A stretch of DNA of 64,000 bases, taken from positions 45,005 to 109,004 of the forward strand of contig JBEKHN010000007.1 of the NCBI GenBank assembly GCA_050012255.1. The letters are read 5' to 3'. The position numbers were made by a program, and so were the translations under genes. The notes below the pieces were generated by a model. The model did not search any database. It saw only the letters and a list, made by a program, of their open reading frames with translations, and was not told the origin of the DNA. Positions 1 to 64,000 of this stretch are shown piece after piece (the stretch's first letter is position 1; the number at the start of each line of letters is the position of its first letter). Source of the DNA: Candidatus Bathyarchaeia archaeon. GTDB lineage: Archaea > Thermoproteota > Bathyarchaeia > Bathyarchaeales > Bathycorpusculaceae.

Positions 1-1444
1 ATTGGATTTCAACAGTTTGAATGGAGGTGACAGGTATTGTGCCCAAATCGATAGTAAAGGTTCCGACAACTTCTAGCTTCTTGGATTGTCCGCCCTGAAC
101 CTCTTGTGCACCATAAGCAACTAAATTGTCTCTTCCGCTTTCGTAGCTAGCCTTGATCCACGCGTCGCTTCTTGCAACGTTGGAAATCCGCACTTCATCA
201 ATGATGCCGTTCAAATAGCCTCCTGAATAAAAACAATAAGCGAGGTAAAGAGGTGCTGAATTGTAAACGATGTTTCCAGTCACTGTGTGAGTTGAGCCCA
301 CTTGCTGAGCATCTACAATATCCGTAATCTTTGAGCCGTCATATGTAAAAGTCCAATAATACCATGTGTCTGTCTGGAAAGGATAATTCTCATCATTGGC
401 CCCTGTCCACCCATCGGCACCGTCTGTTCTCACCAAGTTTCTTATGGCGTGTGAGTTTATGAAGCCAATCTGCCACTGATTGTCCTTTCTTGCAATAACC
501 GTTTCGGTGGTTGGCAAAGAGCTGAGTTTTACCCATGCTTCGATCGTGAGTTGGCTGTTTGTGAAGTCGATGCTTGGGCTGTCCTGTAACTGAACTCTAC
601 CATTTGTCCCGTTAAACGCGTCCGCACCGTCTATTTCGCCGGAAACGCCCTGTGTTACCCCACCTTGGGGAACCCCAACGTTGCTGTTCGAAGTCGAATC
701 TTGATGAACGCCGCTGGACTCAGGCAGATGCAAGACAAGCCTAAAGTTGCTGTCCCACACGTTCATGGCAGCAGTTGAGGCTGCATCTCCCACATGCGCA
801 GTATTGTCAGCTTGATTCTTGTCGTAATACAAATACAGTAGAGTGTCTTGTGAACTGCTTATACTGGGAACTTTGGTCCACAGCCACGCTTCTCTGTTGG
901 TGGCATCCCATCTTTCAATCTCTACGAAGCACTGAGTTATGCCATCGTTTGTTGTGATTGCAATTTTCTTCCTGTTGTCGGCACTTTGCAACTCATCGAA
1001 CACGTAAGAAACGTCATTCCTGAACCTGCCAGAAGAATTGCTAAGGTATACCATTACCGGGAAATCGTTCAGCGGATTAACGATTTTACTGTGGTCAATT
1101 GTGATCCTAATTCGTTTGCTCCAGCCTCCTAGCCAACCTCCTCCAGAATAGCTTTCCCTGAACGTTTCGTAGTGACCATCAATGGCTTGAGTATCCACAT
1201 AGGACCCGCTTACGTGACTGCCAACATTAACGGCATATTCATTTTGAGCTACCGACCAGGAAGAACTGTCTGTTTTGGCTACGTTAACGATTTCAACATT
1301 TTCTTGCATTCTTTCCCAGTCGAATTGATTCATCTGGTAACTCCACAAGATCACGTTAGAAACAATGATCACGACTAGAACCAGGCTTAGCATGACGACT
1401 ATCACGTTGCTTATTCCATGCTTATCCAGTCTAAGGCGCTTCAT
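1..1444 (-). CDS. Pilin-like adhesin with class III signal peptide, DUF2341-like and LamG/ConA-like domains (runs off window start)
   Basis: Not in ORF track. Own translation from ATG 1444: MKRLRLDKHG|ISNVIVVMLSLVLVVIIV..., then WLGGWSKRIRITIDHSKI (DUF2341-like) and LTIEAWVK...NGIIDEVRISNVARS (LamG-like). Frame open to the window edge. Confidence 0.8.
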   Translation of the reverse strand, partial: MKRLRLDKHGISNVIVVMLSLVLVVIIVSNVILWSYQMNQFDWERMQENVEIVNVAKTDSSSWSVAQNEYAVNVGSHVSGSYVDTQAIDGHYETFRESYSGGGWLGGWSKRIRITIDHSKIVNPLNDFPVMVYLSNSSGRFRNDVSYVFDELQSADNRKKIAITTNDGITQCFVEIERWDATNREAWLWTKVPSISSSQDTLLYLYYDKNQADNTAHVGDAASTAAMNVWDSNFRLVLHLPESSGVHQDSTSNSNVGVPQGGVTQGVSGEIDGADAFNGTNGRVQLQDSPSIDFTNSQLTIEAWVKLSSLPTTETVIARKDNQWQIGFINSHAIRNLVRTDGADGWTGANDENYPFQTDTWYYWTFTYDGSKITDIVDAQQVGSTHTVTGNIVYNSAPLYLAYCFYSGGYLNGIIDEVRISNVARSDAWIKASYESGRDNLVAYGAQEVQGGQSKKLEVVGTFTIDLGTIPVTSIQTVEIQ

Positions 1445-1847
1445 AGTAAGCAACAACCTGTGTCCCCCTTGTGGTTAAAACATCAATGTAGTACAGGCTA
1501 TGTGGAACCCAATTTTGGGAAATGTTCAGCCACTGGTGTTCGCTGATTTCCAGCCTTAAAGGGTTGGTGAAAGATTGAGAGGCGTTGTTGACATAGACTG
1601 CAAGAATGTATACTGCAACCTTTCCAACATTTCGAACATAAATGTCAATATTATTGGTGTAATTGTTGAACCATACATCTTCCACGATTACGCGTTCACT
1701 CATGTTTTCACGCAGATTAGTCGTTATGACGTAAGTTGCTGATGTAGCAATCGCCATTGCAGCAACAGCGACGACTGTGAGCAAGAGATTGCTCAGAACA
1801 GGGGTTATACCCCGTTTATCGCTGAAGATCTTAAACAATCTCTGCAT
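1431..1847 (-). CDS. Archaeal type IV pilin-like protein
   Basis: Class III signal KRG|ITPVLSNLLLTVVAVAAMAIA; IYVRNVG motif; lies in pilus operon. Confidence 0.85.
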   Translation of the reverse strand: MQRLFKIFSDKRGITPVLSNLLLTVVAVAAMAIATSATYVITTNLRENMSERVIVEDVWFNNYTNNIDIYVRNVGKVAVYILAVYVNNASQSFTNPLRLEISEHQWLNISQNWVPHSLYYIDVLTTRGTQVVAYYEAP

Positions 1848-1857
1848 TTTCTTACCT

Positions 1858-2685
1858 CTACAAGAAGAGTTTCAATGCCAGGTAACCACAGATCATCAGT
1901 ATTAAGCAATGTTTCAACCCAGCGTTGATTGTCCCCTCCCCCATTTTTCCAGCTACAAGTCCTCCGAAAAAGGCTTGAACTAATGTCATGTGGAAGAACA
2001 TGCGCCTCATTTCTTCAGGCGCCATAAGCGCTGTTCCCAGCGTTGGCAACTGTTCTATGCTTACGAAGAACGACTTAAAGAGTAGCAGTATTGTGAAGAT
2101 GAAAACGAAGAAGGCCACGTAGACTATTGCTATGTAGGGTCTTGCTTGAATCTTGCGCTCCTTGTCGAGTAGAAGCGTTGTCTGTATGAATTTTCCCATC
2201 GGTTCAAAGACTTTTTCAACGTGTCCTCCAGAACGGCTTGCCTCGAGTATCATGGGCACTGTTCTTTGCACTAGTACTGTGCTGACACGTTTTCCCAGGG
2301 CCACAAGAGCATCTTCAAAACTCATTCCCCACGAGATTTGCGCGGTCATTTTTCTCAACTCTGCAGTAAGCGGTCCATAGTCTCTTTTTGCAGCTTCCTC
2401 TAAGGCTTGAGGAAGCGTCATGCCTGTTTCTTGCGCTTGAACTATTGTTCTGAACAGGTCTGGCAAGTGTTCATCTATGGCCTTTCTCCACATGTAATCA
2501 ACGTAGGTCAGGATTGCAGGAGGAAAGATGCCCACAGTGATCGCGAAGAACACTAACTCGTCCAATGTTGCGGTTCCCCAGAATACGAAAACGCCGAATG
2601 AAACTATGGCTATGGCTAGCGCAGCTGAGACTATCCATGTGATTTGCTTCACCTTTGTCCTTATTTTTGGCATTTTCACTACCAT
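1858..2685 (-). CDS. Type II secretion F / TadC-like pilus assembly membrane protein
   Basis: LPDLFRTI...GMTLPQAL...YGPLTAEL motif; several TM segments. Confidence 0.9.
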   Translation of the reverse strand: MVVKMPKIRTKVKQITWIVSAALAIAIVSFGVFVFWGTATLDELVFFAITVGIFPPAILTYVDYMWRKAIDEHLPDLFRTIVQAQETGMTLPQALEEAAKRDYGPLTAELRKMTAQISWGMSFEDALVALGKRVSTVLVQRTVPMILEASRSGGHVEKVFEPMGKFIQTTLLLDKERKIQARPYIAIVYVAFFVFIFTILLLFKSFFVSIEQLPTLGTALMAPEEMRRMFFHMTLVQAFFGGLVAGKMGEGTINAGLKHCLILMICGYLALKLFL

Positions 2686-3689
2686 TTCGGTGATGTCGCA
2701 TCAAGGATAATTAGGAATATTACAGAGCCTAACGGTATTCCTACGTACGTGAGCAGGCTCAGTAGGACGTCTGGGCTCAGGAATCCCAGGCTGCTATTAC
2801 CAAGCATGGCCATTACTGTCAACATGATGACTAGCATCAGGGGGCCTGTGAGAAGAACGGCCACGTAAAACTCTGACAACATTGACAAGGTGTCCGCATA
2901 TTTCTTGAGACCTATCCTCTTCAGCTTCATGTACTGCGCGGATTTTTCGCGCAGGTAACTCGCTAAATTGCCGCCAGAGTGAATCATCGAGATAAATCCT
3001 TCAATCATCTCGCGGAATCTTGCGGAAGGTGTTCGTTTCGAGGCGTCTTCGAGGGCAGAGATTATGTCGCAACCAAATAGGTTTACGTCTCTTACAACAT
3101 CTTTGGCCTGCGCGGAGACGGCTAGAGCAACGGGAAGATTTGCGAGAGAGCTGAAAATGTTCTCAGGAGAAACGCCTGCGCTTGTGAGGATCGCCATGTA
3201 CCCCGTCGTGAATGGTAGCTCGTCTTCTAACTGTCTTTTTGTAGCGTCTGCACGATAAATGGGGTAACCGTAGAATCCTATGGTTGTGAGGGCAATTGCT
3301 AGAAGGCTGCCACCTAGTCCGAACAGAATGGCTGGTATGAGGCTCACGTTGAGTAGAAAGAAGAGTAGGCATGGAACAGCAGTCAGGATTGCAAGGAAGA
3401 GCGAGATCGTGCAAAACACTGTTAGAGTGACGTAAGCTTTGAAGTTGACCTTCAGCCCTGATCTTTGCAAGTTTGTGTCAAGATCCTTGAAAAGCGGCAA
3501 GATACGTCCTGTCTTTTCTCCGAAGAGTTCGTAAGCTATCCTTTGGAGGCTGCCCAAGGTCAGCTTGACCTTTGCTTGCGGGGTATCGGATGTGTTACTG
3601 GGCACCTTGAAAGCAGAAGGTCTTAGTCTTGCTTTGAGCCAATTGAAAACTGTCTTGACTCTTTCTAAAAGAGTGTGTGTCGTTTTCAT
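2679..3689 (-). CDS. Type II secretion F / TadB-C-like pilus assembly membrane protein
   Basis: ELPFTTGYMAILTSAG...TPSARFREMIEG...SGGNL motif. Confidence 0.9.
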   Translation of the reverse strand: MKTTHTLLERVKTVFNWLKARLRPSAFKVPSNTSDTPQAKVKLTLGSLQRIAYELFGEKTGRILPLFKDLDTNLQRSGLKVNFKAYVTLTVFCTISLFLAILTAVPCLLFFLLNVSLIPAILFGLGGSLLAIALTTIGFYGYPIYRADATKRQLEDELPFTTGYMAILTSAGVSPENIFSSLANLPVALAVSAQAKDVVRDVNLFGCDIISALEDASKRTPSARFREMIEGFISMIHSGGNLASYLREKSAQYMKLKRIGLKKYADTLSMLSEFYVAVLLTGPLMLVIMLTVMAMLGNSSLGFLSPDVLLSLLTYVGIPLGSVIFLIILDATSPKW

Positions 3690-5254
3690 TTGAGGCCAAC
3701 TCTGGCTTTTTGGAAAACCCTCTCTGGATTAGCGTAATACTCTCTGATTATGTTTGCAACGTCGGTGTATCGTCGAATGCCTTCACGGGTCGCCCAGTCC
3801 AGAACCATCTGTCTTCGGTTCAGCTCGCGCTTAACATCTTCTTGATTGATGCCCAACTTGTTCATGTGTCTCTCTAGAAGGACGCTGTTGCCGAGAGACG
3901 AGAACTTATCAAACTTGGGATTCCAACTGAACATCTCTTTCGTTGAAATATTGCTTTTTTCAGGGTTCAGTTCAACGACTTCTGCGGTTGCGCTAGCTCT
4001 TCTTGCTGGTCTTCCGTCAATCTCTGTTCTGGTCATGACCATGATCACGCTTGTCATTGCAATAAGCGGTTTCGGAATGTTCATCGGTTCAGATTCAAGC
4101 CGGTTTATGGCAGCTTCAACCGATTCTGCATGTATTGTAGACATTCCCAGGTGTCCTGTTGCCATCGCTTGAAAAAGGGTGTATGCCTCGTCTCCACGAA
4201 CCTCGCCCACGATAATGTAGTCGGGTCTCTGTCTAACAGCAGCTTTCAGGAGATCGAACATGGTTATCGTACCGCTTCTCTTATCTTCATGTCCAAAGCC
4301 TAACCTTACAACTGATGGTATCCAATTTTCGTGTGGGAGATTGAGTTCTTGCGTGTCTTCCACACTCACTACTTTCATTTCAGGTTTTATGAACATTGAC
4401 AGACAATTGAGCATGGTTGTTTTTCCAGAGGCCACACCGCCCGCCACGAGCACTGAGGCTCTGTTTTCTATTATGTACCACAGGTATGCAGCCATTTCCG
4501 AAGAAATGGTATTGAACGCGATTAGGTCTGAGATTGTCAACGGGTCTACCCTGAAGCGGCGAATAGTGAACGTTGACCCTCTTCTTGTGACCTCTTTCCC
4601 ATACGTTAGCTGAATTCGGCTGCCGTCTGGAAGCGAAGCGTCTAGCATTGGTGATGCTATGGAAACGTTCTTCCTAGATAGGTATGCCAGACGAACTATG
4701 AATGAGTCCAGTTCTGATTCTTCTTTGAATATGATGTTTGTTGGTATTGATTCATACATTCTGTGCCAGACATAGATCGGTATGTTCACGCCGTCCGCGG
4801 ATATGTCTTCAATGAGATGGTCCTTCATTAAGGGGTCAATTCTTCCATAGCCTATGAAGTCCCTTACGACGTAGTAAACTAGCTTGTCGACCGCTTCTGG
4901 CACGATCTTCATTCTGTACTTCTTTACTATTCCCTTTGTCCTTTCTCTAAGGTAATCTTCTGCTTTGTCTTTAGTTTCTATTTCATTCGAGTTTACGTCA
5001 ACTTCCTGCATCAAGAAGCTCTTCAGCTCTTTCAGTTGTTTCTCTTCTTCTTCTTGAAGTGTTGGCTCTATGATTTCGTAACGCACTTTCTGAGTTTCTG
5101 GGTCTTTGATTATTGCCGCGTACACGTATGGTTCTTGTATTGGATAGGCCTCTCTAAAGACAGCCAGCTTCTTTGCTTGGCCCTCTATGATGACGCCTGG
5201 CGACGCTTCCTCTCGACTGTTTGAGGGCTTTGCCTGTTCTGTCGTAGTTTTCAC
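3686..5254 (-). CDS. Type II/IV secretion (VirB11/TadA/FlaI-like) ATPase
   Basis: Walker A GGVASGKTT, VEDTQEL, RQRPDYIIVGEVRG. Probable start GTG 5254 (ORF extends to 5344). Confidence 0.93.
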   Translation of the reverse strand: MKTTTEQAKPSNSREEASPGVIIEGQAKKLAVFREAYPIQEPYVYAAIIKDPETQKVRYEIIEPTLQEEEEKQLKELKSFLMQEVDVNSNEIETKDKAEDYLRERTKGIVKKYRMKIVPEAVDKLVYYVVRDFIGYGRIDPLMKDHLIEDISADGVNIPIYVWHRMYESIPTNIIFKEESELDSFIVRLAYLSRKNVSIASPMLDASLPDGSRIQLTYGKEVTRRGSTFTIRRFRVDPLTISDLIAFNTISSEMAAYLWYIIENRASVLVAGGVASGKTTMLNCLSMFIKPEMKVVSVEDTQELNLPHENWIPSVVRLGFGHEDKRSGTITMFDLLKAAVRQRPDYIIVGEVRGDEAYTLFQAMATGHLGMSTIHAESVEAAINRLESEPMNIPKPLIAMTSVIMVMTRTEIDGRPARRASATAEVVELNPEKSNISTKEMFSWNPKFDKFSSLGNSVLLERHMNKLGINQEDVKRELNRRQMVLDWATREGIRRYTDVANIIREYYANPERVFQKARVGLK

Positions 5255-5402
5255 TGCCCTTTTGGGTTTACAGTCTATAGTGGTGTTGAATATATATTGT
5301 GTAGTGAGTCTTAATAAGTTATATGCACGCCCAATCCTTAGCACACTTATCGCAGGTCAACCTTAATAGAAGCAGAGCGCACGTGTTGTTTTAGGGCTTC
5401 GG

Positions 5403-5726
5403 ATGACTGGGGTCACAGAAGACGCCGAGCGCGTGCGAAGACCAAAGTTGCCAAAGCGAAGATTGCTCAGAAGGCAGAGAAAGAGGCTCAAGTGTGCCCA
5501 TGACGGTGGACAAGAGATCAAGCCAAAGCGGACTGGTTACAAGCGAGGCATGTTGTTTTGTCCGCAGTGTGGTTCAACGAATCTCTTCTGGGCTTCTGGC
5601 CTGCCGCATCTTTGGTCCATCTGGGAATGCAAGAACTGTGGATATCGCGGAGCTTTCATTGTCAGAAATGGCAAGCTTGCAGAGAAAGTCAGAGAGAACT
5701 ATGGGAAAAGGACCGCAAAAGAATAG
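5403..5726 (+). CDS. Small zinc-ribbon protein (start uncertain; core from ATG 5550)
   Basis: FCPQCGS...WECKNCGYRG CxxC pairs. Confidence 0.65.
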   Translation: MTGVTEDAERVRRPKLPKRRLLRRQRKRLKCAHDGGQEIKPKRTGYKRGMLFCPQCGSTNLFWASGLPHLWSIWECKNCGYRGAFIVRNGKLAEKVRENYGKRTAKE

Positions 5727-5871
5727 AGCTTACTGTGCTTTGATGCGAGGTTTCGAGTTTTTGTTCTGTTGTTGTGTGTCTGCGCTTCAGGTCTTCCTCG
5801 GTTCGTCTAAGCCGACGGCGCCCTCTCCTCTGCTGCTGCTGACCGTTTCGATTGGCTAATCGAAACACCCT

Positions 5872-6699
5872 TCACGCAAGAGTTAAGATTGAAAGCTTTG
5901 TGGCTCCAAGAGTTCTTCTTAGGAGGTCGTATACTGATGGAATTCCTACGAATAAGCGAACGTAGACTGCTGATACCAAAATTATGATCGTTAAGATTAT
6001 GAGGATGAAATCGCCCCTGTGCATTCTGAGCACGTAAAGGTTGGTGCGGTTTTTTGTGGCTCCCCAAGCGCGGGATTCCATGGCTTCGGCTAATTCCAAG
6101 CTTCTACGGATCGCGCTTACGATCAGCGGTATGAGGATCGGAATGTAGTTTCTGATCCTTTTTAGAAAGTTTCCGCGTTCAAGCTCCAGTCCTCTTGCTT
6201 TTTGGGCGTCCATGATTGTCTGTGCCTCCTCAGCCAGCACTGGGACAAAGCGTACTGCGGTTGTGAAGGCGAAGACGAACTCGTAAGGCACGTGTGTCTG
6301 TTCCAACGCTAGACCCAGGTGGTCAGGCGAGGTCGTCAGGAAGAAGACTGAGAATGACTCAACAAGCACTATGAAGCGGAGAGTCAGGGCTATGGCCCCT
6401 TCGGCGTTTTTAGGTGTGACTGTGTAGCCGGCTCCGATGAATGAGAAGATGAAGTTTGTGAGGAAAATCACGATGGCCAAGAAGGCTGCTCCGCGCATTG
6501 AGCGCAGCCACTCGCGTCTGACGCCTGCAAGAATTACGAATGGGACCTGGATCAGGAAGAGCACGATTAGAGGTAGCAGTTCCCAAAAGATGATCGCGGC
6601 GACGAAGATTGCGCAGACGTAGAGAAACTTTATCCTCGGGTCTAGGCTGTGGATGGGTGAGTAGATTTTTCGAAACTTGAGTCCGGTGAAAACGCTCAT
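5872..6699 (-). CDS. ecfT: ECF transporter transmembrane T component
   Basis: LDPRIK, AQKARG and AMESRA motifs. Confidence 0.93.
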   Translation of the reverse strand: MSVFTGLKFRKIYSPIHSLDPRIKFLYVCAIFVAAIIFWELLPLIVLFLIQVPFVILAGVRREWLRSMRGAAFLAIVIFLTNFIFSFIGAGYTVTPKNAEGAIALTLRFIVLVESFSVFFLTTSPDHLGLALEQTHVPYEFVFAFTTAVRFVPVLAEEAQTIMDAQKARGLELERGNFLKRIRNYIPILIPLIVSAIRRSLELAEAMESRAWGATKNRTNLYVLRMHRGDFILIILTIIILVSAVYVRLFVGIPSVYDLLRRTLGATKLSILTLA

Positions 6700-7520
6700 G
6701 TTGCGCGTTTCTCCAGAATCCGAAGGAGGATTCTCTGCGCCTCGTAGACGTCGATCACGTTCTTCGGAAGGCCTAGACCAGGCAGGTCCAAGAAAATTTG
6801 AGCTATTTGCGGTGGCACGATTGATGCTCGTTCCAAGGTTTGCGCATCGGTCAGGATTTTTCCAGCCTCTCCGTCAGCGATGATTTTTCCGTCCAGCATC
6901 AGCACGACTCTTGGGTTGCATTCAGCCACAAACTCGACATCATGCGTAACGATGATCGTTGTTTTCTTCTGAGTTTTCATTTGCAGGATGAACTGTCTCA
7001 GTTTCTCCTTCTGCTCATAATCCTGTCCTATCGTTGGTTCGTCTAGTATCAGCGTTTCAGGGTCCCAGGCTAACACTGAGGCCAAGGCCACACGTTTTCT
7101 TTCTCCGCCGCTGAGCATGAAGGGTGAGGTTTTTCTGTACTGGGTTAGGCCTAGAAGGTTAAGGGCCCAAGTTATCCGTTTTTCAGTTATGTTTTCGTCA
7201 AACCCGAAATTTCTCAATGCGAAGGCGATTTCTTCTTCCACTGTTTCACTGAAGAGCTGATGATCTGGGTTTTGGAAGACGAAGCCGACGTTTCGAGATA
7301 GCTTTGCCACGCTTGTTTTTGCAGTGTCAACGCTATCAACGAGCACACTTCCTTGACTTGGTTTGAGTAAGCCGTTGAAATGCTTCACAAGTGTCGTCTT
7401 GCCAGCGCCGTTCTGCCCCATGATTGCCAAAAAATCGCCGTTTTCAATCTTTAAAGATACGCCTTTCAATGCTTCCACGCCGTTTGGGTACGTGAAATGG
7501 ATGTCGTTCACTTCGATCAT
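6696..7520 (-). CDS. ecfA2: ECF transporter ATPase
   Basis: GQNGAGKTT, FQNPDHQLF, LSGGE, LDEPT. Confidence 0.92.
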   Translation of the reverse strand: MIEVNDIHFTYPNGVEALKGVSLKIENGDFLAIMGQNGAGKTTLVKHFNGLLKPSQGSVLVDSVDTAKTSVAKLSRNVGFVFQNPDHQLFSETVEEEIAFALRNFGFDENITEKRITWALNLLGLTQYRKTSPFMLSGGERKRVALASVLAWDPETLILDEPTIGQDYEQKEKLRQFILQMKTQKKTTIIVTHDVEFVAECNPRVVLMLDGKIIADGEAGKILTDAQTLERASIVPPQIAQIFLDLPGLGLPKNVIDVYEAQRILLRILEKRAT

Positions 7521-8368
7521 CCGATTTTGAGAGCCTCCAGGAGCATCGTTGCCATTTCTTCCGAAGACAGCGGAAGTGTGCCGCCCAGTTTCACTCCGGC
7601 CTTTCGTAGCATCTCATAGAGACGCGTTGCTTTTGGAATTCCAACTCCGATCAGACGTGTTTCTTCTGACTGCAGAATATCGTGAGGGTCGCCGTCGGAG
7701 ACGACCTTTCCCTCGTTCATTATGATTATGTGGTTCGCAAACCTGGCTGTCAAATCTAGCCTGTGTTCCACCAGCACCACTGTTATTCCCAGAGTTCTGT
7801 TCAGCTGGTGGATCGTCTCGAATATTCTTCTTGCGCTCAAGGGGTCGAGGAAGGAGGTTGGTTCATCCAGCACTATCACTTCAGGCTGCATCGCAAGGAC
7901 GGAGGCTATCGCAACGCGTTGTTGCTGTCCGCCTGAAAGCTCGTGCGGAGCTCTCTCCCTCAGATCGTAGATCCCTGTTAACTCGAGGGCCCAGTCCACT
8001 TTTTTGCGCATTTCTTCCCTTGGGACTCCTAGGTTTTCAAGCCCGAACGCCACGTCTTTTTCGACGGAAAGCGCGAAGAGCTGGTTCTCCGGGTTTTGGA
8101 AGACAAGCCCTGCGTGTTTAGCTAGCTCATAGATCTGGTGGTCAGCAACGTTCAGGCCAGCGAGAAAGACCTGGCCTTTGATTTCGCCTTGGTAGAAGTG
8201 AGGGATTAGGCCGTTGAAGCATCGGCAGAGGGTTGTTTTTCCGCAGCCGCTTGGGCCGGTGATCAGTGTGAACTCGCCTTTCTCTATTTTTATGGAAATG
8301 TCTTCGATGGAGTGTCTTGTTGCGCCTGGGTAGGTGTAAGTAAGTTCTTTTGTTTCGATGAGGGCCAT
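7517..8368 (-). CDS. ecfA1: ECF transporter ATPase
   Basis: GPSGCGKTT, FQNPENQLF, LSGGQQQR. ORF extends to 8410. Confidence 0.92.
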   Translation of the reverse strand: MALIETKELTYTYPGATRHSIEDISIKIEKGEFTLITGPSGCGKTTLCRCFNGLIPHFYQGEIKGQVFLAGLNVADHQIYELAKHAGLVFQNPENQLFALSVEKDVAFGLENLGVPREEMRKKVDWALELTGIYDLRERAPHELSGGQQQRVAIASVLAMQPEVIVLDEPTSFLDPLSARRIFETIHQLNRTLGITVVLVEHRLDLTARFANHIIIMNEGKVVSDGDPHDILQSEETRLIGVGIPKATRLYEMLRKAGVKLGGTLPLSSEEMATMLLEALKIG

Positions 8369-8424
8369 AGAACCGGTGCCTGCCTGTCTTGAAGCGGGTT
8401 TTCGGCTCATTTAAGAGTAGCTAC

Positions 8425-9420
8425 TTAATTGTGGCTACCCAGCCTTTCCTTAAGAAGGGAAAAGCACCATTTAAGCCCGATCTCTATGTCTCCCTCACCG
8501 TTTACTCCAGCGGCCGTGGCGTGTCCTCCGCCCATGCCGTGGAGGTGTTCGCCCAGCGGTTTCGCTATGTCTCTTCCCAAGTGTATGTTGGTCTGTTTGT
8601 GGAACTCAAGGGAGCTACGTAGGCTGATTTCGATCTTGCCGTTTTTTGTTCCCGCGACGGCTGCGACGTGGGCGCCCAGTTCGATGAGGGCTCGGGCTGC
8701 TGAGGCTTCGTAGGCGCTGACGTGGGAGAGGGCTATTATCCATTCGTTGATCTTGAAGAGTTTGGTTCTTCGCGAGGCCTTGAGTCTCGCTACTCGTTCG
8801 GAGAAGTCCATCGGCAGAGAGAGCATCGCTATGGTTTCCTGCGCGTTCACGCCGGCGTCGATGAGTTCTGCGATGTTTTTCAGTGTCGTCGAGCTGGCTA
8901 GGACGAAGTGCCGCGTGTCGAATGTTATGCCTAGGAACAGTGCTTTGGCTTCGGTTTCGCCGAGCTTTGCGCCCGTTTCCTTGTAGAAGTTGTAGACGAT
9001 TTCGCATGTTGATGATGATTCTTCGTTGATTATACAGATTCTTGCGAGGCTTTCTGTTTCGGGGTGGCTTGCGTGATGATCGATCACTATGATTGGCGCT
9101 TTTGAGCCTTTCACTTTTTCGGAGAGGCTGTCCAACTGCTGGATCGTGTTGGTGTCGAGCAGCACGATTACGTCTGCTTTCTCGACGCTGGGTTGTGGTT
9201 TAACGTTTATGGGCAAGTATTGTAGAAGATGTTTTGAGAGTCTGCTTATTCCTTGGGCGGCTCCGACCTCAATCTCTGTTTGCGGGCACGTCTGTTTGAG
9301 CAGGCTTGCGAAGGCGTACGAGGAGCAGATTGCGTCCGGGTCAGCGTTGTGGTGGCACAGAAGGACGACTAGTCTTGCATCCAGTGTTTCGAATAGTTTG
9401 GCTATTTCCGCGTATGGCAA
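8425..9420 (-). CDS. DHH/DHHA1 family phosphoesterase
   Basis: HHNADPDA, LLDT, IDHH and GGGHATAAG motifs. Confidence 0.9.
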   Translation of the reverse strand: MPYAEIAKLFETLDARLVVLLCHHNADPDAICSSYAFASLLKQTCPQTEIEVGAAQGISRLSKHLLQYLPINVKPQPSVEKADVIVLLDTNTIQQLDSLSEKVKGSKAPIIVIDHHASHPETESLARICIINEESSSTCEIVYNFYKETGAKLGETEAKALFLGITFDTRHFVLASSTTLKNIAELIDAGVNAQETIAMLSLPMDFSERVARLKASRRTKLFKINEWIIALSHVSAYEASAARALIELGAHVAAVAGTKNGKIEISLRSSLEFHKQTNIHLGRDIAKPLGEHLHGMGGGHATAAGVNGEGDIEIGLKWCFSLLKERLGSHN

Positions 9421-9704
9421 GCCAGTTCCCTCAGGTATTTTTCAGCCGAGGCGAATGCTTCTCTCACGGCTTCGTCAGCGAGTTTTTGTACGTCAAGACT
9501 TTCTGCGCGTGTTGACAGCTGGATGTCTACGTCGACAGCTAGTCTCAGGGGTTTTGTGCGGTCTGCTTCAGCGCTTATGTTCAGGGTTTCTATCAATTTT
9601 GATGGGACCCGTCTTAAAACGTGCTTCCTCGCTACTTCTTCCGCGGTCGAGCACAGTTGCTCGACCTGTTCGCTGGTTAAGTCTGGCAGGCCGAGCCCTT
9701 CCAC
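9402..9704 (-). CDS. DUF3194-like conserved archaeal protein
   Basis: GLPDLTSEQVEQLC N-terminus; typical position downstream of prefoldin beta. Confidence 0.7.
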   Translation of the reverse strand: MEGLGLPDLTSEQVEQLCSTAEEVARKHVLRRVPSKLIETLNISAEADRTKPLRLAVDVDIQLSTRAESLDVQKLADEAVREAFASAEKYLRELACHTRK

Positions 9705-9724
9705 GTTTTCACCCGTTTTTGCGG

Positions 9725-10093
9725 CTAGGCGGGTGGGGAAATGGGGTTCAGGTCTTGTTGAAGCTTGGTTTGGACGTCTTTCAGTTGACCTCGTAAGCGC
9801 TCTTCCTGCTTTCCGAGGACTGTTACTCGCGTTTTGAGCAGTTCTTTTCGTTCGTTCAGGTCTGTTGTTACCCTGGTTTTTTCAGATTTAACTAGAAGTG
9901 AGCCTGTTGCCTTGTAAATGACTGCGTCGTCGGTCAGTTTTTGCAGTTCATTCAAGGCTTGGTCGATCTCCATCAGTTCCAGTTCCACTTGCTGCTTCTG
10001 CCCCAGGACTGATTGGAGCGTTTGTTGAAGCTGCTGAAGTCTCAGCAGACGCTCTTGAACTTGGAGCGGAAGCGTTGACTCTTCATCACTCAC
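9725..10093 (-). CDS. pfdB: Prefoldin beta subunit
   Basis: Coiled coils flanking the VIYKATGSLLVK hairpin. Confidence 0.92.
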   Translation of the reverse strand: MSDEESTLPLQVQERLLRLQQLQQTLQSVLGQKQQVELELMEIDQALNELQKLTDDAVIYKATGSLLVKSEKTRVTTDLNERKELLKTRVTVLGKQEERLRGQLKDVQTKLQQDLNPISPPA

Positions 10094-10211
10094 CTTTATT
10101 CCTTCGATCTGGACTGCAATAAGCCGAGCTGTTAATTAACATTTTCTCAGCGTTCCATGAAGCAGCGCTGTCATTGCTGTTGCCCGTGTTCGCGTTTTAG
10201 CGGAAGGCTTA

Positions 10212-10390
10212 ACATCCCTGTATTCGCGTTTTCACCTCGTCTATTTCACCCTCCCCCCTAGGGTGTTAGTACTGCAGACGGTCGTTGGTGAGGGCCTTTC
10301 TGACTTTGTGCGGGCTGGAAAGCGGGCGCGTGATGAGGGCTGGGCAGAAGGTTTTGGTTAGGGCTTAGAAACCGTTCGGTGCGCTCTACA
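10212..10390. repeat. Dispersed intergenic repeat, copy A
   Basis: ACATCCCTGTATTCGCGTTTTCACCTCGTCTATTTCACCCTCCCCCCTAGGGTGTTAGTACTGCAG... aligns over about 180 bp with 46903-47082. Confidence 0.9.
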
Positions 10391-10458
10391 ATCCCTTCGT
10401 CTTCTACGCACACTTGTTCATTAGGGTCTGAACAAGTACTTCTCAATGGAGGGTGAGA

Positions 10459-10716
10459 TTATCGTGCTTCTAGAACTTCGAGGACGTTCAAGATGGAGTT
10501 TATCCATCTGAGGTATGCGTTCAGAGACGCGCGCAACGCTACGGTGTCGTCGGCTTCAACACTCAGAACTAGGGACCTGTCTTCTTGCTTCAGGAGCGTT
10601 CGCGCTCGAGTGGTGGCCGGGTTTTTGGCTTCTGGCTTCAAGGAGTTGAGAACCGTTTGTAACTTTTCTTCTGAAGAGAACTTTAAACGTACGGTTGCTC
10701 TTGTCTTCACTGCCAA
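10459..10716 (-). CDS. pcc1: KEOPS complex subunit Pcc1
   Basis: SLKPE...VEADDTVALRASLNAYLRWI motif. Confidence 0.9.
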   Translation of the reverse strand: MAVKTRATVRLKFSSEEKLQTVLNSLKPEAKNPATTRARTLLKQEDRSLVLSVEADDTVALRASLNAYLRWINSILNVLEVLEAR

Positions 10717-10776
10717 GCTTCAAACCCACTGTTAATCGTAAAAACGGTTTTGGACAGAATAGTGAAGTGGGAGAAA

Positions 10777-11082
10777 TTAGGCGGCTTCTGTTTCTTCTTC
10801 TGCTGTTTTCATCGTCTCTTCGGCTGGTAATCCCTTGGCTGAACGTTTCGCTACTACGCCGAGTTTTGTGACTGGCGTGTAGGCCCCGCCCGTGTAGGTG
10901 AACCCGCACTTTCTGCACTTCCAGACGCCGACGCTTTCTCTCTTGACTCTGAGGAATCCGCATTGTGGGCACCGGTGAGGTTTTCTCATTCCTTCCATTA
11001 CTTTGATGTAGCGTTTTCTCACCGTGGAGCCGTAGCGAGGTCCCAGGCCTCGTGCGAGTCCGACTTTCTTAGTTCTCGGCAT
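10777..11082 (-). CDS. rpl37ae: 50S ribosomal protein L37Ae (eL43)
   Basis: RTKKVG...GPRYGSTVRKR, CPQCG...WKCRKCG...GGAYTP. Confidence 0.96.
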   Translation of the reverse strand: MPRTKKVGLARGLGPRYGSTVRKRYIKVMEGMRKPHRCPQCGFLRVKRESVGVWKCRKCGFTYTGGAYTPVTKLGVVAKRSAKGLPAEETMKTAEEETEAA

Positions 11083-11090
11083 GTGGGGTG

Positions 11091-11882
11091 TCACCAGTTC
11101 AGTTTCTTGCGCATTTCCTTGACCTTTTGTTCAATTATCTTCGCTGCTTCCAGCACTTGGCTCGGTTCGAAGTACCCACTGCCGCCCTTCTGTATCGCGC
11201 ATATGTGCCCATCGTCATCAATAGCCATTGAAATCCTTGCGTCCATGACCTGTTCCTCTTCTAGCAGCGGGTCAACGAGGAGCTTGTTCCCTATCTTCGC
11301 GACGGTAACTGTTATCGGCCGCTTGTTTATTGGAAGTTTTTCGTAGCCCGGTTTGATTTTGACTTCTCCTTCTTTGACTTCGTAGTTGGCCATTTTCGTG
11401 TTAAGCAAGGCGGCCACTGCGGCCAACGCTGACGCGTCTATGAGGTTTCCATCGTGGTTGAGAACGTAGATGTCCACGAAGACTACGAAGACCTTCTTTC
11501 CGGCTTCGATGACGAGTTTGTCTGTGTCGATGGCCTTTGACTCTCTTATTCCCCTGTCAACGATTCTTGCAAGTTCTATGGAGTCCTCGTCTGGTGGTCC
11601 TGCCTCGAAAGCCGGTGAGGCTATTGGCGTGAGTTCCGCGTTGACTGTCAAGACGCCTTCGTTAGGCGTGTCTGGAAACGGTTCGCCCATTTCGATCTTC
11701 ACTCCGACCACGACCTCTGTTTTGCCGAGGAGTACCCTGGCAGAGCCTTCAGCGCGTTCGATGATGCCTTGCTCGATTTTCATCTCGCGATAATCTGTCA
11801 GGTCGCGGCCGTCCATGCGTTTTTCTTTGTCTATCATTTCTGTAATCTGCTTCTGCTTTACACGCGTGAGGATTTGGGCCAT
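11091..11882 (-). CDS. rrp42: Exosome subunit Rrp42
   Basis: RNase PH fold: RMDGR...AEGSA...PFPDTPNEG...DGNLIDA. Confidence 0.96.
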   Translation of the reverse strand: MAQILTRVKQKQITEMIDKEKRMDGRDLTDYREMKIEQGIIERAEGSARVLLGKTEVVVGVKIEMGEPFPDTPNEGVLTVNAELTPIASPAFEAGPPDEDSIELARIVDRGIRESKAIDTDKLVIEAGKKVFVVFVDIYVLNHDGNLIDASALAAVAALLNTKMANYEVKEGEVKIKPGYEKLPINKRPITVTVAKIGNKLLVDPLLEEEQVMDARISMAIDDDGHICAIQKGGSGYFEPSQVLEAAKIIEQKVKEMRKKLNW

Positions 11883-12631
11883 TAATCTTCAGCCTCCTCC
11901 TTGATGTCTTCGCTAACGTTGACGTACTTCGTCTTCAGAGCCTCCTTCTGCATGGCGTAGATCTTTCTGCATCCCTCAAGGGCCATGTTAACAGCGGTCT
12001 CGAACTCTTCACGCGTCAGTAAGCCGTCCATCTGCAGAAGTGTCACAGCGTTCAGGTTGGGCATCAGAGCCACCGGGACGTCTGCAGAGCCCACTTTGTC
12101 CTCCGTGTCCATCAGGTCCAGCACCACCGTGTTGTCGATCTTGCCCGCTGCGCACGCTACGACGAGGTCCCTCATGGGAATTCCTGAATCGGCAAGGGCT
12201 AAGGCCGCGGCTGTTATGCTCGCGCATCTTGTTCCCCCGTCAGCCTGCAGCACTTCTATGAAAACATTTACCATTGTTCGGGGGTAGTACTCCATGAAGA
12301 CGGCGGGTTCAAGAGATTCTCTTATCATTTTTGAGAGTTCAATTTCCCTTCTTGAGGGTGCTGGCGATTTGCGTTCTTGCACAGAGAATGGTGCCATGTG
12401 ATAGCGACACTTTAAGACTGTTCGGTCTTGAAGTGCTAAGTGTTTAGGATGCACTTCTCTCGGGCCGTACACGGCTGCCAGAATCTTGTTTTTTCCATGT
12501 TCAACGTACGCTGAGCCGTCGGCGTTCGATATGACGCCGACTTCAAGCTTTACAGGCCTCAGCTCGTCTGGTTTTCTGCCATCCAGTCTTAGGCCTTTTT
12601 TGTCGATTAACTTTTCAGGTTTATCATTCAT
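11882..12631 (-). CDS. rrp41: Exosome subunit Rrp41
   Basis: [25 protein letters not shown]. Confidence 0.97.
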
Positions 12632-13335
12632 TTCTTGTTTTCCTCCCTTTTTGATTTTTCTTCTCGAAGCATCTGGGTTATGCGGTCTGTTAGGCCGCTG
12701 GTATGTGACTCCTGTTCAATTTTAAGGATCGCTCTCAGCGCGAGCTCTTCGTCTTCTAATGTTTTCCCGGTGATCAGAACGACTCCGTTGAGTCCCAGGA
12801 TTATGTTGCATCCCGTTTCCTGCTTTATCATGGATATCATCGAGCCTTTTCTTCCGATCACACGTGGGATCTTCGTCGGTGTGATTTTGACTATTTGTCC
12901 ACGGGTGATCTTTCCCAATCCTGGTTCTGCAACGGTCAGCTGCGGGTCGTGTGTTCTGTCATAGGAGACTATTTTTGCAACCACAAGGTCTCCCGCGTCG
13001 AGCACTTGCGGCAGGTCGTCCTTCTGAGGCTTGAAAGGCCTGCTGAGGACGTCTGATGCTCTCAAGAGGGCGATGTATGGTGAGTTTATGTCCACTGTCC
13101 ACCCGTTGAATCCGACCTCTGTGATCGTTCCTATGACTATGTCTCCCGCTCTTGGGATGTAGAAGGCTTTTAGGGCCACTACGTCCACTCTCTTGTTTTC
13201 GATTTCAATTATTCCGACGCGCGCTGCGTAGATTTTGTTGTTTTCTACGAACGTGTTCTCTCCGGCGATGTACTCGCCTTCTGCGATCAAGTCTCCAGGG
13301 GTCACAAGTTGTTTTCTTTCCAAAAGTATTGGCAT
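12628..13335 (-). CDS. rrp4: Exosome RNA-binding subunit Rrp4
   Basis: VTPGD N-terminus, S1 domain, KH motif [10 protein letters not shown]. Confidence 0.96.
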
Positions 13336-13363
13336 ATTCTACACCTGACCGTTCATAAAACTC

Positions 13364-14053
13364 TTAGCGAACTATTCTTGCTTCCCCGCTTCCTTTGGTT
13401 ACTTCACCGAGTTTATCTAGGAAGGGGGCGTAGGTACCTGCGGGCATCTCCACAATGCCGTACCATGAGCCATCTGGGCGCCATTCTTCGTGTTTGATCG
13501 TTCCGAAGCCCTTGATAGACCCGTAAGCTCTTACTGAGTACGCTGCCGGAATCGTGACGCCCAGCGATATTTGCTCCATTTTAAGTGGCAGAATAGCTCG
13601 CAACGCCTTGATTATCTCCTTTGCCTGCTCTTCCACGGGCTTGAATGGATCTATCGAATAGCGCACCTGTTCCATGGCGTTTTCTATCCGTGCAGGCGGG
13701 TGCGGAAGGTTTGTCTTGGGGTCAACGCTCTGCCTCGATATGAAGTCGACGATCTGTTTCCTCTTGTCCTCGATCATCTTTCTCCGTTGCTCTGTCGTAA
13801 GCTGCAAAGTTCCCTTGGTCAGTATCACTTCTGCTATTTTCAAGGCGTCAGTCGTGTCAAACGCTTTGCGCAGGTTTTCCTCTGAAGCCCTCGTGCCCTT
13901 GTTCGCGTCTGAAAATATCGTTTCGGCAGCCAAGACCTCGGTTACCGAGGCCGTTTTCCCCATGCGGTAGTCTAAGGCCTTCTGGGGTTTAACGAGGACC
14001 TCAAAGTGTTCGTTGTCCTTTGTCATGCGTGCAACGGTGTACTTATCACTCAT
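13364..14053 (-). CDS. Ribosome maturation factor SBDS/Sdo1
   Basis: HFEVLV...IFSDANKG...LQLTTEQRR...PHPPARIENAM. Confidence 0.95.
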   Translation of the reverse strand: MSDKYTVARMTKDNEHFEVLVKPQKALDYRMGKTASVTEVLAAETIFSDANKGTRASEENLRKAFDTTDALKIAEVILTKGTLQLTTEQRRKMIEDKRKQIVDFISRQSVDPKTNLPHPPARIENAMEQVRYSIDPFKPVEEQAKEIIKALRAILPLKMEQISLGVTIPAAYSVRAYGSIKGFGTIKHEEWRPDGSWYGIVEMPAGTYAPFLDKLGEVTKGSGEARIVR

Positions 14054-14060
14054 CGATGTT

Positions 14061-14789
14061 TCACTTGCCCACGCCTAGCTCTTTCATGATGGCATCGACT
14101 TTCTCGTCGCCCAGAATCTCGATCTTCTTGGTCTCCAATGGGATCACTGCTACTTTCACTCTTGGAGGAAGCTGCCTTGCTTCCAGGGCTTTTGCTAGGC
14201 ATTTCACGGCAAGCTTTGTGGCTTCTTTGAGGTCCATTTCTTCCTTGTACTCTTCTTTCAGTATGTTGAAGACTGTTTCTCTTCCAGCGCCCTCTGCTCT
14301 TGCCTTGTATCCTCTGTACGTTCCGCTTGGGTGGGTTCCGAACACGCGGCTTCCAGTCTTGTCGACACCAGCAAAGATCATAGAGACTCCGAAGGGTCTC
14401 ACGCCCGCGTGTTGCGTGTAGAGCTGTTTTATGTCACATATCCTCTTGGTCACGACTTCCGTGTCGATCGGCTCGTCGTACGTAAGCTTGTTCGATTGAG
14501 CGTAAACCCTGGCCTGGTCAATCAGTATGCGCGCATCTGAGCTCAAGCCCACTATGCCCGCGCACACGTGGTCGTCTATCTTGAAGATCTTCCAAGAGTA
14601 TTCTGATTCTTCAAGGGGGTCCACAGTCTCTTCCGCTCCCAAAACGGCTCCCCCTGAGCAGCGGACGGCTAAAATCGTAGCTCCACGGTTGACCAACTCC
14701 ATCGCGTATTCAACTTGAAAAAGCCGGCCGTCTGGTGAAAAAACAGTTATGGCACGGTCGTATGCGCCTGGTGCTGCAAATACGGACAT
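14061..14789 (-). CDS. psmA: Proteasome alpha subunit
   Basis: YDRAITVFSPDGRLFQVEYA signature. Confidence 0.98.
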   Translation of the reverse strand: MSVFAAPGAYDRAITVFSPDGRLFQVEYAMELVNRGATILAVRCSGGAVLGAEETVDPLEESEYSWKIFKIDDHVCAGIVGLSSDARILIDQARVYAQSNKLTYDEPIDTEVVTKRICDIKQLYTQHAGVRPFGVSMIFAGVDKTGSRVFGTHPSGTYRGYKARAEGAGRETVFNILKEEYKEEMDLKEATKLAVKCLAKALEARQLPPRVKVAVIPLETKKIEILGDEKVDAIMKELGVGK

Positions 14790-15179
14790 TCATGCATTCC
14801 TCACAATCTATCCTAATCTATTGCAGTCTTTCATACGACAACTAAACTAAAAACCTTTCCTATCTGAAACTCTTTTAATCTGAGTCCATATTTCAGCCTT
14901 CGAACGATCCTGCTTCATGTTGCCAAAAGCATGTTATGCGCGCAAAGACCGTATTCTTGTCGACTTGCTGTTCTTTCCGCGAAAGAACGCGATTTCTGAA
15001 TCGGTTCTCTGGAGTCCATGAAAACTGGGCTCCATCTAAGCGTGAACGCGAGCTACGTCTTCCTTTTCTTGATTTTCCAAACCAGTGGTATCCTACTCAA
15101 TGATCGAGGTGCGTGGGCTCTGAGCCGATAAACAAAGTGTATAAGCAAGATTTGTCTGTTTGTTCTTTCAGGGAAGGAG

Positions 15180-15506
15180 TTGGACAGGAAGGCTAGGTTC
15201 TGGTTAGGTTTCCTTTTTGTCGTTGTCATGTATTCGCTTCCCATTGCCGGTTTTGCGTATGCTAGATGGGTTTGGCCCTTGGCATTTGTCCTAGGGGCCT
15301 TCGGCTTTTCGATTTACATGGTGTATCGGATGACGATCAAGAATATCAGACTGAAATATCCCATTGTGTCCCCTGAAGGGCACCCGGACATCTATACTGG
15401 ACGCATGCCTAGACCCATATACGAGGACATGCAACGATTCCCTTGGTTCTTCAAGAAGAAGCGAACCAAAAAACTCGGCAGCAAAAAAATCAAAAAGAAA
15501 AAATAA
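15180..15506 (+). CDS. Small membrane protein with two TM helices and Lys-rich tail
   Basis: TTG start after GGGAAGGAG; two hydrophobic segments; C-terminus KKKRTKKLGSKKIKKKK. Confidence 0.6.
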   Translation: MDRKARFWLGFLFVVVMYSLPIAGFAYARWVWPLAFVLGAFGFSIYMVYRMTIKNIRLKYPIVSPEGHPDIYTGRMPRPIYEDMQRFPWFFKKKRTKKLGSKKIKKKK

Positions 15507-15522
15507 CGCTTACTCTGGCGAA

Positions 15523-16749
15523 CTATTCTCTCCAGTCCAGAAGTCTCTTCTCGCCCTCAAGCTTCTTTATGTCCGTCAAGTCCTGTGTGACTTCCATCGT
15601 TCCAAGATATTTTCCGCTCTTATCTCTAACCGCGAAGTATCTGATGTGAACGAAGCGACCGCCCATCGTGATCCAGAATTCAGCAGAATCTTTCCTGCCT
15701 TTTTTGAAGGCATCCACGATCTTGTTCACTATGTGGACGCTTTTCTGCGGGTGGCACATCTGCACTTTTCGGCCGATGACGGCCTTTGTGCGCACGAAGA
15801 TCCTCTTTTCAGCCTTGTTGAAGTACTTCACGCTGTCATTCCTGTCAACGAACGATATGTCTACGGGAAGCGAGTCAAGAATAGCCTCAACTTCTTCTTT
15901 TGAAAGGCTTCCGGTCTCAAACTTCAGTGTTTCCTCAGTCAAGGGTTCCGCTTTGCCTCTTGGCTCTTCTACCTGCATTCTCACCGTTGCGGCTGGAGGT
16001 GTGAAGCAGCAGTAGCCTATCTCGTCGAACTCTTTCCTAGCCTCTTCCCACTCTTCGATCGAAACTGATTCCAGAGCCGCTGGGAACAGTATGTTGTTTT
16101 CTTTGTAAAAGTGAGATGGAAGCAGGCTGCATAATGGTTTCGTCGCGTCGCTCAGTCTTTTCTTGAACTCTTCGTAAGTCATGGTGTTCCATTTTTCAAC
16201 AAGGTTGGTGAACTTCTTCTTGACCTCTCTTATCTTGTCGTGTTCCATCCACATGATAGCCGGAGGTTCTGTGATTCCGTGCTTCTCTACCATGGGAAAG
16301 AGGACGTTCTCCTCCCTCAGGTAATGTTTTTCCGAGTCCTGAAATTCCTTTGCTATGCTTTGCAGTTCAGTCAAGACGTCTCCAACGTAAACGGAGTCGC
16401 ACGCCTCTTCAACCATGCCCAAAAGCGTCTCCAGTCTCTCAGCGCGTTGAAGCATAATACTGTGCTCTTCAATGAGAATGCTGATGGGGTGTCCACGCGG
16501 AATGTGCAACTCCTGCTCCTGCAGTTGTTCGCCGAAGATTGCCATGTGTATGTCACAGAGCTTCTGCAGTTCTTCGCGTGGCATTCCTTCCTTGACAAGT
16601 TCCTGTTCAACCTTGACGATGTCCTCGGAGGTTACGCCCTTGAGGGCTTCTCTGAACTTTTCTTTTACCTCCTCCGGCCGTGCTCCTCCCGGTAACTGCT
16701 TGATTATCTCTTTCAACAGCTTTTTCTTAGCTTCATCCATCCCACTCAT
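15523..16749 (-). CDS. DUF438 / hemerythrin-like / PAS domain protein
   Basis: LCDIH, GHPI..L.EEH, HYLREENVLFP, MWMEHD, C-terminal PAS with CHPQKS. Confidence 0.9.
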   Translation of the reverse strand: MSGMDEAKKKLLKEIIKQLPGGARPEEVKEKFREALKGVTSEDIVKVEQELVKEGMPREELQKLCDIHMAIFGEQLQEQELHIPRGHPISILIEEHSIMLQRAERLETLLGMVEEACDSVYVGDVLTELQSIAKEFQDSEKHYLREENVLFPMVEKHGITEPPAIMWMEHDKIREVKKKFTNLVEKWNTMTYEEFKKRLSDATKPLCSLLPSHFYKENNILFPAALESVSIEEWEEARKEFDEIGYCCFTPPAATVRMQVEEPRGKAEPLTEETLKFETGSLSKEEVEAILDSLPVDISFVDRNDSVKYFNKAEKRIFVRTKAVIGRKVQMCHPQKSVHIVNKIVDAFKKGRKDSAEFWITMGGRFVHIRYFAVRDKSGKYLGTMEVTQDLTDIKKLEGEKRLLDWRE

Positions 16750-16819
16750 ACTGTTTGCACCTTCTCAGAATGCTAGATTCACTCATTACGGGTATTAAAA
16801 CGATAGCGGCCCAGATCTT

Positions 16820-18007
16820 CTAGTCTTCTTCCTTGATTTTCTTTGCAAGAATCTTCCCATACTCGACTATCTTGTTGATGTCGGTTTCTGTCGGTGGACC
16901 ATTGATCTCTAGTGTTCCAACGATTTCCATTTTTGTTGGTCCCAGCGTTTCCTGAATGTGTTTTATCGCCCCTCCGCTCCAGCCATACGAGGTGAGCACG
17001 ACCGCAAACTTTGTCGGTGGACGAAGGACCCTTGCCAAGTACGTCGCGTACATAGCTAGCGGGTGAGCGCCGCCGAGCACTGTGGGGGCGCCTAGGACAA
17101 TTGCTCGAGAGTCAACCAAGTCTCTTGCCAATTCACCTATGTCTCCAACGGCCAAGTTGTGCTTTGCCACTTCTATTCCTTCAGAGGCTAAGGTATCTTC
17201 AATCGCTTTGACCATTTTCTCTGTGCTGTTCCACATGGTCGCGTAGACTATGATCGTCTTCTGTCTGGTTTCTCCGTTCACCCATTTTCGGTAAGCAGAC
17301 AGAATTCGTTCTGGGTTTCTGTGTATGGGCCCGTGGCTCGGTGCGATCATGTTGATCTCTAGGTCTTTGATTTTTTCCATGCCTTTTTGGGCGTTGAATC
17401 TGAAGGGCATCATGATTTCGCCGAAATACTTCTGGGCGAATACGAGTAGATCTTCTATTTCATCGTCGAACAGTCCCTGTGCGACGTGTGAACCGAAGAA
17501 GTCACATGGAAACAGGGTCTTGTTCTCTGGAAGGTAAGTGAACATTGTTTCGGGCCAGTGAAGCATCGGGGCCTCGATGAACCTCAGCGTCTTGCCACCA
17601 AGATCCAGCGAATCTCCGTTTGCAACGGCCTTTATCCTGTTTTCAGGCACCTTGTAAAAGACGCGTGCCATCTTTGCCCCCTGACTCGTGGTAACGAGAA
17701 TGGCCTTGCTGTTGATTGACATAATGTGCGGAATTGAGCCTGCGTGGTCAGGTTCGGCATGGTTCATTATAACGTAGTCGACGTCAGCAGGGTTCACAAC
17801 TTTGCTGATTTTTTCTTCCCATTCCTTTTCAAAACCCGGATTGACAGTGTCAATCACCGCCTTTTTTGCAGTTCCGATCACTAAATATGAATTGTATGTT
17901 GTCCCTCTGGGAAGCGGAATCAACGCGTCGAAGAGTCTTCTGTTATAGTCTCTTATGCCTACCCAGTAGACTTCTTTAGAGATTTCAGCAACGTTTCTCC
18001 AACTCAT
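16820..18007 (-). CDS. fprA: Flavodiiron protein (FprA family)
   Basis: GTTYNSY, NHAEPDHAGS, LHWPETM, IAPSHGP; C-terminal flavodoxin domain. Confidence 0.95.
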   Translation of the reverse strand: MSWRNVAEISKEVYWVGIRDYNRRLFDALIPLPRGTTYNSYLVIGTAKKAVIDTVNPGFEKEWEEKISKVVNPADVDYVIMNHAEPDHAGSIPHIMSINSKAILVTTSQGAKMARVFYKVPENRIKAVANGDSLDLGGKTLRFIEAPMLHWPETMFTYLPENKTLFPCDFFGSHVAQGLFDDEIEDLLVFAQKYFGEIMMPFRFNAQKGMEKIKDLEINMIAPSHGPIHRNPERILSAYRKWVNGETRQKTIIVYATMWNSTEKMVKAIEDTLASEGIEVAKHNLAVGDIGELARDLVDSRAIVLGAPTVLGGAHPLAMYATYLARVLRPPTKFAVVLTSYGWSGGAIKHIQETLGPTKMEIVGTLEINGPPTETDINKIVEYGKILAKKIKEED

Positions 18008-18088
18008 TTTTTCACCTTCAAGTGGATATGACGATTGTAATAAAGTATATTTATGCCTTTCTACAACTACTAGTCGGAAGCCTCGTCA

Positions 18089-18487
18089 ATGTCTGTTCCA
18101 TGCGAAGTTGCCGTCAAATGCGTCTTGCCAGTAGTCCGCGCCATGATAGCCAAGGAGCTCATGGCCAACTACGGGCTTAGGCAGGTTGAAGCGGCCAAGC
18201 TCCTCGACGTCAGCCAGCCAGCCATAAGCTTGTACTGCAGAAACATCAGGGGAAAGGCCATCGATTTGGAGAATGACCGTGACGTTAAGCGTTTGGTGGC
18301 CAACATGTCCGCGTCATTAGTTAAGGAAAGTTCTTCGCATCGGGACTTGATCGTCATGTATTGTGGAGTGTGCAGGACGATCAGGGCAAAGGGTTTGCTG
18401 TGTAAGCTGCATAAGACCTTTGACCCGTTGGTCGACATTGAGAAATGTGAGCTTTGCGTGGCCAGCGAGTCTGTTAGGTGTGTCTAG
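18089..18487 (+). CDS. Cys-rich HTH transcriptional regulator
   Basis: PCEVAVKCVLPVVRAMIA...QVEAAKLLDVSQPAISLY HTH; CxxC clusters; divergent from fprA. Confidence 0.85.
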   Translation: MSVPCEVAVKCVLPVVRAMIAKELMANYGLRQVEAAKLLDVSQPAISLYCRNIRGKAIDLENDRDVKRLVANMSASLVKESSSHRDLIVMYCGVCRTIRAKGLLCKLHKTFDPLVDIEKCELCVASESVRCV

Positions 18488-18551
18488 CGAAGCGCGCGCC
18501 ATTTGAATGAACTGCAAATCTTATATGGCGATCCTTCTCAAGTTGTAAGCG

Positions 18552-20291
18552 ATGATTTCCATGTTGAAACGAGACGGCGCTTTGAAGAATTGGGTTGATA
18601 TCCTACGTCATGTTGGTTTTGTCCTGCTTGCATTATCACTGGCAGTCTCTCTGATATTCTGTTTTTCATCAAGGTTTTCTGTTAGCGCGCAGACCGATGA
18701 GGCCTTGGCAGTCATGTATTCGCCGGTTCTCCACTTCACGCAGAGCTAGAAATTCTATCCTACGACTGTTGATTAAATCATTTCTAGGTCTATGCTCGTA
18801 CGCCATTCAGACATGGTCGTCATTAACAGCGCCCCTACAGCTGGCACTTTGGGGCTTGACACTTCCTCAGACCTGCTCCTGAATAACACGCTGGGAACGC
18901 TGGATGCGATAGCAGCAGATTATGCTTTGGAAGCGAAAAACAGTGGGTACTACGCCTACGTTCATGTTGTCACCAGCGGCTCATCAAAAGTGATTCAGTA
19001 CTGGCTGTTCTATGCTTACAACAACGGTCCTTTGAATGACCATCAGGGAGACATCGAAGTCATAGAATTGTTCTTGAATTCTAGCACCCCGCAGACTTTG
19101 CTGTGTTCTCAGCACTTTGCCGGTGAGAACGCGGGTTGGGGTGACGTGGGAAAAGTAGACAATCATCCTGTGGTTTACGTTGCACAGGGTTCCCATGCAA
19201 ATTACTTCAGACCTTACCAAGGTAAGATAGGGCTTGAGAACGACAATGTAGGAGGTGATGGCATCACCGTAACCTTTAACGCATCTACACTTGTCATGTT
19301 GCAAAACTAGGGCTGGCTGAATTTTGCTGGAAGATGGGGCTACTGGGGCACAGCAGAGGAGGTTGCCCTCGGAATGGCAGGTCCCTTAGGACCTGTTTTC
19401 AACCAGGACATGATCAGATGGGCTCAGCCTGATACCTACCTCGGCATGACTTTTGGTGTCGGTGGCCTCTACTTCATGCTTGCTTGGCTAGTCGCCAACT
19501 TCCTCTTGCTGTTCATCATCTACGTTGCAGTCAGAGGCGGATGGAAAACCTACGGCATAGTAAAACTGAAGAGAAAGGGTGGCCTGCTTGTGAAAAAGTT
19601 CTTGAAAAGCCGCGGTGGCCCTTCGATGATGCTGGGGATCGCCGCGATAGTGATAACTCTCATAGCGCTTTTCCTGCCATGGTACACAATAAGTGCATCG
19701 TCGGACACGAGTCCTCTGGCTAAACAAGGCGGTGTAACGCTCATGACCATCAACGGAATCAGCGGCTTGCAGGTAAACATGTTCATCGGCAGCGGTGAAT
19801 CAACGTCTGGCTTCAGAAACTTGTTCTCCGCACAATTTCCGTTCTTACTGATATTCCTAGCCGGCCTCGTTCTGTTAACCCTCGACATCATAGGCGTCAA
19901 GAGCTACAAGAAGCTCGGGAACAAATTTATCTTTGGAGCGATCACGTCGCTTTTTCCGTTCATACTGATCTTTGCTTTCATAAAGATTCTGCCGACGTTC
20001 CTGCCTTGGGCTTCAGCCCTGGTGCCGGGTCAGCAAATTCCGCCACAAGTCGACACGACGGTTCATGCAGTAGCAGAAAATCCGATCTATGGAACAAACA
20101 GCCAAACCTTCCCAGTCGTCGGCTACACAACAGTGTCTTGGGGTTTCGGCATAGGAGCCTACCTCTTCCTAGTCGCGGGCTTCATAATGCGAAGCACCTC
20201 TGAACTTCAAGCAACGCCTACACAACCGTCTCCGCCCCCAAAGTCTTCGTCACCTTCGCCTCCTCCTCCGCCCCCTCAGCCGAAGTCCTAA
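18552..20291 (+). pseudogene. Vps62-like extracellular domain plus multi-TM protein with Pro-rich tail, three in-frame stops
   Basis: ORFs at 18552, 18792 and 19374 share one frame, joined across TAG 18747, TAA 18774 and TAG 19308. Motifs YSPVLHF...KFYP, QYWLFYAYN...HQGDIE, HPVVYVAQGSHANY, WLNFAGRWG. Confidence 0.8.
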
Positions 20292-20374
20292 TCCAAAATG
20301 ATCAATGTCGAAGGCCAGTTTCAGATAGAATTTTATCCTCCAAAAGAGTTTCCGAAGGTTAGAGTGACCGAAGA

Positions 20375-20932
20375 ATGAAGGTCGTGGGCATAGTTGGTAG
20401 TGCAAGGCTGGGAGGAAACACTGAGATTTTGACTCGTATAGCGCTGGAGGAAGTGCAGAAGGAGGGGCTTGAAACGGAACTAGTGAGCTTGGCAGGAAAG
20501 AAAATAGAGCCTTGTGATGGGTGCAGAAGTTGTTCGAAAACTGGCAAATGTCACATCAGAGACGATTTTGAATCCATCTTCAAAAAGATGAAAGAAGCCG
20601 ATGGGATCATACTTGCCACTCCAGTCTACTTCGGTGCAGCCACGCCGCAAATAGTCAGCCTGATCAGCAGATTCTACAGTGCACGCGGAAAACCGTTGAA
20701 AAACAAGGTGGGCGGACCGATCGTTGTCGCCCGTCGAGCTGGGCACAATTTCACTCTTGCGCAGCTCATGTTCTTCTTCATGATCTCTGAAATGATCGTT
20801 CCCGGCTCATCATATTGGACCGTGGCCTTTGGCCGCTCAAAGGGAGATGTTCTGAAAGACGAGGAAGGAATTAACACGGTCAAAGACTTTGGGCAAAGAC
20901 TTGCTTGGCTGATAAAGAAGATCAATGCGTAG
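20375..20932 (+). CDS. Iron-sulfur flavoprotein / NADPH-dependent FMN reductase family
   Basis: GSARLGGNT, CDGCRSCSKTGKC, ATPVYFG. Confidence 0.9.
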   Translation: MKVVGIVGSARLGGNTEILTRIALEEVQKEGLETELVSLAGKKIEPCDGCRSCSKTGKCHIRDDFESIFKKMKEADGIILATPVYFGAATPQIVSLISRFYSARGKPLKNKVGGPIVVARRAGHNFTLAQLMFFFMISEMIVPGSSYWTVAFGRSKGDVLKDEEGINTVKDFGQRLAWLIKKINA

Positions 20933-21078
20933 AGTACGTTTCGGTCGCACTTTCGATCACAGATTGATGTGATGAGCAGTACATTGTTTCCGAGATGTCG
21001 CCAATGTTATTCACATGTAAGAACGTCGAAGAAGCGCGTGCGTTGAGTTCTTGTCTCGAAATGGTCAATGCCGAGTTG

Positions 21079-22377
21079 TCATATCTCGCCGTGGAGCATG
21101 CCGAGCAGGCGGCTCAGCACCTTGTCGCCGTCGGCGCGTAGGCCGTCATGTTGGTATTCGCTGGTGACCCATAGTTTGATCCCTCGAATGTTTCGGGCAG
21201 TTTCTTCTGAAAGGGCGCGCTCAACGTACATGTCGTTGTAGTAAATAGCCGCTGCGCACGGAACAGTGTTCGATTGCAGTGTTGATTTGTCGTACAGGTG
21301 CGGCCAGCCGTCGTATGCCGCCAGAATCTTCGCAGCTTCTTTCAACGGGCGGAGGTACCTGTACTCATCGAGCATCCACGGGTACACCATCTCGCCCGTG
21401 AAGAACACAGGCTGACCAGGCGTGACCTCGAATTCCGGGTATTCCGAACGGACACGCTGGGCCGACCAATTCGACGCAACCCTTTCGCAGTAGATTGACT
21501 CGTGCAGGATCGCGTAGATCGGGTTTGTTTCAAACCAGAGAGAATTTTCGAAGCCGCGCAGGAAAGTGTAACTAATCTCTCGGCTGGTTGCGCCTTGCAG
21601 AAACGCGTCTTCAAGCAAATAGTGAACTCGCTCGAAACCGGTGCTAATCCCGAAGGCTATGCCGAGTTGTTGAAACCGTCTCGATGAGACGCGGTCACCG
21701 TTGGGCAGGTTTACCTCGTGAGATGCTAAATGGTCGACGATTTCGCGGGTACGCTCAGCGTCATCGGGGTAACGCTCGTAGTAGAGCCTGTTCCTTTCGC
21801 TCACACATCGATAAGTAGCGCGGTAAACATCGTCTGGAGGTCGATTCAGAGGCGGTAAACCACCGGTTATTATCGCTTCTTTCAAGCCGTCTGGTGCAAC
21901 GGACAAATAATGCGTTACGCAGAAGCCGCCGTAGCTTTGCCCCAGCACTGTCCAGCGCTTTTCCGCTCCGACTAACTTGCGTCGGATCAGTTCAGCGTCG
22001 CGGACCATGGAGTCGGCGCGGAAGTTTTTCAGGTAATCTGCCTGCATTCTAGGCGTGGCAAAGCGTGCCAACGTCTGGTAGTTGATGGGTGAGCTGCGAC
22101 CCGTGCCGCGCTGGTCGAGTAGCAACACGCGATATTCTTGCAGTGCCCGTTTCAGCCAGCCACTCTTGTCTTCTGGGCGCGGCGCTGACGAGCCAGGACC
22201 GCCTTGAAAGAAGATTAGCCAGGGCTGATCCTGTTTTTCCTTGTCAGTTGCCACCACCTCACGCGCAAACACATTAATTATCTCACCCTCTGGCCGGGCG
22301 TAATCGAGTGGCACGTTGAATTCGTGGTCAACTAGTACCAAACCGGGCAAACGGTGAACACAAGCACTCACTCGCAT
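21079..22377 (-). CDS. Prolyl aminopeptidase (proline iminopeptidase), alpha/beta hydrolase
   Basis: FQGGPG, LLDQRGTGRS, nucleophile GQSYGG, DMYV, EYQHDGL. Confidence 0.9.
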   Translation of the reverse strand: MRVSACVHRLPGLVLVDHEFNVPLDYARPEGEIINVFAREVVATDKEKQDQPWLIFFQGGPGSSAPRPEDKSGWLKRALQEYRVLLLDQRGTGRSSPINYQTLARFATPRMQADYLKNFRADSMVRDAELIRRKLVGAEKRWTVLGQSYGGFCVTHYLSVAPDGLKEAIITGGLPPLNRPPDDVYRATYRCVSERNRLYYERYPDDAERTREIVDHLASHEVNLPNGDRVSSRRFQQLGIAFGISTGFERVHYLLEDAFLQGATSREISYTFLRGFENSLWFETNPIYAILHESIYCERVASNWSAQRVRSEYPEFEVTPGQPVFFTGEMVYPWMLDEYRYLRPLKEAAKILAAYDGWPHLYDKSTLQSNTVPCAAAIYYNDMYVERALSEETARNIRGIKLWVTSEYQHDGLRADGDKVLSRLLGMLHGEI

Positions 22378-22511
22378 ACCTCCCGCAGACCGCGATCGGC
22401 TTAATGGTTACTAATGATCAGGATATAAAATCTGGCACAGAAGAGACGGCTGGTGGTTTCAGTACGAAGACTTAGATGTACCATGGAGTGAAATGTACTA
22501 CAGTGACACGG

Positions 22512-22628
22512 TTGGAACACGAGGCTGTAGTAACCAGGAAAGGTCAGACCACGATTCCAGCGCGACTCCGTGAGAAGTACAAGATTGAAGAGGGAACGAG
22601 GCTTCAGGTCATCGAAACCTGTTTTTGA
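22512..22628 (+). pseudogene. Truncated AbrB/MazE/SpoVT-family DNA-binding (antitoxin-like) gene
   Basis: Own translation: LEHEAVVTRKGQTTIPARLREKYKIEEGTRLQVIETCF*; canonical VT.KGQ.TIP...R motif with an abrupt end. Confidence 0.75.
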
Positions 22629-22729
22629 ATATTGACAGTGTATTCATAATTGTTTAATCAGCTAGAAGCCTTCTAACATGTTGTTGATGATGCGTATACG
22701 TGTAATGGTAAGTATGAGGGGTATCGTTC

Positions 22730-24511
22730 ATGGTTGAATCTGTGGTTCCGTCTGCAACTGAGATAGTCCTGGGTTCTGCCGAGATGGTAAAGTTGCGTGT
22801 TTTGCAAGTTGATGATGAGCCCAAGGCCAAAACATTGCTTGAAAACCTTCCGCAGAAAGTTTTCTTCAAGGATAGAAATTCGGTTTATATATTCTGCAAT
22901 AAGAACTATGCTCAAGACCTAAAAATCAGGAGCGATGAGATTAAAGGCAAAACAGATTTTGATTTTTATCCTAAGGAGTTGGCCGAAAAATACAGAGCCG
23001 ATGACAAGAGAATCTTGGAGTCAGGGAATACTGAGGGCACAGATGAGGAATATGTCCAGGATAAAAAAAGAGTGTATGTGCACACGGTCAAAACACCTGT
23101 AAAAGATGAAAAGGGCAATGTTGTTGGCATACTGGGCACTTTCTGGGATATTACCGATCGAAAGCAGATGGAAGATGCTTTGCGAGAAAGCGAGGAAAAC
23201 TACCGGAACATATCCAAAAAGATGTCTGGTTTGATGAAAAGCTCTGCCGTACTGCTCAGCTCAGCGGATCTCCACAAGCGACTCCAAACGATTCTAGAAG
23301 TTGTTTGCGAGCAGGGATGGAGAAGAGCAGTCATAACCTTGAAGGACGAAAACCTGGAAACGACAGATATTGTGGCAGCAGGATTGACCAAGGAAGAAGA
23401 AGAACATCTGAAGGGTCATCAGCCACCTGGCAAAGTGATGCGTAAGCGTTTGAGTTCTATGTTTGAACATTATCGCTTAGGCGAATTCTACTATCTGCCT
23501 TGGAGCGACCCGCTTGTTCAAGAGCAGTTCAAGTATGCAGTTCCGAGCAAGATGCAGAAAAAGGATGCTTTTGACTGGAACCCTGACGACCTGTTGTACA
23601 TACCATTGCGACTGCCCGGCGGAAGAGTTGTGGGCATAATGAGTATGGATGATCCGCAAGATGGCCGGAGTCCGACGAGAGCGTCACTTGCTCCCCTTGA
23701 ACTGTTTGCTCATCAAGCTGCCATAGCCATCGAAAATGGGAAACTGATACAACAGGTCAGGGAATACGCGCAGCACTTGCAGGAAAAGGTGGAGGAGCGA
23801 ACCAAACAACTGAAGGAGGCTCAGCAGCAGCTTGTCAAGTCTGAGAGACTTGCTGCGATCGGCGAGTTAGCAGCCATGATTGGCCACGACCTGCGCAACC
23901 CGTTAACGGGCATCGCAGGTGCCGCTTACTACCTGAAGGCAAAATGCAGCCCGAAAATGGACGGCAAATTGAAAGAGATGTTCAAGGTTATCGAGAAGGA
24001 TGTTGAATATTCGAACAAGATCATAAACGACCTCTTGGAATACTCAAGAGAGATAAAGCTTGAGTTGAATGAGAGCAACCCTGGATCAATGGTGAAGGAA
24101 GCCTTATCCGCTGTTAAGATTCCCAAAAGAGTTCGGGTAGCAGATCTAACAAGAGACAAGCCGGAGATAGAAGTTGACACAGACAAAATGAAGAGAGTGT
24201 TTGTGAACATGATCAGAAACGCTGTCGACGCCATGCCCAAGGGCGGCACACTGACGATAGAAAGCAGAGAATCAAACGGTGACTTGGAAATTGTTTTCTC
24301 AGACACAGGGGTTGGTATGTCTGAGAAAACTTTGAGAAATATTTACAGGCCCCTTTTCACCACCAAAGCGAAGGGAATGGGTTTCGGCTTGCCTATCTGC
24401 AAGCGCTTCGTTGAGGCACATGGCGGCAAGATCCATGTCAGAAGCACTGTTGACAAAGGAAGCACGTTCATTGTAACGCTTCCCATTCAGCCTTGCCTTG
24501 AGGAAAGATAA
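22730..24511 (+). CDS. PAS-GAF sensor histidine kinase
   Basis: PAS (KGKTDFDFYP...WDITDRK), GAF-like region, H-box GHDLRNPL, N/G boxes NAVDA, DTGVG, GMGFGL. Confidence 0.92.
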   Translation: MVESVVPSATEIVLGSAEMVKLRVLQVDDEPKAKTLLENLPQKVFFKDRNSVYIFCNKNYAQDLKIRSDEIKGKTDFDFYPKELAEKYRADDKRILESGNTEGTDEEYVQDKKRVYVHTVKTPVKDEKGNVVGILGTFWDITDRKQMEDALRESEENYRNISKKMSGLMKSSAVLLSSADLHKRLQTILEVVCEQGWRRAVITLKDENLETTDIVAAGLTKEEEEHLKGHQPPGKVMRKRLSSMFEHYRLGEFYYLPWSDPLVQEQFKYAVPSKMQKKDAFDWNPDDLLYIPLRLPGGRVVGIMSMDDPQDGRSPTRASLAPLELFAHQAAIAIENGKLIQQVREYAQHLQEKVEERTKQLKEAQQQLVKSERLAAIGELAAMIGHDLRNPLTGIAGAAYYLKAKCSPKMDGKLKEMFKVIEKDVEYSNKIINDLLEYSREIKLELNESNPGSMVKEALSAVKIPKRVRVADLTRDKPEIEVDTDKMKRVFVNMIRNAVDAMPKGGTLTIESRESNGDLEIVFSDTGVGMSEKTLRNIYRPLFTTKAKGMGFGLPICKRFVEAHGGKIHVRSTVDKGSTFIVTLPIQPCLEER

Positions 24512-24577
24512 AAAGTCTGGGCGAACATGCCTGAACACCTGTTATCGGCAGACAGTACATAAAAGTGGCACATTGAA

Positions 24578-24592
24578 GGTGCGGGGGATGGG
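24578..24592 (-). other. Possible tRNA-Leu 3'-end fragment (att-like remnant)
   Basis: Minus strand CCCATCCCCCGCACC resembles the 3' end of archaeal tRNA-Leu. Only 15 nt. Confidence 0.3.
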
Positions 24593-24662
24593 GCCCCCAC
24601 TCAAATTTGCCGACAAGCACGCGCAAAAAGTTTAAACATCTATCTGAATTAATGTTATTCTT

Positions 24663-25148
24663 GTGACGTCAATTATGGTCGACGTTATAAAACTCCTAGA
24701 ATACAACGAGACCGTGAGACAGAGATATTTCGAAACTCTCTCTAGGCTATCTTGGAAAGAACTCATCAAGAACAGGGAAGCGAGCTTTCACTCGATTAGG
24801 AACATATTTGTCCACGTTCTAGGCGCGATAGACTACTGGCTGGATTTCCTGCAAAAGCAGAACCTCCATTCGAAGAAGGATTATGACAGATACGGAACTT
24901 TTGAAGAAGTTAGATCTTACATGGAGCACGTTGAAGAACGAACGCATCAATACTCCAAGTCATTAACTGCACAAGGGCTAAAGAAAACTTATTCGGTCAA
25001 GAAAGGTGGCGGCACAACCCTCAGAATCACAGCCGAAGATGTCTTAATCCATCTGTTCGAAGAAGAAGTCCACCATCGAGGCGAATTGAATGCGCTTCTT
25101 TGGCAAATGGGCATTGATCCACCATCCATGGGGTGGAAGGGACTCTGA
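24663..25148 (+). CDS. DinB/YfiT family protein
   Basis: SIRNIFVH...W and H...EEVHHRGEL motifs. Confidence 0.85.
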   Translation: MTSIMVDVIKLLEYNETVRQRYFETLSRLSWKELIKNREASFHSIRNIFVHVLGAIDYWLDFLQKQNLHSKKDYDRYGTFEEVRSYMEHVEERTHQYSKSLTAQGLKKTYSVKKGGGTTLRITAEDVLIHLFEEEVHHRGELNALLWQMGIDPPSMGWKGL

Positions 25149-25299
25149 ACGCGCCACTGAAGTCAAGGGTCAGTCCCTAGCCATCTACTCAGCTGCTTGC
25201 GTCCGCGTTGCGGTTCAAAAGTGTGAAGGATCGGTTTTCGCATTTAACCCCCTCACACTTCTTCGTTGAGCCAGATTAGGTTTCGCAGAGGCCCTCTGG

Positions 25300-25943
25300 T
25301 CATTTGACGGCCACTATCTTCCAGTAGTTCGGTTTGTCTTCTAGAGAAGTCACGTCCATTTTGGAAAAGAGACTCAGCAATCTGAGAGCTTCGCCCCTTG
25401 TAAAAAAGTGATGCAGTTCTCCAAAGCGTTTCTTTTCATAACCCTCCAAAATCCAAAAAGCATTCTTCTCCAGCATTCGACCTGTTCCATATCGCGGATC
25501 GTTTACTGAAGCCAAGTTTGCGACAAACCAACCATGCTGAGGATTCTATAGACTTCGCTTATGCTTTTTTACAATATCCTTCTTGAGCGCATGATGCATG
25601 ACGCTGACACTGACAACAGCCTCTAGACAGCAATCATTTATTGGAATGTTGGTCATCGTTGCGCAAACAAGGGCTACATCTTCTGTCTCTCTCTTTGAAC
25701 CCACCGCCTCGCCATTTTCAACGCGTTCTTCGAAATGTCCATACCGATAACTTCAAAACCACTGCTCGCAAGCAAGACGCAGTGTCTACCAACCCCAGAA
25801 CCCAGGTCGAGGACTTTCTTGACTTCGTGTTTTGTCAAGTCAGGTACAGCATCTGCAATGAATTGAGCGGTCTTCTTCAGTCTTTTTGGCATTCGCTTTA
25901 AAGTTGAATAGTCTCTATCCCAGTTGGACCGCGTCTTGATCAA
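25300..25943 (-). pseudogene. Class I SAM-dependent methyltransferase, frameshifted
   Basis: VLDLGSGVGRH motif I in the 25674-25943 ORF. Continuation VVSVSVMHHA and ANLASVNDPRYGTG...HHFFT lies in other frames. Confidence 0.8.
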
Positions 25944-26131
25944 TGTTTACTTCCGATTAAGCCCGCGCATGGTTTCTTTTCTAGGTAATCGTAATATCTC
26001 TTTATGCCCTGGCGTTAACATAAATGAATTCAATGTTGAAGGTTTGGCAGCCTTACGGAATTTTTAATATTAGGTGACTGTCTACAAGTGGTAAGTACAG
26101 AAAGAAATGTCTGGCAAGCGGATGAAGACAG

Positions 26132-27031
26132 ATGAGCTATCGTGAGCTTTTTGTTTCGCCTTCAAACATCTTTAGCGGTTTTCAAAAACCATTTGACAAG
26201 GCAGACTATGCGATACTGGGAGTGCCGTTTGATGTCACTAGTACATACCGCACTGGAGCCAGGTTTGGACCCACCTCAATTCGGCAAGCGTCGCTTAACA
26301 TAGAAACCTACAGTTTTCGCACGGGCGTGGATGTAGAAGACTTGAGTCTCCACGATCTGGGTGATTTGCAAGCGTCTTCTGACACAGCGAGAACCTTGGA
26401 AATGCTTGAGCTTGTCATTGGGGACATCCTGAAAACGGGGAAGGTTCCGGTAACGATTGGCGGGGAACACACCATAACCTTTGGCATAGCAAAAGGCTTT
26501 GCAAAAATGGCTTCCACAACAGCAATAGTAAGCTTCGACGCCCACCTTGATATGCGTGACGAGTTCTTGGGACTAAGAATGTCGCACACGACCTTCATGC
26601 GCAGAATAAATGAGGAAGTGAGACCCGCAAAAATCGTCGAGGTCGGCACACGGGCAGTCTGCAGAGAAGAGCTAAGGTACGCAAGAAAGGCAGGAATAGA
26701 GTTTTTGACGACGCAGCAGATCAGAAAAGAAGGAACCAAACGTACATTAGAACAGTTGAGGGAAACGCTGGCGAGTTACAAGAACGTCTACGTATCGGTC
26801 GACATGGACATTCTTGACCCGGCTTTCGTGCCTGCCGTACAGAACCCAGAGGCTGACGGTTTAGAAATGCGCTCTCTGCTTGACATTCTGGCAGGCGTAT
26901 GTGATAAGCGTGTAGTCGGCTTTGATGTCCTAGAGATTGCGCCTGACTACGACCGAGGAATCTCTGCGATCCAGGCGGCAAAAGTCATTTTCGAAATGCT
27001 TTGCCAAATAGAAAAGTCAAGGACAGCCTAG
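26132..27031 (+). CDS. speB: Agmatinase
   Basis: GGEHTIT, DAHLD, DMDILDP motifs. Confidence 0.93.
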   Translation: MSYRELFVSPSNIFSGFQKPFDKADYAILGVPFDVTSTYRTGARFGPTSIRQASLNIETYSFRTGVDVEDLSLHDLGDLQASSDTARTLEMLELVIGDILKTGKVPVTIGGEHTITFGIAKGFAKMASTTAIVSFDAHLDMRDEFLGLRMSHTTFMRRINEEVRPAKIVEVGTRAVCREELRYARKAGIEFLTTQQIRKEGTKRTLEQLRETLASYKNVYVSVDMDILDPAFVPAVQNPEADGLEMRSLLDILAGVCDKRVVGFDVLEIAPDYDRGISAIQAAKVIFEMLCQIEKSRTA

Positions 27032-27235
27032 TCGCAAATGAAAGAAGTCAAAGAGTGCCGCGACGGGAAGTCGGAGGATACGAAAGGAGACCTATGCCAA
27101 GAAGGATTATCCTCAAGAACTATTTGACAGAATACTTGAATATGAGCTTGCTTTGTGTAAGAAACTCGATGCCCTGACATTAGCAGAACACTTCTGGGAA
27201 GGAACACGCAAGCCAAGCCTTTCTAAATGGGCTCT

Positions 27236-28598
27236 TCAATCCTTGCTTTTCACAAGCTTCGCTATGAACAGGCCGCTACACTGATGAACGTGCGGATACA
27301 GTCTCTGACACTTATCAAGTCCTCTTAAGCCTCCTAAACCTATTCTCGGCAGTATTTCGGTCAGCGAAAACTGAGGATGCCATTTCAGAAACCTTTCAAC
27401 GAGCATCTCATTTTCTTCAACTGTTATGCTGAATGTGGAATAGACCAATGCGCCCTCAGGCCTGACGTATTTCGAGCAGTTGTCCAACATCTCCCATTGA
27501 ATTTGAGCCATTCTGTCCACGGAACTTGGCGTCAGCCTCCATTTGAACGAGGGCAATCTACCAAAGATGCCTGTTCCTGTGCACGGTGGGTCCAACACCA
27601 CCAAGTCTGCTTCTACGTCGAAAGGCAATGGGCTGCGAGCGTTAGCGATGATTGGCTCGGCAATCTTCACGCCCATGCGCTTCACCTCGCTCTTCCAAGA
27701 GACCATTCCTGCGCCTAGAATAGTCCACAGAAAGGATACGGCCATCGTTTTGCATCAGCCGCCCCAGGTATGGCGTCTTTCCTCCGGGAGCGGAACAGAC
27801 GTCCAAGACGGTCATACTTGGAGCTGGATTTGCTGCTTCAGCTGCAAAAGAGCTTGCTTTGTCCTGGATGTAAACAAGGCCTTCTTTGAAGCAGGAGGTT
27901 TCTGTTACGGGTTGTCTTGCATTCTTGACCTCGTACGCAAACATTAAATCTTTAACCTTATCAGCCTCAACCCCGTCTTCAGCGAGCTTCTTCAGAATTC
28001 CGTCTCGTTCAGAATTAAGCGTGTTCAACCTTACGTAAGTTGGCATGGGCGATCTGTTCGATTCCAGCATCGCTATGGCGTCTCTTCTACCAAAAAGCCT
28101 GAAACAGTATTCGACAAACCATGTCTAGTGAAAAGTGCACAGTGCGACTCGAGCTTCATCATTTTTCTGCTCTAGGACCACCTCAGGTCTTTGCGTTAGC
28201 AGCATGCCTAGAATAGGCTCGATGGATCGCAAGGTTTTCCATCCTAGAACGGAGCGTGCCAGTTTGGCTATGTTTTCAGCCTCTTCAACGTCAATTTCAG
28301 ACCAGCGCTTCGCTATTCTGGTTTGATACACGTAAAGCCGCAGGAAAGCTTGAACGCCAAGGCTGAATTGACCTAGGTCTGCAGGCTTAATGGCGTTGTT
28401 TACAAAAGCATCTATGAAGTTCTGTCTCCGAACAGTTTCGTACACAAGCAAGCGAGCAAGGCGGACAGCATCTGGGTCTCGCATTCTCAGCTGTTTAACG
28501 GTCCTCGCCAAAGCTGAAGATTCCTTCAGTCTTCGCATTTGCATCCAGCTGAGAGTCTCAATCGCAACCGTCCAAGCTTCCCTGAGCAAAGTGTCCAC
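27236..28598 (-). pseudogene. RsmB/NOL1/NOP2 RNA m5C methyltransferase with NusB-like N-terminus, disrupted
   Basis: In-frame TAG at 28125; frameshift near 27708. Motifs IQDKAS, DVCSAPGGKT, DPPCTGTG. Catalytic STCS reads STFS. Confidence 0.88.
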
Positions 28599-28819
28599 AC
28601 GTCAGATATATGTAAGATTCTACATAAAAATTGAAGGCGACATTCATTCCGCGTCCGGCTTGAAATCAATGTTCTTAGAGAACAGGCGCGTGACCGTTGC
28701 TGAGGCTATCGGCGAGGCTAAAAACTATTCCAATTATGAGAAACGATGTGGCCTACAGCATCTAGGGACAAGAGATTTTAAGCAATCCAATTCATAAAAA
28801 TAGTCAGGTCAAGACCTAG

Positions 28820-31507
28820 ATGACACAGAAACACCTGGAGGATTTTCCGCCCAAGGAACAGAGACCTTCGACTGAAAAGAAAGTTGACTCTGGGCCATTG
28901 GCAATCGGCGAGCTTGGAATGGGAGAAAGGAGAAAGCGCGTCTTTCCCCCGCTTGCTCCTGAGAACTTACCATGCTCATACTTTGTCTCAGCCACCTATG
29001 ACGGGAGGGCTGGCAAGGCAGTAATCAAACTCTATGAACCAATTTCGGGCCAGATCTACTTCTGGTATGACAACACAGGCCACCAACCGTACTGTCTCAC
29101 AAACCTTTCGCAGTATGAGCTTGAAAAAATCAGCCGTGTAATTCAACACCCAGGCTTCGACCGTTTTGAGATTGTGGAAAAATTTGACCCGCTGCTAGAC
29201 AGGAAGGTGAAGGTCACGAAAATAGTGACCAAAGATCCGTTGGCTATCGGCGGCCGACCTACGGGATGTATTAGGGACATAATTCCAGAGGATTTCCCAA
29301 ATGTCTCGGACTCGCCGGTTGCATCGCAAGATATCAAAGTCTGGGAGTCAACGATAAAGTACTACCAATCCTACATTTACGACCGGCAACTTCTGCCTGG
29401 AATGATTTACGAGGTAAGAGACTGTAACCTCGTCCTGAAAAGGCTGGAAGAAGCCGACAAGACCGTGGACCAGATTCGAGGAACCTTCAAGGACGCGACT
29501 GATGAAGAGTTGGAATTCATCGAAGAATGGGCAAGACTGCTGGAATACCCTGCTCCCAAGTTTCGCCGCGTGGCCCTCGACATAGAAGTGTTGGCCCCAA
29601 TCCCTACAAGAGTACCTGACCCCCGCGAAGCAGCTTGCCCGATTATATGTGTTTCACTCTACAGTTCAGATGGACTAAAGAAAGTCTTGCTCCTGAAACG
29701 CGAAGGAGTCCGCGAGGGAACGGAGCACCTGTCCGCGGATGTGAGGCTTGAAAGTTTTGATTCAGAGGAGAAACTTGTAAGGTCTGTTCTTGACGCGTTG
29801 TGGGACTATCCTTTCGTCCTAACTTTCAACGGGGACGACTTTGACCTGCCATATTTGTTCCACCGCGCGCTGAACCTTGGCATCAGACGAAACGAGATCC
29901 CAATAGAAGTTGGCAAAAGATCCTGCTCGCTGAGTTACGGAGTTCACGTTGACCTGTACAAGTTTTTCTTCAACCGTTCAATTCAGATTTACGCTTTCAA
30001 CAACCGTTACAGGGACGTGACGCTGAATGACATTGGAAAAGCTCTGATCGGACTTGAAAAAGTGCCGCTCGACAAGACTCTAGGCGAGTTAACTTACACC
30101 GATCTTGCCGAGTATTGCCTCAGAGACTCTGAAATCACTTTCAGACTTACAAGTTTTGAAGACGAACTCGTCATGAAGCTGATCCTCGTTCTTGCAAGAA
30201 TCAGCAGCATGCCGATGGAAGACGTGAGTCGACAAGGCGTCTCTCGCTGGATAAGAAACTTTCTGCAACGGGAGCACCGCAAGAGGAACATGCTCATCCC
30301 GAATCCCATAGACATACTCGCAACGAAGGGCAAAACCGCAACGAAAGCAATCATAAAGGGCAAGAAATACAAGGGAGCAATAGTCGTCGAGCCTGTGCCA
30401 GGAGTGTACTTCAACGTCGCTGTCATGGATTTTCCAAGCCTGTACCCGTCAATCATCAAAGTGTGGAACCTAGGCTACCAGTCCATATTGTGTCCACATC
30501 CCGAATGCCGCGGCAACGTCGTTCCAGGCACGCCAAACTGGGTTTGTACCAGGAAACGAGCGTTAGAGAGCCTGTTGATCGGTTCGTTGAGAGATCTGCG
30601 TGTGCAGTGGTACAAGCCTAAGACGAAAGACAAGTCTCTCAGCACAGATTTGAGAAGCTGGTACAACATCACTCAGGGAGCTCTTAAAGTCATCCTGAAC
30701 GCGAGCTACGGAGTCTTCGGAGCTGAAAGCTTTGACCTCTACTGCCCACCAGTGGCTGAGGCAACAGCAGCCATCGGAAGACACTCAATAACACAGATAC
30801 TCAACAAAGCAGAACAGTTGAGCATCCAAGTGCTCTACGGAGACACGGACAGCCTCTTCCTGAAAAACCCTTCAAAACAGCAAACTGAAGAACTGGCACA
30901 CTGGACAGAACACGAACTTAAAATGAGCTTGGACGTTGACAAGGTTTACAGGTACGCAGTTTTCAGCTCCCGCAAAAAGAACTATCTCGGAGTCTTTGAA
31001 GAGGGAACGGTTGACGTCAAGGGGTTGACAGGAAAGAAGAAACACATTCCAATTCTCATCAAGAAAGCCTTCGACAAAATGAAGGACCGCCTCGCACAGG
31101 TCAAAACTCCGACAGATTTTGAAAGGACAAAGAAGAACATCGGCGAAATTGTCCGCGAATGCTACATGCAGTTGAGGAGGCGAGAATGGGAGAACCTCAA
31201 CGAATTAGCGTTCAACGTGGTCCTAGGCGAAGAAATCGGACACTACACAAAGACAACTCCCCAACACGTTAAAGCCGCAAAGATTCTACAGGAGAATGGT
31301 GCGGAGCTGAGAGCCGGGGACCTCATAAGCTTCGTCAAGACGACCAGGGAGCCACACGTGAAACCAGTTGAGTTGGCGACTAAGAACGAGGTCGACGTTG
31401 ACAAATACGTAGCCTACCTGCATTCGACGTTTGACCAAGTCCTAGATGCGTTGGGTCTGGACTTTGACGAAATAATAGGACTGACGAAACTGGAGAGATT
31501 CATGTAA
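28820..31507 (+). CDS. polB1: Family B DNA polymerase, PolB1 type
   Basis: DIEV exo I, FNGDDFDLPY, DFPSLYPS, KVILNASYG, YGDTDS; N-terminal WYDNTGHQPY typical of PolB1. Confidence 0.95.
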   Translation: MTQKHLEDFPPKEQRPSTEKKVDSGPLAIGELGMGERRKRVFPPLAPENLPCSYFVSATYDGRAGKAVIKLYEPISGQIYFWYDNTGHQPYCLTNLSQYELEKISRVIQHPGFDRFEIVEKFDPLLDRKVKVTKIVTKDPLAIGGRPTGCIRDIIPEDFPNVSDSPVASQDIKVWESTIKYYQSYIYDRQLLPGMIYEVRDCNLVLKRLEEADKTVDQIRGTFKDATDEELEFIEEWARLLEYPAPKFRRVALDIEVLAPIPTRVPDPREAACPIICVSLYSSDGLKKVLLLKREGVREGTEHLSADVRLESFDSEEKLVRSVLDALWDYPFVLTFNGDDFDLPYLFHRALNLGIRRNEIPIEVGKRSCSLSYGVHVDLYKFFFNRSIQIYAFNNRYRDVTLNDIGKALIGLEKVPLDKTLGELTYTDLAEYCLRDSEITFRLTSFEDELVMKLILVLARISSMPMEDVSRQGVSRWIRNFLQREHRKRNMLIPNPIDILATKGKTATKAIIKGKKYKGAIVVEPVPGVYFNVAVMDFPSLYPSIIKVWNLGYQSILCPHPECRGNVVPGTPNWVCTRKRALESLLIGSLRDLRVQWYKPKTKDKSLSTDLRSWYNITQGALKVILNASYGVFGAESFDLYCPPVAEATAAIGRHSITQILNKAEQLSIQVLYGDTDSLFLKNPSKQQTEELAHWTEHELKMSLDVDKVYRYAVFSSRKKNYLGVFEEGTVDVKGLTGKKKHIPILIKKAFDKMKDRLAQVKTPTDFERTKKNIGEIVRECYMQLRRREWENLNELAFNVVLGEEIGHYTKTTPQHVKAAKILQENGAELRAGDLISFVKTTREPHVKPVELATKNEVDVDKYVAYLHSTFDQVLDALGLDFDEIIGLTKLERFM

Positions 31508-31520
31508 GGCTTTGCAGTCA

Positions 31521-32075
31521 TTAATTCTCTGAAAGCGTTTTCAATCCATGTGATTTCAGTGGTTCAATGATGCTGGGTCTGCTCAGTATTCGCAGAACCG
31601 CGTAACCTATCACTGCGATAGCGACGAGACTGCTGACCAAAAGGCTGATCAGCGTCGTGATCCAAGCTGGCAAGAACGCGAGCTCTGCAGGTTGATAAGG
31701 AAAGGATATCCACAGATACCCGCCCCCAACGATGATTCCTATAGGCGAAGCACCTGCGATGCATGCTAGCAACTTATGCTTCTTCAGTAACAATACGAGG
31801 CTTGCCGCCATAAGATTGGCTAGGGAACCGAAGACTACGTCAATGAACCCTATGGGTCCGAAAACATTAACAACAGCGCATCCGGCAGTGACTCCAATAA
31901 CGACAGGCAATCCTAACAAAGCAGCTAATGCGATCAGAAAGTCTGAGAGCCGCAATTGTATAGGTCCATAGATTGAAGGATTTCCGAAAGGAGAAAACGA
32001 CTGTGCCAAGTTGATCGTGGCGTACAATGCTGCAAAAACGGCTGTCAACGCCAAGTCTCTACTGTCAAATCTTAT
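31521..32075 (-). CDS. queT: QueT family (queuosine/archaeosine-precursor) transporter, ECF S-component; probable ATA start
   Basis: AVFAALY...YGPIQLRLSD...GC...N...D...GSLANL motif. SD GGAGGTGA 4 nt before ATA 32075. ORF-track start is GTG 32126. Confidence 0.8.
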   Translation of the reverse strand: MRFDSRDLALTAVFAALYATINLAQSFSPFGNPSIYGPIQLRLSDFLIALAALLGLPVVIGVTAGCAVVNVFGPIGFIDVVFGSLANLMAASLVLLLKKHKLLACIAGASPIGIIVGGGYLWISFPYQPAELAFLPAWITTLISLLVSSLVAIAVIGYAVLRILSRPSIIEPLKSHGLKTLSEN

Positions 32076-32142
32076 CCTTTCACCTCCTGCGCCGGGATTT
32101 CTATGGCGGAACGGGTGGAGGTCCACTCACCCGCCTTGCACC
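32076..32142 (-). promoter_or_regulatory. Structured 5' leader of queT, candidate riboswitch
   Basis: GGUGCAAGGCGGGUGAGUGGACCUCCACCCGUUCCGCCAUAGAAAUCCCGGCGCAGGAGGUGAAAGG. Hairpins plus ACCUCC complementary to the SD GGAGGU. TATA-like TTTAATAA at 32161-32168. Confidence 0.55.
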
Positions 32143-32284
32143 TAAGAAGACCACAGATGTTTATTAAACATTGCTGAGACTCGCATACTAGCATTCATCG
32201 CATGAGCGTTCAGGATAGAAAATCAGGCTGAGGCCATCAAGCAGACTTCACAAGCAGTCGCCGAAGACCGCATCACAGTATTTG

Positions 32285-32351
32285 CTGCAGAAAAAAACCG
32301 AGGGGGGTAGACGTGTTAGACGAGTAAAAACGCGAAACAGGGAATGTTAAC
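32285..32351. repeat. Dispersed intergenic repeat, degenerate copy D (inverted)
   Basis: Reverse complement GTTAACATTCCCTGTTTCGCGTTTTTACTCGTCTAACACGTCTACCCCCCTCGGTTTTTTTCTGCAG matches the copy A core. Confidence 0.7.
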
Positions 32352-32425
32352 GGATCGATGGAGAAACGCGTAGCAAGAAGTAACCGTGGGACATCAATAA
32401 GCGCCGTGAAAACACGTTTCAAACA

Positions 32426-33301
32426 CTATTTCAACATTAACAATCTGAGAACGAGAGCAACAGAAGTTGACGCTGCGACCAAAAGCGAGACCAGCAACAC
32501 CACCTGCCGCTCGGTCAAGGAACGATGAAACGTGAGAAGGGTGACCAAGCTTCGCCTGTGATCTGAGGACAGCTTTTTCCCATCAAAAGAGACAGCGGCC
32601 TTGGCTCTATAGATGAAGAAAGTCAGCAATATCAACGCAGAATTGAAGATGTAGGGCAGAACAGACACGACCAGGTCCAACTTCAAATCCGATATGACCC
32701 CGAAAGAAGCCAACGTCATCCCTATGGTGAAAGACCCCGTGTTGCCAACGAAGATCTTCCCCTCAAAGTTTAGAGCAGCAAGGATAAGCCACACGACCAG
32801 AGGAACGTAAAGCAATACTCCATTTGACCCTGACATAGCCATCAACCCGATCATAATTATCGCTGGACAGACTGTCTCCAAACCGTTCAACCCGCCCAGC
32901 TGATTCACCGTATTCGTCACTATCGTCACAAGCACCGGAACTATCACAAGGTAGTACCACACTCCGAAGTCGACCGTACCCAACAATGGAATTGCGATAT
33001 ACGTACGAACTAGGGGAGTGTGATACGCGAAGGCAGCAAGAGGCATTGCAGCAACCAGAGGAAGAAACGCTTTGAAACGCCACTTTAGATCTATCCAGTC
33101 ATCCAGCAATCCCATGAAGCCTCCGAACAACACGCACACGGCCAGCGTCAAGGGCGGAGAAACCCCGTTTGAGACTTTGACAATGTCTAAAGAGTACAGG
33201 AGAAACAAGTACACAACGCTGATCAGGACGTAGAAGATACCGAGGCCGTTAGAAACCAAAGGCTTGTTTGGTTTGTGCAGGTCAGGAGCCTTAGGAAACA
33301 A
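32426..33301 (-). CDS. UDP-GlcNAc:dolichol-phosphate GlcNAc-1-P transferase (AglH/Alg7/MraY family)
   Basis: DLHKP, GLLDDW, NTVNQLGGLNGLE, KIFVGNTGS; downstream of aglB. Confidence 0.85.
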   Translation of the reverse strand: MFPKAPDLHKPNKPLVSNGLGIFYVLISVVYLFLLYSLDIVKVSNGVSPPLTLAVCVLFGGFMGLLDDWIDLKWRFKAFLPLVAAMPLAAFAYHTPLVRTYIAIPLLGTVDFGVWYYLVIVPVLVTIVTNTVNQLGGLNGLETVCPAIIMIGLMAMSGSNGVLLYVPLVVWLILAALNFEGKIFVGNTGSFTIGMTLASFGVISDLKLDLVVSVLPYIFNSALILLTFFIYRAKAAVSFDGKKLSSDHRRSLVTLLTFHRSLTERQVVLLVSLLVAASTSVALVLRLLMLK

Positions 33302-33313
33302 GGACGTTCCCCT

Positions 33314-35578
33314 TTAAGCATTCGGATAATCTTGGTAGTATTTTTGCCAGTCGATCTTGTAGAGACACACAAGTGGAACAAGCCCGCTGTAACTGCTCTG
33401 TGAGTCACTGGGCGTCAAAGTCTCCCCTGAGAAGAACTCTTCCTTGAAGTATATGGGCTGCGTAACGTTGGCCGCATCAGGGTCTGTAACGCCGTTGACC
33501 TGACACCAACGGTCTTTGCCCCAACTCATAAGCTCATAAACCGTTGAGTTTAACCCAACATTGTTCCACTGCCATGCGTTGGTCGTGTTGCTGAATGAAC
33601 CGAAGGAAGTCTCATTCTGCCAAGAAGAGGCCTTGTCAATAAAATTGTTATCTATGAATCGCTGCTGCGCGTTTCCGGAGATCTTTGCCATCCAAGTCCA
33701 TTTTCCGTTGTCGCCGCCCGCCCAGTCAACCCAGCCTCCTTGATAATTAGCAGTGACGAACACGAGTATGTATTCCGCTCCGTACTGCTTCAACATATTC
33801 ATCGAATAAGTCTCGTTTGCCATAAAAACGAACCCAGCATTTTCTATCTGTGTAGTGTTAATCGTGGCGTTGTCCGTAAGCGTGGTGACATTTCCTAGGA
33901 TGCTTAGCCAGTACCCATAGTCCCACCAACTGACCACAACAGTAGAAGAGCTATGGAAATCATTCACGTATTTCAGCATGTCGAACCACTCTGTCACAGG
34001 CCGATTGGGCGCTACCGACATACTGCCTCCTGTGATCGTAACTGGCGTGTAAGCTTGTCTGTAGACTATCGGCACCCCGCCAGATTGCGGCGAAAATGCC
34101 AGGTTTGTCATCAAAACTAAGAAAATCAGGAAAATGGCAGCCCCGCTGAACTCTTTTCCCACATGCTCCAGCGCTTTCCTTTTTCCAGTCAATCTCAGCG
34201 GTTCCTTCAACAGCGTCACAAACGGTTTGGACAGACTCACTATTCCGATGGCTGCCACAAGAGCGAACGCCGGGGCCAGAATGACCATTACACGCACCAT
34301 GGATGCAGCAAAGTAGACGGATGTTAAAGCGAAGAGTAGCATGAAAAGATTTTTGGTGGTGAGGTTTCTTGCAATGAAGAATAGACCCACGAGGAAGAAG
34401 AGTATCGCTATGCCAAGGTCGTAGTATATTGAACCCCAAGTAGACATTCTATGTTCAGCCACAGACTCTATTAGAGGGTTAGTTCCCCGCAGAAGTGGAT
34501 TAATGACAACCCAGAACTTTGCCCCTATGGCTCCTAAGAAGCCCGTCACCGTGAGCACGATGAAGCTGCCGATTATCCCGGCCACGAAGGCTACGATAAA
34601 CATGAACTTTTCTCTAGCAGAAGTCAAATTGTTCACGATCTCGTTCAGACAAAGGAGAACAAAGACTCCTGCAACGGGCAAGATAGCAGAGGAAACAACG
34701 AAAGCGGGTCCGACTTCAGTTCGGGTGCTTATGGCAAAGAGTAAACTCGGCCCAAAGGTCAAACCGTACACTAAGAAAAGACGTCTCGAGTATCTCTTGA
34801 CCAGAAGTAAAACGAAAACGAAGAGGGCGGCCAAATCAATTATATAGTATGATGCGCCCCATCCGAGAACGAAGTATGTTAAGACAGCAGCCGACCCAAG
34901 TGAGTAGCCAACCGTTGAATTGATCGGCCTTTCTTCTTCAACGGCTCTGAGGAAAAAAAGAATGAAAGCTGGAAGTGCAAAGATGCCAACGTTTTCGGTC
35001 GTAAAGAAGCCCAGCGTAATCTTCGTGATAACGGCTGGGCTTATCGCCAAGAAAAGTGCTGCAAGCAAGCCGACAGGTTTTCCCCCTAAGTCTTTTCCGA
35101 GGAAGTAGAGCGCAAAGGCTCCAAGGGCAACCATTAATGGAGGGATCATCGCAAGAAAGGCCATCAAGTCGATGTTGAAGCCCAGGAACCTAACGATGTC
35201 GTAGGAAACAGCCGCAACAAATACCAATGCTGGATAGGAGTTCCCCATGTTTATTCCGCCTGGGAACCAGCGCTGCGTGTCAACCCATTGCGTAGGCCAG
35301 TAGGGCGATAGCAGACCTTGCTCCGTCATTCGTTTCACCAGACTGTACTGGTAGTACGGGTCAAATTCTGAAAGATGGATTGCGCCCGCCTGTATCTCCC
35401 AACGCAGTGGCAGTACGCGTATGGTGAATGCCAAGAAAACGATGAGCAGCAAGGCTGAAGACGTCAGGATTGAACTGTGGTTCACTTTGAGTCTTAGTTT
35501 TCCCAGACTCTTTATGCCGTTGACAAAACTCTCCTTGGATAGGACGCTGCTGAGCTTCACTTTCGGTTCATCTCTCAC
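33314..35578 (-). CDS. aglB: Oligosaccharyltransferase AglB/STT3
   Basis: EFDPYY, SVAEH, WWDYGYW, DNAT motifs; multi-TM N-terminus. Confidence 0.96.
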   Translation of the reverse strand: MRDEPKVKLSSVLSKESFVNGIKSLGKLRLKVNHSSILTSSALLLIVFLAFTIRVLPLRWEIQAGAIHLSEFDPYYQYSLVKRMTEQGLLSPYWPTQWVDTQRWFPGGINMGNSYPALVFVAAVSYDIVRFLGFNIDLMAFLAMIPPLMVALGAFALYFLGKDLGGKPVGLLAALFLAISPAVITKITLGFFTTENVGIFALPAFILFFLRAVEEERPINSTVGYSLGSAAVLTYFVLGWGASYYIIDLAALFVFVLLLVKRYSRRLFLVYGLTFGPSLLFAISTRTEVGPAFVVSSAILPVAGVFVLLCLNEIVNNLTSAREKFMFIVAFVAGIIGSFIVLTVTGFLGAIGAKFWVVINPLLRGTNPLIESVAEHRMSTWGSIYYDLGIAILFFLVGLFFIARNLTTKNLFMLLFALTSVYFAASMVRVMVILAPAFALVAAIGIVSLSKPFVTLLKEPLRLTGKRKALEHVGKEFSGAAIFLIFLVLMTNLAFSPQSGGVPIVYRQAYTPVTITGGSMSVAPNRPVTEWFDMLKYVNDFHSSSTVVVSWWDYGYWLSILGNVTTLTDNATINTTQIENAGFVFMANETYSMNMLKQYGAEYILVFVTANYQGGWVDWAGGDNGKWTWMAKISGNAQQRFIDNNFIDKASSWQNETSFGSFSNTTNAWQWNNVGLNSTVYELMSWGKDRWCQVNGVTDPDAANVTQPIYFKEEFFSGETLTPSDSQSSYSGLVPLVCLYKIDWQKYYQDYPNA

Positions 35579-35691
35579 ACAATTCTGAGGTGTTTTATTT
35601 TCCTTGCGATTAGTTAACGTCTAGGAAGTGCTGACAAGAGAAACGCCGTTCATATATACCTTTCCAATGTTTAAACAACCTGAAACAGACA

Positions 35692-36840
35692 CTACGCTCG
35701 TTGAATTTTCCGCTTGTAACCGTATTTTTCAGGGTCGTAGAGCGGAAATGCTTCTATCTTGCCCTTCATCATCCTGCCGCGTATGTTCACTTCTACCAGT
35801 GCCCCTTCTTGGGCATGCGATGTTTGAACGTATCCCATACCTACGCCGCACTTGAGAAGTGGTGAAAAAGTACCACTCGTAATCTGACCAATCTTTTCCC
35901 CTGTAGCTGAGTGAATTTCGAAACCTGGCCTAGGTATTCCTTGATCTGTCATTTCTATTCCAACACGTTTTCTTTTCCATCCCTCAGTTTTCTGTTTAAG
36001 CAACGCTTCTTTTCCAATGAACTCCCCCTTCTGCAGCTTCACGACAAAGCCAAGCCCTGCCTCTAGAGGCGTTGTGTTCTCATCGATGTCGTTTCCGTAG
36101 AGACACAGGCCAGCTTCAAGTCGGAGTGTGTCTCTGGCCCCTAGGCCGCAGGGTTCTATTCCGAAGTTCTTGCCGGCTTCAATAATGGCGTTCCACACTT
36201 TCACTGCCAAGTCTGGCTTCTCCAGTGAAGCGTTCCATACGAAGACTTCGAAACCGTCTTCGCCACTGTAGCCTGTTCGAGAAAGAAAAACGTCCGTGTC
36301 TGCCAGACTCGGATGACCACACTTGAACCTTCCAATTTTGCTCAAGTCTTCACTGGAGGTTTTCTGAAGTGTTTTCTCTGCGTTCGGACCTTGAACTGCA
36401 AACATGGCCACGTTGCCAGACAAGTCCTCGATCCTCACGGTGAAGCCCTTCGCATTCTTGATAAACCAGTCGTAATCTTTCTCACGATTGCTCGCGTTGA
36501 AGACTACTAGGAACTTCTCTGTTTCCAGCCGGTACACGACAAAGTCGTCTACTATGCCGCCGGTTTGAGTGCACATGACCGAATACTGGGCACTGTTCGG
36601 TGAGAGGGTTGAGACATCGTTCGTTATCACGTGGTTCAGAAAGCGCTCTGAATCAGCGCCCGTAACGATCACGCGTCCCATGTGGCTGATGTCAAAAATG
36701 CCGACGCTGTTGCGAACAGCCATATGTTCAGGTGCTATGTCTTTGTAGTAAACTGGCATTTCAAAGCCTGCGAAGACTGTTAGTTTAGCTGTTTTCAGGT
36801 GCACTTGGTACAGTTGTGTTCTGCGGGTTGTTTCGTTCAA
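35692..36840 (-). CDS. gcvT: Glycine cleavage system aminomethyltransferase T
   Basis: FAGFEMP, FDISHMG, RTGYSGEDGFE, GLGARDTLRLEAG. Confidence 0.95.
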   Translation of the reverse strand: MNETTRRTQLYQVHLKTAKLTVFAGFEMPVYYKDIAPEHMAVRNSVGIFDISHMGRVIVTGADSERFLNHVITNDVSTLSPNSAQYSVMCTQTGGIVDDFVVYRLETEKFLVVFNASNREKDYDWFIKNAKGFTVRIEDLSGNVAMFAVQGPNAEKTLQKTSSEDLSKIGRFKCGHPSLADTDVFLSRTGYSGEDGFEVFVWNASLEKPDLAVKVWNAIIEAGKNFGIEPCGLGARDTLRLEAGLCLYGNDIDENTTPLEAGLGFVVKLQKGEFIGKEALLKQKTEGWKRKRVGIEMTDQGIPRPGFEIHSATGEKIGQITSGTFSPLLKCGVGMGYVQTSHAQEGALVEVNIRGRMMKGKIEAFPLYDPEKYGYKRKIQRA

Positions 36841-36860
36841 GCCTCTGTCCTCTTTGAAAA

Positions 36861-37025
36861 CTACTTGAAAGGCTTCACGTCCACGTCAATGGGTACGAGG
36901 GAGAGCTTCTTCCCGCACTTGGGACATTTTCCCTCGAGCTCGTGCAATATTTCATCAGGAGGCCGCAGTTCGGCACCTGCGTACAATACGTGACCGCATC
37001 CTTCACAAGCAACTCGTTGAGGCAT
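36861..37025 (-). CDS. Small zinc-ribbon protein (54 aa)
   Basis: Below ORF-track cutoff: MPQRVACEGCGHVLYAGAELRPPDEILHELEGKCPKCGKKLSLVPIDVDVKPFK; SD AGGAG upstream. Confidence 0.8.
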   Translation of the reverse strand: MPQRVACEGCGHVLYAGAELRPPDEILHELEGKCPKCGKKLSLVPIDVDVKPFK

Positions 37026-37210
37026 GACAACTGTGCTCCTTGTGGTGACAAAAGAACTAAACGACCATGACGTATTTATCGGTTGCTGGGCAAGAAACTC
37101 TGCACTGTTTTAAGAAGGATGAAAACGTGCCAGCCCGCTGGCCAGCGAATGTGATCCCATCCAATATCAGCATAGGCGGCTCAGGATGCCTGACTCTGTA
37201 TAACACGCAC

Positions 37211-37277
37211 GTTCCCCGTATTCGCATTTTCACCAGTCCATTTTGCCTTCCCACCTCCACCTAGGCTTTTTCTGCAG
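37211..37277. repeat. Dispersed intergenic repeat, degenerate copy C
   Basis: GTTCCCCGTATTCGCATTTTCACCAGTCCATTTTGCCTTCCCACCTCCACCTAGGCTTTTTCTGCAG matches the A/B core. Confidence 0.72.
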
Positions 37278-37368
37278 CTGGCACTGATGACACGGCCTCA
37301 GGGGGGACAATGGTGAAGTCTTCTTGTTAGTTGAGTTGCCGTTCTAACCATTAAGGTCGAACCGTGTG

Positions 37369-37480
37369 CTACTTTGCCATCTTCAATGGCTTCCTGCAAC
37401 AGGCAAGGAGGCTCGCAGCTTCCAAACCTTGACCTTGTTACTGTATGTTTCACGCCGACAAACTCACGTAATTTCGCCAT
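37369..37480 (-). pseudogene. Decayed desulforedoxin-like (desulfoferrodoxin FeS4 domain) gene
   Basis: Frame-stitched MAKLRE / VCRRETYSNKVKV / LEAASLLACCRKPLKMAK* resembles the CxxCGNxVxV...L.CCGKPM pattern. Confidence 0.5.
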
Positions 37481-37623
37481 TTTTCAGCCTTCTTGACTCG
37501 TGCCAGTCTCCGAAAAAGACGCCATCGAATAATGAAGCCGCCAGCGCAGGCAAAATCTTAATTTCCTCTCAACCTTTACTTCAAACAAGATGCGGGAAGA
37601 AACATCAGCGGCTGGTACTACGT

Positions 37624-39702
37624 ATGGATAATTACACTCTGGTCATAACGGAGAAGCCGGATGCTGCACAAAGAATCGCCCTGGCCCTCGACAAAGGGGA
37701 AAAGCCTAGGAAACTGTCGGAAAATGGCGTGCCCTACTACGTAGCTAAGCGCAACGGCAGGGAAATAGTCGTAGTTCCAGCTTTGGGTCATTTGTACACG
37801 ATTGCTGCTGAGCGAAAGGGGAGAAACTACTACCCGGTTTTCAGTTTTAAATGGGTTCCGCGATACGTTGCCGACAGAAAAGCAACTCGGATTCGCAGCT
37901 GGCTTCAGACTATCACGACATTGGCAAAGAAAGCTGGAGCTTTTGTCGACGCTTGTGACTTCGACGTGGAAGGGTGCGTCATAGGATATTGCATACTTAA
38001 ATATGCTTGTGGCGCCAAGGAGCATGAATCCAAACGCATGAAATTCTCGACTCTAACTAAGCAGGAACTCGAAAAAGCCTACGCTGAACCGTTACCACAG
38101 CTAGATTTCGGCCTGATAGAAGCCGGGCTTACGAGGCACGAAGTCGATTGGCTGTGCGGTATAAACCTTTCAAGGGCCCTTACTGTCGCAACCAGAAAAT
38201 GGAGCGGGAAGTACGCAACATTAAGCACCGGAAGAGTTCAGGGCCCAACTCTAAAGTTTCTCGTTGTAAGAGAAGAGGCCATCAGAAGCTTCGTGCCGAC
38301 GCCATACTGGAAAATCAGAGCCCAAGTCGAAAAGGACGGCCGAGTGTTTGAAGCGAGATACGTGAAGGAAAGAATTGAGAACAAGAAAGAAGCGGAGACT
38401 ATAGCAAATTCCTGCAAAGATAAGAAAGGACAGATTGAAGAAATCGCCATCAGAGAATTCAAGCACCCACCACCGTTTCCATTTGACCTGGGCACTTTGC
38501 AAAGTGAGGCCTACAACCTGTTCAGCTTTGCGCCTCGACGCACCTTGAACTTAGCACAACAGCTGTACCTGGACGCGCTGATCTCTTATCCAAGAACCGA
38601 CAGCCAGAGGCTTCCATCGACTATAGACTATGCAACGATACTGAAAAACTTGGGAAAAGCCGAAGAGTATCACAAGCTTACGTCAGAACTTCTCTTGAAG
38701 CAGACACTCAAACCTAACGAGGGATACAAGGAAGACCCAGCACACCCAGCCATCTATCCGACTGGAAACTTGCCACGACGAGCTCTTGAAGCCTCCAAAA
38801 GGAAAGTCTGGGATCTAGTCGCCCGGAGGTTCCTAGCAGTTTTCAGCGAACCCGCGGCAAAGCAGAACATGAAAGTTTACGTCAAGATCAATGGCCACCG
38901 CTTTCACTTCAGCGGAAGACGAATATTGGTCCAGGGATGGATGCGCTACTATGAACCTTACGTTAAGTTTGATGAAGTGCTCCTACCGCCAACAAAAAAG
39001 GGACAGATCGTCAACGTCAAAAAGATAATCCTAGAAGAAGTGTTCAATGAACCACCTACACGGTACAATCCAAGTAGTCTGCTCAAGGATATGGAAGAAG
39101 CAAGAATTGGCACGAAAGCGACCAGAGCCGACATAATGCAAACGCTCTATGACCGGAGATACATTGAAGGCGAAAGAATAACTGTGACCAGCCTGGGGTT
39201 CGAAGTTTTTGATGTCCTAGAAAAACATTGTCCACAAGTCGTTTCCACAGCTTTGACGAGAGAACTCGAAGAAAAGATGGACAGAATTCGAGAGAACAGG
39301 GAAAAAAGGGAAGATGTTCTGACTGATGTCATCAGAATGCTTCACCCGTCGTTAGCAGCCTTCAAGCAAGAGGAGGAGGTCGTAGGTGAACAACTAAACG
39401 ATGCTTTGGAAAGGTCAAAGCTAGAAGAAAGGATCATTGGCACTTGCCCGGTGTGCAAAACTGGAAAACTCATTATAAACTACTCAAGGAAAACTGGCAA
39501 GCGTTTCGTCGGCTGCACAAGCTATTTTAAAGGGCTGTGCAAAACCTGTTTCCCGCTACCACAGAGAGGCACAGTGGGGTCAACTGGGAGAAATTGCCCT
39601 GCATGCGGTTGGCCAACTGTTGAAGTGCGTATGAAGAGGCGCCCGTGGGTTTTGTGTTTCAACTCTGAATGTCCGTCGAAAACAGGAAATAAAAGAAGTT
39701 GA
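37624..39702 (+). CDS. topA: DNA topoisomerase I (type IA)
   Basis: ITEKPDAA TOPRIM, GRVQGPTL, catalytic ISYPRTDS, C-terminal Zn ribbons. Start ATG 37624. Confidence 0.95.
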   Translation: MDNYTLVITEKPDAAQRIALALDKGEKPRKLSENGVPYYVAKRNGREIVVVPALGHLYTIAAERKGRNYYPVFSFKWVPRYVADRKATRIRSWLQTITTLAKKAGAFVDACDFDVEGCVIGYCILKYACGAKEHESKRMKFSTLTKQELEKAYAEPLPQLDFGLIEAGLTRHEVDWLCGINLSRALTVATRKWSGKYATLSTGRVQGPTLKFLVVREEAIRSFVPTPYWKIRAQVEKDGRVFEARYVKERIENKKEAETIANSCKDKKGQIEEIAIREFKHPPPFPFDLGTLQSEAYNLFSFAPRRTLNLAQQLYLDALISYPRTDSQRLPSTIDYATILKNLGKAEEYHKLTSELLLKQTLKPNEGYKEDPAHPAIYPTGNLPRRALEASKRKVWDLVARRFLAVFSEPAAKQNMKVYVKINGHRFHFSGRRILVQGWMRYYEPYVKFDEVLLPPTKKGQIVNVKKIILEEVFNEPPTRYNPSSLLKDMEEARIGTKATRADIMQTLYDRRYIEGERITVTSLGFEVFDVLEKHCPQVVSTALTRELEEKMDRIRENREKREDVLTDVIRMLHPSLAAFKQEEEVVGEQLNDALERSKLEERIIGTCPVCKTGKLIINYSRKTGKRFVGCTSYFKGLCKTCFPLPQRGTVGSTGRNCPACGWPTVEVRMKRRPWVLCFNSECPSKTGNKRS

Positions 39703-39932
39703 AATGTGCAATATGCGACAGAAAATCGCGCACAGGCAAGTATTGTAGGTCGCACGAGAAAGCATGCGAAAACATCGTTAGAAGTTATGAGCAGTGGAGA
39801 AAGGCATTAGAGATTTCTTGGAAAGAGTATTTAAGTCAGATTGCCAACAATCCATTAACAGGAGAATGGACGGTAGAAGTCGTCCAACATCTGTTGAAAA
39901 GTGGAGAGCAGTCAAATGTCAAGAACGGTTAA
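39699..39932 (+). CDS. Small conserved Zn-finger-like protein
   Basis: CAIC...YCRSH; overlaps the topA stop. Confidence 0.7.
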   Translation: MKCAICDRKSRTGKYCRSHEKACENIVRSYEQWRKALEISWKEYLSQIANNPLTGEWTVEVVQHLLKSGEQSNVKNG

Positions 39933-40341
39933 GAAAAGCATCTCTTCGTTGTCATTTTCACTAAACAAACTTTATAGGATGATCTCGACGACAAGACCAT
40001 CAAATCTCTTAATTCCACTGCTCTCGATAGGTTTTGCCGTGTTTTTGTTCGGAGGCGGGCTGTACGACTTGATAATGAAACCGCTTCCAGCAGTCTATTA
40101 TGGTGGGCGATTCCTGTTTCTCTACCCGTCGCTTTCCGAGCAGTTCATAGGCGACAGCATCGTTTCCATAACTGTCTACGCCCTTGGAATAATCGGCTTG
40201 CTGGCAGTATATCAGAGCACCAAGTATGTGTACAAGCCAAGACAAGCCTACATGATGTTGATCATAGGAATCGTTCTTGTGCTGTTGGCATACATATTTC
40301 TTGAAGCCTCAATACACTTTAAGTTGACCGGAGGCGCATGA
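39916..40341 (+). CDS. OST3/OST6 (OSTC/DC2-like) family membrane protein
   Basis: Three TM helices with GGGLYDLIMKP...QFIGDSIVS...LGIIGL, similar to the OSTC pattern GGIIYDVIVEP...QYIMEG...MGGLG. Confidence 0.65.
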   Translation: MSRTVKKSISSLSFSLNKLYRMISTTRPSNLLIPLLSIGFAVFLFGGGLYDLIMKPLPAVYYGGRFLFLYPSLSEQFIGDSIVSITVYALGIIGLLAVYQSTKYVYKPRQAYMMLIIGIVLVLLAYIFLEASIHFKLTGGA

Positions 40342-40358
40342 GAGTACATCGCCAAGCA

Positions 40359-40856
40359 TTACCAAGGATTACTTTTTAGCCTCAACTTGTACGCAGCGAA
40401 GTTTGTTAACAGATGAATGGGAGGAGTAATGACTAGAACTGTGACACACAGCTCCCAACTCCACGCCATGGAAAGAGGAAACGAGAAAAGAATCGCGCCT
40501 AATATGAAGTCTAGTTGATCCACAACTGGCAACCGCCCGCCTGGAGGAATGGCAAGTCTCCGCTTTACAAAGGCTCCAGCCAAGTCTCCAAACAGAGCGC
40601 CCAAAGACAGCAGCAAACCAAACATGATGTGATAATTGAAGACCAAACTCTCTGCCAAACCTGCCACCGTTCCGACAGCCAGCCCGGCAAAAAAACCTCG
40701 AAAAGTCTTGTTTTTCCCGAACACAGGTCTTCCATCAGGAAGCTTTTTCCCAAAATCCATAGCTGGCCCACCACCAGCAAGTACAGGAACGGCATTCGCA
40801 CAATACGCAGGAAATATAAACTCTAGCGCTCGAACGACTATCTGAACTAAGTCCAT
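40359..40856 (-). CDS. carS: CDP-archaeol synthase
   Basis: PAYCANA, DGRPVFGKNKTFRG, GDLAGAFVKRR, DQLDF. Confidence 0.93.
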   Translation of the reverse strand: MDLVQIVVRALEFIFPAYCANAVPVLAGGGPAMDFGKKLPDGRPVFGKNKTFRGFFAGLAVGTVAGLAESLVFNYHIMFGLLLSLGALFGDLAGAFVKRRLAIPPGGRLPVVDQLDFILGAILFSFPLSMAWSWELCVTVLVITPPIHLLTNFAAYKLRLKSNPW

Positions 40857-40885
40857 TCTCCATACTCCGTTTAATAAGGCTGATA

Positions 40886-41569
40886 CTAGTGTATTCCACG
40901 TTCTTCAATTCTTAAGTTACAAGTCATTGGAGGAAGCTTTGCCGGGTTCTTTTCTACAGTTGCCTCGATTGCCTGGGGGTTTTCAGTGAGCTTCATAGCA
41001 AGAACCGTGTCGGCCCAGAACTTTACGACTCTCGTGGCAACAGGCGCGATGCTCACAGGAACTTCATTCAGAACGCTGTGAACCTGACTGGTCAACAAAA
41101 CCACAATTCTCTGGGTCCTGGCAGCCTGTGCTAGGCTTGCCAACTGTCTGTTCAGTTCTCGGTTAAGCTCAAACGTTTTTGACGGAGACTCTGCAATCCT
41201 AAGGCGATACAGTGACGTTACGGTGTCGAAGACGACGAGCTTGAAATTCTGGTTTACATAATCAGTCAACTGATCTACGACCATAGTCTGCTCACGAAAA
41301 TCATTCGGCCTGACTAGAATTATCAGTTCCGGAACTTCTTTGGACTGTTCAGGAACGATCTGAGAAAGCCTTTGAGCTGAAAATGTTCTGTCAGAATCCA
41401 CAAAGAGCGTTTTGTAGCCTTGCCTCCCACAGTTTGTGGCACACTGCATGGCTAGTGTTGTTTTTCCAGTTTCAGCTTCGCCATAGATGAGGGCAACGGT
41501 GTCAACTGGGAAACCCCCTTTTAGGAACTCGTCAATTGGTCTGCAATTTGTTGGAATTTTTTTAAGCAT
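40886..41569 (-). CDS. radB: RadB-like RecA-family ATPase
   Basis: IDEFLKGG, YGEAETGKTT, VVFDTVTSLYR; lacks the RadA N-terminal domain. Confidence 0.75.
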   Translation of the reverse strand: MLKKIPTNCRPIDEFLKGGFPVDTVALIYGEAETGKTTLAMQCATNCGRQGYKTLFVDSDRTFSAQRLSQIVPEQSKEVPELIILVRPNDFREQTMVVDQLTDYVNQNFKLVVFDTVTSLYRLRIAESPSKTFELNRELNRQLASLAQAARTQRIVVLLTSQVHSVLNEVPVSIAPVATRVVKFWADTVLAMKLTENPQAIEATVEKNPAKLPPMTCNLRIEERGIH

Positions 41570-41650
41570 GTCCGTGCACGTCAACAGATATAAACGGCCG
41601 AATTATAATGTGTTTTTGTGTTCAAAAGTCCTGAGCGCCCGGATAGTTGT

Positions 41651-42304
41651 ATGAAAGCGAAAATAGCGGTGGCAACAGTTTCAGGGAAAGCCTACTTTCT
41701 TATCGTAAGCGAGCTTAAGAGGAGGAATGTTTCTTTTCTAAGCTTAACTCCATGCGAACCTGTTCCAATAGAGATCAAAGTTGTCATAACCACCGAAGGG
41801 GAAAAGGAATTGATAAACCATGAAGAAGTACTGGCCTACAAGAATGGAATGGAGACAGCAGCATTCATAAACGAAGCCCTGCAAATTGTTCAGGGAAAAG
41901 GATCGTTTGAAAAAGTGACTATAGGTGTCGACCCAGGTGAGGTTTTTGGACTAGCAGTTCTAGCAGATGGCAGAGTGGTTGAAACAGGAAACTGTTACAG
42001 CGTAGAAGAGACTCTGCATAAAATAGAGACGATAATCAGGGGCCTCAAGAACACTCCAGTCTCAACGATTTCAGTAAAGGTCGGCGATGGAGTTCCTGCG
42101 TGCAAAGAAAGACTCTTGCGAGACTTGGACAACGCACTGCCCCCCAACGTGGTGCTAGAAAGCGTAAGAGAAGCTGGTACAAACCGTCGTCTCAACGAAG
42201 CGAAACACAGAAGAGGCTTAAGAGATATTGTTTCGGCGATTCAGATAGCAGGGAGAAACGGACATTTGTTTCAAAGGAGGAAGCCAGGTGAATCGCACAG
42301 TTGA
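41651..42304 (+). CDS. Conserved archaeal protein with RNase H-like (YqgF-like) domain
   Basis: IGVDPGE.FGLAV, KVGDG, V.E.GT, DIVSAIQIA. Confidence 0.7.
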   Translation: MKAKIAVATVSGKAYFLIVSELKRRNVSFLSLTPCEPVPIEIKVVITTEGEKELINHEEVLAYKNGMETAAFINEALQIVQGKGSFEKVTIGVDPGEVFGLAVLADGRVVETGNCYSVEETLHKIETIIRGLKNTPVSTISVKVGDGVPACKERLLRDLDNALPPNVVLESVREAGTNRRLNEAKHRRGLRDIVSAIQIAGRNGHLFQRRKPGESHS

Positions 42305-43604
42305 AAATGGCAGGACTCTTCTAGTTGACGGCCCGGCCTCGGTCACTCTGAGTTCAGGCAAAGTAGAAGTTTTCGGGTCAGCGATAAGTGAAAAGGGTAA
42401 AGTTGTTATACGTGAAGGCAAGAGGCTGCCTTTTGCAGTTCAGGAAAGGGCTGTTCTTGACATTTCATTAGGAGAAAACGCAGCAGTCGAAGAAGTTGAT
42501 GGCAACACTATCCCCTCATCCTGGATTGAATCAGCTCAGGAGCTTCTGGACCTGCAAACCAGACCTGTAACGGCGATGATCTTCGGGAATGCGGACTCTG
42601 GAAAAACAGGTTTTTGCACGTACCTATTGAACAGAGTCTTACGTGAAAAACGTAAAGTCGCAGTTTTGGACGGAGACTTGGGTCAGTCAGACGTTGGGCC
42701 ACCGTCAACTGTCGCCTACGCTTTTGTGAATAAAGCAGTAACCGACCTCTTCAACCTTCAAGCAAAAAACGCGTTCTTCATTGGCGAAACGTCACCAGGC
42801 AACGCTGTAGACAAGATGATCGAAGGTCTTTCCTTGCTGAAGAAAGAGATCATGGCTACCAATCCTGAGTTCTTGGTCATAAACACTGACGGCTGGGTCG
42901 AAGGAGAATGCGCCGTTGCGTACAAACTCAAACTTGCTGAGGAACTTGAGCCTGGAGTGATTTTTTGCATCCGCCAAACAGATGAACTAGCACCGCTCCT
43001 GACCGCCCTTGAAAAATTCAAAAAAGTCACTGTTGAATCTCCTGTCGCAATAAGGCGAAGAGACAGCGAAAGACGCAAGACCCTTCGCGAACTCGGATAC
43101 AAGAAATACTTAAGAAACCCAAGAGTTCAGTCACTTTCGTTGAGCTGGCTGAAAGTTGAGGGAAACGATTCTTTTGGCTTAACTAAGCCTCACATGAACA
43201 ATAGGGAAGCAAGAAGAATATGCGATCTCCTCGGAATGAAGCCCTTGCAACTATCAGAACTAAGTGATAGAATCAGCATAGTCATTGGTAGAAGACGCTG
43301 GATCAGCTCGGACAACATAAAGAAGGTTGAGCAGGCAACCAAAAAGAGGGTTGTGGTAACCAGAAAAGGCGAAGAAGAAAGGTTGCTCGCAGCTTTGTAT
43401 GACGACAAGAGAAGATTTCTCGGCATCGGCATCTTGCAGGAAGTCGACTACCTTAGGAAGGCCTTGAAAGTTATCACCCCTGTGTCTGAAGAAGCGTCAA
43501 TCCTTGTCTTGGGAAAGGTGAAGCTTGACAAGAACATGAAAGAGATTTCCCTGACTGCTGAAGAAAACAACTTAGACTTTTCGTCTTTCAAGAAACTTTT
43601 TTAA
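42288..43604 (+). CDS. Clp1/Grc3/Nol9 polynucleotide 5'-kinase
   Basis: GNADSGKT, DGDLGQSDVGPP, INTDGW, RR..R lid. Confidence 0.9.
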   Translation: MNRTVENGRTLLVDGPASVTLSSGKVEVFGSAISEKGKVVIREGKRLPFAVQERAVLDISLGENAAVEEVDGNTIPSSWIESAQELLDLQTRPVTAMIFGNADSGKTGFCTYLLNRVLREKRKVAVLDGDLGQSDVGPPSTVAYAFVNKAVTDLFNLQAKNAFFIGETSPGNAVDKMIEGLSLLKKEIMATNPEFLVINTDGWVEGECAVAYKLKLAEELEPGVIFCIRQTDELAPLLTALEKFKKVTVESPVAIRRRDSERRKTLRELGYKKYLRNPRVQSLSLSWLKVEGNDSFGLTKPHMNNREARRICDLLGMKPLQLSELSDRISIVIGRRRWISSDNIKKVEQATKKRVVVTRKGEEERLLAALYDDKRRFLGIGILQEVDYLRKALKVITPVSEEASILVLGKVKLDKNMKEISLTAEENNLDFSSFKKLF

Positions 43605-43892
43605 AGAAATACGATGGCCAGAACGTTCAGAAGCCGTAGAAAACTGAATTCTTTTTCGACTGGCATGGCCTTAAGCCAAAGCGCGCGCTATTACGTCTGG
43701 ATCGAATTTGGTTCGCCGAGCTGGGATATGGGTGATTCCTGGACCGTTTTGGGGCCAGTCGACGTCATGCGGTACGATAGCACGCGCGTTCTCGCGGATA
43801 AGAGCGGCGAGGTCGATTCCAAATTGGGTCCCTTGTTGTTTTGTCGACGGTTCTGCTCCGAAGAAAGAACGCGCGCCCACAAGCGTCTTGTT

Positions 43893-44555
43893 TTAGCTCC
43901 ATAGATGTCTCGATGGGCAAAGCCTGGCTAAAGGGCATTCCTTGCACAGCGGAGTTTTTGCTTTGCAGTACTTTCTCCCGTGTAAAATCAACAATGTGTG
44001 AACAGCCAGGTAGTCTTTTGGATCGTAGATCGACTGAAGAGCTCCACGCACAGTTTCGTAGTCTGCCACTCGAGGAGCCAGGCCCAGCCGTTTGGATACT
44101 CTGTTAACGTGCGTATCAACGGGCACTGTTGGTTTTTTGGCGCTGAACAGCAATAAAACGTCTGCTGTTTTGGGTCCGACGCCGGGAAGTTGCAACAGTC
44201 CTTCTCTTGCCTCATCGAGAGGCTTCGACAAGATTTATGCTAGGTTACCGTTGTATTTCTTGAGTATTATCCTTGAGACTTGTTGTATCGCCCGAGCTTT
44301 GTTGTGGTACAGGCCAGCAACTTTCAAGCAGTTTTCGATCTGTTTGATTTCAGCGTCTGCGAGGGTTTCGGGAGTTATTCGGAACTTGTTCGAGAGGTTT
44401 TCGAAGGCTCTTGCGGTGTTCTTGTCGTTGGTGTTTTGTGAAATGATCGTTGCAATCAACGTTGCGAAGGGGTTCCGAGTCGCGGTCGTCCATGTTGCCA
44501 TCGCAAACGTGGTGCGAAGTATTCTGAGGATTGTTTCGGCACGACGGTCGGCCAT
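43893..44555 (-). pseudogene. nth: Endonuclease III (HhH-GPD, FeS) with one in-frame TAA
   Basis: PFATLIATIISQNT.D, GLYHNKA, TAA at 44235-44237, then LPGVGPKTA, VDTHV, C-x6-C-x2-C-x5-C. Confidence 0.85.
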
Positions 44556-44628
44556 TAGGGAGCCCCGTGTTTTGAAAGTAATAAATAGTGAGTGCTCGAA
44601 GCTACTAATAAGCAATGGAGAGGGAAGG

Positions 44629-45000
44629 TTGGAGCGGGCAAGAGTCTTTAAGGACGAAATAACTGAGCAGAGCACGCGTTTTCTTGCGGTCTATGTGGAA
44701 GCGAAGAATTCATGTTTGGTAATGCTGAGTGAGAGGGAAGACAAGCTTGGGACGCTTGCAATCGCTGTTCCAAGACCGAAGGATTTGCTCGGCCCCCCAT
44801 CGTCATCAGTTCTCCTCGGGGACAAGAACGCGATTTCAGCCCGCATGTTCGCGGAATACTTGGCTGCAAGAAAGGAGAAGATTGCCTTGGTCTCGGTTTA
44901 TCTTGAAACGATGGATGAGACACAGGCGCAGTCAATCTTTAAACGCTTGATAGAGAGGGTTGCCCACGAGCAGCCGCAGAAGGAGGCATCTGGCGCATGA
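44629..45000 (+). CDS. Proteasome assembly chaperone 4 (PAC4/PSMG4)-like protein
   Basis: TTG start; KLGTLAIAVP...SSSVLLG...ARMFAEYLA...ALVSV pattern. The longer 44092 ORF is antisense overlap with nth. Confidence 0.6.
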   Translation: MERARVFKDEITEQSTRFLAVYVEAKNSCLVMLSEREDKLGTLAIAVPRPKDLLGPPSSSVLLGDKNAISARMFAEYLAARKEKIALVSVYLETMDETQAQSIFKRLIERVAHEQPQKEASGA

Positions 45001-46343
45001 GCCTCAGAGACTTTCTCAAACAAATGGAAAAAGAAAGGGAGGTTTTGCACGTAAAGGATGAGGTCTCGTCACGCTTTGAAATGGCGTACGTCATGAAGAG
45101 CTTTGATGTCGAAGGTCCAATTCTGCTTTTTGAGAACGTGAAGGATCATGCGATGAGGGTTGTTGCTAACGTCTCGGGGACTAGAGAGAGAATTTACAGA
45201 GCGCTCAATGTTGGCCATGATGAGCTTTATGGAAGACTGACGGCTGCTTGGCGCTTGCCGAGTAAACCCAACAAGGTCAAGAATGCTGCAGTTAAAGAGT
45301 GTAAAGAGAAAGATGTTGACTTATCGAGGATTCCTGTTCTTACTCACTTTGAGAAGGACGCGGGGCCTTACATCACTTCGGCAGTTGTGCATGCTAGAAG
45401 CCTCGAGGGAGAGGTCGAGAACGTGTCAGTGCATCGCCTTCAGGTCTTGGACAGAAAGCACTTGGCGATTCGTCTGGTGCCCCGGCATCTCTTCAAATTG
45501 TGGCGAATGGCAAAAGAGGCTGGAAAAGACCTTGACGTAGCGATCTCTGTCGGCGTTCACCCAGCAGTTTTGCTGGCAGCTTCTTGTCCTCTGCCCTTCG
45601 GCGTGAGCGAGTATGGCGTTGCAAACGCCTTGTTGGACAACAACCTCAAGCTGACTGAGTGTGAGCAAGTGAACGCTTGTTCCCCAGCTGAGGCTGAACT
45701 TGTCTTGGAAGGAAGAATCTCGGCGACGAAAGAGGTTGCGGAGGGCCCGTTTGTCGATGTCACTGGAACTTATGATGTGCAGAGAAAGCAGCCGGTTGTA
45801 GACATCGTAGGTCTTACGCACAGACGGGAATATGTGTATCAAGCGCTTCTCTCCTCTGGAGCTGAGCACAGGCTTCTGATGGGGTTGCCTCACGAAGTGC
45901 TGATCTGGGAAGCAGTTTCGAAGGTTGTACCGAGGGTTTGCGCAGTAAACCTGTCAGCCGGTGGAAGTGGGTGGCTTCACGCTGTGATCTCTGTTGAGAA
46001 GCAACTGGAAGGTGATGGGAAGAACGCTTTGTTGGCGGCCTTTGCGGCGCATCCGAGTTTGAAGCATGCGGTAGTCGTGGATTCTGACATTGACGTGTGT
46101 GACGTTTCAGACGTGGAGTGGGCTGTTGCGACGCGTTTTCAAGGAAGTGAAGACTTGATCGTGATGGAGAACGTGCGCGGTTCAAGTTTGGACCCTTCAG
46201 CGGATCAGGAGAGGGTCTTGACTGCGAAAGTGGGCTTCGACGCCACTAAACCTTTGGGGAAGCCGAGAGAGAAGTTTGAAAAAGCGAGGATTCCGGCTGG
46301 CGATAGCGCTGAAAAGATCGTTCGCAGGTTGCGTCGAGCATGA
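44997..46343 (+). CDS. UbiD family decarboxylase (possible anhydromevalonate phosphate decarboxylase)
   Basis: DAGPYIT, NVSVHR, EGPFVDVTG.YD, VVDSDID...VEWAVATR. Confidence 0.9.
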   Translation: MSLRDFLKQMEKEREVLHVKDEVSSRFEMAYVMKSFDVEGPILLFENVKDHAMRVVANVSGTRERIYRALNVGHDELYGRLTAAWRLPSKPNKVKNAAVKECKEKDVDLSRIPVLTHFEKDAGPYITSAVVHARSLEGEVENVSVHRLQVLDRKHLAIRLVPRHLFKLWRMAKEAGKDLDVAISVGVHPAVLLAASCPLPFGVSEYGVANALLDNNLKLTECEQVNACSPAEAELVLEGRISATKEVAEGPFVDVTGTYDVQRKQPVVDIVGLTHRREYVYQALLSSGAEHRLLMGLPHEVLIWEAVSKVVPRVCAVNLSAGGSGWLHAVISVEKQLEGDGKNALLAAFAAHPSLKHAVVVDSDIDVCDVSDVEWAVATRFQGSEDLIVMENVRGSSLDPSADQERVLTAKVGFDATKPLGKPREKFEKARIPAGDSAEKIVRRLRRA

Positions 46344-46388
46344 GTGGAGGTGACTTGTTTGGCGGGGGAGAAGAAGAGGGAAGGAGAC

Positions 46389-46847
46389 GTGTCTCTTAGA
46401 GTTGAGGACGTCATGGTGAAGGAGGTCATCACCATAGACGAAGACTTGACTGTGAAAGAGGCTGCGGAGATCATGAACAAGTTTGAGATCGGCTGCGTGA
46501 TCGGCGTGAGAAGAGGGAAGGCCATGGGAATACTGACTGAACGAGACGTGCTGAAAAGGGTGGTTGCAGAGGGCAAAGATGCTGGTAAGATTAAGGTAAG
46601 AGATGCCATGACGAGTCCTCTGGTTATCGCTGAGCCGGGCATGGACCTCGGGGAAGCGGTGAAGCTGATGTTTCAGATGAAGATCAAGAAACTGCCCGTG
46701 GTTGATGGAAAACGCCTCGTGGGCTTGGTGAGTCTGACGGATATAGCTCGTTTTCAGCCTCAGATGATCACTATACTGAAGCAGCTTGCAGCGAGACAGA
46801 CACCACCGAAAAGCATGCAGAAAGTCATCGACCGCTACGTTGTATAG
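46389..46847 (+). CDS. CBS domain pair protein
   Basis: VEDVM...GILTERD...MTSP...LPVV...GLVSLTD. Confidence 0.9.
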   Translation: MSLRVEDVMVKEVITIDEDLTVKEAAEIMNKFEIGCVIGVRRGKAMGILTERDVLKRVVAEGKDAGKIKVRDAMTSPLVIAEPGMDLGEAVKLMFQMKIKKLPVVDGKRLVGLVSLTDIARFQPQMITILKQLAARQTPPKSMQKVIDRYVV

Positions 46848-46902
46848 ACAAACGCTCATGGTCTCTGTTCCGATTCCAAGCGAGCGCGCGCACATGAGCG
46901 CT

Positions 46903-47082
46903 ACATCCCTGTATTCGCGTTTTCACCCCGTCTATTTCACCCTCCCCCTCCCCCCTAGGGTACTAGTACTGCACGTAGGCTTTCGTGAAGGCCCTAGTGG
47001 ATTTGTATGGGCTTGAAGCTGAGCGCGTGCCGAGCGCTCAGCAGAGGGTCTGGGAAAGGGTCGTAACTTTTCAATGCACTGT
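46903..47082. repeat. Dispersed intergenic repeat, copy B
   Basis: Core near-identical to 10212-10277 with a 6-bp insertion in the C-tract; weaker similarity continues to about 47082. Confidence 0.9.
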
Positions 47083-47289
47083 CTTGAAGTTGCCTTCTGG
47101 TTTCACGATCCAGCTGAGACCTTGCCAAGACGCACGTCACTGCCGCCTGAGGTGCGAGACTTCCCGCGCAGGTGTTTGACAAGAGCTCTTTATGGTCGAA
47201 TATTTGCCGCTTGGACGATGAAGTGCCTGAGCTTTTCAGGTTTCTTTCGGAAAGAAGTTTAAATGCGCAGTTTTCACTTTATGGTTTGG

Positions 47290-48348
47290 ATGAAGAAGAC
47301 AATAACGCTGAAAGTGGACCCTCAGGAACCCGACATGGAAAAGATTCGCATAGCGGCGGGTTTCGTTCGAAGAGGCGGGTTAGTGGCTTTTCCCACCGAA
47401 ACCGTGTATGGTCTTGGGGCGGATGCCTTGAACACGAAGGCTGTTCAGGCCCTTTTTGAGGCGAAGAAGCGTCCACTCGACAACCCTCCGATCGTGCATG
47501 TAGGTCATGTAAGGGATGTTCGCAGGTTGGTTGAAGACGTTTCCTCTGACGGGGAGAAGCTGATGAGAGAGTTCTGGCCTGGACCGCTAACGTTGATTTT
47601 CAGACGCTCGAAGATTGTGCCGGACGTGACTGTTGCTGGGTTGGACACGATTGCGATAAGAATGCCGAGGCACAATGTTGCTTTGGCCCTGATCAGGATA
47701 AGCAACTGCCCAATTTCGGCGCCGAGCGCAAATCTCGCGGGAAAGCCGAGTCCAACGTTGGCAAGGCATGTTTTAGATGACCTTAACGGTAGAATAGACG
47801 CCGTTTTGGATGCTGGACCGACAAACATAGGAGTGGAGTCTACCGTTCTGGACTTAACTGTTAACCCGCCCCAGGTGCTGCGTCCAGGCGGAACGCCTTT
47901 TGAATTGTTGAAGAAGGCTCTTGGCAGAGTGGAGCTTAATCCAGTCGTCACAGCTGAGAAGCAGTTGCCAGTTGAGAAGGCTCGTTCGCCAGGGGTCAAG
48001 CATAAGCATTATGCTCCTGACGCTGATGTTGTGGTTGTTGAGGGGGAATTGCCCGCTGTAGTTGAAGAAGTTGTCGAGTTGACGAAGTTCTACAAGCGCA
48101 GAGGGAGCACGGTCGGCGTTCTTTGCACGGATGAGACCACTCAGTACTACGATGCAGATGTTGTGAAGTCTCTCGGGAGCAGAAGCGATTTGGCCAGCGT
48201 CGCTCGGAACCTGTTCAGGCTTCTGAGGGAGTTTGACCTGGAAAAAGTGGACGTGATCGTCGCGGAAGGCTTGCCACTTGAAGGGTTAGGGCTTGCTGTC
48301 ATGAACAGGCTTCGCAAGGCTGCCGGATACAACATTGTCAAAGCATAA
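47290..48348 (+). CDS. sua5: Threonylcarbamoyl-AMP synthase Sua5
   Basis: AFPTETVYGLGA, KRPLDNPPIVH, APSAN..GKPSPT, SPG.K.KHYAP. Confidence 0.96.
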   Translation: MKKTITLKVDPQEPDMEKIRIAAGFVRRGGLVAFPTETVYGLGADALNTKAVQALFEAKKRPLDNPPIVHVGHVRDVRRLVEDVSSDGEKLMREFWPGPLTLIFRRSKIVPDVTVAGLDTIAIRMPRHNVALALIRISNCPISAPSANLAGKPSPTLARHVLDDLNGRIDAVLDAGPTNIGVESTVLDLTVNPPQVLRPGGTPFELLKKALGRVELNPVVTAEKQLPVEKARSPGVKHKHYAPDADVVVVEGELPAVVEEVVELTKFYKRRGSTVGVLCTDETTQYYDADVVKSLGSRSDLASVARNLFRLLREFDLEKVDVIVAEGLPLEGLGLAVMNRLRKAAGYNIVKA

Positions 48349-48402
48349 ATTCTTTTCAGGAGAGCGCAGCAGACTGTGAACTGCCCAAACCTGAGACTTC
48401 CC

Positions 48403-50064
48403 CTACTTAAGCATGGGCATCTTGATGCTCTTCTCTTTGGCCATCTTTTGCGCGTTCTCGTAGCCCGCGTCTGCGTGGCGAACTATGGCCAACCCTGGGT
48501 CGGTCGTCAGCACAGTGACCAATCTTTTCTCCATTTCCTTAGTTCCATCCGCAACCAAGCACATGCCAGCGTGAATACTGTAGCCTATTCCAACACCCCC
48601 ACCGTGATGTACGCTTACCCACGTGGCGCCGCCGACAGCGTTTATCAAAGCGTTGAGTATAGGCCAGTCGGCGATTGCGTCACTGCCGTCTTTCATGCCC
48701 TCGGTCTCGCGGTTTGGTGAAGCCACGCTTCCGCCGTCCAAGTGGTCGCGGCCTATCCAAACGGGCCCCGAGATATCTCCGTTCGCCACCATGGTGTTGA
48801 TGGTTTTTCCAAACCTTGCGCGTTCACCGAAGCCGAGCCAGCAGACCCGTGCTGGTAAGCCTTGAAACTTCACCTGTTCTTTGGCTTTTCTTATCCAGCG
48901 GCACAATTCTTTGTTGTATGCGAAGTCTTTCAGAATGATGTCATCGAGCTTGTAGACGTCGTCTTCGCTGCCGACGAGTGACGCCCAACGGAACGGGCCC
49001 TTGCCCTCGCAGAACTTGGGCCGTATGTATCGCATCACGAAACCCGGGTACGAGAAGGCATCTTTATAACCGGCTTGGTAGGCCTGTTCTCGCAGGTTGT
49101 TGCCGTAATCAAAAGTAACCGCTCCTTTGCGCATCATTCTGACCATGGTCTCAACTTGCAGACGCATGCTTGAACCTGCACGTCGACAGTATTCTTTCGG
49201 GTCGCTCTTTCGCAGCTCGTCTGCATCTTCCTTGCTCAGACCGGCGGGGTAGTAGCCGTTCAGCGGATCATGTGCGCTAGTCTGGTCAGTCAGGACGTCA
49301 GGTATGATGCCTCGTTTCAAAAGTTCAGGATGCACCTCCGCAGCGTTGCCCAGCAGGCCGATGCTTCTTGGAACGCCCTGTTTCTTCGCTTCCAAGGCAA
49401 GGTTCACAGCTTCGTCCAGGCTGTCTGTCCATGTTTCCAAGTATTTGTGCTTGCACCTGCGGTCAATTGCGCGTTTGTCTATCTCAACGACGAGCGCAAC
49501 GCCCTCGTTCATCGTGACCGCCAGAGGCTGAGCTCCGCCCATCTCACCCAGGCCTGCCGTCAACACAAGCTTTCCGCGCAGGCTTCCACCGAAGTGTTCT
49601 TTGGCGACTTCCGCCAAGGTTTCGTAAGTGCCCTGAAGGATGCCCTGCGTTCCAATGTAGGCCCAAGACCCCGCCGTCATCTGCCCATACATGATTAAGC
49701 CTTTCTGCTCCAACTCGTAGAAATAGTCCCAGTTGGCCCACTTTGGCACGAGCATAGCGTTGACTATCAGGGCCCTCGGAGCCCACTCGTGCGTCTTGAA
49801 AACCGCCACAGGCTTGCCGCTTTGGATGAGCATCGTTTCATCGGTTTCGAGTTCGGTTAACGTTTCGACTATGCGGTCGAAACACTCCCAGTTCCGAGCA
49901 GCCCGACCGGTTCCACCGTAAACAATAAGCCTGTCAGGGTCCTTGGCCACGTCGGGGTCAAGAACGTTGCAGAGCATCCGCAGAATTCCTTCGATCTGCC
50001 AGTTCTTGCAATGCAGCTCGTGCCCAGTGAGGCATCGAATAGGTCTAGTGAGCTTGATCAACAT
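48403..50064 (-). CDS. hutU: Urocanate hydratase
   Basis: [47 protein letters not shown]. Confidence 0.97.
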
Positions 50065-50148
50065 GGTTCACCAGTCTCCAAAATATGTAACCGCACTTTA
50101 ATTCTTTGCCCAGTCCTCTCAAGCCCTAAGGGCTGAGGGCGTTCACAT

Positions 50149-51486
50149 TTACTGTTCTTCTAAGAGGCGGAATTCGCTTCGACTTGCCTCCTTGTCGACG
50201 ACGAGCCTGCCGTTCTTGATCACTTTGTCAACCAAGTTCACGCCGAAGCGGTACCCTAGGAACTTGTGGTTTGGCACGTCCAGAACGATTATGTCGGCCT
50301 TCTTGCCGACTTCTAGGCTTCCAATTTCGCCCGCTCTGCAAACAGCGTGTGCAGCGTTGATCGTTGCCGCTGTTATGGCTTCAGCCGGAGTTAACTTCAT
50401 GAAGTGGCAGGCGAAGGCGATGACCAACTGTTGGTTCTCAACCCAGCAGCTTGGGTTGAAATCGGTGCCCAAAGCCACGGGAACGCCTGAGTTGATCATT
50501 TTTCGAGCATCCGCGTAACGACCGCTCATCAGGCTGAAGGCCGCTGCAGGCAGCAAAGTGGCCAAGACTCCTTTCTCAGCCATGGCCTTGATGCCTTTGT
50601 CGGAAGAAAAAAGCATGTGGTCCGCTGAGACCGCTCCGATGCTGGCGGCAAGTTCTGTCCCTCCCAGCAGACTGATCTCGTCAGCGTGCACCCTGGGCTT
50701 CAAGCCTGAGTTCTTGCCCGCCACCAGGACTCGCCTAGCTTGGTCAAGAGTGAAGACTCCTCGTTCGCAAAAAACGTCGCAGAACTCTGCGAGTCCCTTC
50801 CCAGCAACTTTGGGAATCATCTCGCTGATGATCAGACTCACATAGTCTTCTGGGCTGTTTGAAAATTCTGGAGGAACGGCGTGTGCTCCGAGGAAAGTTG
50901 GAACCAAGTCAACCGTGTGCATCTCGTTAAGACGCTGGATGGCCTCCAGTATCTTTAACTCGTCCTTAGTCGTCAGCCCGTAGCCGCTCTTAGCCTCCAC
51001 AGTTGTCGTTCCGTACTCCAACATGGCGTTCAGTGTCTCAGTGCCGTTTTCAACGAGCTTTTCAACGCTTGCCCTCCGCGTCTCTCTGACAGTTTTCAGG
51101 ATGCCGCCGCCCGCGTCGAGGATCTCCATGTAGGGAGCCCCTTCGACCCGCATCTGAAACTCGTCCTCTCTTGAGCCAGCAAAGACAAGGTGAGTGTGTG
51201 GGTCTATGAAGCCTGGCAACACTGTTTTTCCGTTGGCATTCACGACGTTTTCAGCTTTGTAAACCTTTGTGATTTCGGACGTGCTTCCGACTGCGGCAAT
51301 TGTTCCATCCTTAACCGCTAGAGCACCCTTGCGCATTATTCCGAGATCGAGCATCTGTTTGCCGGTGCGTGGTTTTTGGTTGTTTCCTCCAAGTGTAACT
51401 AGCTCGTTAGCGTTTACGATGAGCAAGTCTGCCTTTTCCTTTGCTTTTGACCGAGCGGCTTTATTCAAAGGTACCGCCTTTTTCAA
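50149..51486 (-). CDS. hutI: Imidazolonepropionase
   Basis: PGFIDPHTHLVFAGSREDEF, EAKSGYGL, DVFCE, GTDFNP. Confidence 0.96.
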   Translation of the reverse strand: MKKAVPLNKAARSKAKEKADLLIVNANELVTLGGNNQKPRTGKQMLDLGIMRKGALAVKDGTIAAVGSTSEITKVYKAENVVNANGKTVLPGFIDPHTHLVFAGSREDEFQMRVEGAPYMEILDAGGGILKTVRETRRASVEKLVENGTETLNAMLEYGTTTVEAKSGYGLTTKDELKILEAIQRLNEMHTVDLVPTFLGAHAVPPEFSNSPEDYVSLIISEMIPKVAGKGLAEFCDVFCERGVFTLDQARRVLVAGKNSGLKPRVHADEISLLGGTELAASIGAVSADHMLFSSDKGIKAMAEKGVLATLLPAAAFSLMSGRYADARKMINSGVPVALGTDFNPSCWVENQQLVIAFACHFMKLTPAEAITAATINAAHAVCRAGEIGSLEVGKKADIIVLDVPNHKFLGYRFGVNLVDKVIKNGRLVVDKEASRSEFRLLEEQ

Positions 51487-52378
51487 TGGCGTCTTGGATG
51501 GCTATCTCCAGCACGCGGTCTTCCGTGAGGTTGTCGACTTTCAGGTAGTATCCTGCCACGTCTATGAGGGCTTTCAATGGCGCCATGCCGCAGAATTCTG
51601 AGCCTACTATTGGCACGTTGTAGCGTTCAGCTTCTACCTTGAGTGCTTCGAACACGCGGTAGAGAGGAGTCTTTTCGAAATCGCTTATGCTCATGCCTAT
51701 CTGTGTAATGTTCTTGTCCGGAAGAGACGCGGCCATGGCTTTGACGTTTGTGAACCCTCCCTTGGCTGCGTGCAGGGCTCTCGCGATCTTCTTGGCGACT
51801 GTGAGGTCGGCAGTGCCCAGGTTGACGTTGAAGCCGGCCATAACCCTTCTGGCCCCGGTTATCGTTGCGCCAGCCGTGCGATGCGGTTTTGATGGGCCAT
51901 AGTCGGGTTTGCGCTTAGGCTTGGAAATCATTTCAGAAAGTTTCTCGTAGTCGCCTTCGCGTATCCAATCCAGGTCTCTCTGTTCAGGCTTGGTTGTGGC
52001 CTCGCCGTACAAGTAAACTGGCAAGCCACATTTTTTGGTCAGAGCTTGTCCAAATTCTTTGGCAAGTTCAACACAATCTTCCATAGTCACATTCTTTGAC
52101 GGTATGAACGGGACAACATCAACGGCTCCGATTCTCGGATGCTGGCCCTTGTGTTTTCGCATGTCGATCAGTTCTACGGCTTTGAAGGACATGCTTAGCG
52201 CGGCTTCAAGAACCGATTTTTTATTACCCACGAATGAGACTACTAAGCGATTGTAATGATCGTCATAAGTTTGGTCAAGCAAGAAAGCGTTCTTCGTCTT
52301 CTTGAGTTCAGTGAGAATTGATTTTACTACCTCAGGGTCTGAAGTGCTGAAATTCGGAACACACTCGACAATCTCCAA
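51461..52378 (-). CDS. ftcD: Glutamate formimidoyltransferase
   Basis: ECVPNFS, H.GQHPRIGAVDVVPF. Start TTG 52378 after GGTGA. Confidence 0.92.
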   Translation of the reverse strand: MEIVECVPNFSTSDPEVVKSILTELKKTKNAFLLDQTYDDHYNRLVVSFVGNKKSVLEAALSMSFKAVELIDMRKHKGQHPRIGAVDVVPFIPSKNVTMEDCVELAKEFGQALTKKCGLPVYLYGEATTKPEQRDLDWIREGDYEKLSEMISKPKRKPDYGPSKPHRTAGATITGARRVMAGFNVNLGTADLTVAKKIARALHAAKGGFTNVKAMAASLPDKNITQIGMSISDFEKTPLYRVFEALKVEAERYNVPIVGSEFCGMAPLKALIDVAGYYLKVDNLTEDRVLEIAIQDAIEKGGTFE

Positions 52379-52485
52379 ACGCCATCTCACCAGCTTAAGA
52401 CAACTCGCAACACGAGGTAATAAAAACAACTGGTCGAATAAAGGCATTCTATCCTGATTCAACCTGCCAAAGAAAAAAAGAGGGA

Positions 52486-52689
52486 TTAGGCCTTGCGAAC
52501 GGTGATAGAGCCGTCTGAGTTTTTCTCGATTTCAAGCGGCATGCCCTTCGCGCAGCCTAAATCTTGAAGCCACCGTTTTCGCATGAAAATGAAGCCGTAT
52601 GAGTTTAGGTGGTTGTCCGCGGGAAACTCTTCAGCGATCGCGTCTTTGTGTTCGCCTTTAGCTTCGGACTCGGCTTCCGCGCGCCCTTT
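52486..52689 (-). pseudogene. Start-less AbrB/SymE-like DNA-binding domain fragment
   Basis: Frame reads ...LNSYGFIFMRKRWLQDLGCAKGMPLEIEKNSDGSITVRKA*. No in-frame start for the domain; T-rich tract follows the stop. Confidence 0.55.
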
Positions 52690-53025
52690 CTACAAAACAT
52701 GATGCAAGTAGTGTTGTCATCATAAATAATGGTAGCAAAAAGAATGTTGGAAGCTCTGGCACAACACCGCTCCAATGAATAGTTAGTTAGGGAGAATAGT
52801 CTGTAAAGTAGACTGGGTTTTCCTTAGAATCAAACTAGATAATGTAGCAGAACTATGAAGAGTTGGTTCTTACATAACCATCGTAACCGACTTTGGGTTA
52901 CCATTCAAAGCATTTCTAACAGCATCAACTACACTTCAATTGTACCATTGCCTGCTAACTGCAACAAAGAACCGAGTCCATTGAAGTAGCATCATAACTC
53001 GGCATATTGGAATACGTCAATGATA
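52686..53025 (-). pseudogene. Decayed surface protein C-terminus with PEF-CTERM-like sorting signal
   Basis: Stitched frames: LTYSNMPSY...QWYN*SVVDAVRNAL...FDSKENP...SP*LTIHWSGVVPELPTFFLLPLFMMTTLLA / MFCRK (DNRLRE-like domain end, PE[F/L]P, TM, basic tail). Confidence 0.65.
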
Positions 53026-53213
53026 AGCGCGCGCATCTTCCGTAAGAGAACCTTAGCCTTCTGCAGCTCAGGGATAGATTGTGCATAAGGTAAGAGACGT
53101 TGCAGCTAGTAAGGGCCGAAATTATGTTTCATCGAGTTTAAATAACACTAATGGGCTAGCCATCATTGGTCGAGCAGATCTGTTCCAGGGAAGACGAGGG
53201 AAAGGTTTGGAAA

Positions 53214-54875
53214 ATGAAGAGAGAAGCAGTTGTTAGTTTCGTCTTGGCTGTGTTGTTCTTGGTGTCCGTGTTTCCCTTGAGTACCTTTTCTGGAGCAGCC
53301 GATTCTCATGGCAGCCCCGGACTTCTTGGGTCACAGTCTACCGTAGATCCCACGGACTGGTGGCCGATGTTTCACCACGACCTGACGCACAACGGATATT
53401 CCACGTCAAACGCGCCGAACACAAACCAAACTCTCTGGAACTACACGACCGGCAGCGACGTGGATTGTTCTCCTGCTGTTGCCGGGGGCATCGTCTACGT
53501 GGACTCAGATGACCAAAATGTTTACGCTTTGAACGCCACGACAGGCACACTCATATGGAACTATACGACCGGCGGGATCGTGTTTTCTTCTCCTGCTGTT
53601 GCCGGTGGCATCGTCTACGTGGGCTCATGGGACGGCAATGTTTACGCTTTGAACGCCACGACAGGCGCGCAAGTATGGAACTACGCAACCGGCAATAGGG
53701 TGTGGTCTTCTCCTGCCGTTGCTGGGGGCGTCGTCTACGTGGGCTCAGATAACGGCAAGATTTACGCTTTGAACGCTACGACAGGCGCGCAAGTATGGAA
53801 CTACGCAACCGGCAGCGTTGTGTATTCTTCTCCTGCCGTTGCCGGTGGCGTCGTCTACGTGGGCTCAGGTAACGACAAGGTCTACGCTTTAAACGCCACG
53901 ACAGGCGCGCAAGTATGGAACTACGCAACCGGCAATAGTGTGATTTCTTCTCCTGCCGTTGCTGGTGATGTCCTCTACGTGGGCTCAATGGACGGCAAGG
54001 TCTACGCTTTGAACGCTACGACAGGCGCGCAAGTATGGAACTACACAACCGGCAATAGTGTGTTATGTTCTCCTGCTGTTGCTGGTGATGTCGTCTACGT
54101 GGGCTCATGGGACAACAAGGTCTACGCTTTGAACGCTACGACGGGCACATTCATATGGAACTATACGACCGGCGGGATCGTGTTTTCTTCTCCTGCTGTT
54201 GCCGGTGGCATCGTCTACGTGGGCTCAGATGACAGCAAGATTTACGCTTTGAACGCTACGACAGGCGCGCAAGTATGGAACTATGCAACCGGCGACTATG
54301 TGGTTTCTTCTCCTGCTGTTGCTGAGGGCATCGTCTACGTGGGCTCATATGACGGCAAGATTTACGCTTTTGGTGTTCATGATGTAGCCGTCACCAATGT
54401 TACGCCTTCAAAGACTGTGGTTGGTCAAGGCTTCAGCGCCAGCATAAACGTCACAGTTGCAAATCAAGGCGGCTACACAGAGGCCTTCAACGTTACAGCA
54501 TACGCCAACGTCACAGCTATCCAAACAGAAACTCTCACCCTAACAAGCCAAAGCTCCGCAACCCTAACCTTCACGTGGGACACTACGGGGTTTACTATGG
54601 GAAACTACACATTAAGCGCCTATGCAGAACCCATTCCAAGCGAAGCCAACATGCCGAACAACAACTTCACCTTGGTAGACATTCTGCAGGTCACGATTCC
54701 AGGCGACATCAACGGCAGCGGAATAGTCGACTTCTTCAACGCCGCCAAGCTTTCTGCGGCGTTTAACGCTACGCCAAAAAGTCCGAACTGGAACCCCAAC
54801 GCAGACATAAACAGCGACGGCGTCGTTGACATCTACGACGCCATAATACTCGCAGGCCACTTCAACCAACACTAG
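53214..54875 (+). CDS. Secreted PQQ-like (BamB-type) beta-propeller protein with CARDB-like and dockerin-like C-terminal domains
   Basis: Signal peptide, WPMFHHD..H.G, eight 40-aa repeats, HDVAVTNV, GDINGSGIVD...ADINSDGVVDIYD. Confidence 0.9.
   Translation: MKREAVVSFVLAVLFLVSVFPLSTFSGAADSHGSPGLLGSQSTVDPTDWWPMFHHDLTHNGYSTSNAPNTNQTLWNYTTGSDVDCSPAVAGGIVYVDSDDQNVYALNATTGTLIWNYTTGGIVFSSPAVAGGIVYVGSWDGNVYALNATTGAQVWNYATGNRVWSSPAVAGGVVYVGSDNGKIYALNATTGAQVWNYATGSVVYSSPAVAGGVVYVGSGNDKVYALNATTGAQVWNYATGNSVISSPAVAGDVLYVGSMDGKVYALNATTGAQVWNYTTGNSVLCSPAVAGDVVYVGSWDNKVYALNATTGTFIWNYTTGGIVFSSPAVAGGIVYVGSDDSKIYALNATTGAQVWNYATGDYVVSSPAVAEGIVYVGSYDGKIYAFGVHDVAVTNVTPSKTVVGQGFSASINVTVANQGGYTEAFNVTAYANVTAIQTETLTLTSQSSATLTFTWDTTGFTMGNYTLSAYAEPIPSEANMPNNNFTLVDILQVTIPGDINGSGIVDFFNAAKLSAAFNATPKSPNWNPNADINSDGVVDIYDAIILAGHFNQH
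53436..54370 (+). repeat. Intragenic tandem repeat, 8 x 120 bp
   Basis: TGGAACTA recurs at 53436, 53556, 53676, 53796, 53916, 54036, 54156 and 54276. Confidence 0.95.
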
Positions 54876-55135
54876 TCATAGCCCGCGCTAAACTATGTGT
54901 CATAGAAAGAAGAAAACTTGCGAAAGCGCACGCGCAAAGATCGGAATTTCTGGGTCAGAAGATGTAAGTTACCTCGGCGGCAATAATACTTTGCAAGCCG
55001 AAGTGAAAAACCGATACGAAATCATTGAGGCGGATACGAAAAACCTTAGAAAGGCTTCGAGCATAGTGTAGGCAACGCTTGTTAAGCACGTGCTGAATTG
55101 CTCGTTGCTGGAGCGAAGACAGAGGTGGAGTCAGC

Positions 55136-55567
55136 ATGGATGAAATCTTGGAGATATTAAGAAAAACGGCCTCAAGAACGCAAAAACTGTTCGACGAGAA
55201 CAAAGATGCGTCCTTGAAAAGGATAGAAAGTTACGATGGAACACTCAAGTCTGAGAAAGCGTCTGAAACCCAGAAAGTTCAGGCTTCGCTCATGAAAACG
55301 TTGGAGTACGACCGATTGGAAAGGTGGTCCTCTCAGTTGAGCCTTCTGTATATTCTTCAGATGTTCGCTTTCAAAGTCAAGATTCTGCAAATATCAATCG
55401 CTAAGATCGGAGAGCAGCTTCAGAAATCGGAGCTTATTGAAAAGACCAATGAAATTGAGGATGCTAAGAACGATGTTGAAAAGCTGAAGATACTCTTAGA
55501 AGCTCAGTACGAGTTGATCAGACAGATTGCGGAAGGGCGCAAAGAGGATCTTTTCTACATTTCCTAG
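55136..55567 (+). CDS. Hypothetical coiled-coil protein
   Basis: SD GGTGGAG; helical heptad-like composition. Confidence 0.65.
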   Translation: MDEILEILRKTASRTQKLFDENKDASLKRIESYDGTLKSEKASETQKVQASLMKTLEYDRLERWSSQLSLLYILQMFAFKVKILQISIAKIGEQLQKSELIEKTNEIEDAKNDVEKLKILLEAQYELIRQIAEGRKEDLFYIS

Positions 55568-55618
55568 CCAAGAAGCGCACTCGGGCTTTCAGATTTATAA
55601 GGTCTCAGCCGACTCTCT

Positions 55619-56242
55619 ATGAAGCAGAAGGAAGACGTTTTGCCCTTGGATATGAAGCTTGAAGCTCCGTCTTGGGATCAAATATACAGCATGCTCCTGG
55701 ACTTGGCCGACAGAATAAGAAAGGACGGTTTCAAACCAGACATAATCGTTGGTGTTTCAAGGGGAGGTTGGCCTCCTGCGCGGGTTCTGTCTGACTTGCT
55801 GAGCAACTCGAACTTGGCCAATGTTAGAGCCGAGTTTTATCTTGGCGTTGGGGAGACAAAATGTGAGCCTGCACTGACTCAACCGATATCGGTGGCCGTT
55901 GCTGGAAAGAGAGTGTTGATCGTAGACGAGGTTGCGGACACTGGGAAGACTCTGAAGCTGGTGAAGGAACACATTATCGAGCAAGGCGCCGTAGAAGCGA
56001 GAACAGCTACCGTGTATTGCAAACCGTGGAGCATCGTCAAACCCGACTACTACTCGAAGGAAACAGGTGACTGGATAATCTTCCCGTGGGAAGTGAAGGA
56101 AACGATTCGCAAAATCACCACGAAATGTAGAGAAAATGGGAAACCTGTAGAAGAAGAAGCTGAAAGGCTCAGAAAAGCTGGGATACCAGACCCACTGGTC
56201 AAAAGGTTCCTGAAGGAAATCCTTGAGGAAGAAAGGTGCTGA
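55619..56242 (+). CDS. Purine phosphoribosyltransferase (HGPRT/XGPRT-like)
   Basis: VSRGG, VLIVDEVADTGKTL, WIIFPWE. Confidence 0.9.
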   Translation: MKQKEDVLPLDMKLEAPSWDQIYSMLLDLADRIRKDGFKPDIIVGVSRGGWPPARVLSDLLSNSNLANVRAEFYLGVGETKCEPALTQPISVAVAGKRVLIVDEVADTGKTLKLVKEHIIEQGAVEARTATVYCKPWSIVKPDYYSKETGDWIIFPWEVKETIRKITTKCRENGKPVEEEAERLRKAGIPDPLVKRFLKEILEEERC

Positions 56243-56802
56243 AGCACATCGAAGAGTTCAAAACTTACGCAGAGATAAGCGGTTTCAAAAACGTGAAGAT
56301 CAGTCAAGTCAAAGAATTCTTGGACAAGGTCAGCAAGGAAAAACCAGCGGGTGTCGAGGTTCAATTCTTTGATGCGAGACGCGTTGCGACGTGGCAGCAC
56401 CTGTACTTTGCCGCCTTGAACGCACTTACAGCGTTCAAAAACAAGGAGAACATTTCGAAGAGTCTGGCCATGGAGACTTTGCTGTACGCCGCAGCCGAAC
56501 GGCAGATAACAAGGGCAGTGGAGCTTGTTGGAATCGGAGCGACCTCGTCGGATGTGGCAGTGTTGATAATTGGAAAAAAACCTCGTAAAATGGAGTCGGC
56601 CCTCTCAATGGTTTCGAAGAACATCGGCGGTCAACGTGACGAGAAAGTTCTTGAACTGTCGAAAGACAAAGTGACAACGATTCAAACGGTCTTCGATATT
56701 TCGGAGGCAGAGCTCAGAACAGTCATGGAAAAGAATGATGTGGAAAAAGCCATGACCGACCTCGTCGTTGAGAGGATGGCCTTGTTGGCCACTCAGCGTT
56801 AG
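56236..56802 (+). CDS. cgi121: KEOPS complex subunit Cgi121
   Basis: HL.FA..NA...NISKSLAMETLLYAAAERQI..A...G, LVVERMALL. Confidence 0.88.
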   Translation: MLKHIEEFKTYAEISGFKNVKISQVKEFLDKVSKEKPAGVEVQFFDARRVATWQHLYFAALNALTAFKNKENISKSLAMETLLYAAAERQITRAVELVGIGATSSDVAVLIIGKKPRKMESALSMVSKNIGGQRDEKVLELSKDKVTTIQTVFDISEAELRTVMEKNDVEKAMTDLVVERMALLATQR

Positions 56803-56803
56803 G

Positions 56804-57328
56804 CTAGAGCACTTTCTCCTTCAGGACAGACAGGATCTCATCCGGTTTTGCTATTGACACTCCTGTCAGCCCACCCACAACCTCGACCAGCAGGATCTTG
56901 TCAGGCTTTGTCAAGTTCACTTTTCTTTTGATAACCGCGGCAGCTGCCTCGATTATGTCTCTGGAATGTATTTCTGTGAAACGCTTCTCAACCCTAACTC
57001 TGAAAGTCTCGCCCTCAGCTACTTTCGGACCAAGTTCTTTGGCGGCGTCTTGAATTTGCTCCAAACTGGTGTGCACAACCTTTTCTATGGGAATCACTCT
57101 CAGCATGTAGCGAAACTCGTACGGGCGCTCTTGAAGAATTTCGCGAAATTTTCTTATCGCTTCATACGGGTTGAGGGCTGTTTTGGCGACGATCAACCCT
57201 GAAACACCTGTTCTGTCAACAGCCGCGGTTTTGTCACCTATCTGTTCAAGCAGGTAGCGCAACTCAGAACGGGCGTGGCCCTCGTCTCTGCGGTAGGTTG
57301 TCGCCAGAAGGTTAAATTCTTTGAGCAC
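56804..57328 (-). CDS. THUMP domain protein
   Basis: RVIPIEKVV, TFRVRVEKR, VNLTKPDKILLVEV. Probable GTG start 57328. Confidence 0.88.
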   Translation of the reverse strand: MLKEFNLLATTYRRDEGHARSELRYLLEQIGDKTAAVDRTGVSGLIVAKTALNPYEAIRKFREILQERPYEFRYMLRVIPIEKVVHTSLEQIQDAAKELGPKVAEGETFRVRVEKRFTEIHSRDIIEAAAAVIKRKVNLTKPDKILLVEVVGGLTGVSIAKPDEILSVLKEKVL

Positions 57329-57555
57329 GGTTTGCACCACTGCCTCAGTTGTTTCGCAGAAATTTAACCGTTTCAAGTTGATGTGTGGTCAGTTCGGTAA
57401 ATGGCTTTTTCATTGCCAGAGGCTCCTAGCCGTCGCCTCACATCATCCCAACAGTAATGTTCAACGTCAGCGATTTAATCATTTTGACGGCTTGCAGCAT
57501 TAGGCTTAAATTCTGATCGATTAGGTCAACTATTCAAGCCTAAGGGGGAAAGAAG

Positions 57556-58527
57556 ATGAACAGAGTGCTGAAACCAATAATGGTTGTTCACGGCGGCGCT
57601 GGGCACTGGCAGCCCGAGCGCAGCCAGCCTGGCATTGTCGGAGTTAAGAAGGCTGCTATTGCTGGCTATGACGTTTTGAAGAACGGCGGAGAAGCAGTTG
57701 ACAGTGTGATGGAAGCGGTTGCCGCTATGGAAGACCATGGAATATTCAACGCGGGCTACGGTTCAAGCCTTAACATTGACAGGCAGGTTGAGATGGAAGC
57801 ATCGATCATGGATGGGAAAACACTCCAGGCTGGGGCTGCTGGACTCTTGCGAGACATCAAGAACCCAGTGCGTTTAGCAAGAATAGTCATGGAAGACACT
57901 GATCACGTGTTCGTTGTGGGTGAAGGAGCGGAGAAGCTTGCCAAGCTACACAACCTTCCCAGAAGAAACCCTGTGACTGAGCTCAGGCTGAGGTATTACG
58001 AGGAGCAGAAGAAAGCCCTGCTCGAAGGGAGGTTTGAGCTTCCAAGACTTGCTGAGTTGGTCAAGAAGCATCCGGAACTGTTTTGCCTCGAAACTGTGGG
58101 GGCAGTCGCCTTGGACAAAGACGGAAACGTGGCAGCAGCAACCTCCACAGGAGGTTTTCCGCTGAAGCTGCCTGGAAGAATAGGCGATTCTCCGATAATC
58201 GGATGCGGCACTTACGCGGACAACCAAGCAGGCGCCTGTTCAGCCACAGGTGTCGGTGAAATAGCGATGCGGCTTGTTCTGGCGAAGACTGTTTGCAACC
58301 ACATGGAAGGTGGAAAGTCGGGGCAGGAAGCCGTTGAGCTGGCGATAAAGCTGGTGAACAAAAGACTACCAGCGGGATACAATGCCATGGGGCTGGCTGC
58401 TATCGACATGCAGGGAAGATTTGGAGCGGCGCACAACTCACCGAACATGTGTTGGGCTTATTTAACGCCGGAAGTCAAGGAGCCTGTAGCCTCTTTGACG
58501 GGGAGAATCGTGAAAGAAACTCTCTGA
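57556..58527 (+). CDS. Isoaspartyl peptidase / plant-type L-asparaginase (Ntn hydrolase)
   Basis: VHGGAG, FNAGYGS, nucleophile TVGAVA, TSTGG, GRIGDSP. Confidence 0.92.
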   Translation: MNRVLKPIMVVHGGAGHWQPERSQPGIVGVKKAAIAGYDVLKNGGEAVDSVMEAVAAMEDHGIFNAGYGSSLNIDRQVEMEASIMDGKTLQAGAAGLLRDIKNPVRLARIVMEDTDHVFVVGEGAEKLAKLHNLPRRNPVTELRLRYYEEQKKALLEGRFELPRLAELVKKHPELFCLETVGAVALDKDGNVAAATSTGGFPLKLPGRIGDSPIIGCGTYADNQAGACSATGVGEIAMRLVLAKTVCNHMEGGKSGQEAVELAIKLVNKRLPAGYNAMGLAAIDMQGRFGAAHNSPNMCWAYLTPEVKEPVASLTGRIVKETL

Positions 58528-58644
58528 AAAAGCTGAGCGAAACATATCCTCAGGCTCTGTTCTCGACAACTGACGAATGATAATCCTTAAAGATTTCTAA
58601 GCTGCTCTCACTCTACCCATCTAAATGTTGTGGAGGTGAAAAAA

Positions 58645-58719
58645 GTGGTGTTTGAAGAAGACTGGGAAGAAGAGGAAGACTTGGAAGAAGACGAGGACTG
58701 GGAAGAAGAAGAGTGGTAA
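58645..58719 (+). CDS. 24-aa hyperacidic micropeptide
   Basis: GGAGGTGA SD 5 nt before GTG; MVFEEDWEEEEDLEEDEDWEEEEW*; T-rich tract downstream. Confidence 0.65.
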   Translation: MVFEEDWEEEEDLEEDEDWEEEEW

Positions 58720-58846
58720 GGATGAGTAAGCAGTAGGCACTCTTGTGCTTTTTCTTTCACCTTGAAGGGCGCGACAATTTCCTTTACTGCTTTTAAGGTT
58801 CACATTTATAAACCACTAGCGGCGAGCCTTCACTAGCGGGTCGACC

Positions 58847-60634
58847 ATGACAAGGGTTGCAGTGTTAGACGCGGACAAGTGCAAGCCGAAACGCTGCAAC
58901 ACGATGTGTCACCGTTTTTGTCCGATCGTGCGAAGCAAGATAGAGGCTATACGGTTTGAGGGCGAGAAAGCCGTGATCGTGGAATCTCTCTGCACCGGAT
59001 GCGGAATATGCGTGAGGAAGTGCCCGTTCAACGCCATTTCTATAGTCAACTTGCCAGACGAGCTGGAGAAAGACTGCAGCCACCGCTTCGGAGAGAACAG
59101 CTTCAAGCTCTACAGGCTTCCAACCCCGTCTCCAGGAACGGTCGTAGGGCTCCTTGGGCAGAACGGGATTGGCAAGACGACAACGCTGCGAATACTTTCT
59201 GGAGAAGTGAAGCTGAACCTTGGAAACTACGCAGACCCGCCTTCGTGGAACGACATAATCCAGCACTTCAGAGGTTCAACGCTTCAGGACTATTTCCTAA
59301 GAATGAGCGAGAACAAGCTGAAGGTCTCGCACAAACCGCAGTACGTTGACAAGATTCCGAAGGCTATTTCTGGAAAAGTCGGCGAACTGCTCGAAAAAGT
59401 GGATGAAAGAGGCATAATGGACACCGTGGCAGAGCAGTTGGAACTTAAGCCGCTCTGGGACCGCCCCCTCGAAGTCCTAAGCGGCGGCGAACTGCAACGC
59501 TTGGCAGTCACGGCTGCGATGTGCCGAGAGGCAGACGTCTACCTCTTCGATGAGCCTTCAAGCTTCTTGGACGTGAGTCAGAGGCTTCAGGTTGCCAAGG
59601 CCATAAGAAGCCTAACGTCAGCTCAGAAGACGGTTATAGTGGCAGAACACGACCTGGCAATAATCGACTACTTGTCGGATCAAATCTGCATTTTCTACGG
59701 AGAACCGGGCGTGTATGGCATAGTGTCTAACGTTCACGGTGTCAGAACTGGCATCAACATCTACCTTGAGGGTTACATTCCAGACGAGAACGTTCGCTTC
59801 AGAAAAGAAGCAATAGTCTTCCACGAGAAACCGCCAACGCAGAGCGCAGGCGCGGGTGAAACGCTGCTCGCATGGGATCAGATAGAGAAGACTTACAAAG
59901 GTTTCAAGCTGGCAGTCCATCATGGCGAGATCAAGAGGGGCGAAATAGTCGGAATACTGGGTGCCAACGGCATCGGTAAGACGACTTTTGTGAAGATTCT
60001 GGCTGGAATCGAGGAAGCGGATGATGGGAGAAGGTTCGACCAACTGAAAGTCAGCTACAAGCCGCAGTACATTTCGGCAGAGTACGAGGGCACAGTTCAG
60101 GAACTCCTGAGGAACGTTGCCAAAGAGAATTTTTCTTCAGGCTGGTACAGAACTGAGATACTTCAGCCTCTGAAGGTGAACCCGCTTATGGACAGGAACG
60201 TGGCCGAACTCAGCGGAGGAGAACTGCAGGAAGTTGCAATCGCATCGTGCTTGTCCCGCGAGGCTGAGCTTTACTTGCTGGACGAGCCGAGCGCGTACTT
60301 GGACGTTGAGGAACGTTTGAACATGGCGAGAGCCATTCGAAGGGTTGTCGAGAGCCGCAACGTAACTGGGCTCGTAGTCGAGCATGACGTGGTCACACAG
60401 GACTTCATTGCAGACCACTTGATGGTTTTCACGGGAAAACCTGGGATCGAGGGCACTGCCAACCCGCCTACGAGTTTGAGGAGGGGGATGAACATGTTCC
60501 TGAAAGAGATGGAAGTGACCTTCAGAAGAGACCCAACCACGAAGAGGCCCAGAGTTAACAAGGAGGGGTCGAAGCTTGACAAGTTTCAAAAAGAGATCGG
60601 AGAATACTACTACGTTCGCACTCACAGGAAATAG
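58847..60634 (+). CDS. Ribosome recycling ATPase ABCE1/Rli1
   Basis: N-terminal 2x[4Fe-4S] Cys motifs, two ABC domains, TFRRD...RPRVNK hinge. Confidence 0.97.
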   Translation: MTRVAVLDADKCKPKRCNTMCHRFCPIVRSKIEAIRFEGEKAVIVESLCTGCGICVRKCPFNAISIVNLPDELEKDCSHRFGENSFKLYRLPTPSPGTVVGLLGQNGIGKTTTLRILSGEVKLNLGNYADPPSWNDIIQHFRGSTLQDYFLRMSENKLKVSHKPQYVDKIPKAISGKVGELLEKVDERGIMDTVAEQLELKPLWDRPLEVLSGGELQRLAVTAAMCREADVYLFDEPSSFLDVSQRLQVAKAIRSLTSAQKTVIVAEHDLAIIDYLSDQICIFYGEPGVYGIVSNVHGVRTGINIYLEGYIPDENVRFRKEAIVFHEKPPTQSAGAGETLLAWDQIEKTYKGFKLAVHHGEIKRGEIVGILGANGIGKTTFVKILAGIEEADDGRRFDQLKVSYKPQYISAEYEGTVQELLRNVAKENFSSGWYRTEILQPLKVNPLMDRNVAELSGGELQEVAIASCLSREAELYLLDEPSAYLDVEERLNMARAIRRVVESRNVTGLVVEHDVVTQDFIADHLMVFTGKPGIEGTANPPTSLRRGMNMFLKEMEVTFRRDPTTKRPRVNKEGSKLDKFQKEIGEYYYVRTHRK

Positions 60635-60651
60635 GGCCTAGGAAGCAATTC

Positions 60652-61074
60652 ATGTCTAGAATCGGAGAAACAGAAACGAAGTTGTTGGAAGCCGCCTCGG
60701 AAGCTATAAAGAATGCACACGTCCTATGGGGCTTCAAAGTCGGCGCGGCTGTGCTTGCAGAAGACGGAGAAGTGTACGTTGGCTGCAACGTTGAAAGCTG
60801 GGTTTCTGGGCTCGGCACTTGCGCAGAAAGATGTGCGATAGACCATGCGGTCTTGCATGGAAACCGCAGAATCATGGAAATAGCCATCGTGACGAACGAA
60901 GAAAAGCCAGAGACGCCAACACCCTGCGGCGCCTGCTTGCAGTTCATCCACGATTTTGCCGAAAATTCTGAAATAAAGATCCTCATGGCACAGACTGAAA
61001 GAGGCAAGATTGCGCCTGAAACGGTTGAGGTAAAGACTCTTGGGGAGCTTTTCCCTTTTCCCTACGAAAAATGA
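60652..61074 (+). CDS. cdd: Cytidine deaminase
   Basis: FKVGAA, GCNVE, CAERCAI, PCGAC. Confidence 0.9.
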   Translation: MSRIGETETKLLEAASEAIKNAHVLWGFKVGAAVLAEDGEVYVGCNVESWVSGLGTCAERCAIDHAVLHGNRRIMEIAIVTNEEKPETPTPCGACLQFIHDFAENSEIKILMAQTERGKIAPETVEVKTLGELFPFPYEK

Positions 61075-61219
61075 CAAGTTTGTGGTAGTTAAGTTAAAGA
61101 ACGAGCAGAGTGTATCGTAGAGATAATCTGATTTGGAGAAGGCTGGGAAACTCGGTGGCTGGGAGGCCCAAAGACATAAGCGTTCAGAAGTGTCTGCGCC
61201 AGAGAGACCTAAAGGGGGG

Positions 61220-62756
61220 ATGGCTATGGCTCAGACTTTTGAGGAAATAAGTGCAGCGGACTTTTTTCTACCGTAACAGGGACATTGCTGGGTTCACGAA
61301 TCCGTCTAGAGCCATTTTCGTTGCGGTGAGGGAGTTGGTGGAGAACTCGCTGGACGCAGCGGAGAGCCACCGATTACCGCCGGACGTGTATGTTCGCTTG
61401 TCGTACGAGGGTGAAGCCAGTGCGGAGACTCAGGTTTACAAGTTGCGGGTTGAGGACAACGGCATCGGGGTTCCGCCTCGGCACATTCCTTCTGCCTTTG
61501 GCCAGATTCTCTTCGGTTCGAAGTACAAGCTTAAGCAGCAGAGGGGAACGTTCGGCTTAGGCGGCAAGATGGCGATTCTGTATGGGCAGATCACGACGCA
61601 TCAGCCGGCCACGATAATCTCCAGCACGGGCATCTCGAAGACCTACATGTACAAGCTTATGATCGACATTCAGCGGAACCGCCCAGTAATACTTGACAGA
61701 AAGGTTCTGATAAACAAGGAAATGTGGCGTGGAACCGTCGTCGAGTTTGCGCTTGAAGGGGACTATTTCAGGGCGATGCCGAAGATCTTGGATTATCTCA
61801 AGCAGACGGCAATGGTGAACCCCTACGCAAACCTGACGTTCGTAGACCCAAAGGGTAGGCTGTACAAGTTCACCAGAGTCACAAAGGATATGCCAGTTCC
61901 GCCGAAGGAGACGAAGCCGCATCCGTACGGGGTGGACGTGGAACTGCTTCAACGGTTGATACAGATCACGCCGTACAGGAATATGCTTGACTTCTTGAAG
62001 AACCATTTCCACCGTGTCGGTAAAATCACCGCGCAGAAGTTCTTGGAGTTCAGCGACATAAGCCCGTCCAAAAACCCGAGGAAACTCGCTCACGAAGAAA
62101 TCGTTAGACTCATGCACATGCTGAAGAGGTTCAAGGAGTTTCTGCCGCCAGACGCAAGCTGCCTGTCTCCTCTCGGTGAGGACTTGCTGAAAACCGGAAT
62201 CTCGAAGGAGCTGAAGCCAGAGTTTTTGGCTGTTCATCAGCGGAAGCCGGCCACGTATGCTGGGCACCCGTTCATCATCGAAATAGGCATAGCTTACGGC
62301 GGAGAGGTCCCAAGCAGGGGAGCTTTCATAGTCTATCGTTTTGCAAACAGAATCCCGTTGTTGTATGATGAGGCGAACGACGTTTCGCTCAGAGTGATCT
62401 CGGCGATGAACTGGCGCAGGTACCATGCCACTCCTGAAATGCCAATGGCAATTCTGGTGCACATATGCAGCACCAAGGTACCGTACAAGACGGTTGGCAA
62501 AGAGTTCATCGCCGATAGGCCTGAGGTTAGAAGGGAGATTGCCAATGGGCTGCGGGAGGTTGCTCGGCAACTCCAGCTTTTCCTGTCAAGAAGGGAGCAT
62601 GTTGACAGGGAACGGAAGAGGCTGGGTGTTTTCAGCAAGTACCTGCCCAAGATTGCTCAGTTTTCAACTCAGCTTGCGTGCAAGGAGAAGATACCCGACA
62701 TTGAGAAGCTTTTGGCGAGTGTGAGAAAGTATGGAACGGAAGAAGCGCAGGATTAG
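61220..62756 (+). CDS. top6B: DNA topoisomerase VI subunit B (apparent +1 frameshift in T6 run at 61262-61267)
   Basis: MAMAQTFEEISAAD in one frame and FFYRNRDIAGF in the next; ELVENSLDA, DNGIG, RGTFGLG, RFANRIPLLYD. Confidence 0.92.
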
Positions 62757-63822
62757 TGTGAGTGAAAGGAAGAAAGAAGTTCTAGCGGGCCTTGAGACCC
62801 TTGGAAGCAAAATCTATGATCAGCTTGACAAGGCCATCTTTCCGTCAATAGACATGCCGAGCCGCTCTACGGACAACATTATGTACGATGAGAAGCTCAG
62901 ACAGTTCATACTAGGCGACAGGAGGGTTCGCAGAAGCGCGCGTAACATCAGCCACCTGAAGCCGTTCACCCAGCTAGTCTGGGCGGCACTGTTCTCTAAT
63001 GAGCTTTCTTCGCAACGTAAAACGTCGACTCTGAGAGATGTTTATTATTCGGCGCAGGCTTATGAGATGACGTTCAAGGACCAGCAGGAATCAAACAACA
63101 TAATAACAGACTTGGAAACCGTTTTGGGGCTCTCAAGAGAAGACTTCAACATCTTTCCAGAAGAGCGTTCAGCAGTCTTCGGCGATCTGACGATAGAGTA
63201 CACAGTGCCAGGTTATGAGGGAAAGACTCTGGACCTGACTTCGCACCCCGACGGCGTACTCATCGGACCGGCTCTGACTTCGTCCGAGTTTGTCAAGACT
63301 TCGGCAGACAAAGTAATAGCCATCGAGAAAGGCGGCTTGTTCACAAGGTTCATCGAAGAAAACGTGCACAAGAAGCACAACGCTGTTCTAGTGTGTACAG
63401 CCGGTCAGGCGCCCAGGGCGACGAGACACTTCATAAGAAGACTGAACGAGGAGCTGAACCTTCCAGTGTTCATCTTCACAGACGGTGACCCGTGGGGAAT
63501 GCACATTGCCATGGTCATAATCTCAGGCTCTGCAAACGCTGCGCACCTGAGAGAGTTGAACACGCCTGACGCAAAATGGAGCGGAGTCTGGGCAACAGAC
63601 ATCGTCGACTACAAGCTTCCGACCGACCCGCTGGACGACGTGGACATGAAGAGGCTGTACGAACTGCAGAAGGATCCACGTTACAAAGACCCATTATGGC
63701 GCAGAGAAATCAAGACTTTTATGAAAATCAAACGGAAGGCGGAGCAAGAGGCGTTCAGCAGGTACGGCCTAACATACATTGTGGACGAATACTTGCCGAA
63801 CAAGCTCGAAGAAACGAAGTGA
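62731..63822 (+). CDS. top6A: DNA topoisomerase VI subunit A
   Basis: TLRDVYY catalytic Tyr, IEKGG, FTDGDPWG TOPRIM, KAEQEA. Confidence 0.96.
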   Translation: MERKKRRISVSERKKEVLAGLETLGSKIYDQLDKAIFPSIDMPSRSTDNIMYDEKLRQFILGDRRVRRSARNISHLKPFTQLVWAALFSNELSSQRKTSTLRDVYYSAQAYEMTFKDQQESNNIITDLETVLGLSREDFNIFPEERSAVFGDLTIEYTVPGYEGKTLDLTSHPDGVLIGPALTSSEFVKTSADKVIAIEKGGLFTRFIEENVHKKHNAVLVCTAGQAPRATRHFIRRLNEELNLPVFIFTDGDPWGMHIAMVIISGSANAAHLRELNTPDAKWSGVWATDIVDYKLPTDPLDDVDMKRLYELQKDPRYKDPLWRREIKTFMKIKRKAEQEAFSRYGLTYIVDEYLPNKLEETK

Positions 63823-64000
63823 AACCTCGTCACTTAGCGCGCATGCCTGTTCCGAAAATGGTTAAAAATGGTCTTAATTCGCCTTTTGCGATTTAGAGGC
63901 ATTTTTGGGCTTCGCGTCTGTTTTCGTGCTTCTTTCAGTGCCCACGCTTCTCGAACTGTGCCGGCGGCCCGAAGGTGTTGGCCTGTGCGCTGTGAACAGC

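Follow-up and report, generated by a model that had tools for sequence, protein, structure and literature searches.

Short dispersed intergenic repeats of probable mobile origin in a genus of Bathyarchaeia

Repeat copies in the window and their anatomy

In the window (the whole 64-kb stretch of DNA that was analysed), the genes for prefoldin beta (positions 9725-10093, minus strand) and pcc1 (10459-10716, minus strand) are separated by a repeat copy, here called copy A. The whole insertion is 256 bp long and occupies 10195..10450 on the plus strand, with bounds taken from an empty site in the congener G007, where the junctions were read base by base. Directly 5ʹ of it lies a target motif, GTGTTCGCG (10186..10194, plus strand), which is also present in the G007 empty site. 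The family-conserved segment of copy A, comprising a core of ~75 nt plus a variable region, spans 10210..10388 on the plus strand (C7:55214-55392), and the equivalent segment of copy B lies at 46900..47080 on the same strand (C7:91904-92084), with homology to long-form copies that extends to about 47185 in an extended alignment. Both belong to subfamily F1a of the repeat family that we call F1. Copies C (37213..37338, plus strand, degenerate) and D (32233..32350, minus strand) represent the sister subfamily F1b, and copy D lies ~70 nt downstream of the stop codon of a glycosyltransferase gene on the same strand.

Four related stretches had been noticed in a preliminary description of this DNA, and all four were located and proved to be related. 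A repeat search links 10212-10257 with 37210-37255 (63%) and with 46903-46948 (98%), and pairs 10246-10363 with 46943-47060 (72%). An nhmmer profile built from 26 genome copies matches B with an E value of 2e-58, A with 1e-42 and C with 4e-5, and D with only about 1. A second profile was built from ten other F1b copies, leaving out C and D; this independent profile matches C at 2e-11 and D at 7e-24, in addition to the alignment. A full scan of the 64-kb window revealed no fifth copy.

The repeat unit is about 185 nt long, or about 300-325 nt in roughly 14 of the 27 F1a copies, and is thus longer than the core of ~65 bp first proposed. One edge of the element is sharp and the other decays. Its first 75 nt are 80-92% identical among paralogues per 15-column window, compared with 61-70% for the remainder. 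Pure neutral decay of dead copies would not predict this likeness of the core, which calls for gene conversion, constraint on source copies, or a host function and is a point against the reading favoured below. The build is modular, in that the AACAT, TTCGCGTTTT and C-tract/CTAGG modules are found repeatedly in differing arrangements, and only about 20 nt of the core are perfectly identical between subfamilies. Some details that had been read from the four copies hold for part of the family only. The stacked palindromes CCCTAGGG and AGTACT hardly vary within F1a, but are confined to it; CTGCAG is present in A, C and D, but is missing from 25 of the 26 aligned F1a copies (mostly CTGCAC); and the two TTTCACC repeats exist in A and B, but occur elsewhere as variants (GACC/GGCC, TTCCACC/TTTTACC). 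In F1b, and in a third subfamily termed F1c, an oligo-T run follows the C-tract.

Insertion, distribution and age of the family

Profile searches of the 2.35-Mb genome that contains the window (G000) yielded 27 copies of F1a and 16 of F1b, confirming the expectation from their density in the window that many more would be present genome-wide. Together these are about 43 dispersed copies, mostly intergenic and in both orientations; 34 of 39 overlap no called ORF of at least 100 aa. Orientation is random with respect to both the upstream gene (14 same strand, 12 opposite) and the downstream gene (13 same, 14 opposite).

Insertion A is present in G000 and G001 and missing from G007. When window positions 9600-11000 were used as the query, parts 1-595 and 852-1401 were found to be directly adjacent in G007, such that the two flanks of A abut within the same spacer. 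The proposal that copy A interrupts the pcc1-pfdB junction is thereby borne out, and G007 supplies the empty-site orthologue that had been suggested as a check. The junction reads ...CTGTTCGCG^GGGCG..., placing the insertion directly 3ʹ of ...GTTCGCG. Comparison of the filled site in G000 with the empty site in G007 reveals no target-site duplication at this one junction. When compared in inverted orientation, the two ends of A show no relation to each other, and the repeat search listed no inverted pair at the copies. The initial failure to see terminal inverted repeats (TIRs), target duplication or a transposase holds for F1a. F1c carries a 9-bp inverted repeat, TTCAACATG/CATGTTGAA, which is terminal on the right only and lies ~20 nt inside the end on the left. 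At the locus of copy B, the genomes G003, G004 and G009 all lack an element.

The target motif GTGTTCGCG resembles a stretch of the F1 core itself, CTGTATTCGCG, and matches core-model positions 9-25 with E values of 0.03 and 0.18 in two scans. Of 39 copies, 7 (18%) have an exact TTCGCG at a distance of 11-42 nt on their upstream side, compared with a background of 1.5% (P 2e-6), and the sequence flanking copy C3_154430 resembles the 5ʹ end of an older element that was severed after TTCGCG. For F1a, a single clean filled/empty pair, together with the enrichment in 18% of copies, is the basis for both the absence of duplication and the target motif. On this basis, an enzyme acting in trans would cut or join 3ʹ of a TTCGCG-type motif. 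Because F1 bears such a motif within its conserved 5ʹ core, new copies would be expected to land in or next to older ones, which may account for the nested and two-unit forms.

More distant species of the same genus carry F1c, with at least 37 copies in G003. Profile matches number 37 in G003, 6 in G004, 10 in G002, 8 in G010 and 0 in G009, a congener of 97% completeness. By BLAST, 4 of 10 congeners match (one by a 22-nt C-tract only), as do 0 of 30 other genera, and a profile search of 150 genomes of the family found nothing beyond the genus save two marginal C-tract matches. Scans of public genomes and viruses with a 16-17-nt core pattern returned mostly chance matches among those listed; among the 128 loci listed, at least 5 passed the full-length profile, all of them genome records, and none of the 14 viral loci did so. 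A metagenome scan gave 69 loci. One full F1 copy resides on a contig binned to a bacterial metagenome-assembled genome (MAG).

None of the 21 copies examined in G003, G004 and G002 occupies the site of a G000 copy, although a fragment of the flank of one of the 21 maps to within ~1 kb of such a site. At locus L347 of G002 the flanks are collinear in G000, where the spacer measures 131 nt versus 297 nt. In G003, the spacer between pcc1 and pfdB holds an F1c copy, which raised the idea of concerted evolution at orthologous sites; for the family as a whole this was rejected, as none of the 21 copies shares a site. Evidence of a young burst is seen in G003, where a 16-nt end motif occurs in 28 exact copies. 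Two candidates for new insertions from the metagenome scan, each containing an F1 copy, were discarded. The pair L313/L260 is a segmental duplication 457 bp long and flanked by a repeat of 14-15 bp; one of its arms duplicates another locus and the other the end of a gene on the integrase side. L266 is a variable island next to a tRNA gene. Neither is a product of F1 transposition.

Because the copies of each lineage occupy their own intergenic sites, and because copy A is precisely inserted, we regard F1 as mobile DNA rather than a conserved host site. Specifically, we consider it probable (roughly 0.6) that the subfamilies F1a, F1b and F1c together form a superfamily, F1, of short mobile DNA elements that are non-coding, non-autonomous and restricted to this genus. 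The suggestion of a non-autonomous mobile unit was among those made at the outset, and the filled/empty pair at A, the lineage-specific sites and the lack of any attached gene support it. On this reading, the copies in this archaeon and its close relatives are formerly mobile genomic parasites of an ordinary kind. In this genome the copies are old, and F1 appears to be no longer active, given that identity between the closest paralogues is about 90% and that two sister species have most of the copies in common with it.

Copies also exchange sequence, as the orthologue gives the best match to the variable region in no more than 9 out of 28 comparisons. Across 20 collinear orthologous pairs, this region shows 75% identity, compared with 85.5% at third codon positions. 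Synteny is broken on both sides of the copy at 5 of 35 loci, and an 11-kb inversion lies between an F1b copy and an F1a copy. The present effect of F1 is likely to be that of a substrate for ectopic recombination.

Competing interpretations

A repeat of mobile origin could have had its 75-nt core recruited by the host as a DNA site that binds a protein or has a regulatory role, in the manner of REP/BIME sequences, with the adjacent palindromes CCCTAGGG and GTACTAGTAC predicted to bind a dimeric protein. Such a role would fit the contrast in paralogue identity between core and remainder, the (near) invariance of both palindromes in the 26 aligned F1a copies, and a core identity of 91% between collinear orthologues, somewhat above that of third codon positions. 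However, the core is conserved no better than the flanks when all 37 orthologous pairs are taken (0.87 each), and gene conversion can explain its homogeneity. Moreover, the palindromes are missing from F1b and F1c, orientation and neighbours are random, the nearly complete G009 shows no match, and positions are not kept between species of the genus. This last finding also contradicts the chromosome-organising protein site contemplated in the preliminary description, and we judge a host site to be unlikely. A leader or regulatory element of a particular gene class was likewise rejected on the random neighbours and orientation. Improbable, too, is a multi-copy structured non-coding RNA gene on the plus strand of the element, starting at the sharp 5ʹ edge. 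The consensus fold of the variable region is stronger on this strand (-28.5 versus -16.2 kcal/mol), pairing occurs in 87% of cells of the predicted helices and includes many G-U pairs, and the oligo-T of F1b and F1c could end an archaeal transcript. Yet the observed pairing of 87.1% compares with 87.3% in column shuffles, and 398 of 500 shuffles reach it. The 30 column pairs that covary most strongly in 64 copies include 28 whose members are separated by just 1-3 nt, and not one long-range Watson-Crick pair, so the proposed covariation check brought no compensatory base changes to light. Nothing conserved and promoter-like precedes the sharp edge, and Rfam models gave no match to the window at gathering score or to copy B at E values up to 1, which leaves the earlier structured-RNA proposal without support. 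The C-tract and T-run were also considered as a terminator and rejected, since upstream genes are co-directional in 14 cases versus opposite in 6, which is not significant.

The identity of the moving enzyme bears on two further readings. No TnpB match (PF07282, PF01385) was found in G000 and no HUH Y1 transposase (PF01797) in five genomes, one of them closed, with controls matching in 6-8 of 14 genomes. The IS110 DEDD recombinase (PF01548) is absent from G000, G001, G007 and G002 and occurs once in G003; an IS110 transposase was not found in the three F1a-bearing genomes searched. No parent insertion sequence (IS) sharing F1 ends was detected in G000, G001, G007, G003 or G002 (all but G001 incomplete), and the extended flanks of 26 copies hold no attached long ORF with a conserved frame, such that the search for a copy joined to a recombinase or HUH gene came back empty. 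An IS5-like element was rejected as a partner because its ends differ, and a possible autonomous F1c in G003, signalled by four end motifs without a C-tract match, resolved into ordinary variant or truncated copies. Nor is F1 the attachment site of integrated islands, as an island in G001 is bounded by its own 12-bp repeat ~350 nt from a copy. The absence of TIRs and target duplication in F1a, the apparent insertion 3ʹ of a short specific motif, and the pairing of one sharp with one decaying edge would all suit remnant ends of the IS200/IS605 type (PATE-like), possibly with a guide-RNA scaffold for TnpB or IscB. With neither TnpB nor Y1 matches, no conserved ORF beside the copies and no covariation, this origin is very unlikely, and the guide-RNA (omega-RNA) end of a TnpB element that the two edges suggested was set aside for want of those matches. 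Movement might instead depend on an enzyme not yet recognised as a transposase, site-specific and duplication-free, that recognises a TTCGCG-containing core in element and target. A candidate would be one of the 9-13 tyrosine recombinases per genome. We consider this unlikely; it would explain the synteny breaks as well as the swaps inside a core with so little perfect identity between subfamilies, and the cores would then also serve recombinase-driven inversion and translocation. Finally, the 62-aa frames on the opposite strand (10258-10446 and 46994-47182) can hardly represent a small protein gene. A frame that ends ...CSTSTLGGRGRVE/K has stayed open in about ten of 26 copies, but the frame is broken or shifted in most copies, its Pro/Ser/Arg-rich residues are those that G+C-rich non-coding DNA would give, and the two window frames lack a Pfam match.

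Significance and relation to known repeat families

Bathyarchaeia are abundant uncultured archaea of sediment and peat whose mobile DNA has hardly been described. Our literature search found no description of such repeats in this group, and the accessible parts of a 2026 survey of archaeal IS elements (PMC13343696) and of a review of miniature elements (MITEs; PMC10969869) do not mention Bathyarchaeia. Taken alone, F1 is an ordinary kind of feature. It can serve to mark lineages and genome rearrangements within the genus, and its copies at contig ends, together with the one on a bacterial-MAG contig, are a warning for binning and assembly. If the absence of TIRs and duplication holds at more junctions, F1 might also offer a handle on new transposition chemistry.

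Archaeal MITEs are recorded for Sulfolobus, Halobacterium and Haloquadratum in the accessible part of that review, which portrays prokaryotic MITEs, much like F1, as short, non-coding, multi-copy, intergenic and lineage-specific families that differ in presence or absence between relatives and act as rearrangement substrates (PMC10969869). F1 agrees with classical MITEs in size, non-coding nature, copy number and presence/absence polymorphism. In contrast to MITEs, F1a has no TIRs, the one junction that could be read shows no target duplication, the inverted repeat of F1c measures only 9 bp, and no parent IS with F1 ends was found in the genomes searched.

A second, unrelated repeat family of 205 nt in the same genome, F2, is a classical MITE of an IS5-like element. 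Its TIRs match those of a 1.13-kb IS encoding a 331-aa DDE_Tnp_1 transposase, and its empty allele shows an overlap of ~4 nt between the flanks. F1 and F2 share genomes, a similar copy number and the C-tract motif CACCCTCCCCCC..GGGTA, whereas F1 lacks clear TIRs, a matching parent IS and the flank overlap.

The palindrome-associated elements (PATEs) derived from IS200/IS605 and TnpB guide-RNA ends have no TIR and no target duplication, and insert 3ʹ of a short specific sequence. F1a resembles PATEs in the first two respects and may do so in the third, since copy A lies 3ʹ of such a motif and TTCGCG is enriched upstream in 7 of 39 copies, but F1 differs from them in that its genomes yield no match to TnpB (searched in G000) or to TnpA (Y1, in five genomes). 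Bacterial mosaic repeats include REP/BIME, BOX and Correia sequences, and some IS elements insert into such repeats. No RAYT-type Y1 gene was matched in the five genomes searched, and the F1 units are longer, archaeal and limited to one genus. Nevertheless, F1 has in common with these repeats a modular build and a probable role as recombination substrate, and, like the IS elements that target repeats, it appears to insert next to members of its own family. F1 is a so far undescribed family of an already known kind of repeat.

Copies and anatomy of the F1 repeats

All four repeat stretches that the preliminary description placed in the window proved real when each place was read directly: copies A (10195..10450) and B (46900..47080), which belong to subfamily F1a, and copies C (37213..37338) and D (32233..32350, minus strand), which belong to F1b. 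The kinship it proposed among A, B and C was recovered by a repeat search of the window, which links all three over their first 46 nt and extends the match between A and B by another 118 nt. Its gene names were likewise upheld: copy A resides between the prefoldin beta and Pcc1 genes, copy B is flanked by a CBS-domain gene and a Sua5 gene, and a topoisomerase gene comes after copy C. No fifth copy was found by a profile scan of the whole window. Elsewhere in the window, seven tandem 120-nt units that are 66-85% identical (53436-54455) lie inside a 569-aa frame (53166-54875), a predicted 40-residue repeat protein.

The window corresponds to C7:45005-109004 of the source assembly, G000 (2.35 Mb in 38 contigs, 98.5% complete). 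This assembly yielded about 26 more loci in the genome-wide BLAST search that had been proposed, conducted with copies A and B. A first F1 profile, built from the BLAST-found copies, gave 40 matches in G000 at E values up to 1, of which 26 are full-length copies that score 134-197, one is a full-length but diverged copy and about a dozen are short matches that all have a common start edge. Copy C was matched by this profile at E 4e-5 and copy D at E ~1. The short matches represent the sister subfamily F1b, and a profile of ten F1b copies from which C and D were left out matched these two with E values of 7e-24 (D) and 2e-11 (C), raising the F1b count in G000 to 16.

F1a copies have a sharp 5' edge (...CGCT ACATCCCTGTATTCGCGTTTT...), and their first 75 nt are 80-92% identical among copies, with just 61-70% identity over the following 110 nt. 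A long form of 300-325 nt is common to about 14 of the 27 copies, and in 5 of 27 copies the long-form tail matches the C-tract module weakly for a second time (E 0.02-0.4), again on the same strand. F1b has AACAT, TTCGCGTTTT and C-tract/CTAGG modules in common with F1a, beyond which come an oligo-T stretch and then a 3' part unlike that of F1a. The third subfamily, F1c, is found in more distant congeners, is about 195 nt long and contains a 9-bp inverted repeat. The paired TTTCACC repeats reported for A and B and the CTGCAG reported for A, C and D are present in those copies, and the aligned copies reveal that neither is a trait of the whole family.

Insertion sites and mobility

The empty-site orthologue that the preliminary description had suggested seeking exists in the congener genome G007, where both flanks of copy A directly adjoin. 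Base-by-base comparison with G000 defines copy A as an insertion of 256 bp that spans window 10195-10450 and follows ...GTGTTCGCG. No bases are duplicated at this junction and the insertion ends are unrelated, and the claimed lack of terminal inverted repeats and target duplication thus holds for F1a at the one readable junction. Insertion A is also present in G001, and the copy B locus carries no element in G003, G004 or G009. In a crude gene call, no ORF of at least 100 aa overlaps 34 of 39 copies, and the remaining five are overlapped by predicted frames running through the element; copies are oriented either way relative to neighbouring genes.

BLAST placed the family in 4 of 10 congeners (one of these, G002, being matched by a 22-nt C-tract only) and in 0 of 30 other genera. 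A profile search of 150 genomes of the taxonomic family found none outside the genus except two marginal C-tract matches; profile matches number 37 in G003, 6 in G004, 10 in G002, 8 in G010 and 0 in G009. None of 21 examined copies of G003, G004 and G002 shares its site with a G000 copy, although one flank fragment maps within about 1 kb of one. At least one of the 21 occupies a filled site: in G000 its flanks are collinear and the spacer between them is shorter. Each lineage has therefore spread its own F1 version to its own sites. F1 is, or was, mobile, and the filled and empty alleles of A together with these lineage-specific sites support the earlier suggestion of a non-autonomous mobile unit. 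The pcc1-pfdB spacer holds F1c in G003 and F1a in G000 and G001, is empty in G007, and is spanned by a G004 match whose gap is just about 47 nt, which suggests that it has been used repeatedly.

Among the matches listed for which a title was recorded, those passing the full-length profile are titled as Bathyarchaeota or Bathyarchaeia MAGs, with one exception. A 7.9-kb public contig titled as an Acidiferrales MAG (L125) contains a full F1a copy (score 119.5), and may therefore be misbinned Bathyarchaeia DNA.

An exact TTCGCG precedes 7 of 39 copies at a distance of 11-42 nt (background 1.5%, P 2e-6), the sequence upstream of A aligns to core-model positions 9-25 (E 0.03; 0.18 in a second scan), and the flank of copy C3_154430 resembles an older copy's start that ends after TTCGCG. 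From one clean junction and these statistics, we infer that insertion probably occurs 3' of a motif carried by the element itself, an arrangement that would produce nested and two-unit forms.

Products, enzymes and a second repeat family

A structured ncRNA had been offered as an alternative, and the data lend it no support. Rfam gave no match in the window at gathering score and none on copy B at E up to 1, and no tRNAs were found in the window. The consensus fold is weak (-12 kcal/mol, with double changes at 4 of 23 pairs), overall folding is about equal on both strands, and the best plus-strand structure pairs 87.1% of cells versus 87.3% in shuffles. Across 64 copies from three genomes, the 30 strongest column pairs include no long-range covarying pair, 28 of them being only 1-3 nt apart. 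In about ten of 26 copies the antisense frame is open; it is shifted in the remainder, and the two frames in the window have no Pfam match. As judged from sequence, F1 appears to be without a detectable RNA or protein product.

The search for a moving enzyme found no TnpB domains in G000 and no Y1 HUH transposase in five genomes; IS110 was present only in G003 among the genomes searched. Tyrosine recombinases (12 in G000, 9 in G001, 10 in G007 and 13 in G004) do not track the F1 family, and no G000 copy has one within 5 kb. At the left end of a 10.45-kb insertion in G001 (L097:2027-12478, relative to G000 C18:11108-11119), an integrated element flanked by the 12-bp repeat TTCATAAAAGAA, stands one such recombinase. 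IS4/IS5-type transposases also occur, most numerous and intact in G003; an element of this type was rejected as the F1 parent, as its 23-28-nt terminal repeats match the ends of a second family, F2, and not those of F1.

F2 is about 205 nt long, has terminal inverted repeats (TAGCGCGCATGCTTGTTCC), occupies at least 25 loci in G000 (e.g. C1:250244-250449, C13:11285-11490 and C4:16940-17142), shares a C-tract motif with F1 and has no copy in the window. It also occurs at contig ends (C15:1-127, C25:1-132 and C8:1-114), and is polymorphic, being present in G007 (L257:964-1169) and absent from G000 C4:77060-77063. A 1.13-kb IS in G003 (L360:1056-2180) and G001 (L361:1052-2182), with a 331-aa DDE_Tnp_1 frame, is the likely parent of F2, since its 23-28-nt terminal repeats match the F2 ends; G000 and G007 retain only fragments of this transposase type. 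Immediately upstream of F1 copies are short palindromes of type TAGCGCGCGCTA that look like a pair of F2/IS ends placed end to end; those 5' of copy B in G001 (L046) and G007 (L073), and near 77060 on G000 C4, may be excision footprints.

Age, exchange and relation to known elements

Most G001 and G007 copies occupy sites orthologous to G000 copies, and the closest paralogues in G000 are about 90% identical, which argues that the family is old and probably inactive in this genome. Over 37 orthologous pairs, the upstream flank and the core each have an identity of 0.87 and the variable region one of 0.73. The 20 collinear pairs give 0.91 for the core and 0.75 for the variable region, which is thus more divergent than near-neutral sites (third codon positions in flanking genes, 0.855). 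The variable region finds its best match in the orthologue in just 9 of 28 cases, and many columns are two-state with frequencies near 50:50. We take this to mean that copies have exchanged old variants, through core crossover or gene conversion, which would also hold the core uniform.

Different G000 regions lie on either side of the copy at 5 of 35 loci, and several more have one side unmatched. In G007, one end of an 11-kb inversion falls in an F1b copy and the other in an inverted F1a copy, and on one metagenome contig the flank of one copy is joined to copy B's body and flank. The G000 assembly is itself broken by the family at C25/C11: the end of C25 stops in an F1a copy, and synteny with G001 and G007 puts the start of C11 next. 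At G000 C1:195980-196160, a variable island adjoining a tRNA gene, a sediment population carries about 2 kb of other genes and an F1a copy. A sediment metagenome contig (L313:1857-2328) has, at the site of G000 C10:74335-74349, a 457-bp segment with a 14-15-bp direct repeat on either side. The segment combines a copy of G000 C4:115742-115882, where a small YHS/TRASH-like gene starts, with an F1a copy and with 82 nt that resemble the end of a gene adjoining an integrase.

A literature search found no description of such repeats in the Bathyarchaeia lineage, and the consulted passages of an archaeal IS survey (PMC13343696) and of a MITE review (PMC10969869) do not mention the group. We consider it improbable that F1 reports an unrecognised site-specific mobilisation mechanism. 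IS200/IS605-derived elements lack terminal inverted repeats and target duplication, and F1a is like them in this respect, but their defining enzymes were not found here. From MITEs, F1a differs in lacking both terminal inverted repeats and target duplication at the one readable junction and in having no known parent, yet in the way it works F1 resembles MITE or REP-like dispersed repeats.

Follow-up and report, generated by a model that had tools for sequence, protein, structure and literature searches.

A conserved leader RNA with an anti-Shine-Dalgarno pseudoknot upstream of archaeal queT genes, a candidate riboswitch for 7-deazaguanines

The window analyzed here, a 64,000-nt stretch of a Candidatus Bathyarchaeia archaeon genome (GCA_050012255.1, JBEKHN010000007.1:45005-109004), contains a queT gene preceded by a short GC-rich leader, which raises the question of whether this leader is a regulatory RNA and, if so, what it may sense. 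An earlier note on the same DNA had proposed a preQ1-II-like translational off-switch at this site. The finding is real, the helices have been redrawn, and the leader is rated a new structural class of a known kind of regulator. Sequence comparison suggests that the motif is a previously undescribed cis-regulatory RNA class and a candidate translational off-switch riboswitch for preQ0 or a related 7-deazaguanine, a reading that can be given a probability of roughly two in three.

The queT coding sequence occupies positions 31521–32075 on the minus strand (184 codons from an ATA codon, plus the stop), and its product matched the Pfam QueT profile PF06177 with 86.8–87.2 bits in a profile search, against a cut-off of 33.7. 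The leader of the queT mRNA spans 32138–32073 on the minus strand, the strand of all elements described below, and holds at 32135–32082 one copy of an RNA motif of approximately 65 nt. Read along the minus strand, the order is TTTAATAA, 25 nt, GGCGG, GUGA, GUGG-ACCU-CCAC, CCGUU, CCGCC, AUAGAAA, UCCCGG, CGCA, GGAGGU, GAAAGG, and AUA, followed by the QueT frame. All of the strings named in the earlier note, including TTTAATAA at 32168–32161 and CGCC...GGCG, are present on this strand.

The start codon of queT is probably the near-cognate ATA at 32073–32075, placed by the leader alignment, in which the homologues have ATG, GTG, or TTG at this position, 5–9 nt 3' of the Shine-Dalgarno (SD) sequence, and in the window, as in its two closest relatives, the codon there is ATA. 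In the window sequence, no canonical in-frame start occurs between GTG 32126 and TTG 32054. The latter (32054–32052), the next canonical in-frame start, is an alternative, and initiation there would lose the conserved N-terminal residues (R/K)FDSRD, which are encoded upstream of it.

A start at GTG 32126, with the conservation of the leader being that of an N-terminal peptide, is scarcely credible. It would fit the frame from this GTG, which is open in the window and its two closest relatives, and the absence from the window of a canonical start at the usual distance 3' of the SD. However, the motif occurs in all three phases relative to the queT start codon (phases 0, 1, and 2 in 36, 45, and 49 of 130 distinct leaders), and the split is 5, 12, and 13 in 30 loci chosen by protein homology alone. 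In-frame stop codons lie inside the motif in many homologues, and P2 loops differ in length by numbers of nucleotides not divisible by three. Genes of the queE-like and queC types are also preceded by the motif, and the PF06177 profile begins only at residue 25 of the ORF starting at GTG 32126. The open frame that begins at GTG 32126 is thus put down to an accident of GC-rich sequence, since all three phases and in-frame stops are found; on the same evidence, the motif is not coding, and this GTG, which the earlier note had considered as a possible start, is not one.

The TATA-like box at 32168–32161 was assigned from the window sequence together with an AT-rich peak across homologous leaders. 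A strict TATA consensus (at least 7 of 8 positions matching) located a box in 33 of 129 leaders, 24 of these boxes lying 22–29 nt from P1, and was replaced by a positional composition profile across the 129 leaders. In this profile, an A-rich stretch precedes an AT-rich peak at 28–35 nt upstream of P1, and A+T reaches 88–95% at −32 to −29 from P1. Archaeal TATA boxes lie at a usual distance from the transcription start, and with this distance used for placement, transcription is predicted to start at approximately 32137–32140, 1–5 nt before P1, in which case the motif would form the very 5' end of the mRNA. Metatranscriptome contigs came from two runs only, with small shares of matching words. 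Among them, one 645-nt contig of a relative (57 differences) spans queT and the leader up to 32125, a kind of evidence that gives neither 5' ends nor expression levels; the other metatranscriptome pieces are short and match the conserved core only.

QueT homologues were detected in 36 of 41 related genomes. When the 200 nt upstream of the conserved N-terminus were compared, the motif was present in 29 of 30 queT homologue loci, nearly letter for letter, and the block of approximately 65 nt is kept even where the QueT proteins are only 32–45% identical; for the 30th locus, the block instead fronts another QueT copy. A pattern scan of one genome per species returned at least 120 matching stretches, and those listed come almost entirely from Bathyarchaeia or Bathyarchaeota MAGs, with a few labelled Methanomethylicota or Nitrososphaerota and one labelled Promethearchaeati. 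Five of the matches listed, in GC-rich bacterial records, lack the 3' half of the motif and were discarded as chance matches. Three contigs of bacterial-labelled MAGs among the matches listed (L096, L098, and L099) carry the whole motif together with queT, and apart from these the genome scan found the motif, among the matches listed, in archaeal records only. Mis-binning is suggested for L096 because its leader matches that of L003, an archaeal relative.

The full motif was recovered from 143 of 151 loci, comprising 130 distinct sequences, from which a covariance model, R1, was built. R1 has exactly two matches in the window's own genome, the copy in the window scoring 74.6 bits (E = 5e-17 in its genome) and the second copy 80 bits. 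It matched 91 of the 151 sampled genomes of the window's class (70 of the 94 high-quality ones) and 27 of the 151 genomes of a phylum-wide sample; 15 of these 27 lie outside the class and are concentrated in three families (9/15, 3/3, and 2/2).

Folded as a single sequence, the 86-nt leader does not stand out from shuffled versions of itself (z = −0.44, with 60 of the 200 shuffles equally or more stable), so that the single-sequence view is not evidence for structure. Pairs were counted on two alignments. A1 contains the 130 sequences, selected by the pattern and aligned with MAFFT, and its invariant columns are partly fixed by that pattern. A2 contains 85 matches that were not pattern-selected and were aligned to R1; it is fitted to P1 and P2 and hence favours both. 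Related sequences are not independent, and the shuffle counts given below thus overstate significance.

Stem P1 is formed by GGCGG (32131–32135) and CCGCC (32105–32109) and is 5–6 bp long, consisting of GCGG/CCGC plus a closing pair. In A2, the closing pair is GC in 62 sequences, AU in 14, GU in two, and UA in two, the innermost pair is GC in 78 and CG in four, and one P1 pair changes from C-G to U-G. P1 is the only helix that RNAalifold recovers without help. The earlier note had drawn the same GGCGG/CCGCC pairing as a mutually exclusive alternative; the pairing holds, but as a conserved stem of the motif rather than as an alternative.

The P2 hairpin (32115–32126) consists of GUGG (32126–32123), the loop ACCU (32122–32119), and CCAC (32118–32115). 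The second pair of this GYGG/CCRC stem is UA in 60, CG in eight, and GC in five sequences of A2, and in divergent leaders it is A-U (L192, L196) or G-C (L187). The stem has 4 or 5 bp, and where a fifth pair is present, its two strands have changed in step. A few leaders (L185, L195) have a weak P2 or none, and a single clade (L184, L190, L191) carries a U·C mismatch in this stem. For P1 and P2 together in A2, 93.1% of the cells are paired, and 55 two-sided changes were counted compared with 20.0 ± 3.2 in shuffles, none of 500 reaching 55. The covariation score is 0.201, compared with at most 0.057 for slid controls.

The third helix is a pseudoknot between the anti-SD ACCUCC (32117–32122), made up of the P2 loop and the first two bases of the P2 3' strand, and the SD GGAGGU (32082–32087). 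The CCUCC of P2 is a copy of the anti-SD at the 3' end of 16S rRNA. The complementarity of ACCUCC (32122–32117) and GGAGGU (32087–32082), pointed out in the earlier note, is present, and this loop-SD pairing covaries. Counted with P1 in A2, the pseudoknot shows 111 two-sided changes compared with 48.5 ± 7.8 in shuffles, none of 500 reaching 111; as the pseudoknot is absent from R1, A2 is not fitted to it. The loop CCUCC occurs with the tail GGAGG in 70 leaders, CCUCCC with GGGAGG in 37, and CUCCC with GGGAG(G) in eight, and nine leaders have mixed combinations. The helix formed by a loop with its own tail averages 6.43 bp, compared with 6.09 ± 0.06 for swapped partners (0/200). Two pseudoknot column pairs of A2 alternate, one between UA (33) and CG (26), the other between CG (35), UA (24), and UG (19), and approximately one-fifth of the cells at two pseudoknot columns of A2 are unpaired, at least partly through register shifts. 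In divergent leaders, the whole helix is replaced, by UCCGAC:GUCGGA in L193, CCGAC:GUCGG in L195, CCCUCC:GGAGGG in L197, GCCCCC:GGGGGC in L198, and CACCUC:GAGGUG in L201, L203, and L186. The top mutual-information pairs of A2 are columns of P1, P2, and the pseudoknot, and the tolerance of G·U pairs fits an RNA made from the minus strand. The covariation indicates that selection has kept all three helices, the anti-SD:SD pseudoknot as well as P1 and P2. A conserved non-coding queT leader with such a pseudoknot, the core of the earlier proposal, is thereby borne out, by its presence at 29 of the 30 loci and by the conservation and covariation of the orthologous leaders.

The fold first drawn for this leader fares differently and is very improbable. 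It consisted of a stem CGGGUG (32133–32128)/CACCCG (32117–32112) carrying the anti-SD in its loop and a hairpin CGCC-N11-GGCG inserted before the SD, in a topology likened to preQ1-II, where a hairpin separates the loop from the SD with which it pairs. The window sequence contains both stems; CGGGUG/CACCCG is pairable in 94–97% of the cells, no other inner stem is available to L185 and L195, and the stem could be a transient or minor alternative conformer. However, two-sided changes are absent from this stem and its count does not exceed that of shuffles (500/500), and it shares three nucleotides with P1, which covaries. It is also broken in the four leaders with C-G as the innermost P1 pair and in L188, L189, and L194, whose 3' junction contains CUG. 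The hairpin CGCC-N11-GGCG is confined to the window and close relatives, with one pair unpaired in 71 of 130 leaders, 79% of the cells paired overall, and no two-sided change; by mutual information, no helix was detected between the anti-SD and the SD of the archaeal motif, CGCC/GGCG being the only candidate. With the inserted hairpin neither conserved nor supported, the preQ1-II-like topology claimed for the leader is unsupported as well.

Around the revised helices, approximately 25 unpaired positions are near-invariant across the class and beyond. The 5' junction GUGA (32127–32130) is conserved in the 130 distinct leaders and in the set not pattern-selected, with the variants GUGA in 109, GUAG in 16, and GUAA in five of the 130 (partly fixed by the search pattern). 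The 3' junction CCGUU (32110–32114) is conserved in the 130 leaders, as CCGUU in 123 and CCGAU in seven (again partly fixed by the pattern), and CUGUU, CCGCU, and CUGCU also occur in divergent leaders found with the model. The A-rich linker AUAGAAA (32104–32098; consensus AUAnAAA) is followed by the block UCCCGG (32097–32092; consensus (C/U/A)CCCGG), which reads CCCCGG in 91, UCCCGG in 24, ACCCGG in 12, and CCACGG in three of 130 leaders. No covarying partner of the CCCCGG block was detected by mutual information in A2. Two partners considered for this block, the P2 strand GUGGG and CCG in the 3' junction, were dropped, with no consistent co-variation by eye and none by mutual information. A K-turn or L7Ae site was likewise rejected on sequence, as tandem G·A pairs are missing from the 3' side of the junctions.

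The genes behind the motif bear on its ligand. In a census of the first genes at 141 loci, not de-duplicated, QueT was found at 133, 131 of them over the cut-off and the other two cut by contig ends. A radical-SAM QueE-like protein was found at four, the five best NCBIfam matches being all QueE models, below their curated cut-offs; QueC was found at one, above the cut-off, and three first genes have no family. No purine or other-pathway gene was the first gene at any of the 141 loci. At the eight loci with a non-QueT first gene, QueC is the next ORF in five (L050, L061, L088, L122, L150), L072 has QueC and then QueT, L046 continues with a TPP enzyme, and L144 ends with the contig. Two membrane proteins without known role already sit behind the motif. 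This census suggests a regulon confined to making or importing 7-deazaguanines, and the gene set queT, queE-like, and queC points to a 7-deazaguanine ligand.

The window's own genome, 98.5% complete, is consistent with preQ0 in particular. Its second copy of the motif heads queT2-queC, with the start of queC a few bases after the stop of queT2, and it encodes a 540-aa TGT-family tRNA-guanine transglycosylase as well as QueC. In this genome no match to QueF or to QueD/PTPS was found, and for QueE there is only a weak radical-SAM match of 27.6 bits. In the established archaeosine pathway, preQ0 is the product where QueF is lacking. With TGT and QueC present and QueF undetected, preQ0 would be the expected end product in this genome.

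A ligand outside the 7-deazaguanines, such as guanine, another purine, or a cofactor, is improbable for the same RNA. The identity of the ligand is drawn from gene context only, and the junctions resemble no known preQ1 pocket, with UU or AU preceding the P1 3' strand and not the UC or AC of class I as given in a 2024 review (PMC11625349). Against this, control extends to queT, queE-like, and queC genes only, and the census of 141 loci contains no first gene of a purine or other pathway.

How a 7-deazaguanine could act through this RNA is suggested by the overlap of P2 and the pseudoknot, which share 2–3 nt and are thus mutually exclusive. The computed energies are −11.4 kcal/mol for the anti-SD:SD duplex, −3.5 for the P2 hairpin alone and about −6 for P2 in context, −14.4 for P1 plus P2, and −8.1 for P1 alone, and on these values the P1-plus-P2 and anti-SD:SD states are close enough for a ligand to tip the balance. 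In the proposed mechanism, P2 would hold the anti-SD when no ligand is bound, leaving the SD free and queT translated. The conserved unpaired GUGA, CCGUU, A-rich linker, and CCCCGG would build a pocket at the junction of P1 and the pseudoknot, and a ligand in this pocket would stabilize the P1-plus-pseudoknot fold. The SD would then be buried and queT translation switched off, and in other operons with the motif, queC and queE would be switched off with it. We infer the off-switch polarity from the logic of end-product control for uptake and synthesis genes.

An operator that binds a protein, or that works without any ligand, has a small though appreciable probability. The RNA might be bound by a protein of the pathway, for instance tRNA-guanine transglycosylase; it might act as a thermosensor, or it might simply mask the SD as a constitutive attenuator. 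Masking of the SD by a 16S-like anti-SD requires no ligand, and the genome itself encodes a TGT-family tRNA-guanine transglycosylase. However, the approximately 25 near-invariant unpaired positions are typical of a small-molecule pocket and unneeded for simple masking, and no conserved protein gene accompanies the motif beyond the pathway genes.

Within the preferred reading as a 7-deazaguanine riboswitch, a more specific proposal is favoured with somewhat less confidence. The motif would define a fourth class of 7-deazaguanine riboswitches, without structural relation to the other three and the first to be native to archaea, probably sensing preQ0 over preQ1. Its mimic of the 16S 3' end would toggle between P2 and the SD pseudoknot, and it may control both salvage (queT) and synthesis (queE, queC) in Bathyarchaeia, in Methanomethylicia-like lineages, and in at least one Asgard-labelled MAG.

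Riboswitches for metabolites are rare in archaea. In the full-text literature searched, no description of the motif was found, nor was any riboswitch for a queuosine or archaeosine precursor in archaea found described. One group reports "thousands" of structured-RNA candidates, from metagenomes as well as archaeal genomes, that are unpublished or listed in supplements, and the motif could be among them. The 2024 review of the preQ1 family names bacterial phyla only and does not contain the word "archaea" (PMC11625349). If validated, the motif would represent a new RNA fold for 7-deazaguanine recognition, and it would indicate that SD-dependent translational riboswitching works in uncultured archaea. 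It would also serve as a marker for finding unknown preQ0 salvage genes and, again if validated, as a compact ligand-controlled part for archaeal genetics. The RNA is short (approximately 65–70 nt) and has hundreds of natural variants, which makes it easy to test.

When compared with known riboswitches, the motif had no family match in Rfam 15 at E ≤ 10, RF00522, RF01054, and RF02680 included, whether in 31500–32700, the 106-nt leader alone, or 15 divergent homologous loci; in this respect, the earlier note's observation that preQ1-I, -II, and -III are not matched agrees with the covariance models. Statements on the bacterial classes cited here follow the 2024 review. The preQ1-II class (RF01054) is the COG4708/queT motif of Streptococcaceae and Lactobacillales, and only Bacillota are reported for it (PMC11625349). 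Like the archaeal motif, it lies upstream of queT and uses the SD as a pseudoknot strand, with the partner in the upstream hairpin region (PMC11625349). It acts on translation only (PMC11625349), as is predicted for the archaeal motif. Its HLout pseudoknot, in contrast, contains a conserved hairpin, P4, between the aptamer and the SD strand (PMC11625349), which the archaeal motif lacks. The conserved junction sequences also differ, and the host is archaeal.

The preQ1-I family also controls queC, queD, queE, and queF, the genes of preQ0 and preQ1 synthesis. Common to preQ1-I (RF00522; types I–III) and the archaeal motif are a short P1 of 5 bp, an A-rich strand, and an H-type pseudoknot, and the SD pairs in, as in type III (PMC11625349). 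The H-type pseudoknot with an A-rich loop after P1 is present here as AUAnAAA and a 3' tail that pairs with the loop of P1. In preQ1-I, the dinucleotide just before the P1 3' strand is UC (type I) or AC (types II and III) and holds the specificity cytosine (PMC11625349), whereas the archaeal motif has UU there in 123 and AU in seven of 130 leaders; CU is found at this place in the divergent leaders L189, L197, and L198. The archaeal loop is also about twice as long and contains P2, and the CCCCGG block is an additional conserved element.

With preQ1-III (RF02680), an HLout pseudoknot of approximately 100 nt whose expression platform lies far from the pocket (PMC11625349), the only shared trait is an anti-SD:SD pairing besides the aptamer helices (PMC11625349). 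The anti-SD of the archaeal motif, in contrast, lies inside the conserved core of approximately 65 nt. Cis-acting leader RNAs of archaeal mRNAs are known from the TPP and fluoride (crcB) riboswitches. Both belong to classes that were defined from bacteria first, whereas the archaeal queT motif has no bacterial counterpart in Rfam 15. With riboswitches in general, it shares a structured, covarying 5' leader between promoter and start codon and an association with the genes of one pathway.

A second copy of the conserved leader motif was located in the genome from which the window derives (G000:C1:32829–32895, minus strand of the contig; approximately 2607–2680 in the extracted locus, L211), with a score of 80 bits. 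This copy heads a queT2–queC pair, in which only a few bases separate the queT2 stop codon from the queC start codon. In addition to QueC, the genome encodes a TGT-family tRNA-guanine transglycosylase and a total of two QueT proteins. In this 98.5% complete genome, QueD/PTPS and QueF gave no match, and the sole QueE-like match was weak. The organism may depend on the uptake of CDG or preQ0, imported via its two QueT proteins.

In the window, queT is preceded on the same (minus) strand by genes for a glycosyltransferase family 4 protein (32426–33301) and a 754-aa membrane protein (33314–35578), which contains the sequence WWDYGYW, presumably the AglB/STT3 oligosaccharyltransferase motif. A plus-strand family B DNA polymerase gene (28820–31507) converges on the queT 3′ end. 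Within the glycosyltransferase gene, a stretch (32609–32682, plus strand) weakly resembles the C/D-box sRNA family sR30 (13.9 bits, E = 1.2; gathering score, 38), most likely by chance.

At the position occupied by ATG, GTG, or TTG in homologues, the window queT reads ATA (32073–32075, minus strand). A simple heuristic places a near-cognate codon at the aligned start position in 20 of the 130 distinct leaders (ATA in seven, CTG in six, ACG in four, and ATT in three), and this codon is the sole difference within some leader pairs (L078 and L128; L094 and L013). These sequence patterns hint that near-cognate initiation is frequent, or else that translation starts downstream.

The complete archaeal motif together with queT was also detected on three contigs labelled as bacterial MAGs (L096, L098, and L099; labels Acidiferrales, Patescibacteria, and Krumholzibacteriaceae). 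Since the L096 leader matches that of an archaeal relative, L003, these contigs were probably mis-binned.

At L088 (5243–7412, plus strand), a motif-controlled QueE-like gene precedes a 483-aa protein in which a glutamine amidotransferase domain is fused to QueC; a DUF2848 protein comes next. At two further loci, a protein without any Pfam or NCBIfam family is encoded directly behind the motif and ahead of QueC (277 aa, L061:5727–6557, minus strand; 242 aa, L122:5816–6541, plus strand). The first segments of both are weakly QueT-like in single BLASTP comparisons (E = 0.036 and 0.017, respectively), and the two proteins are candidates for novel 7-deazaguanine transporters.
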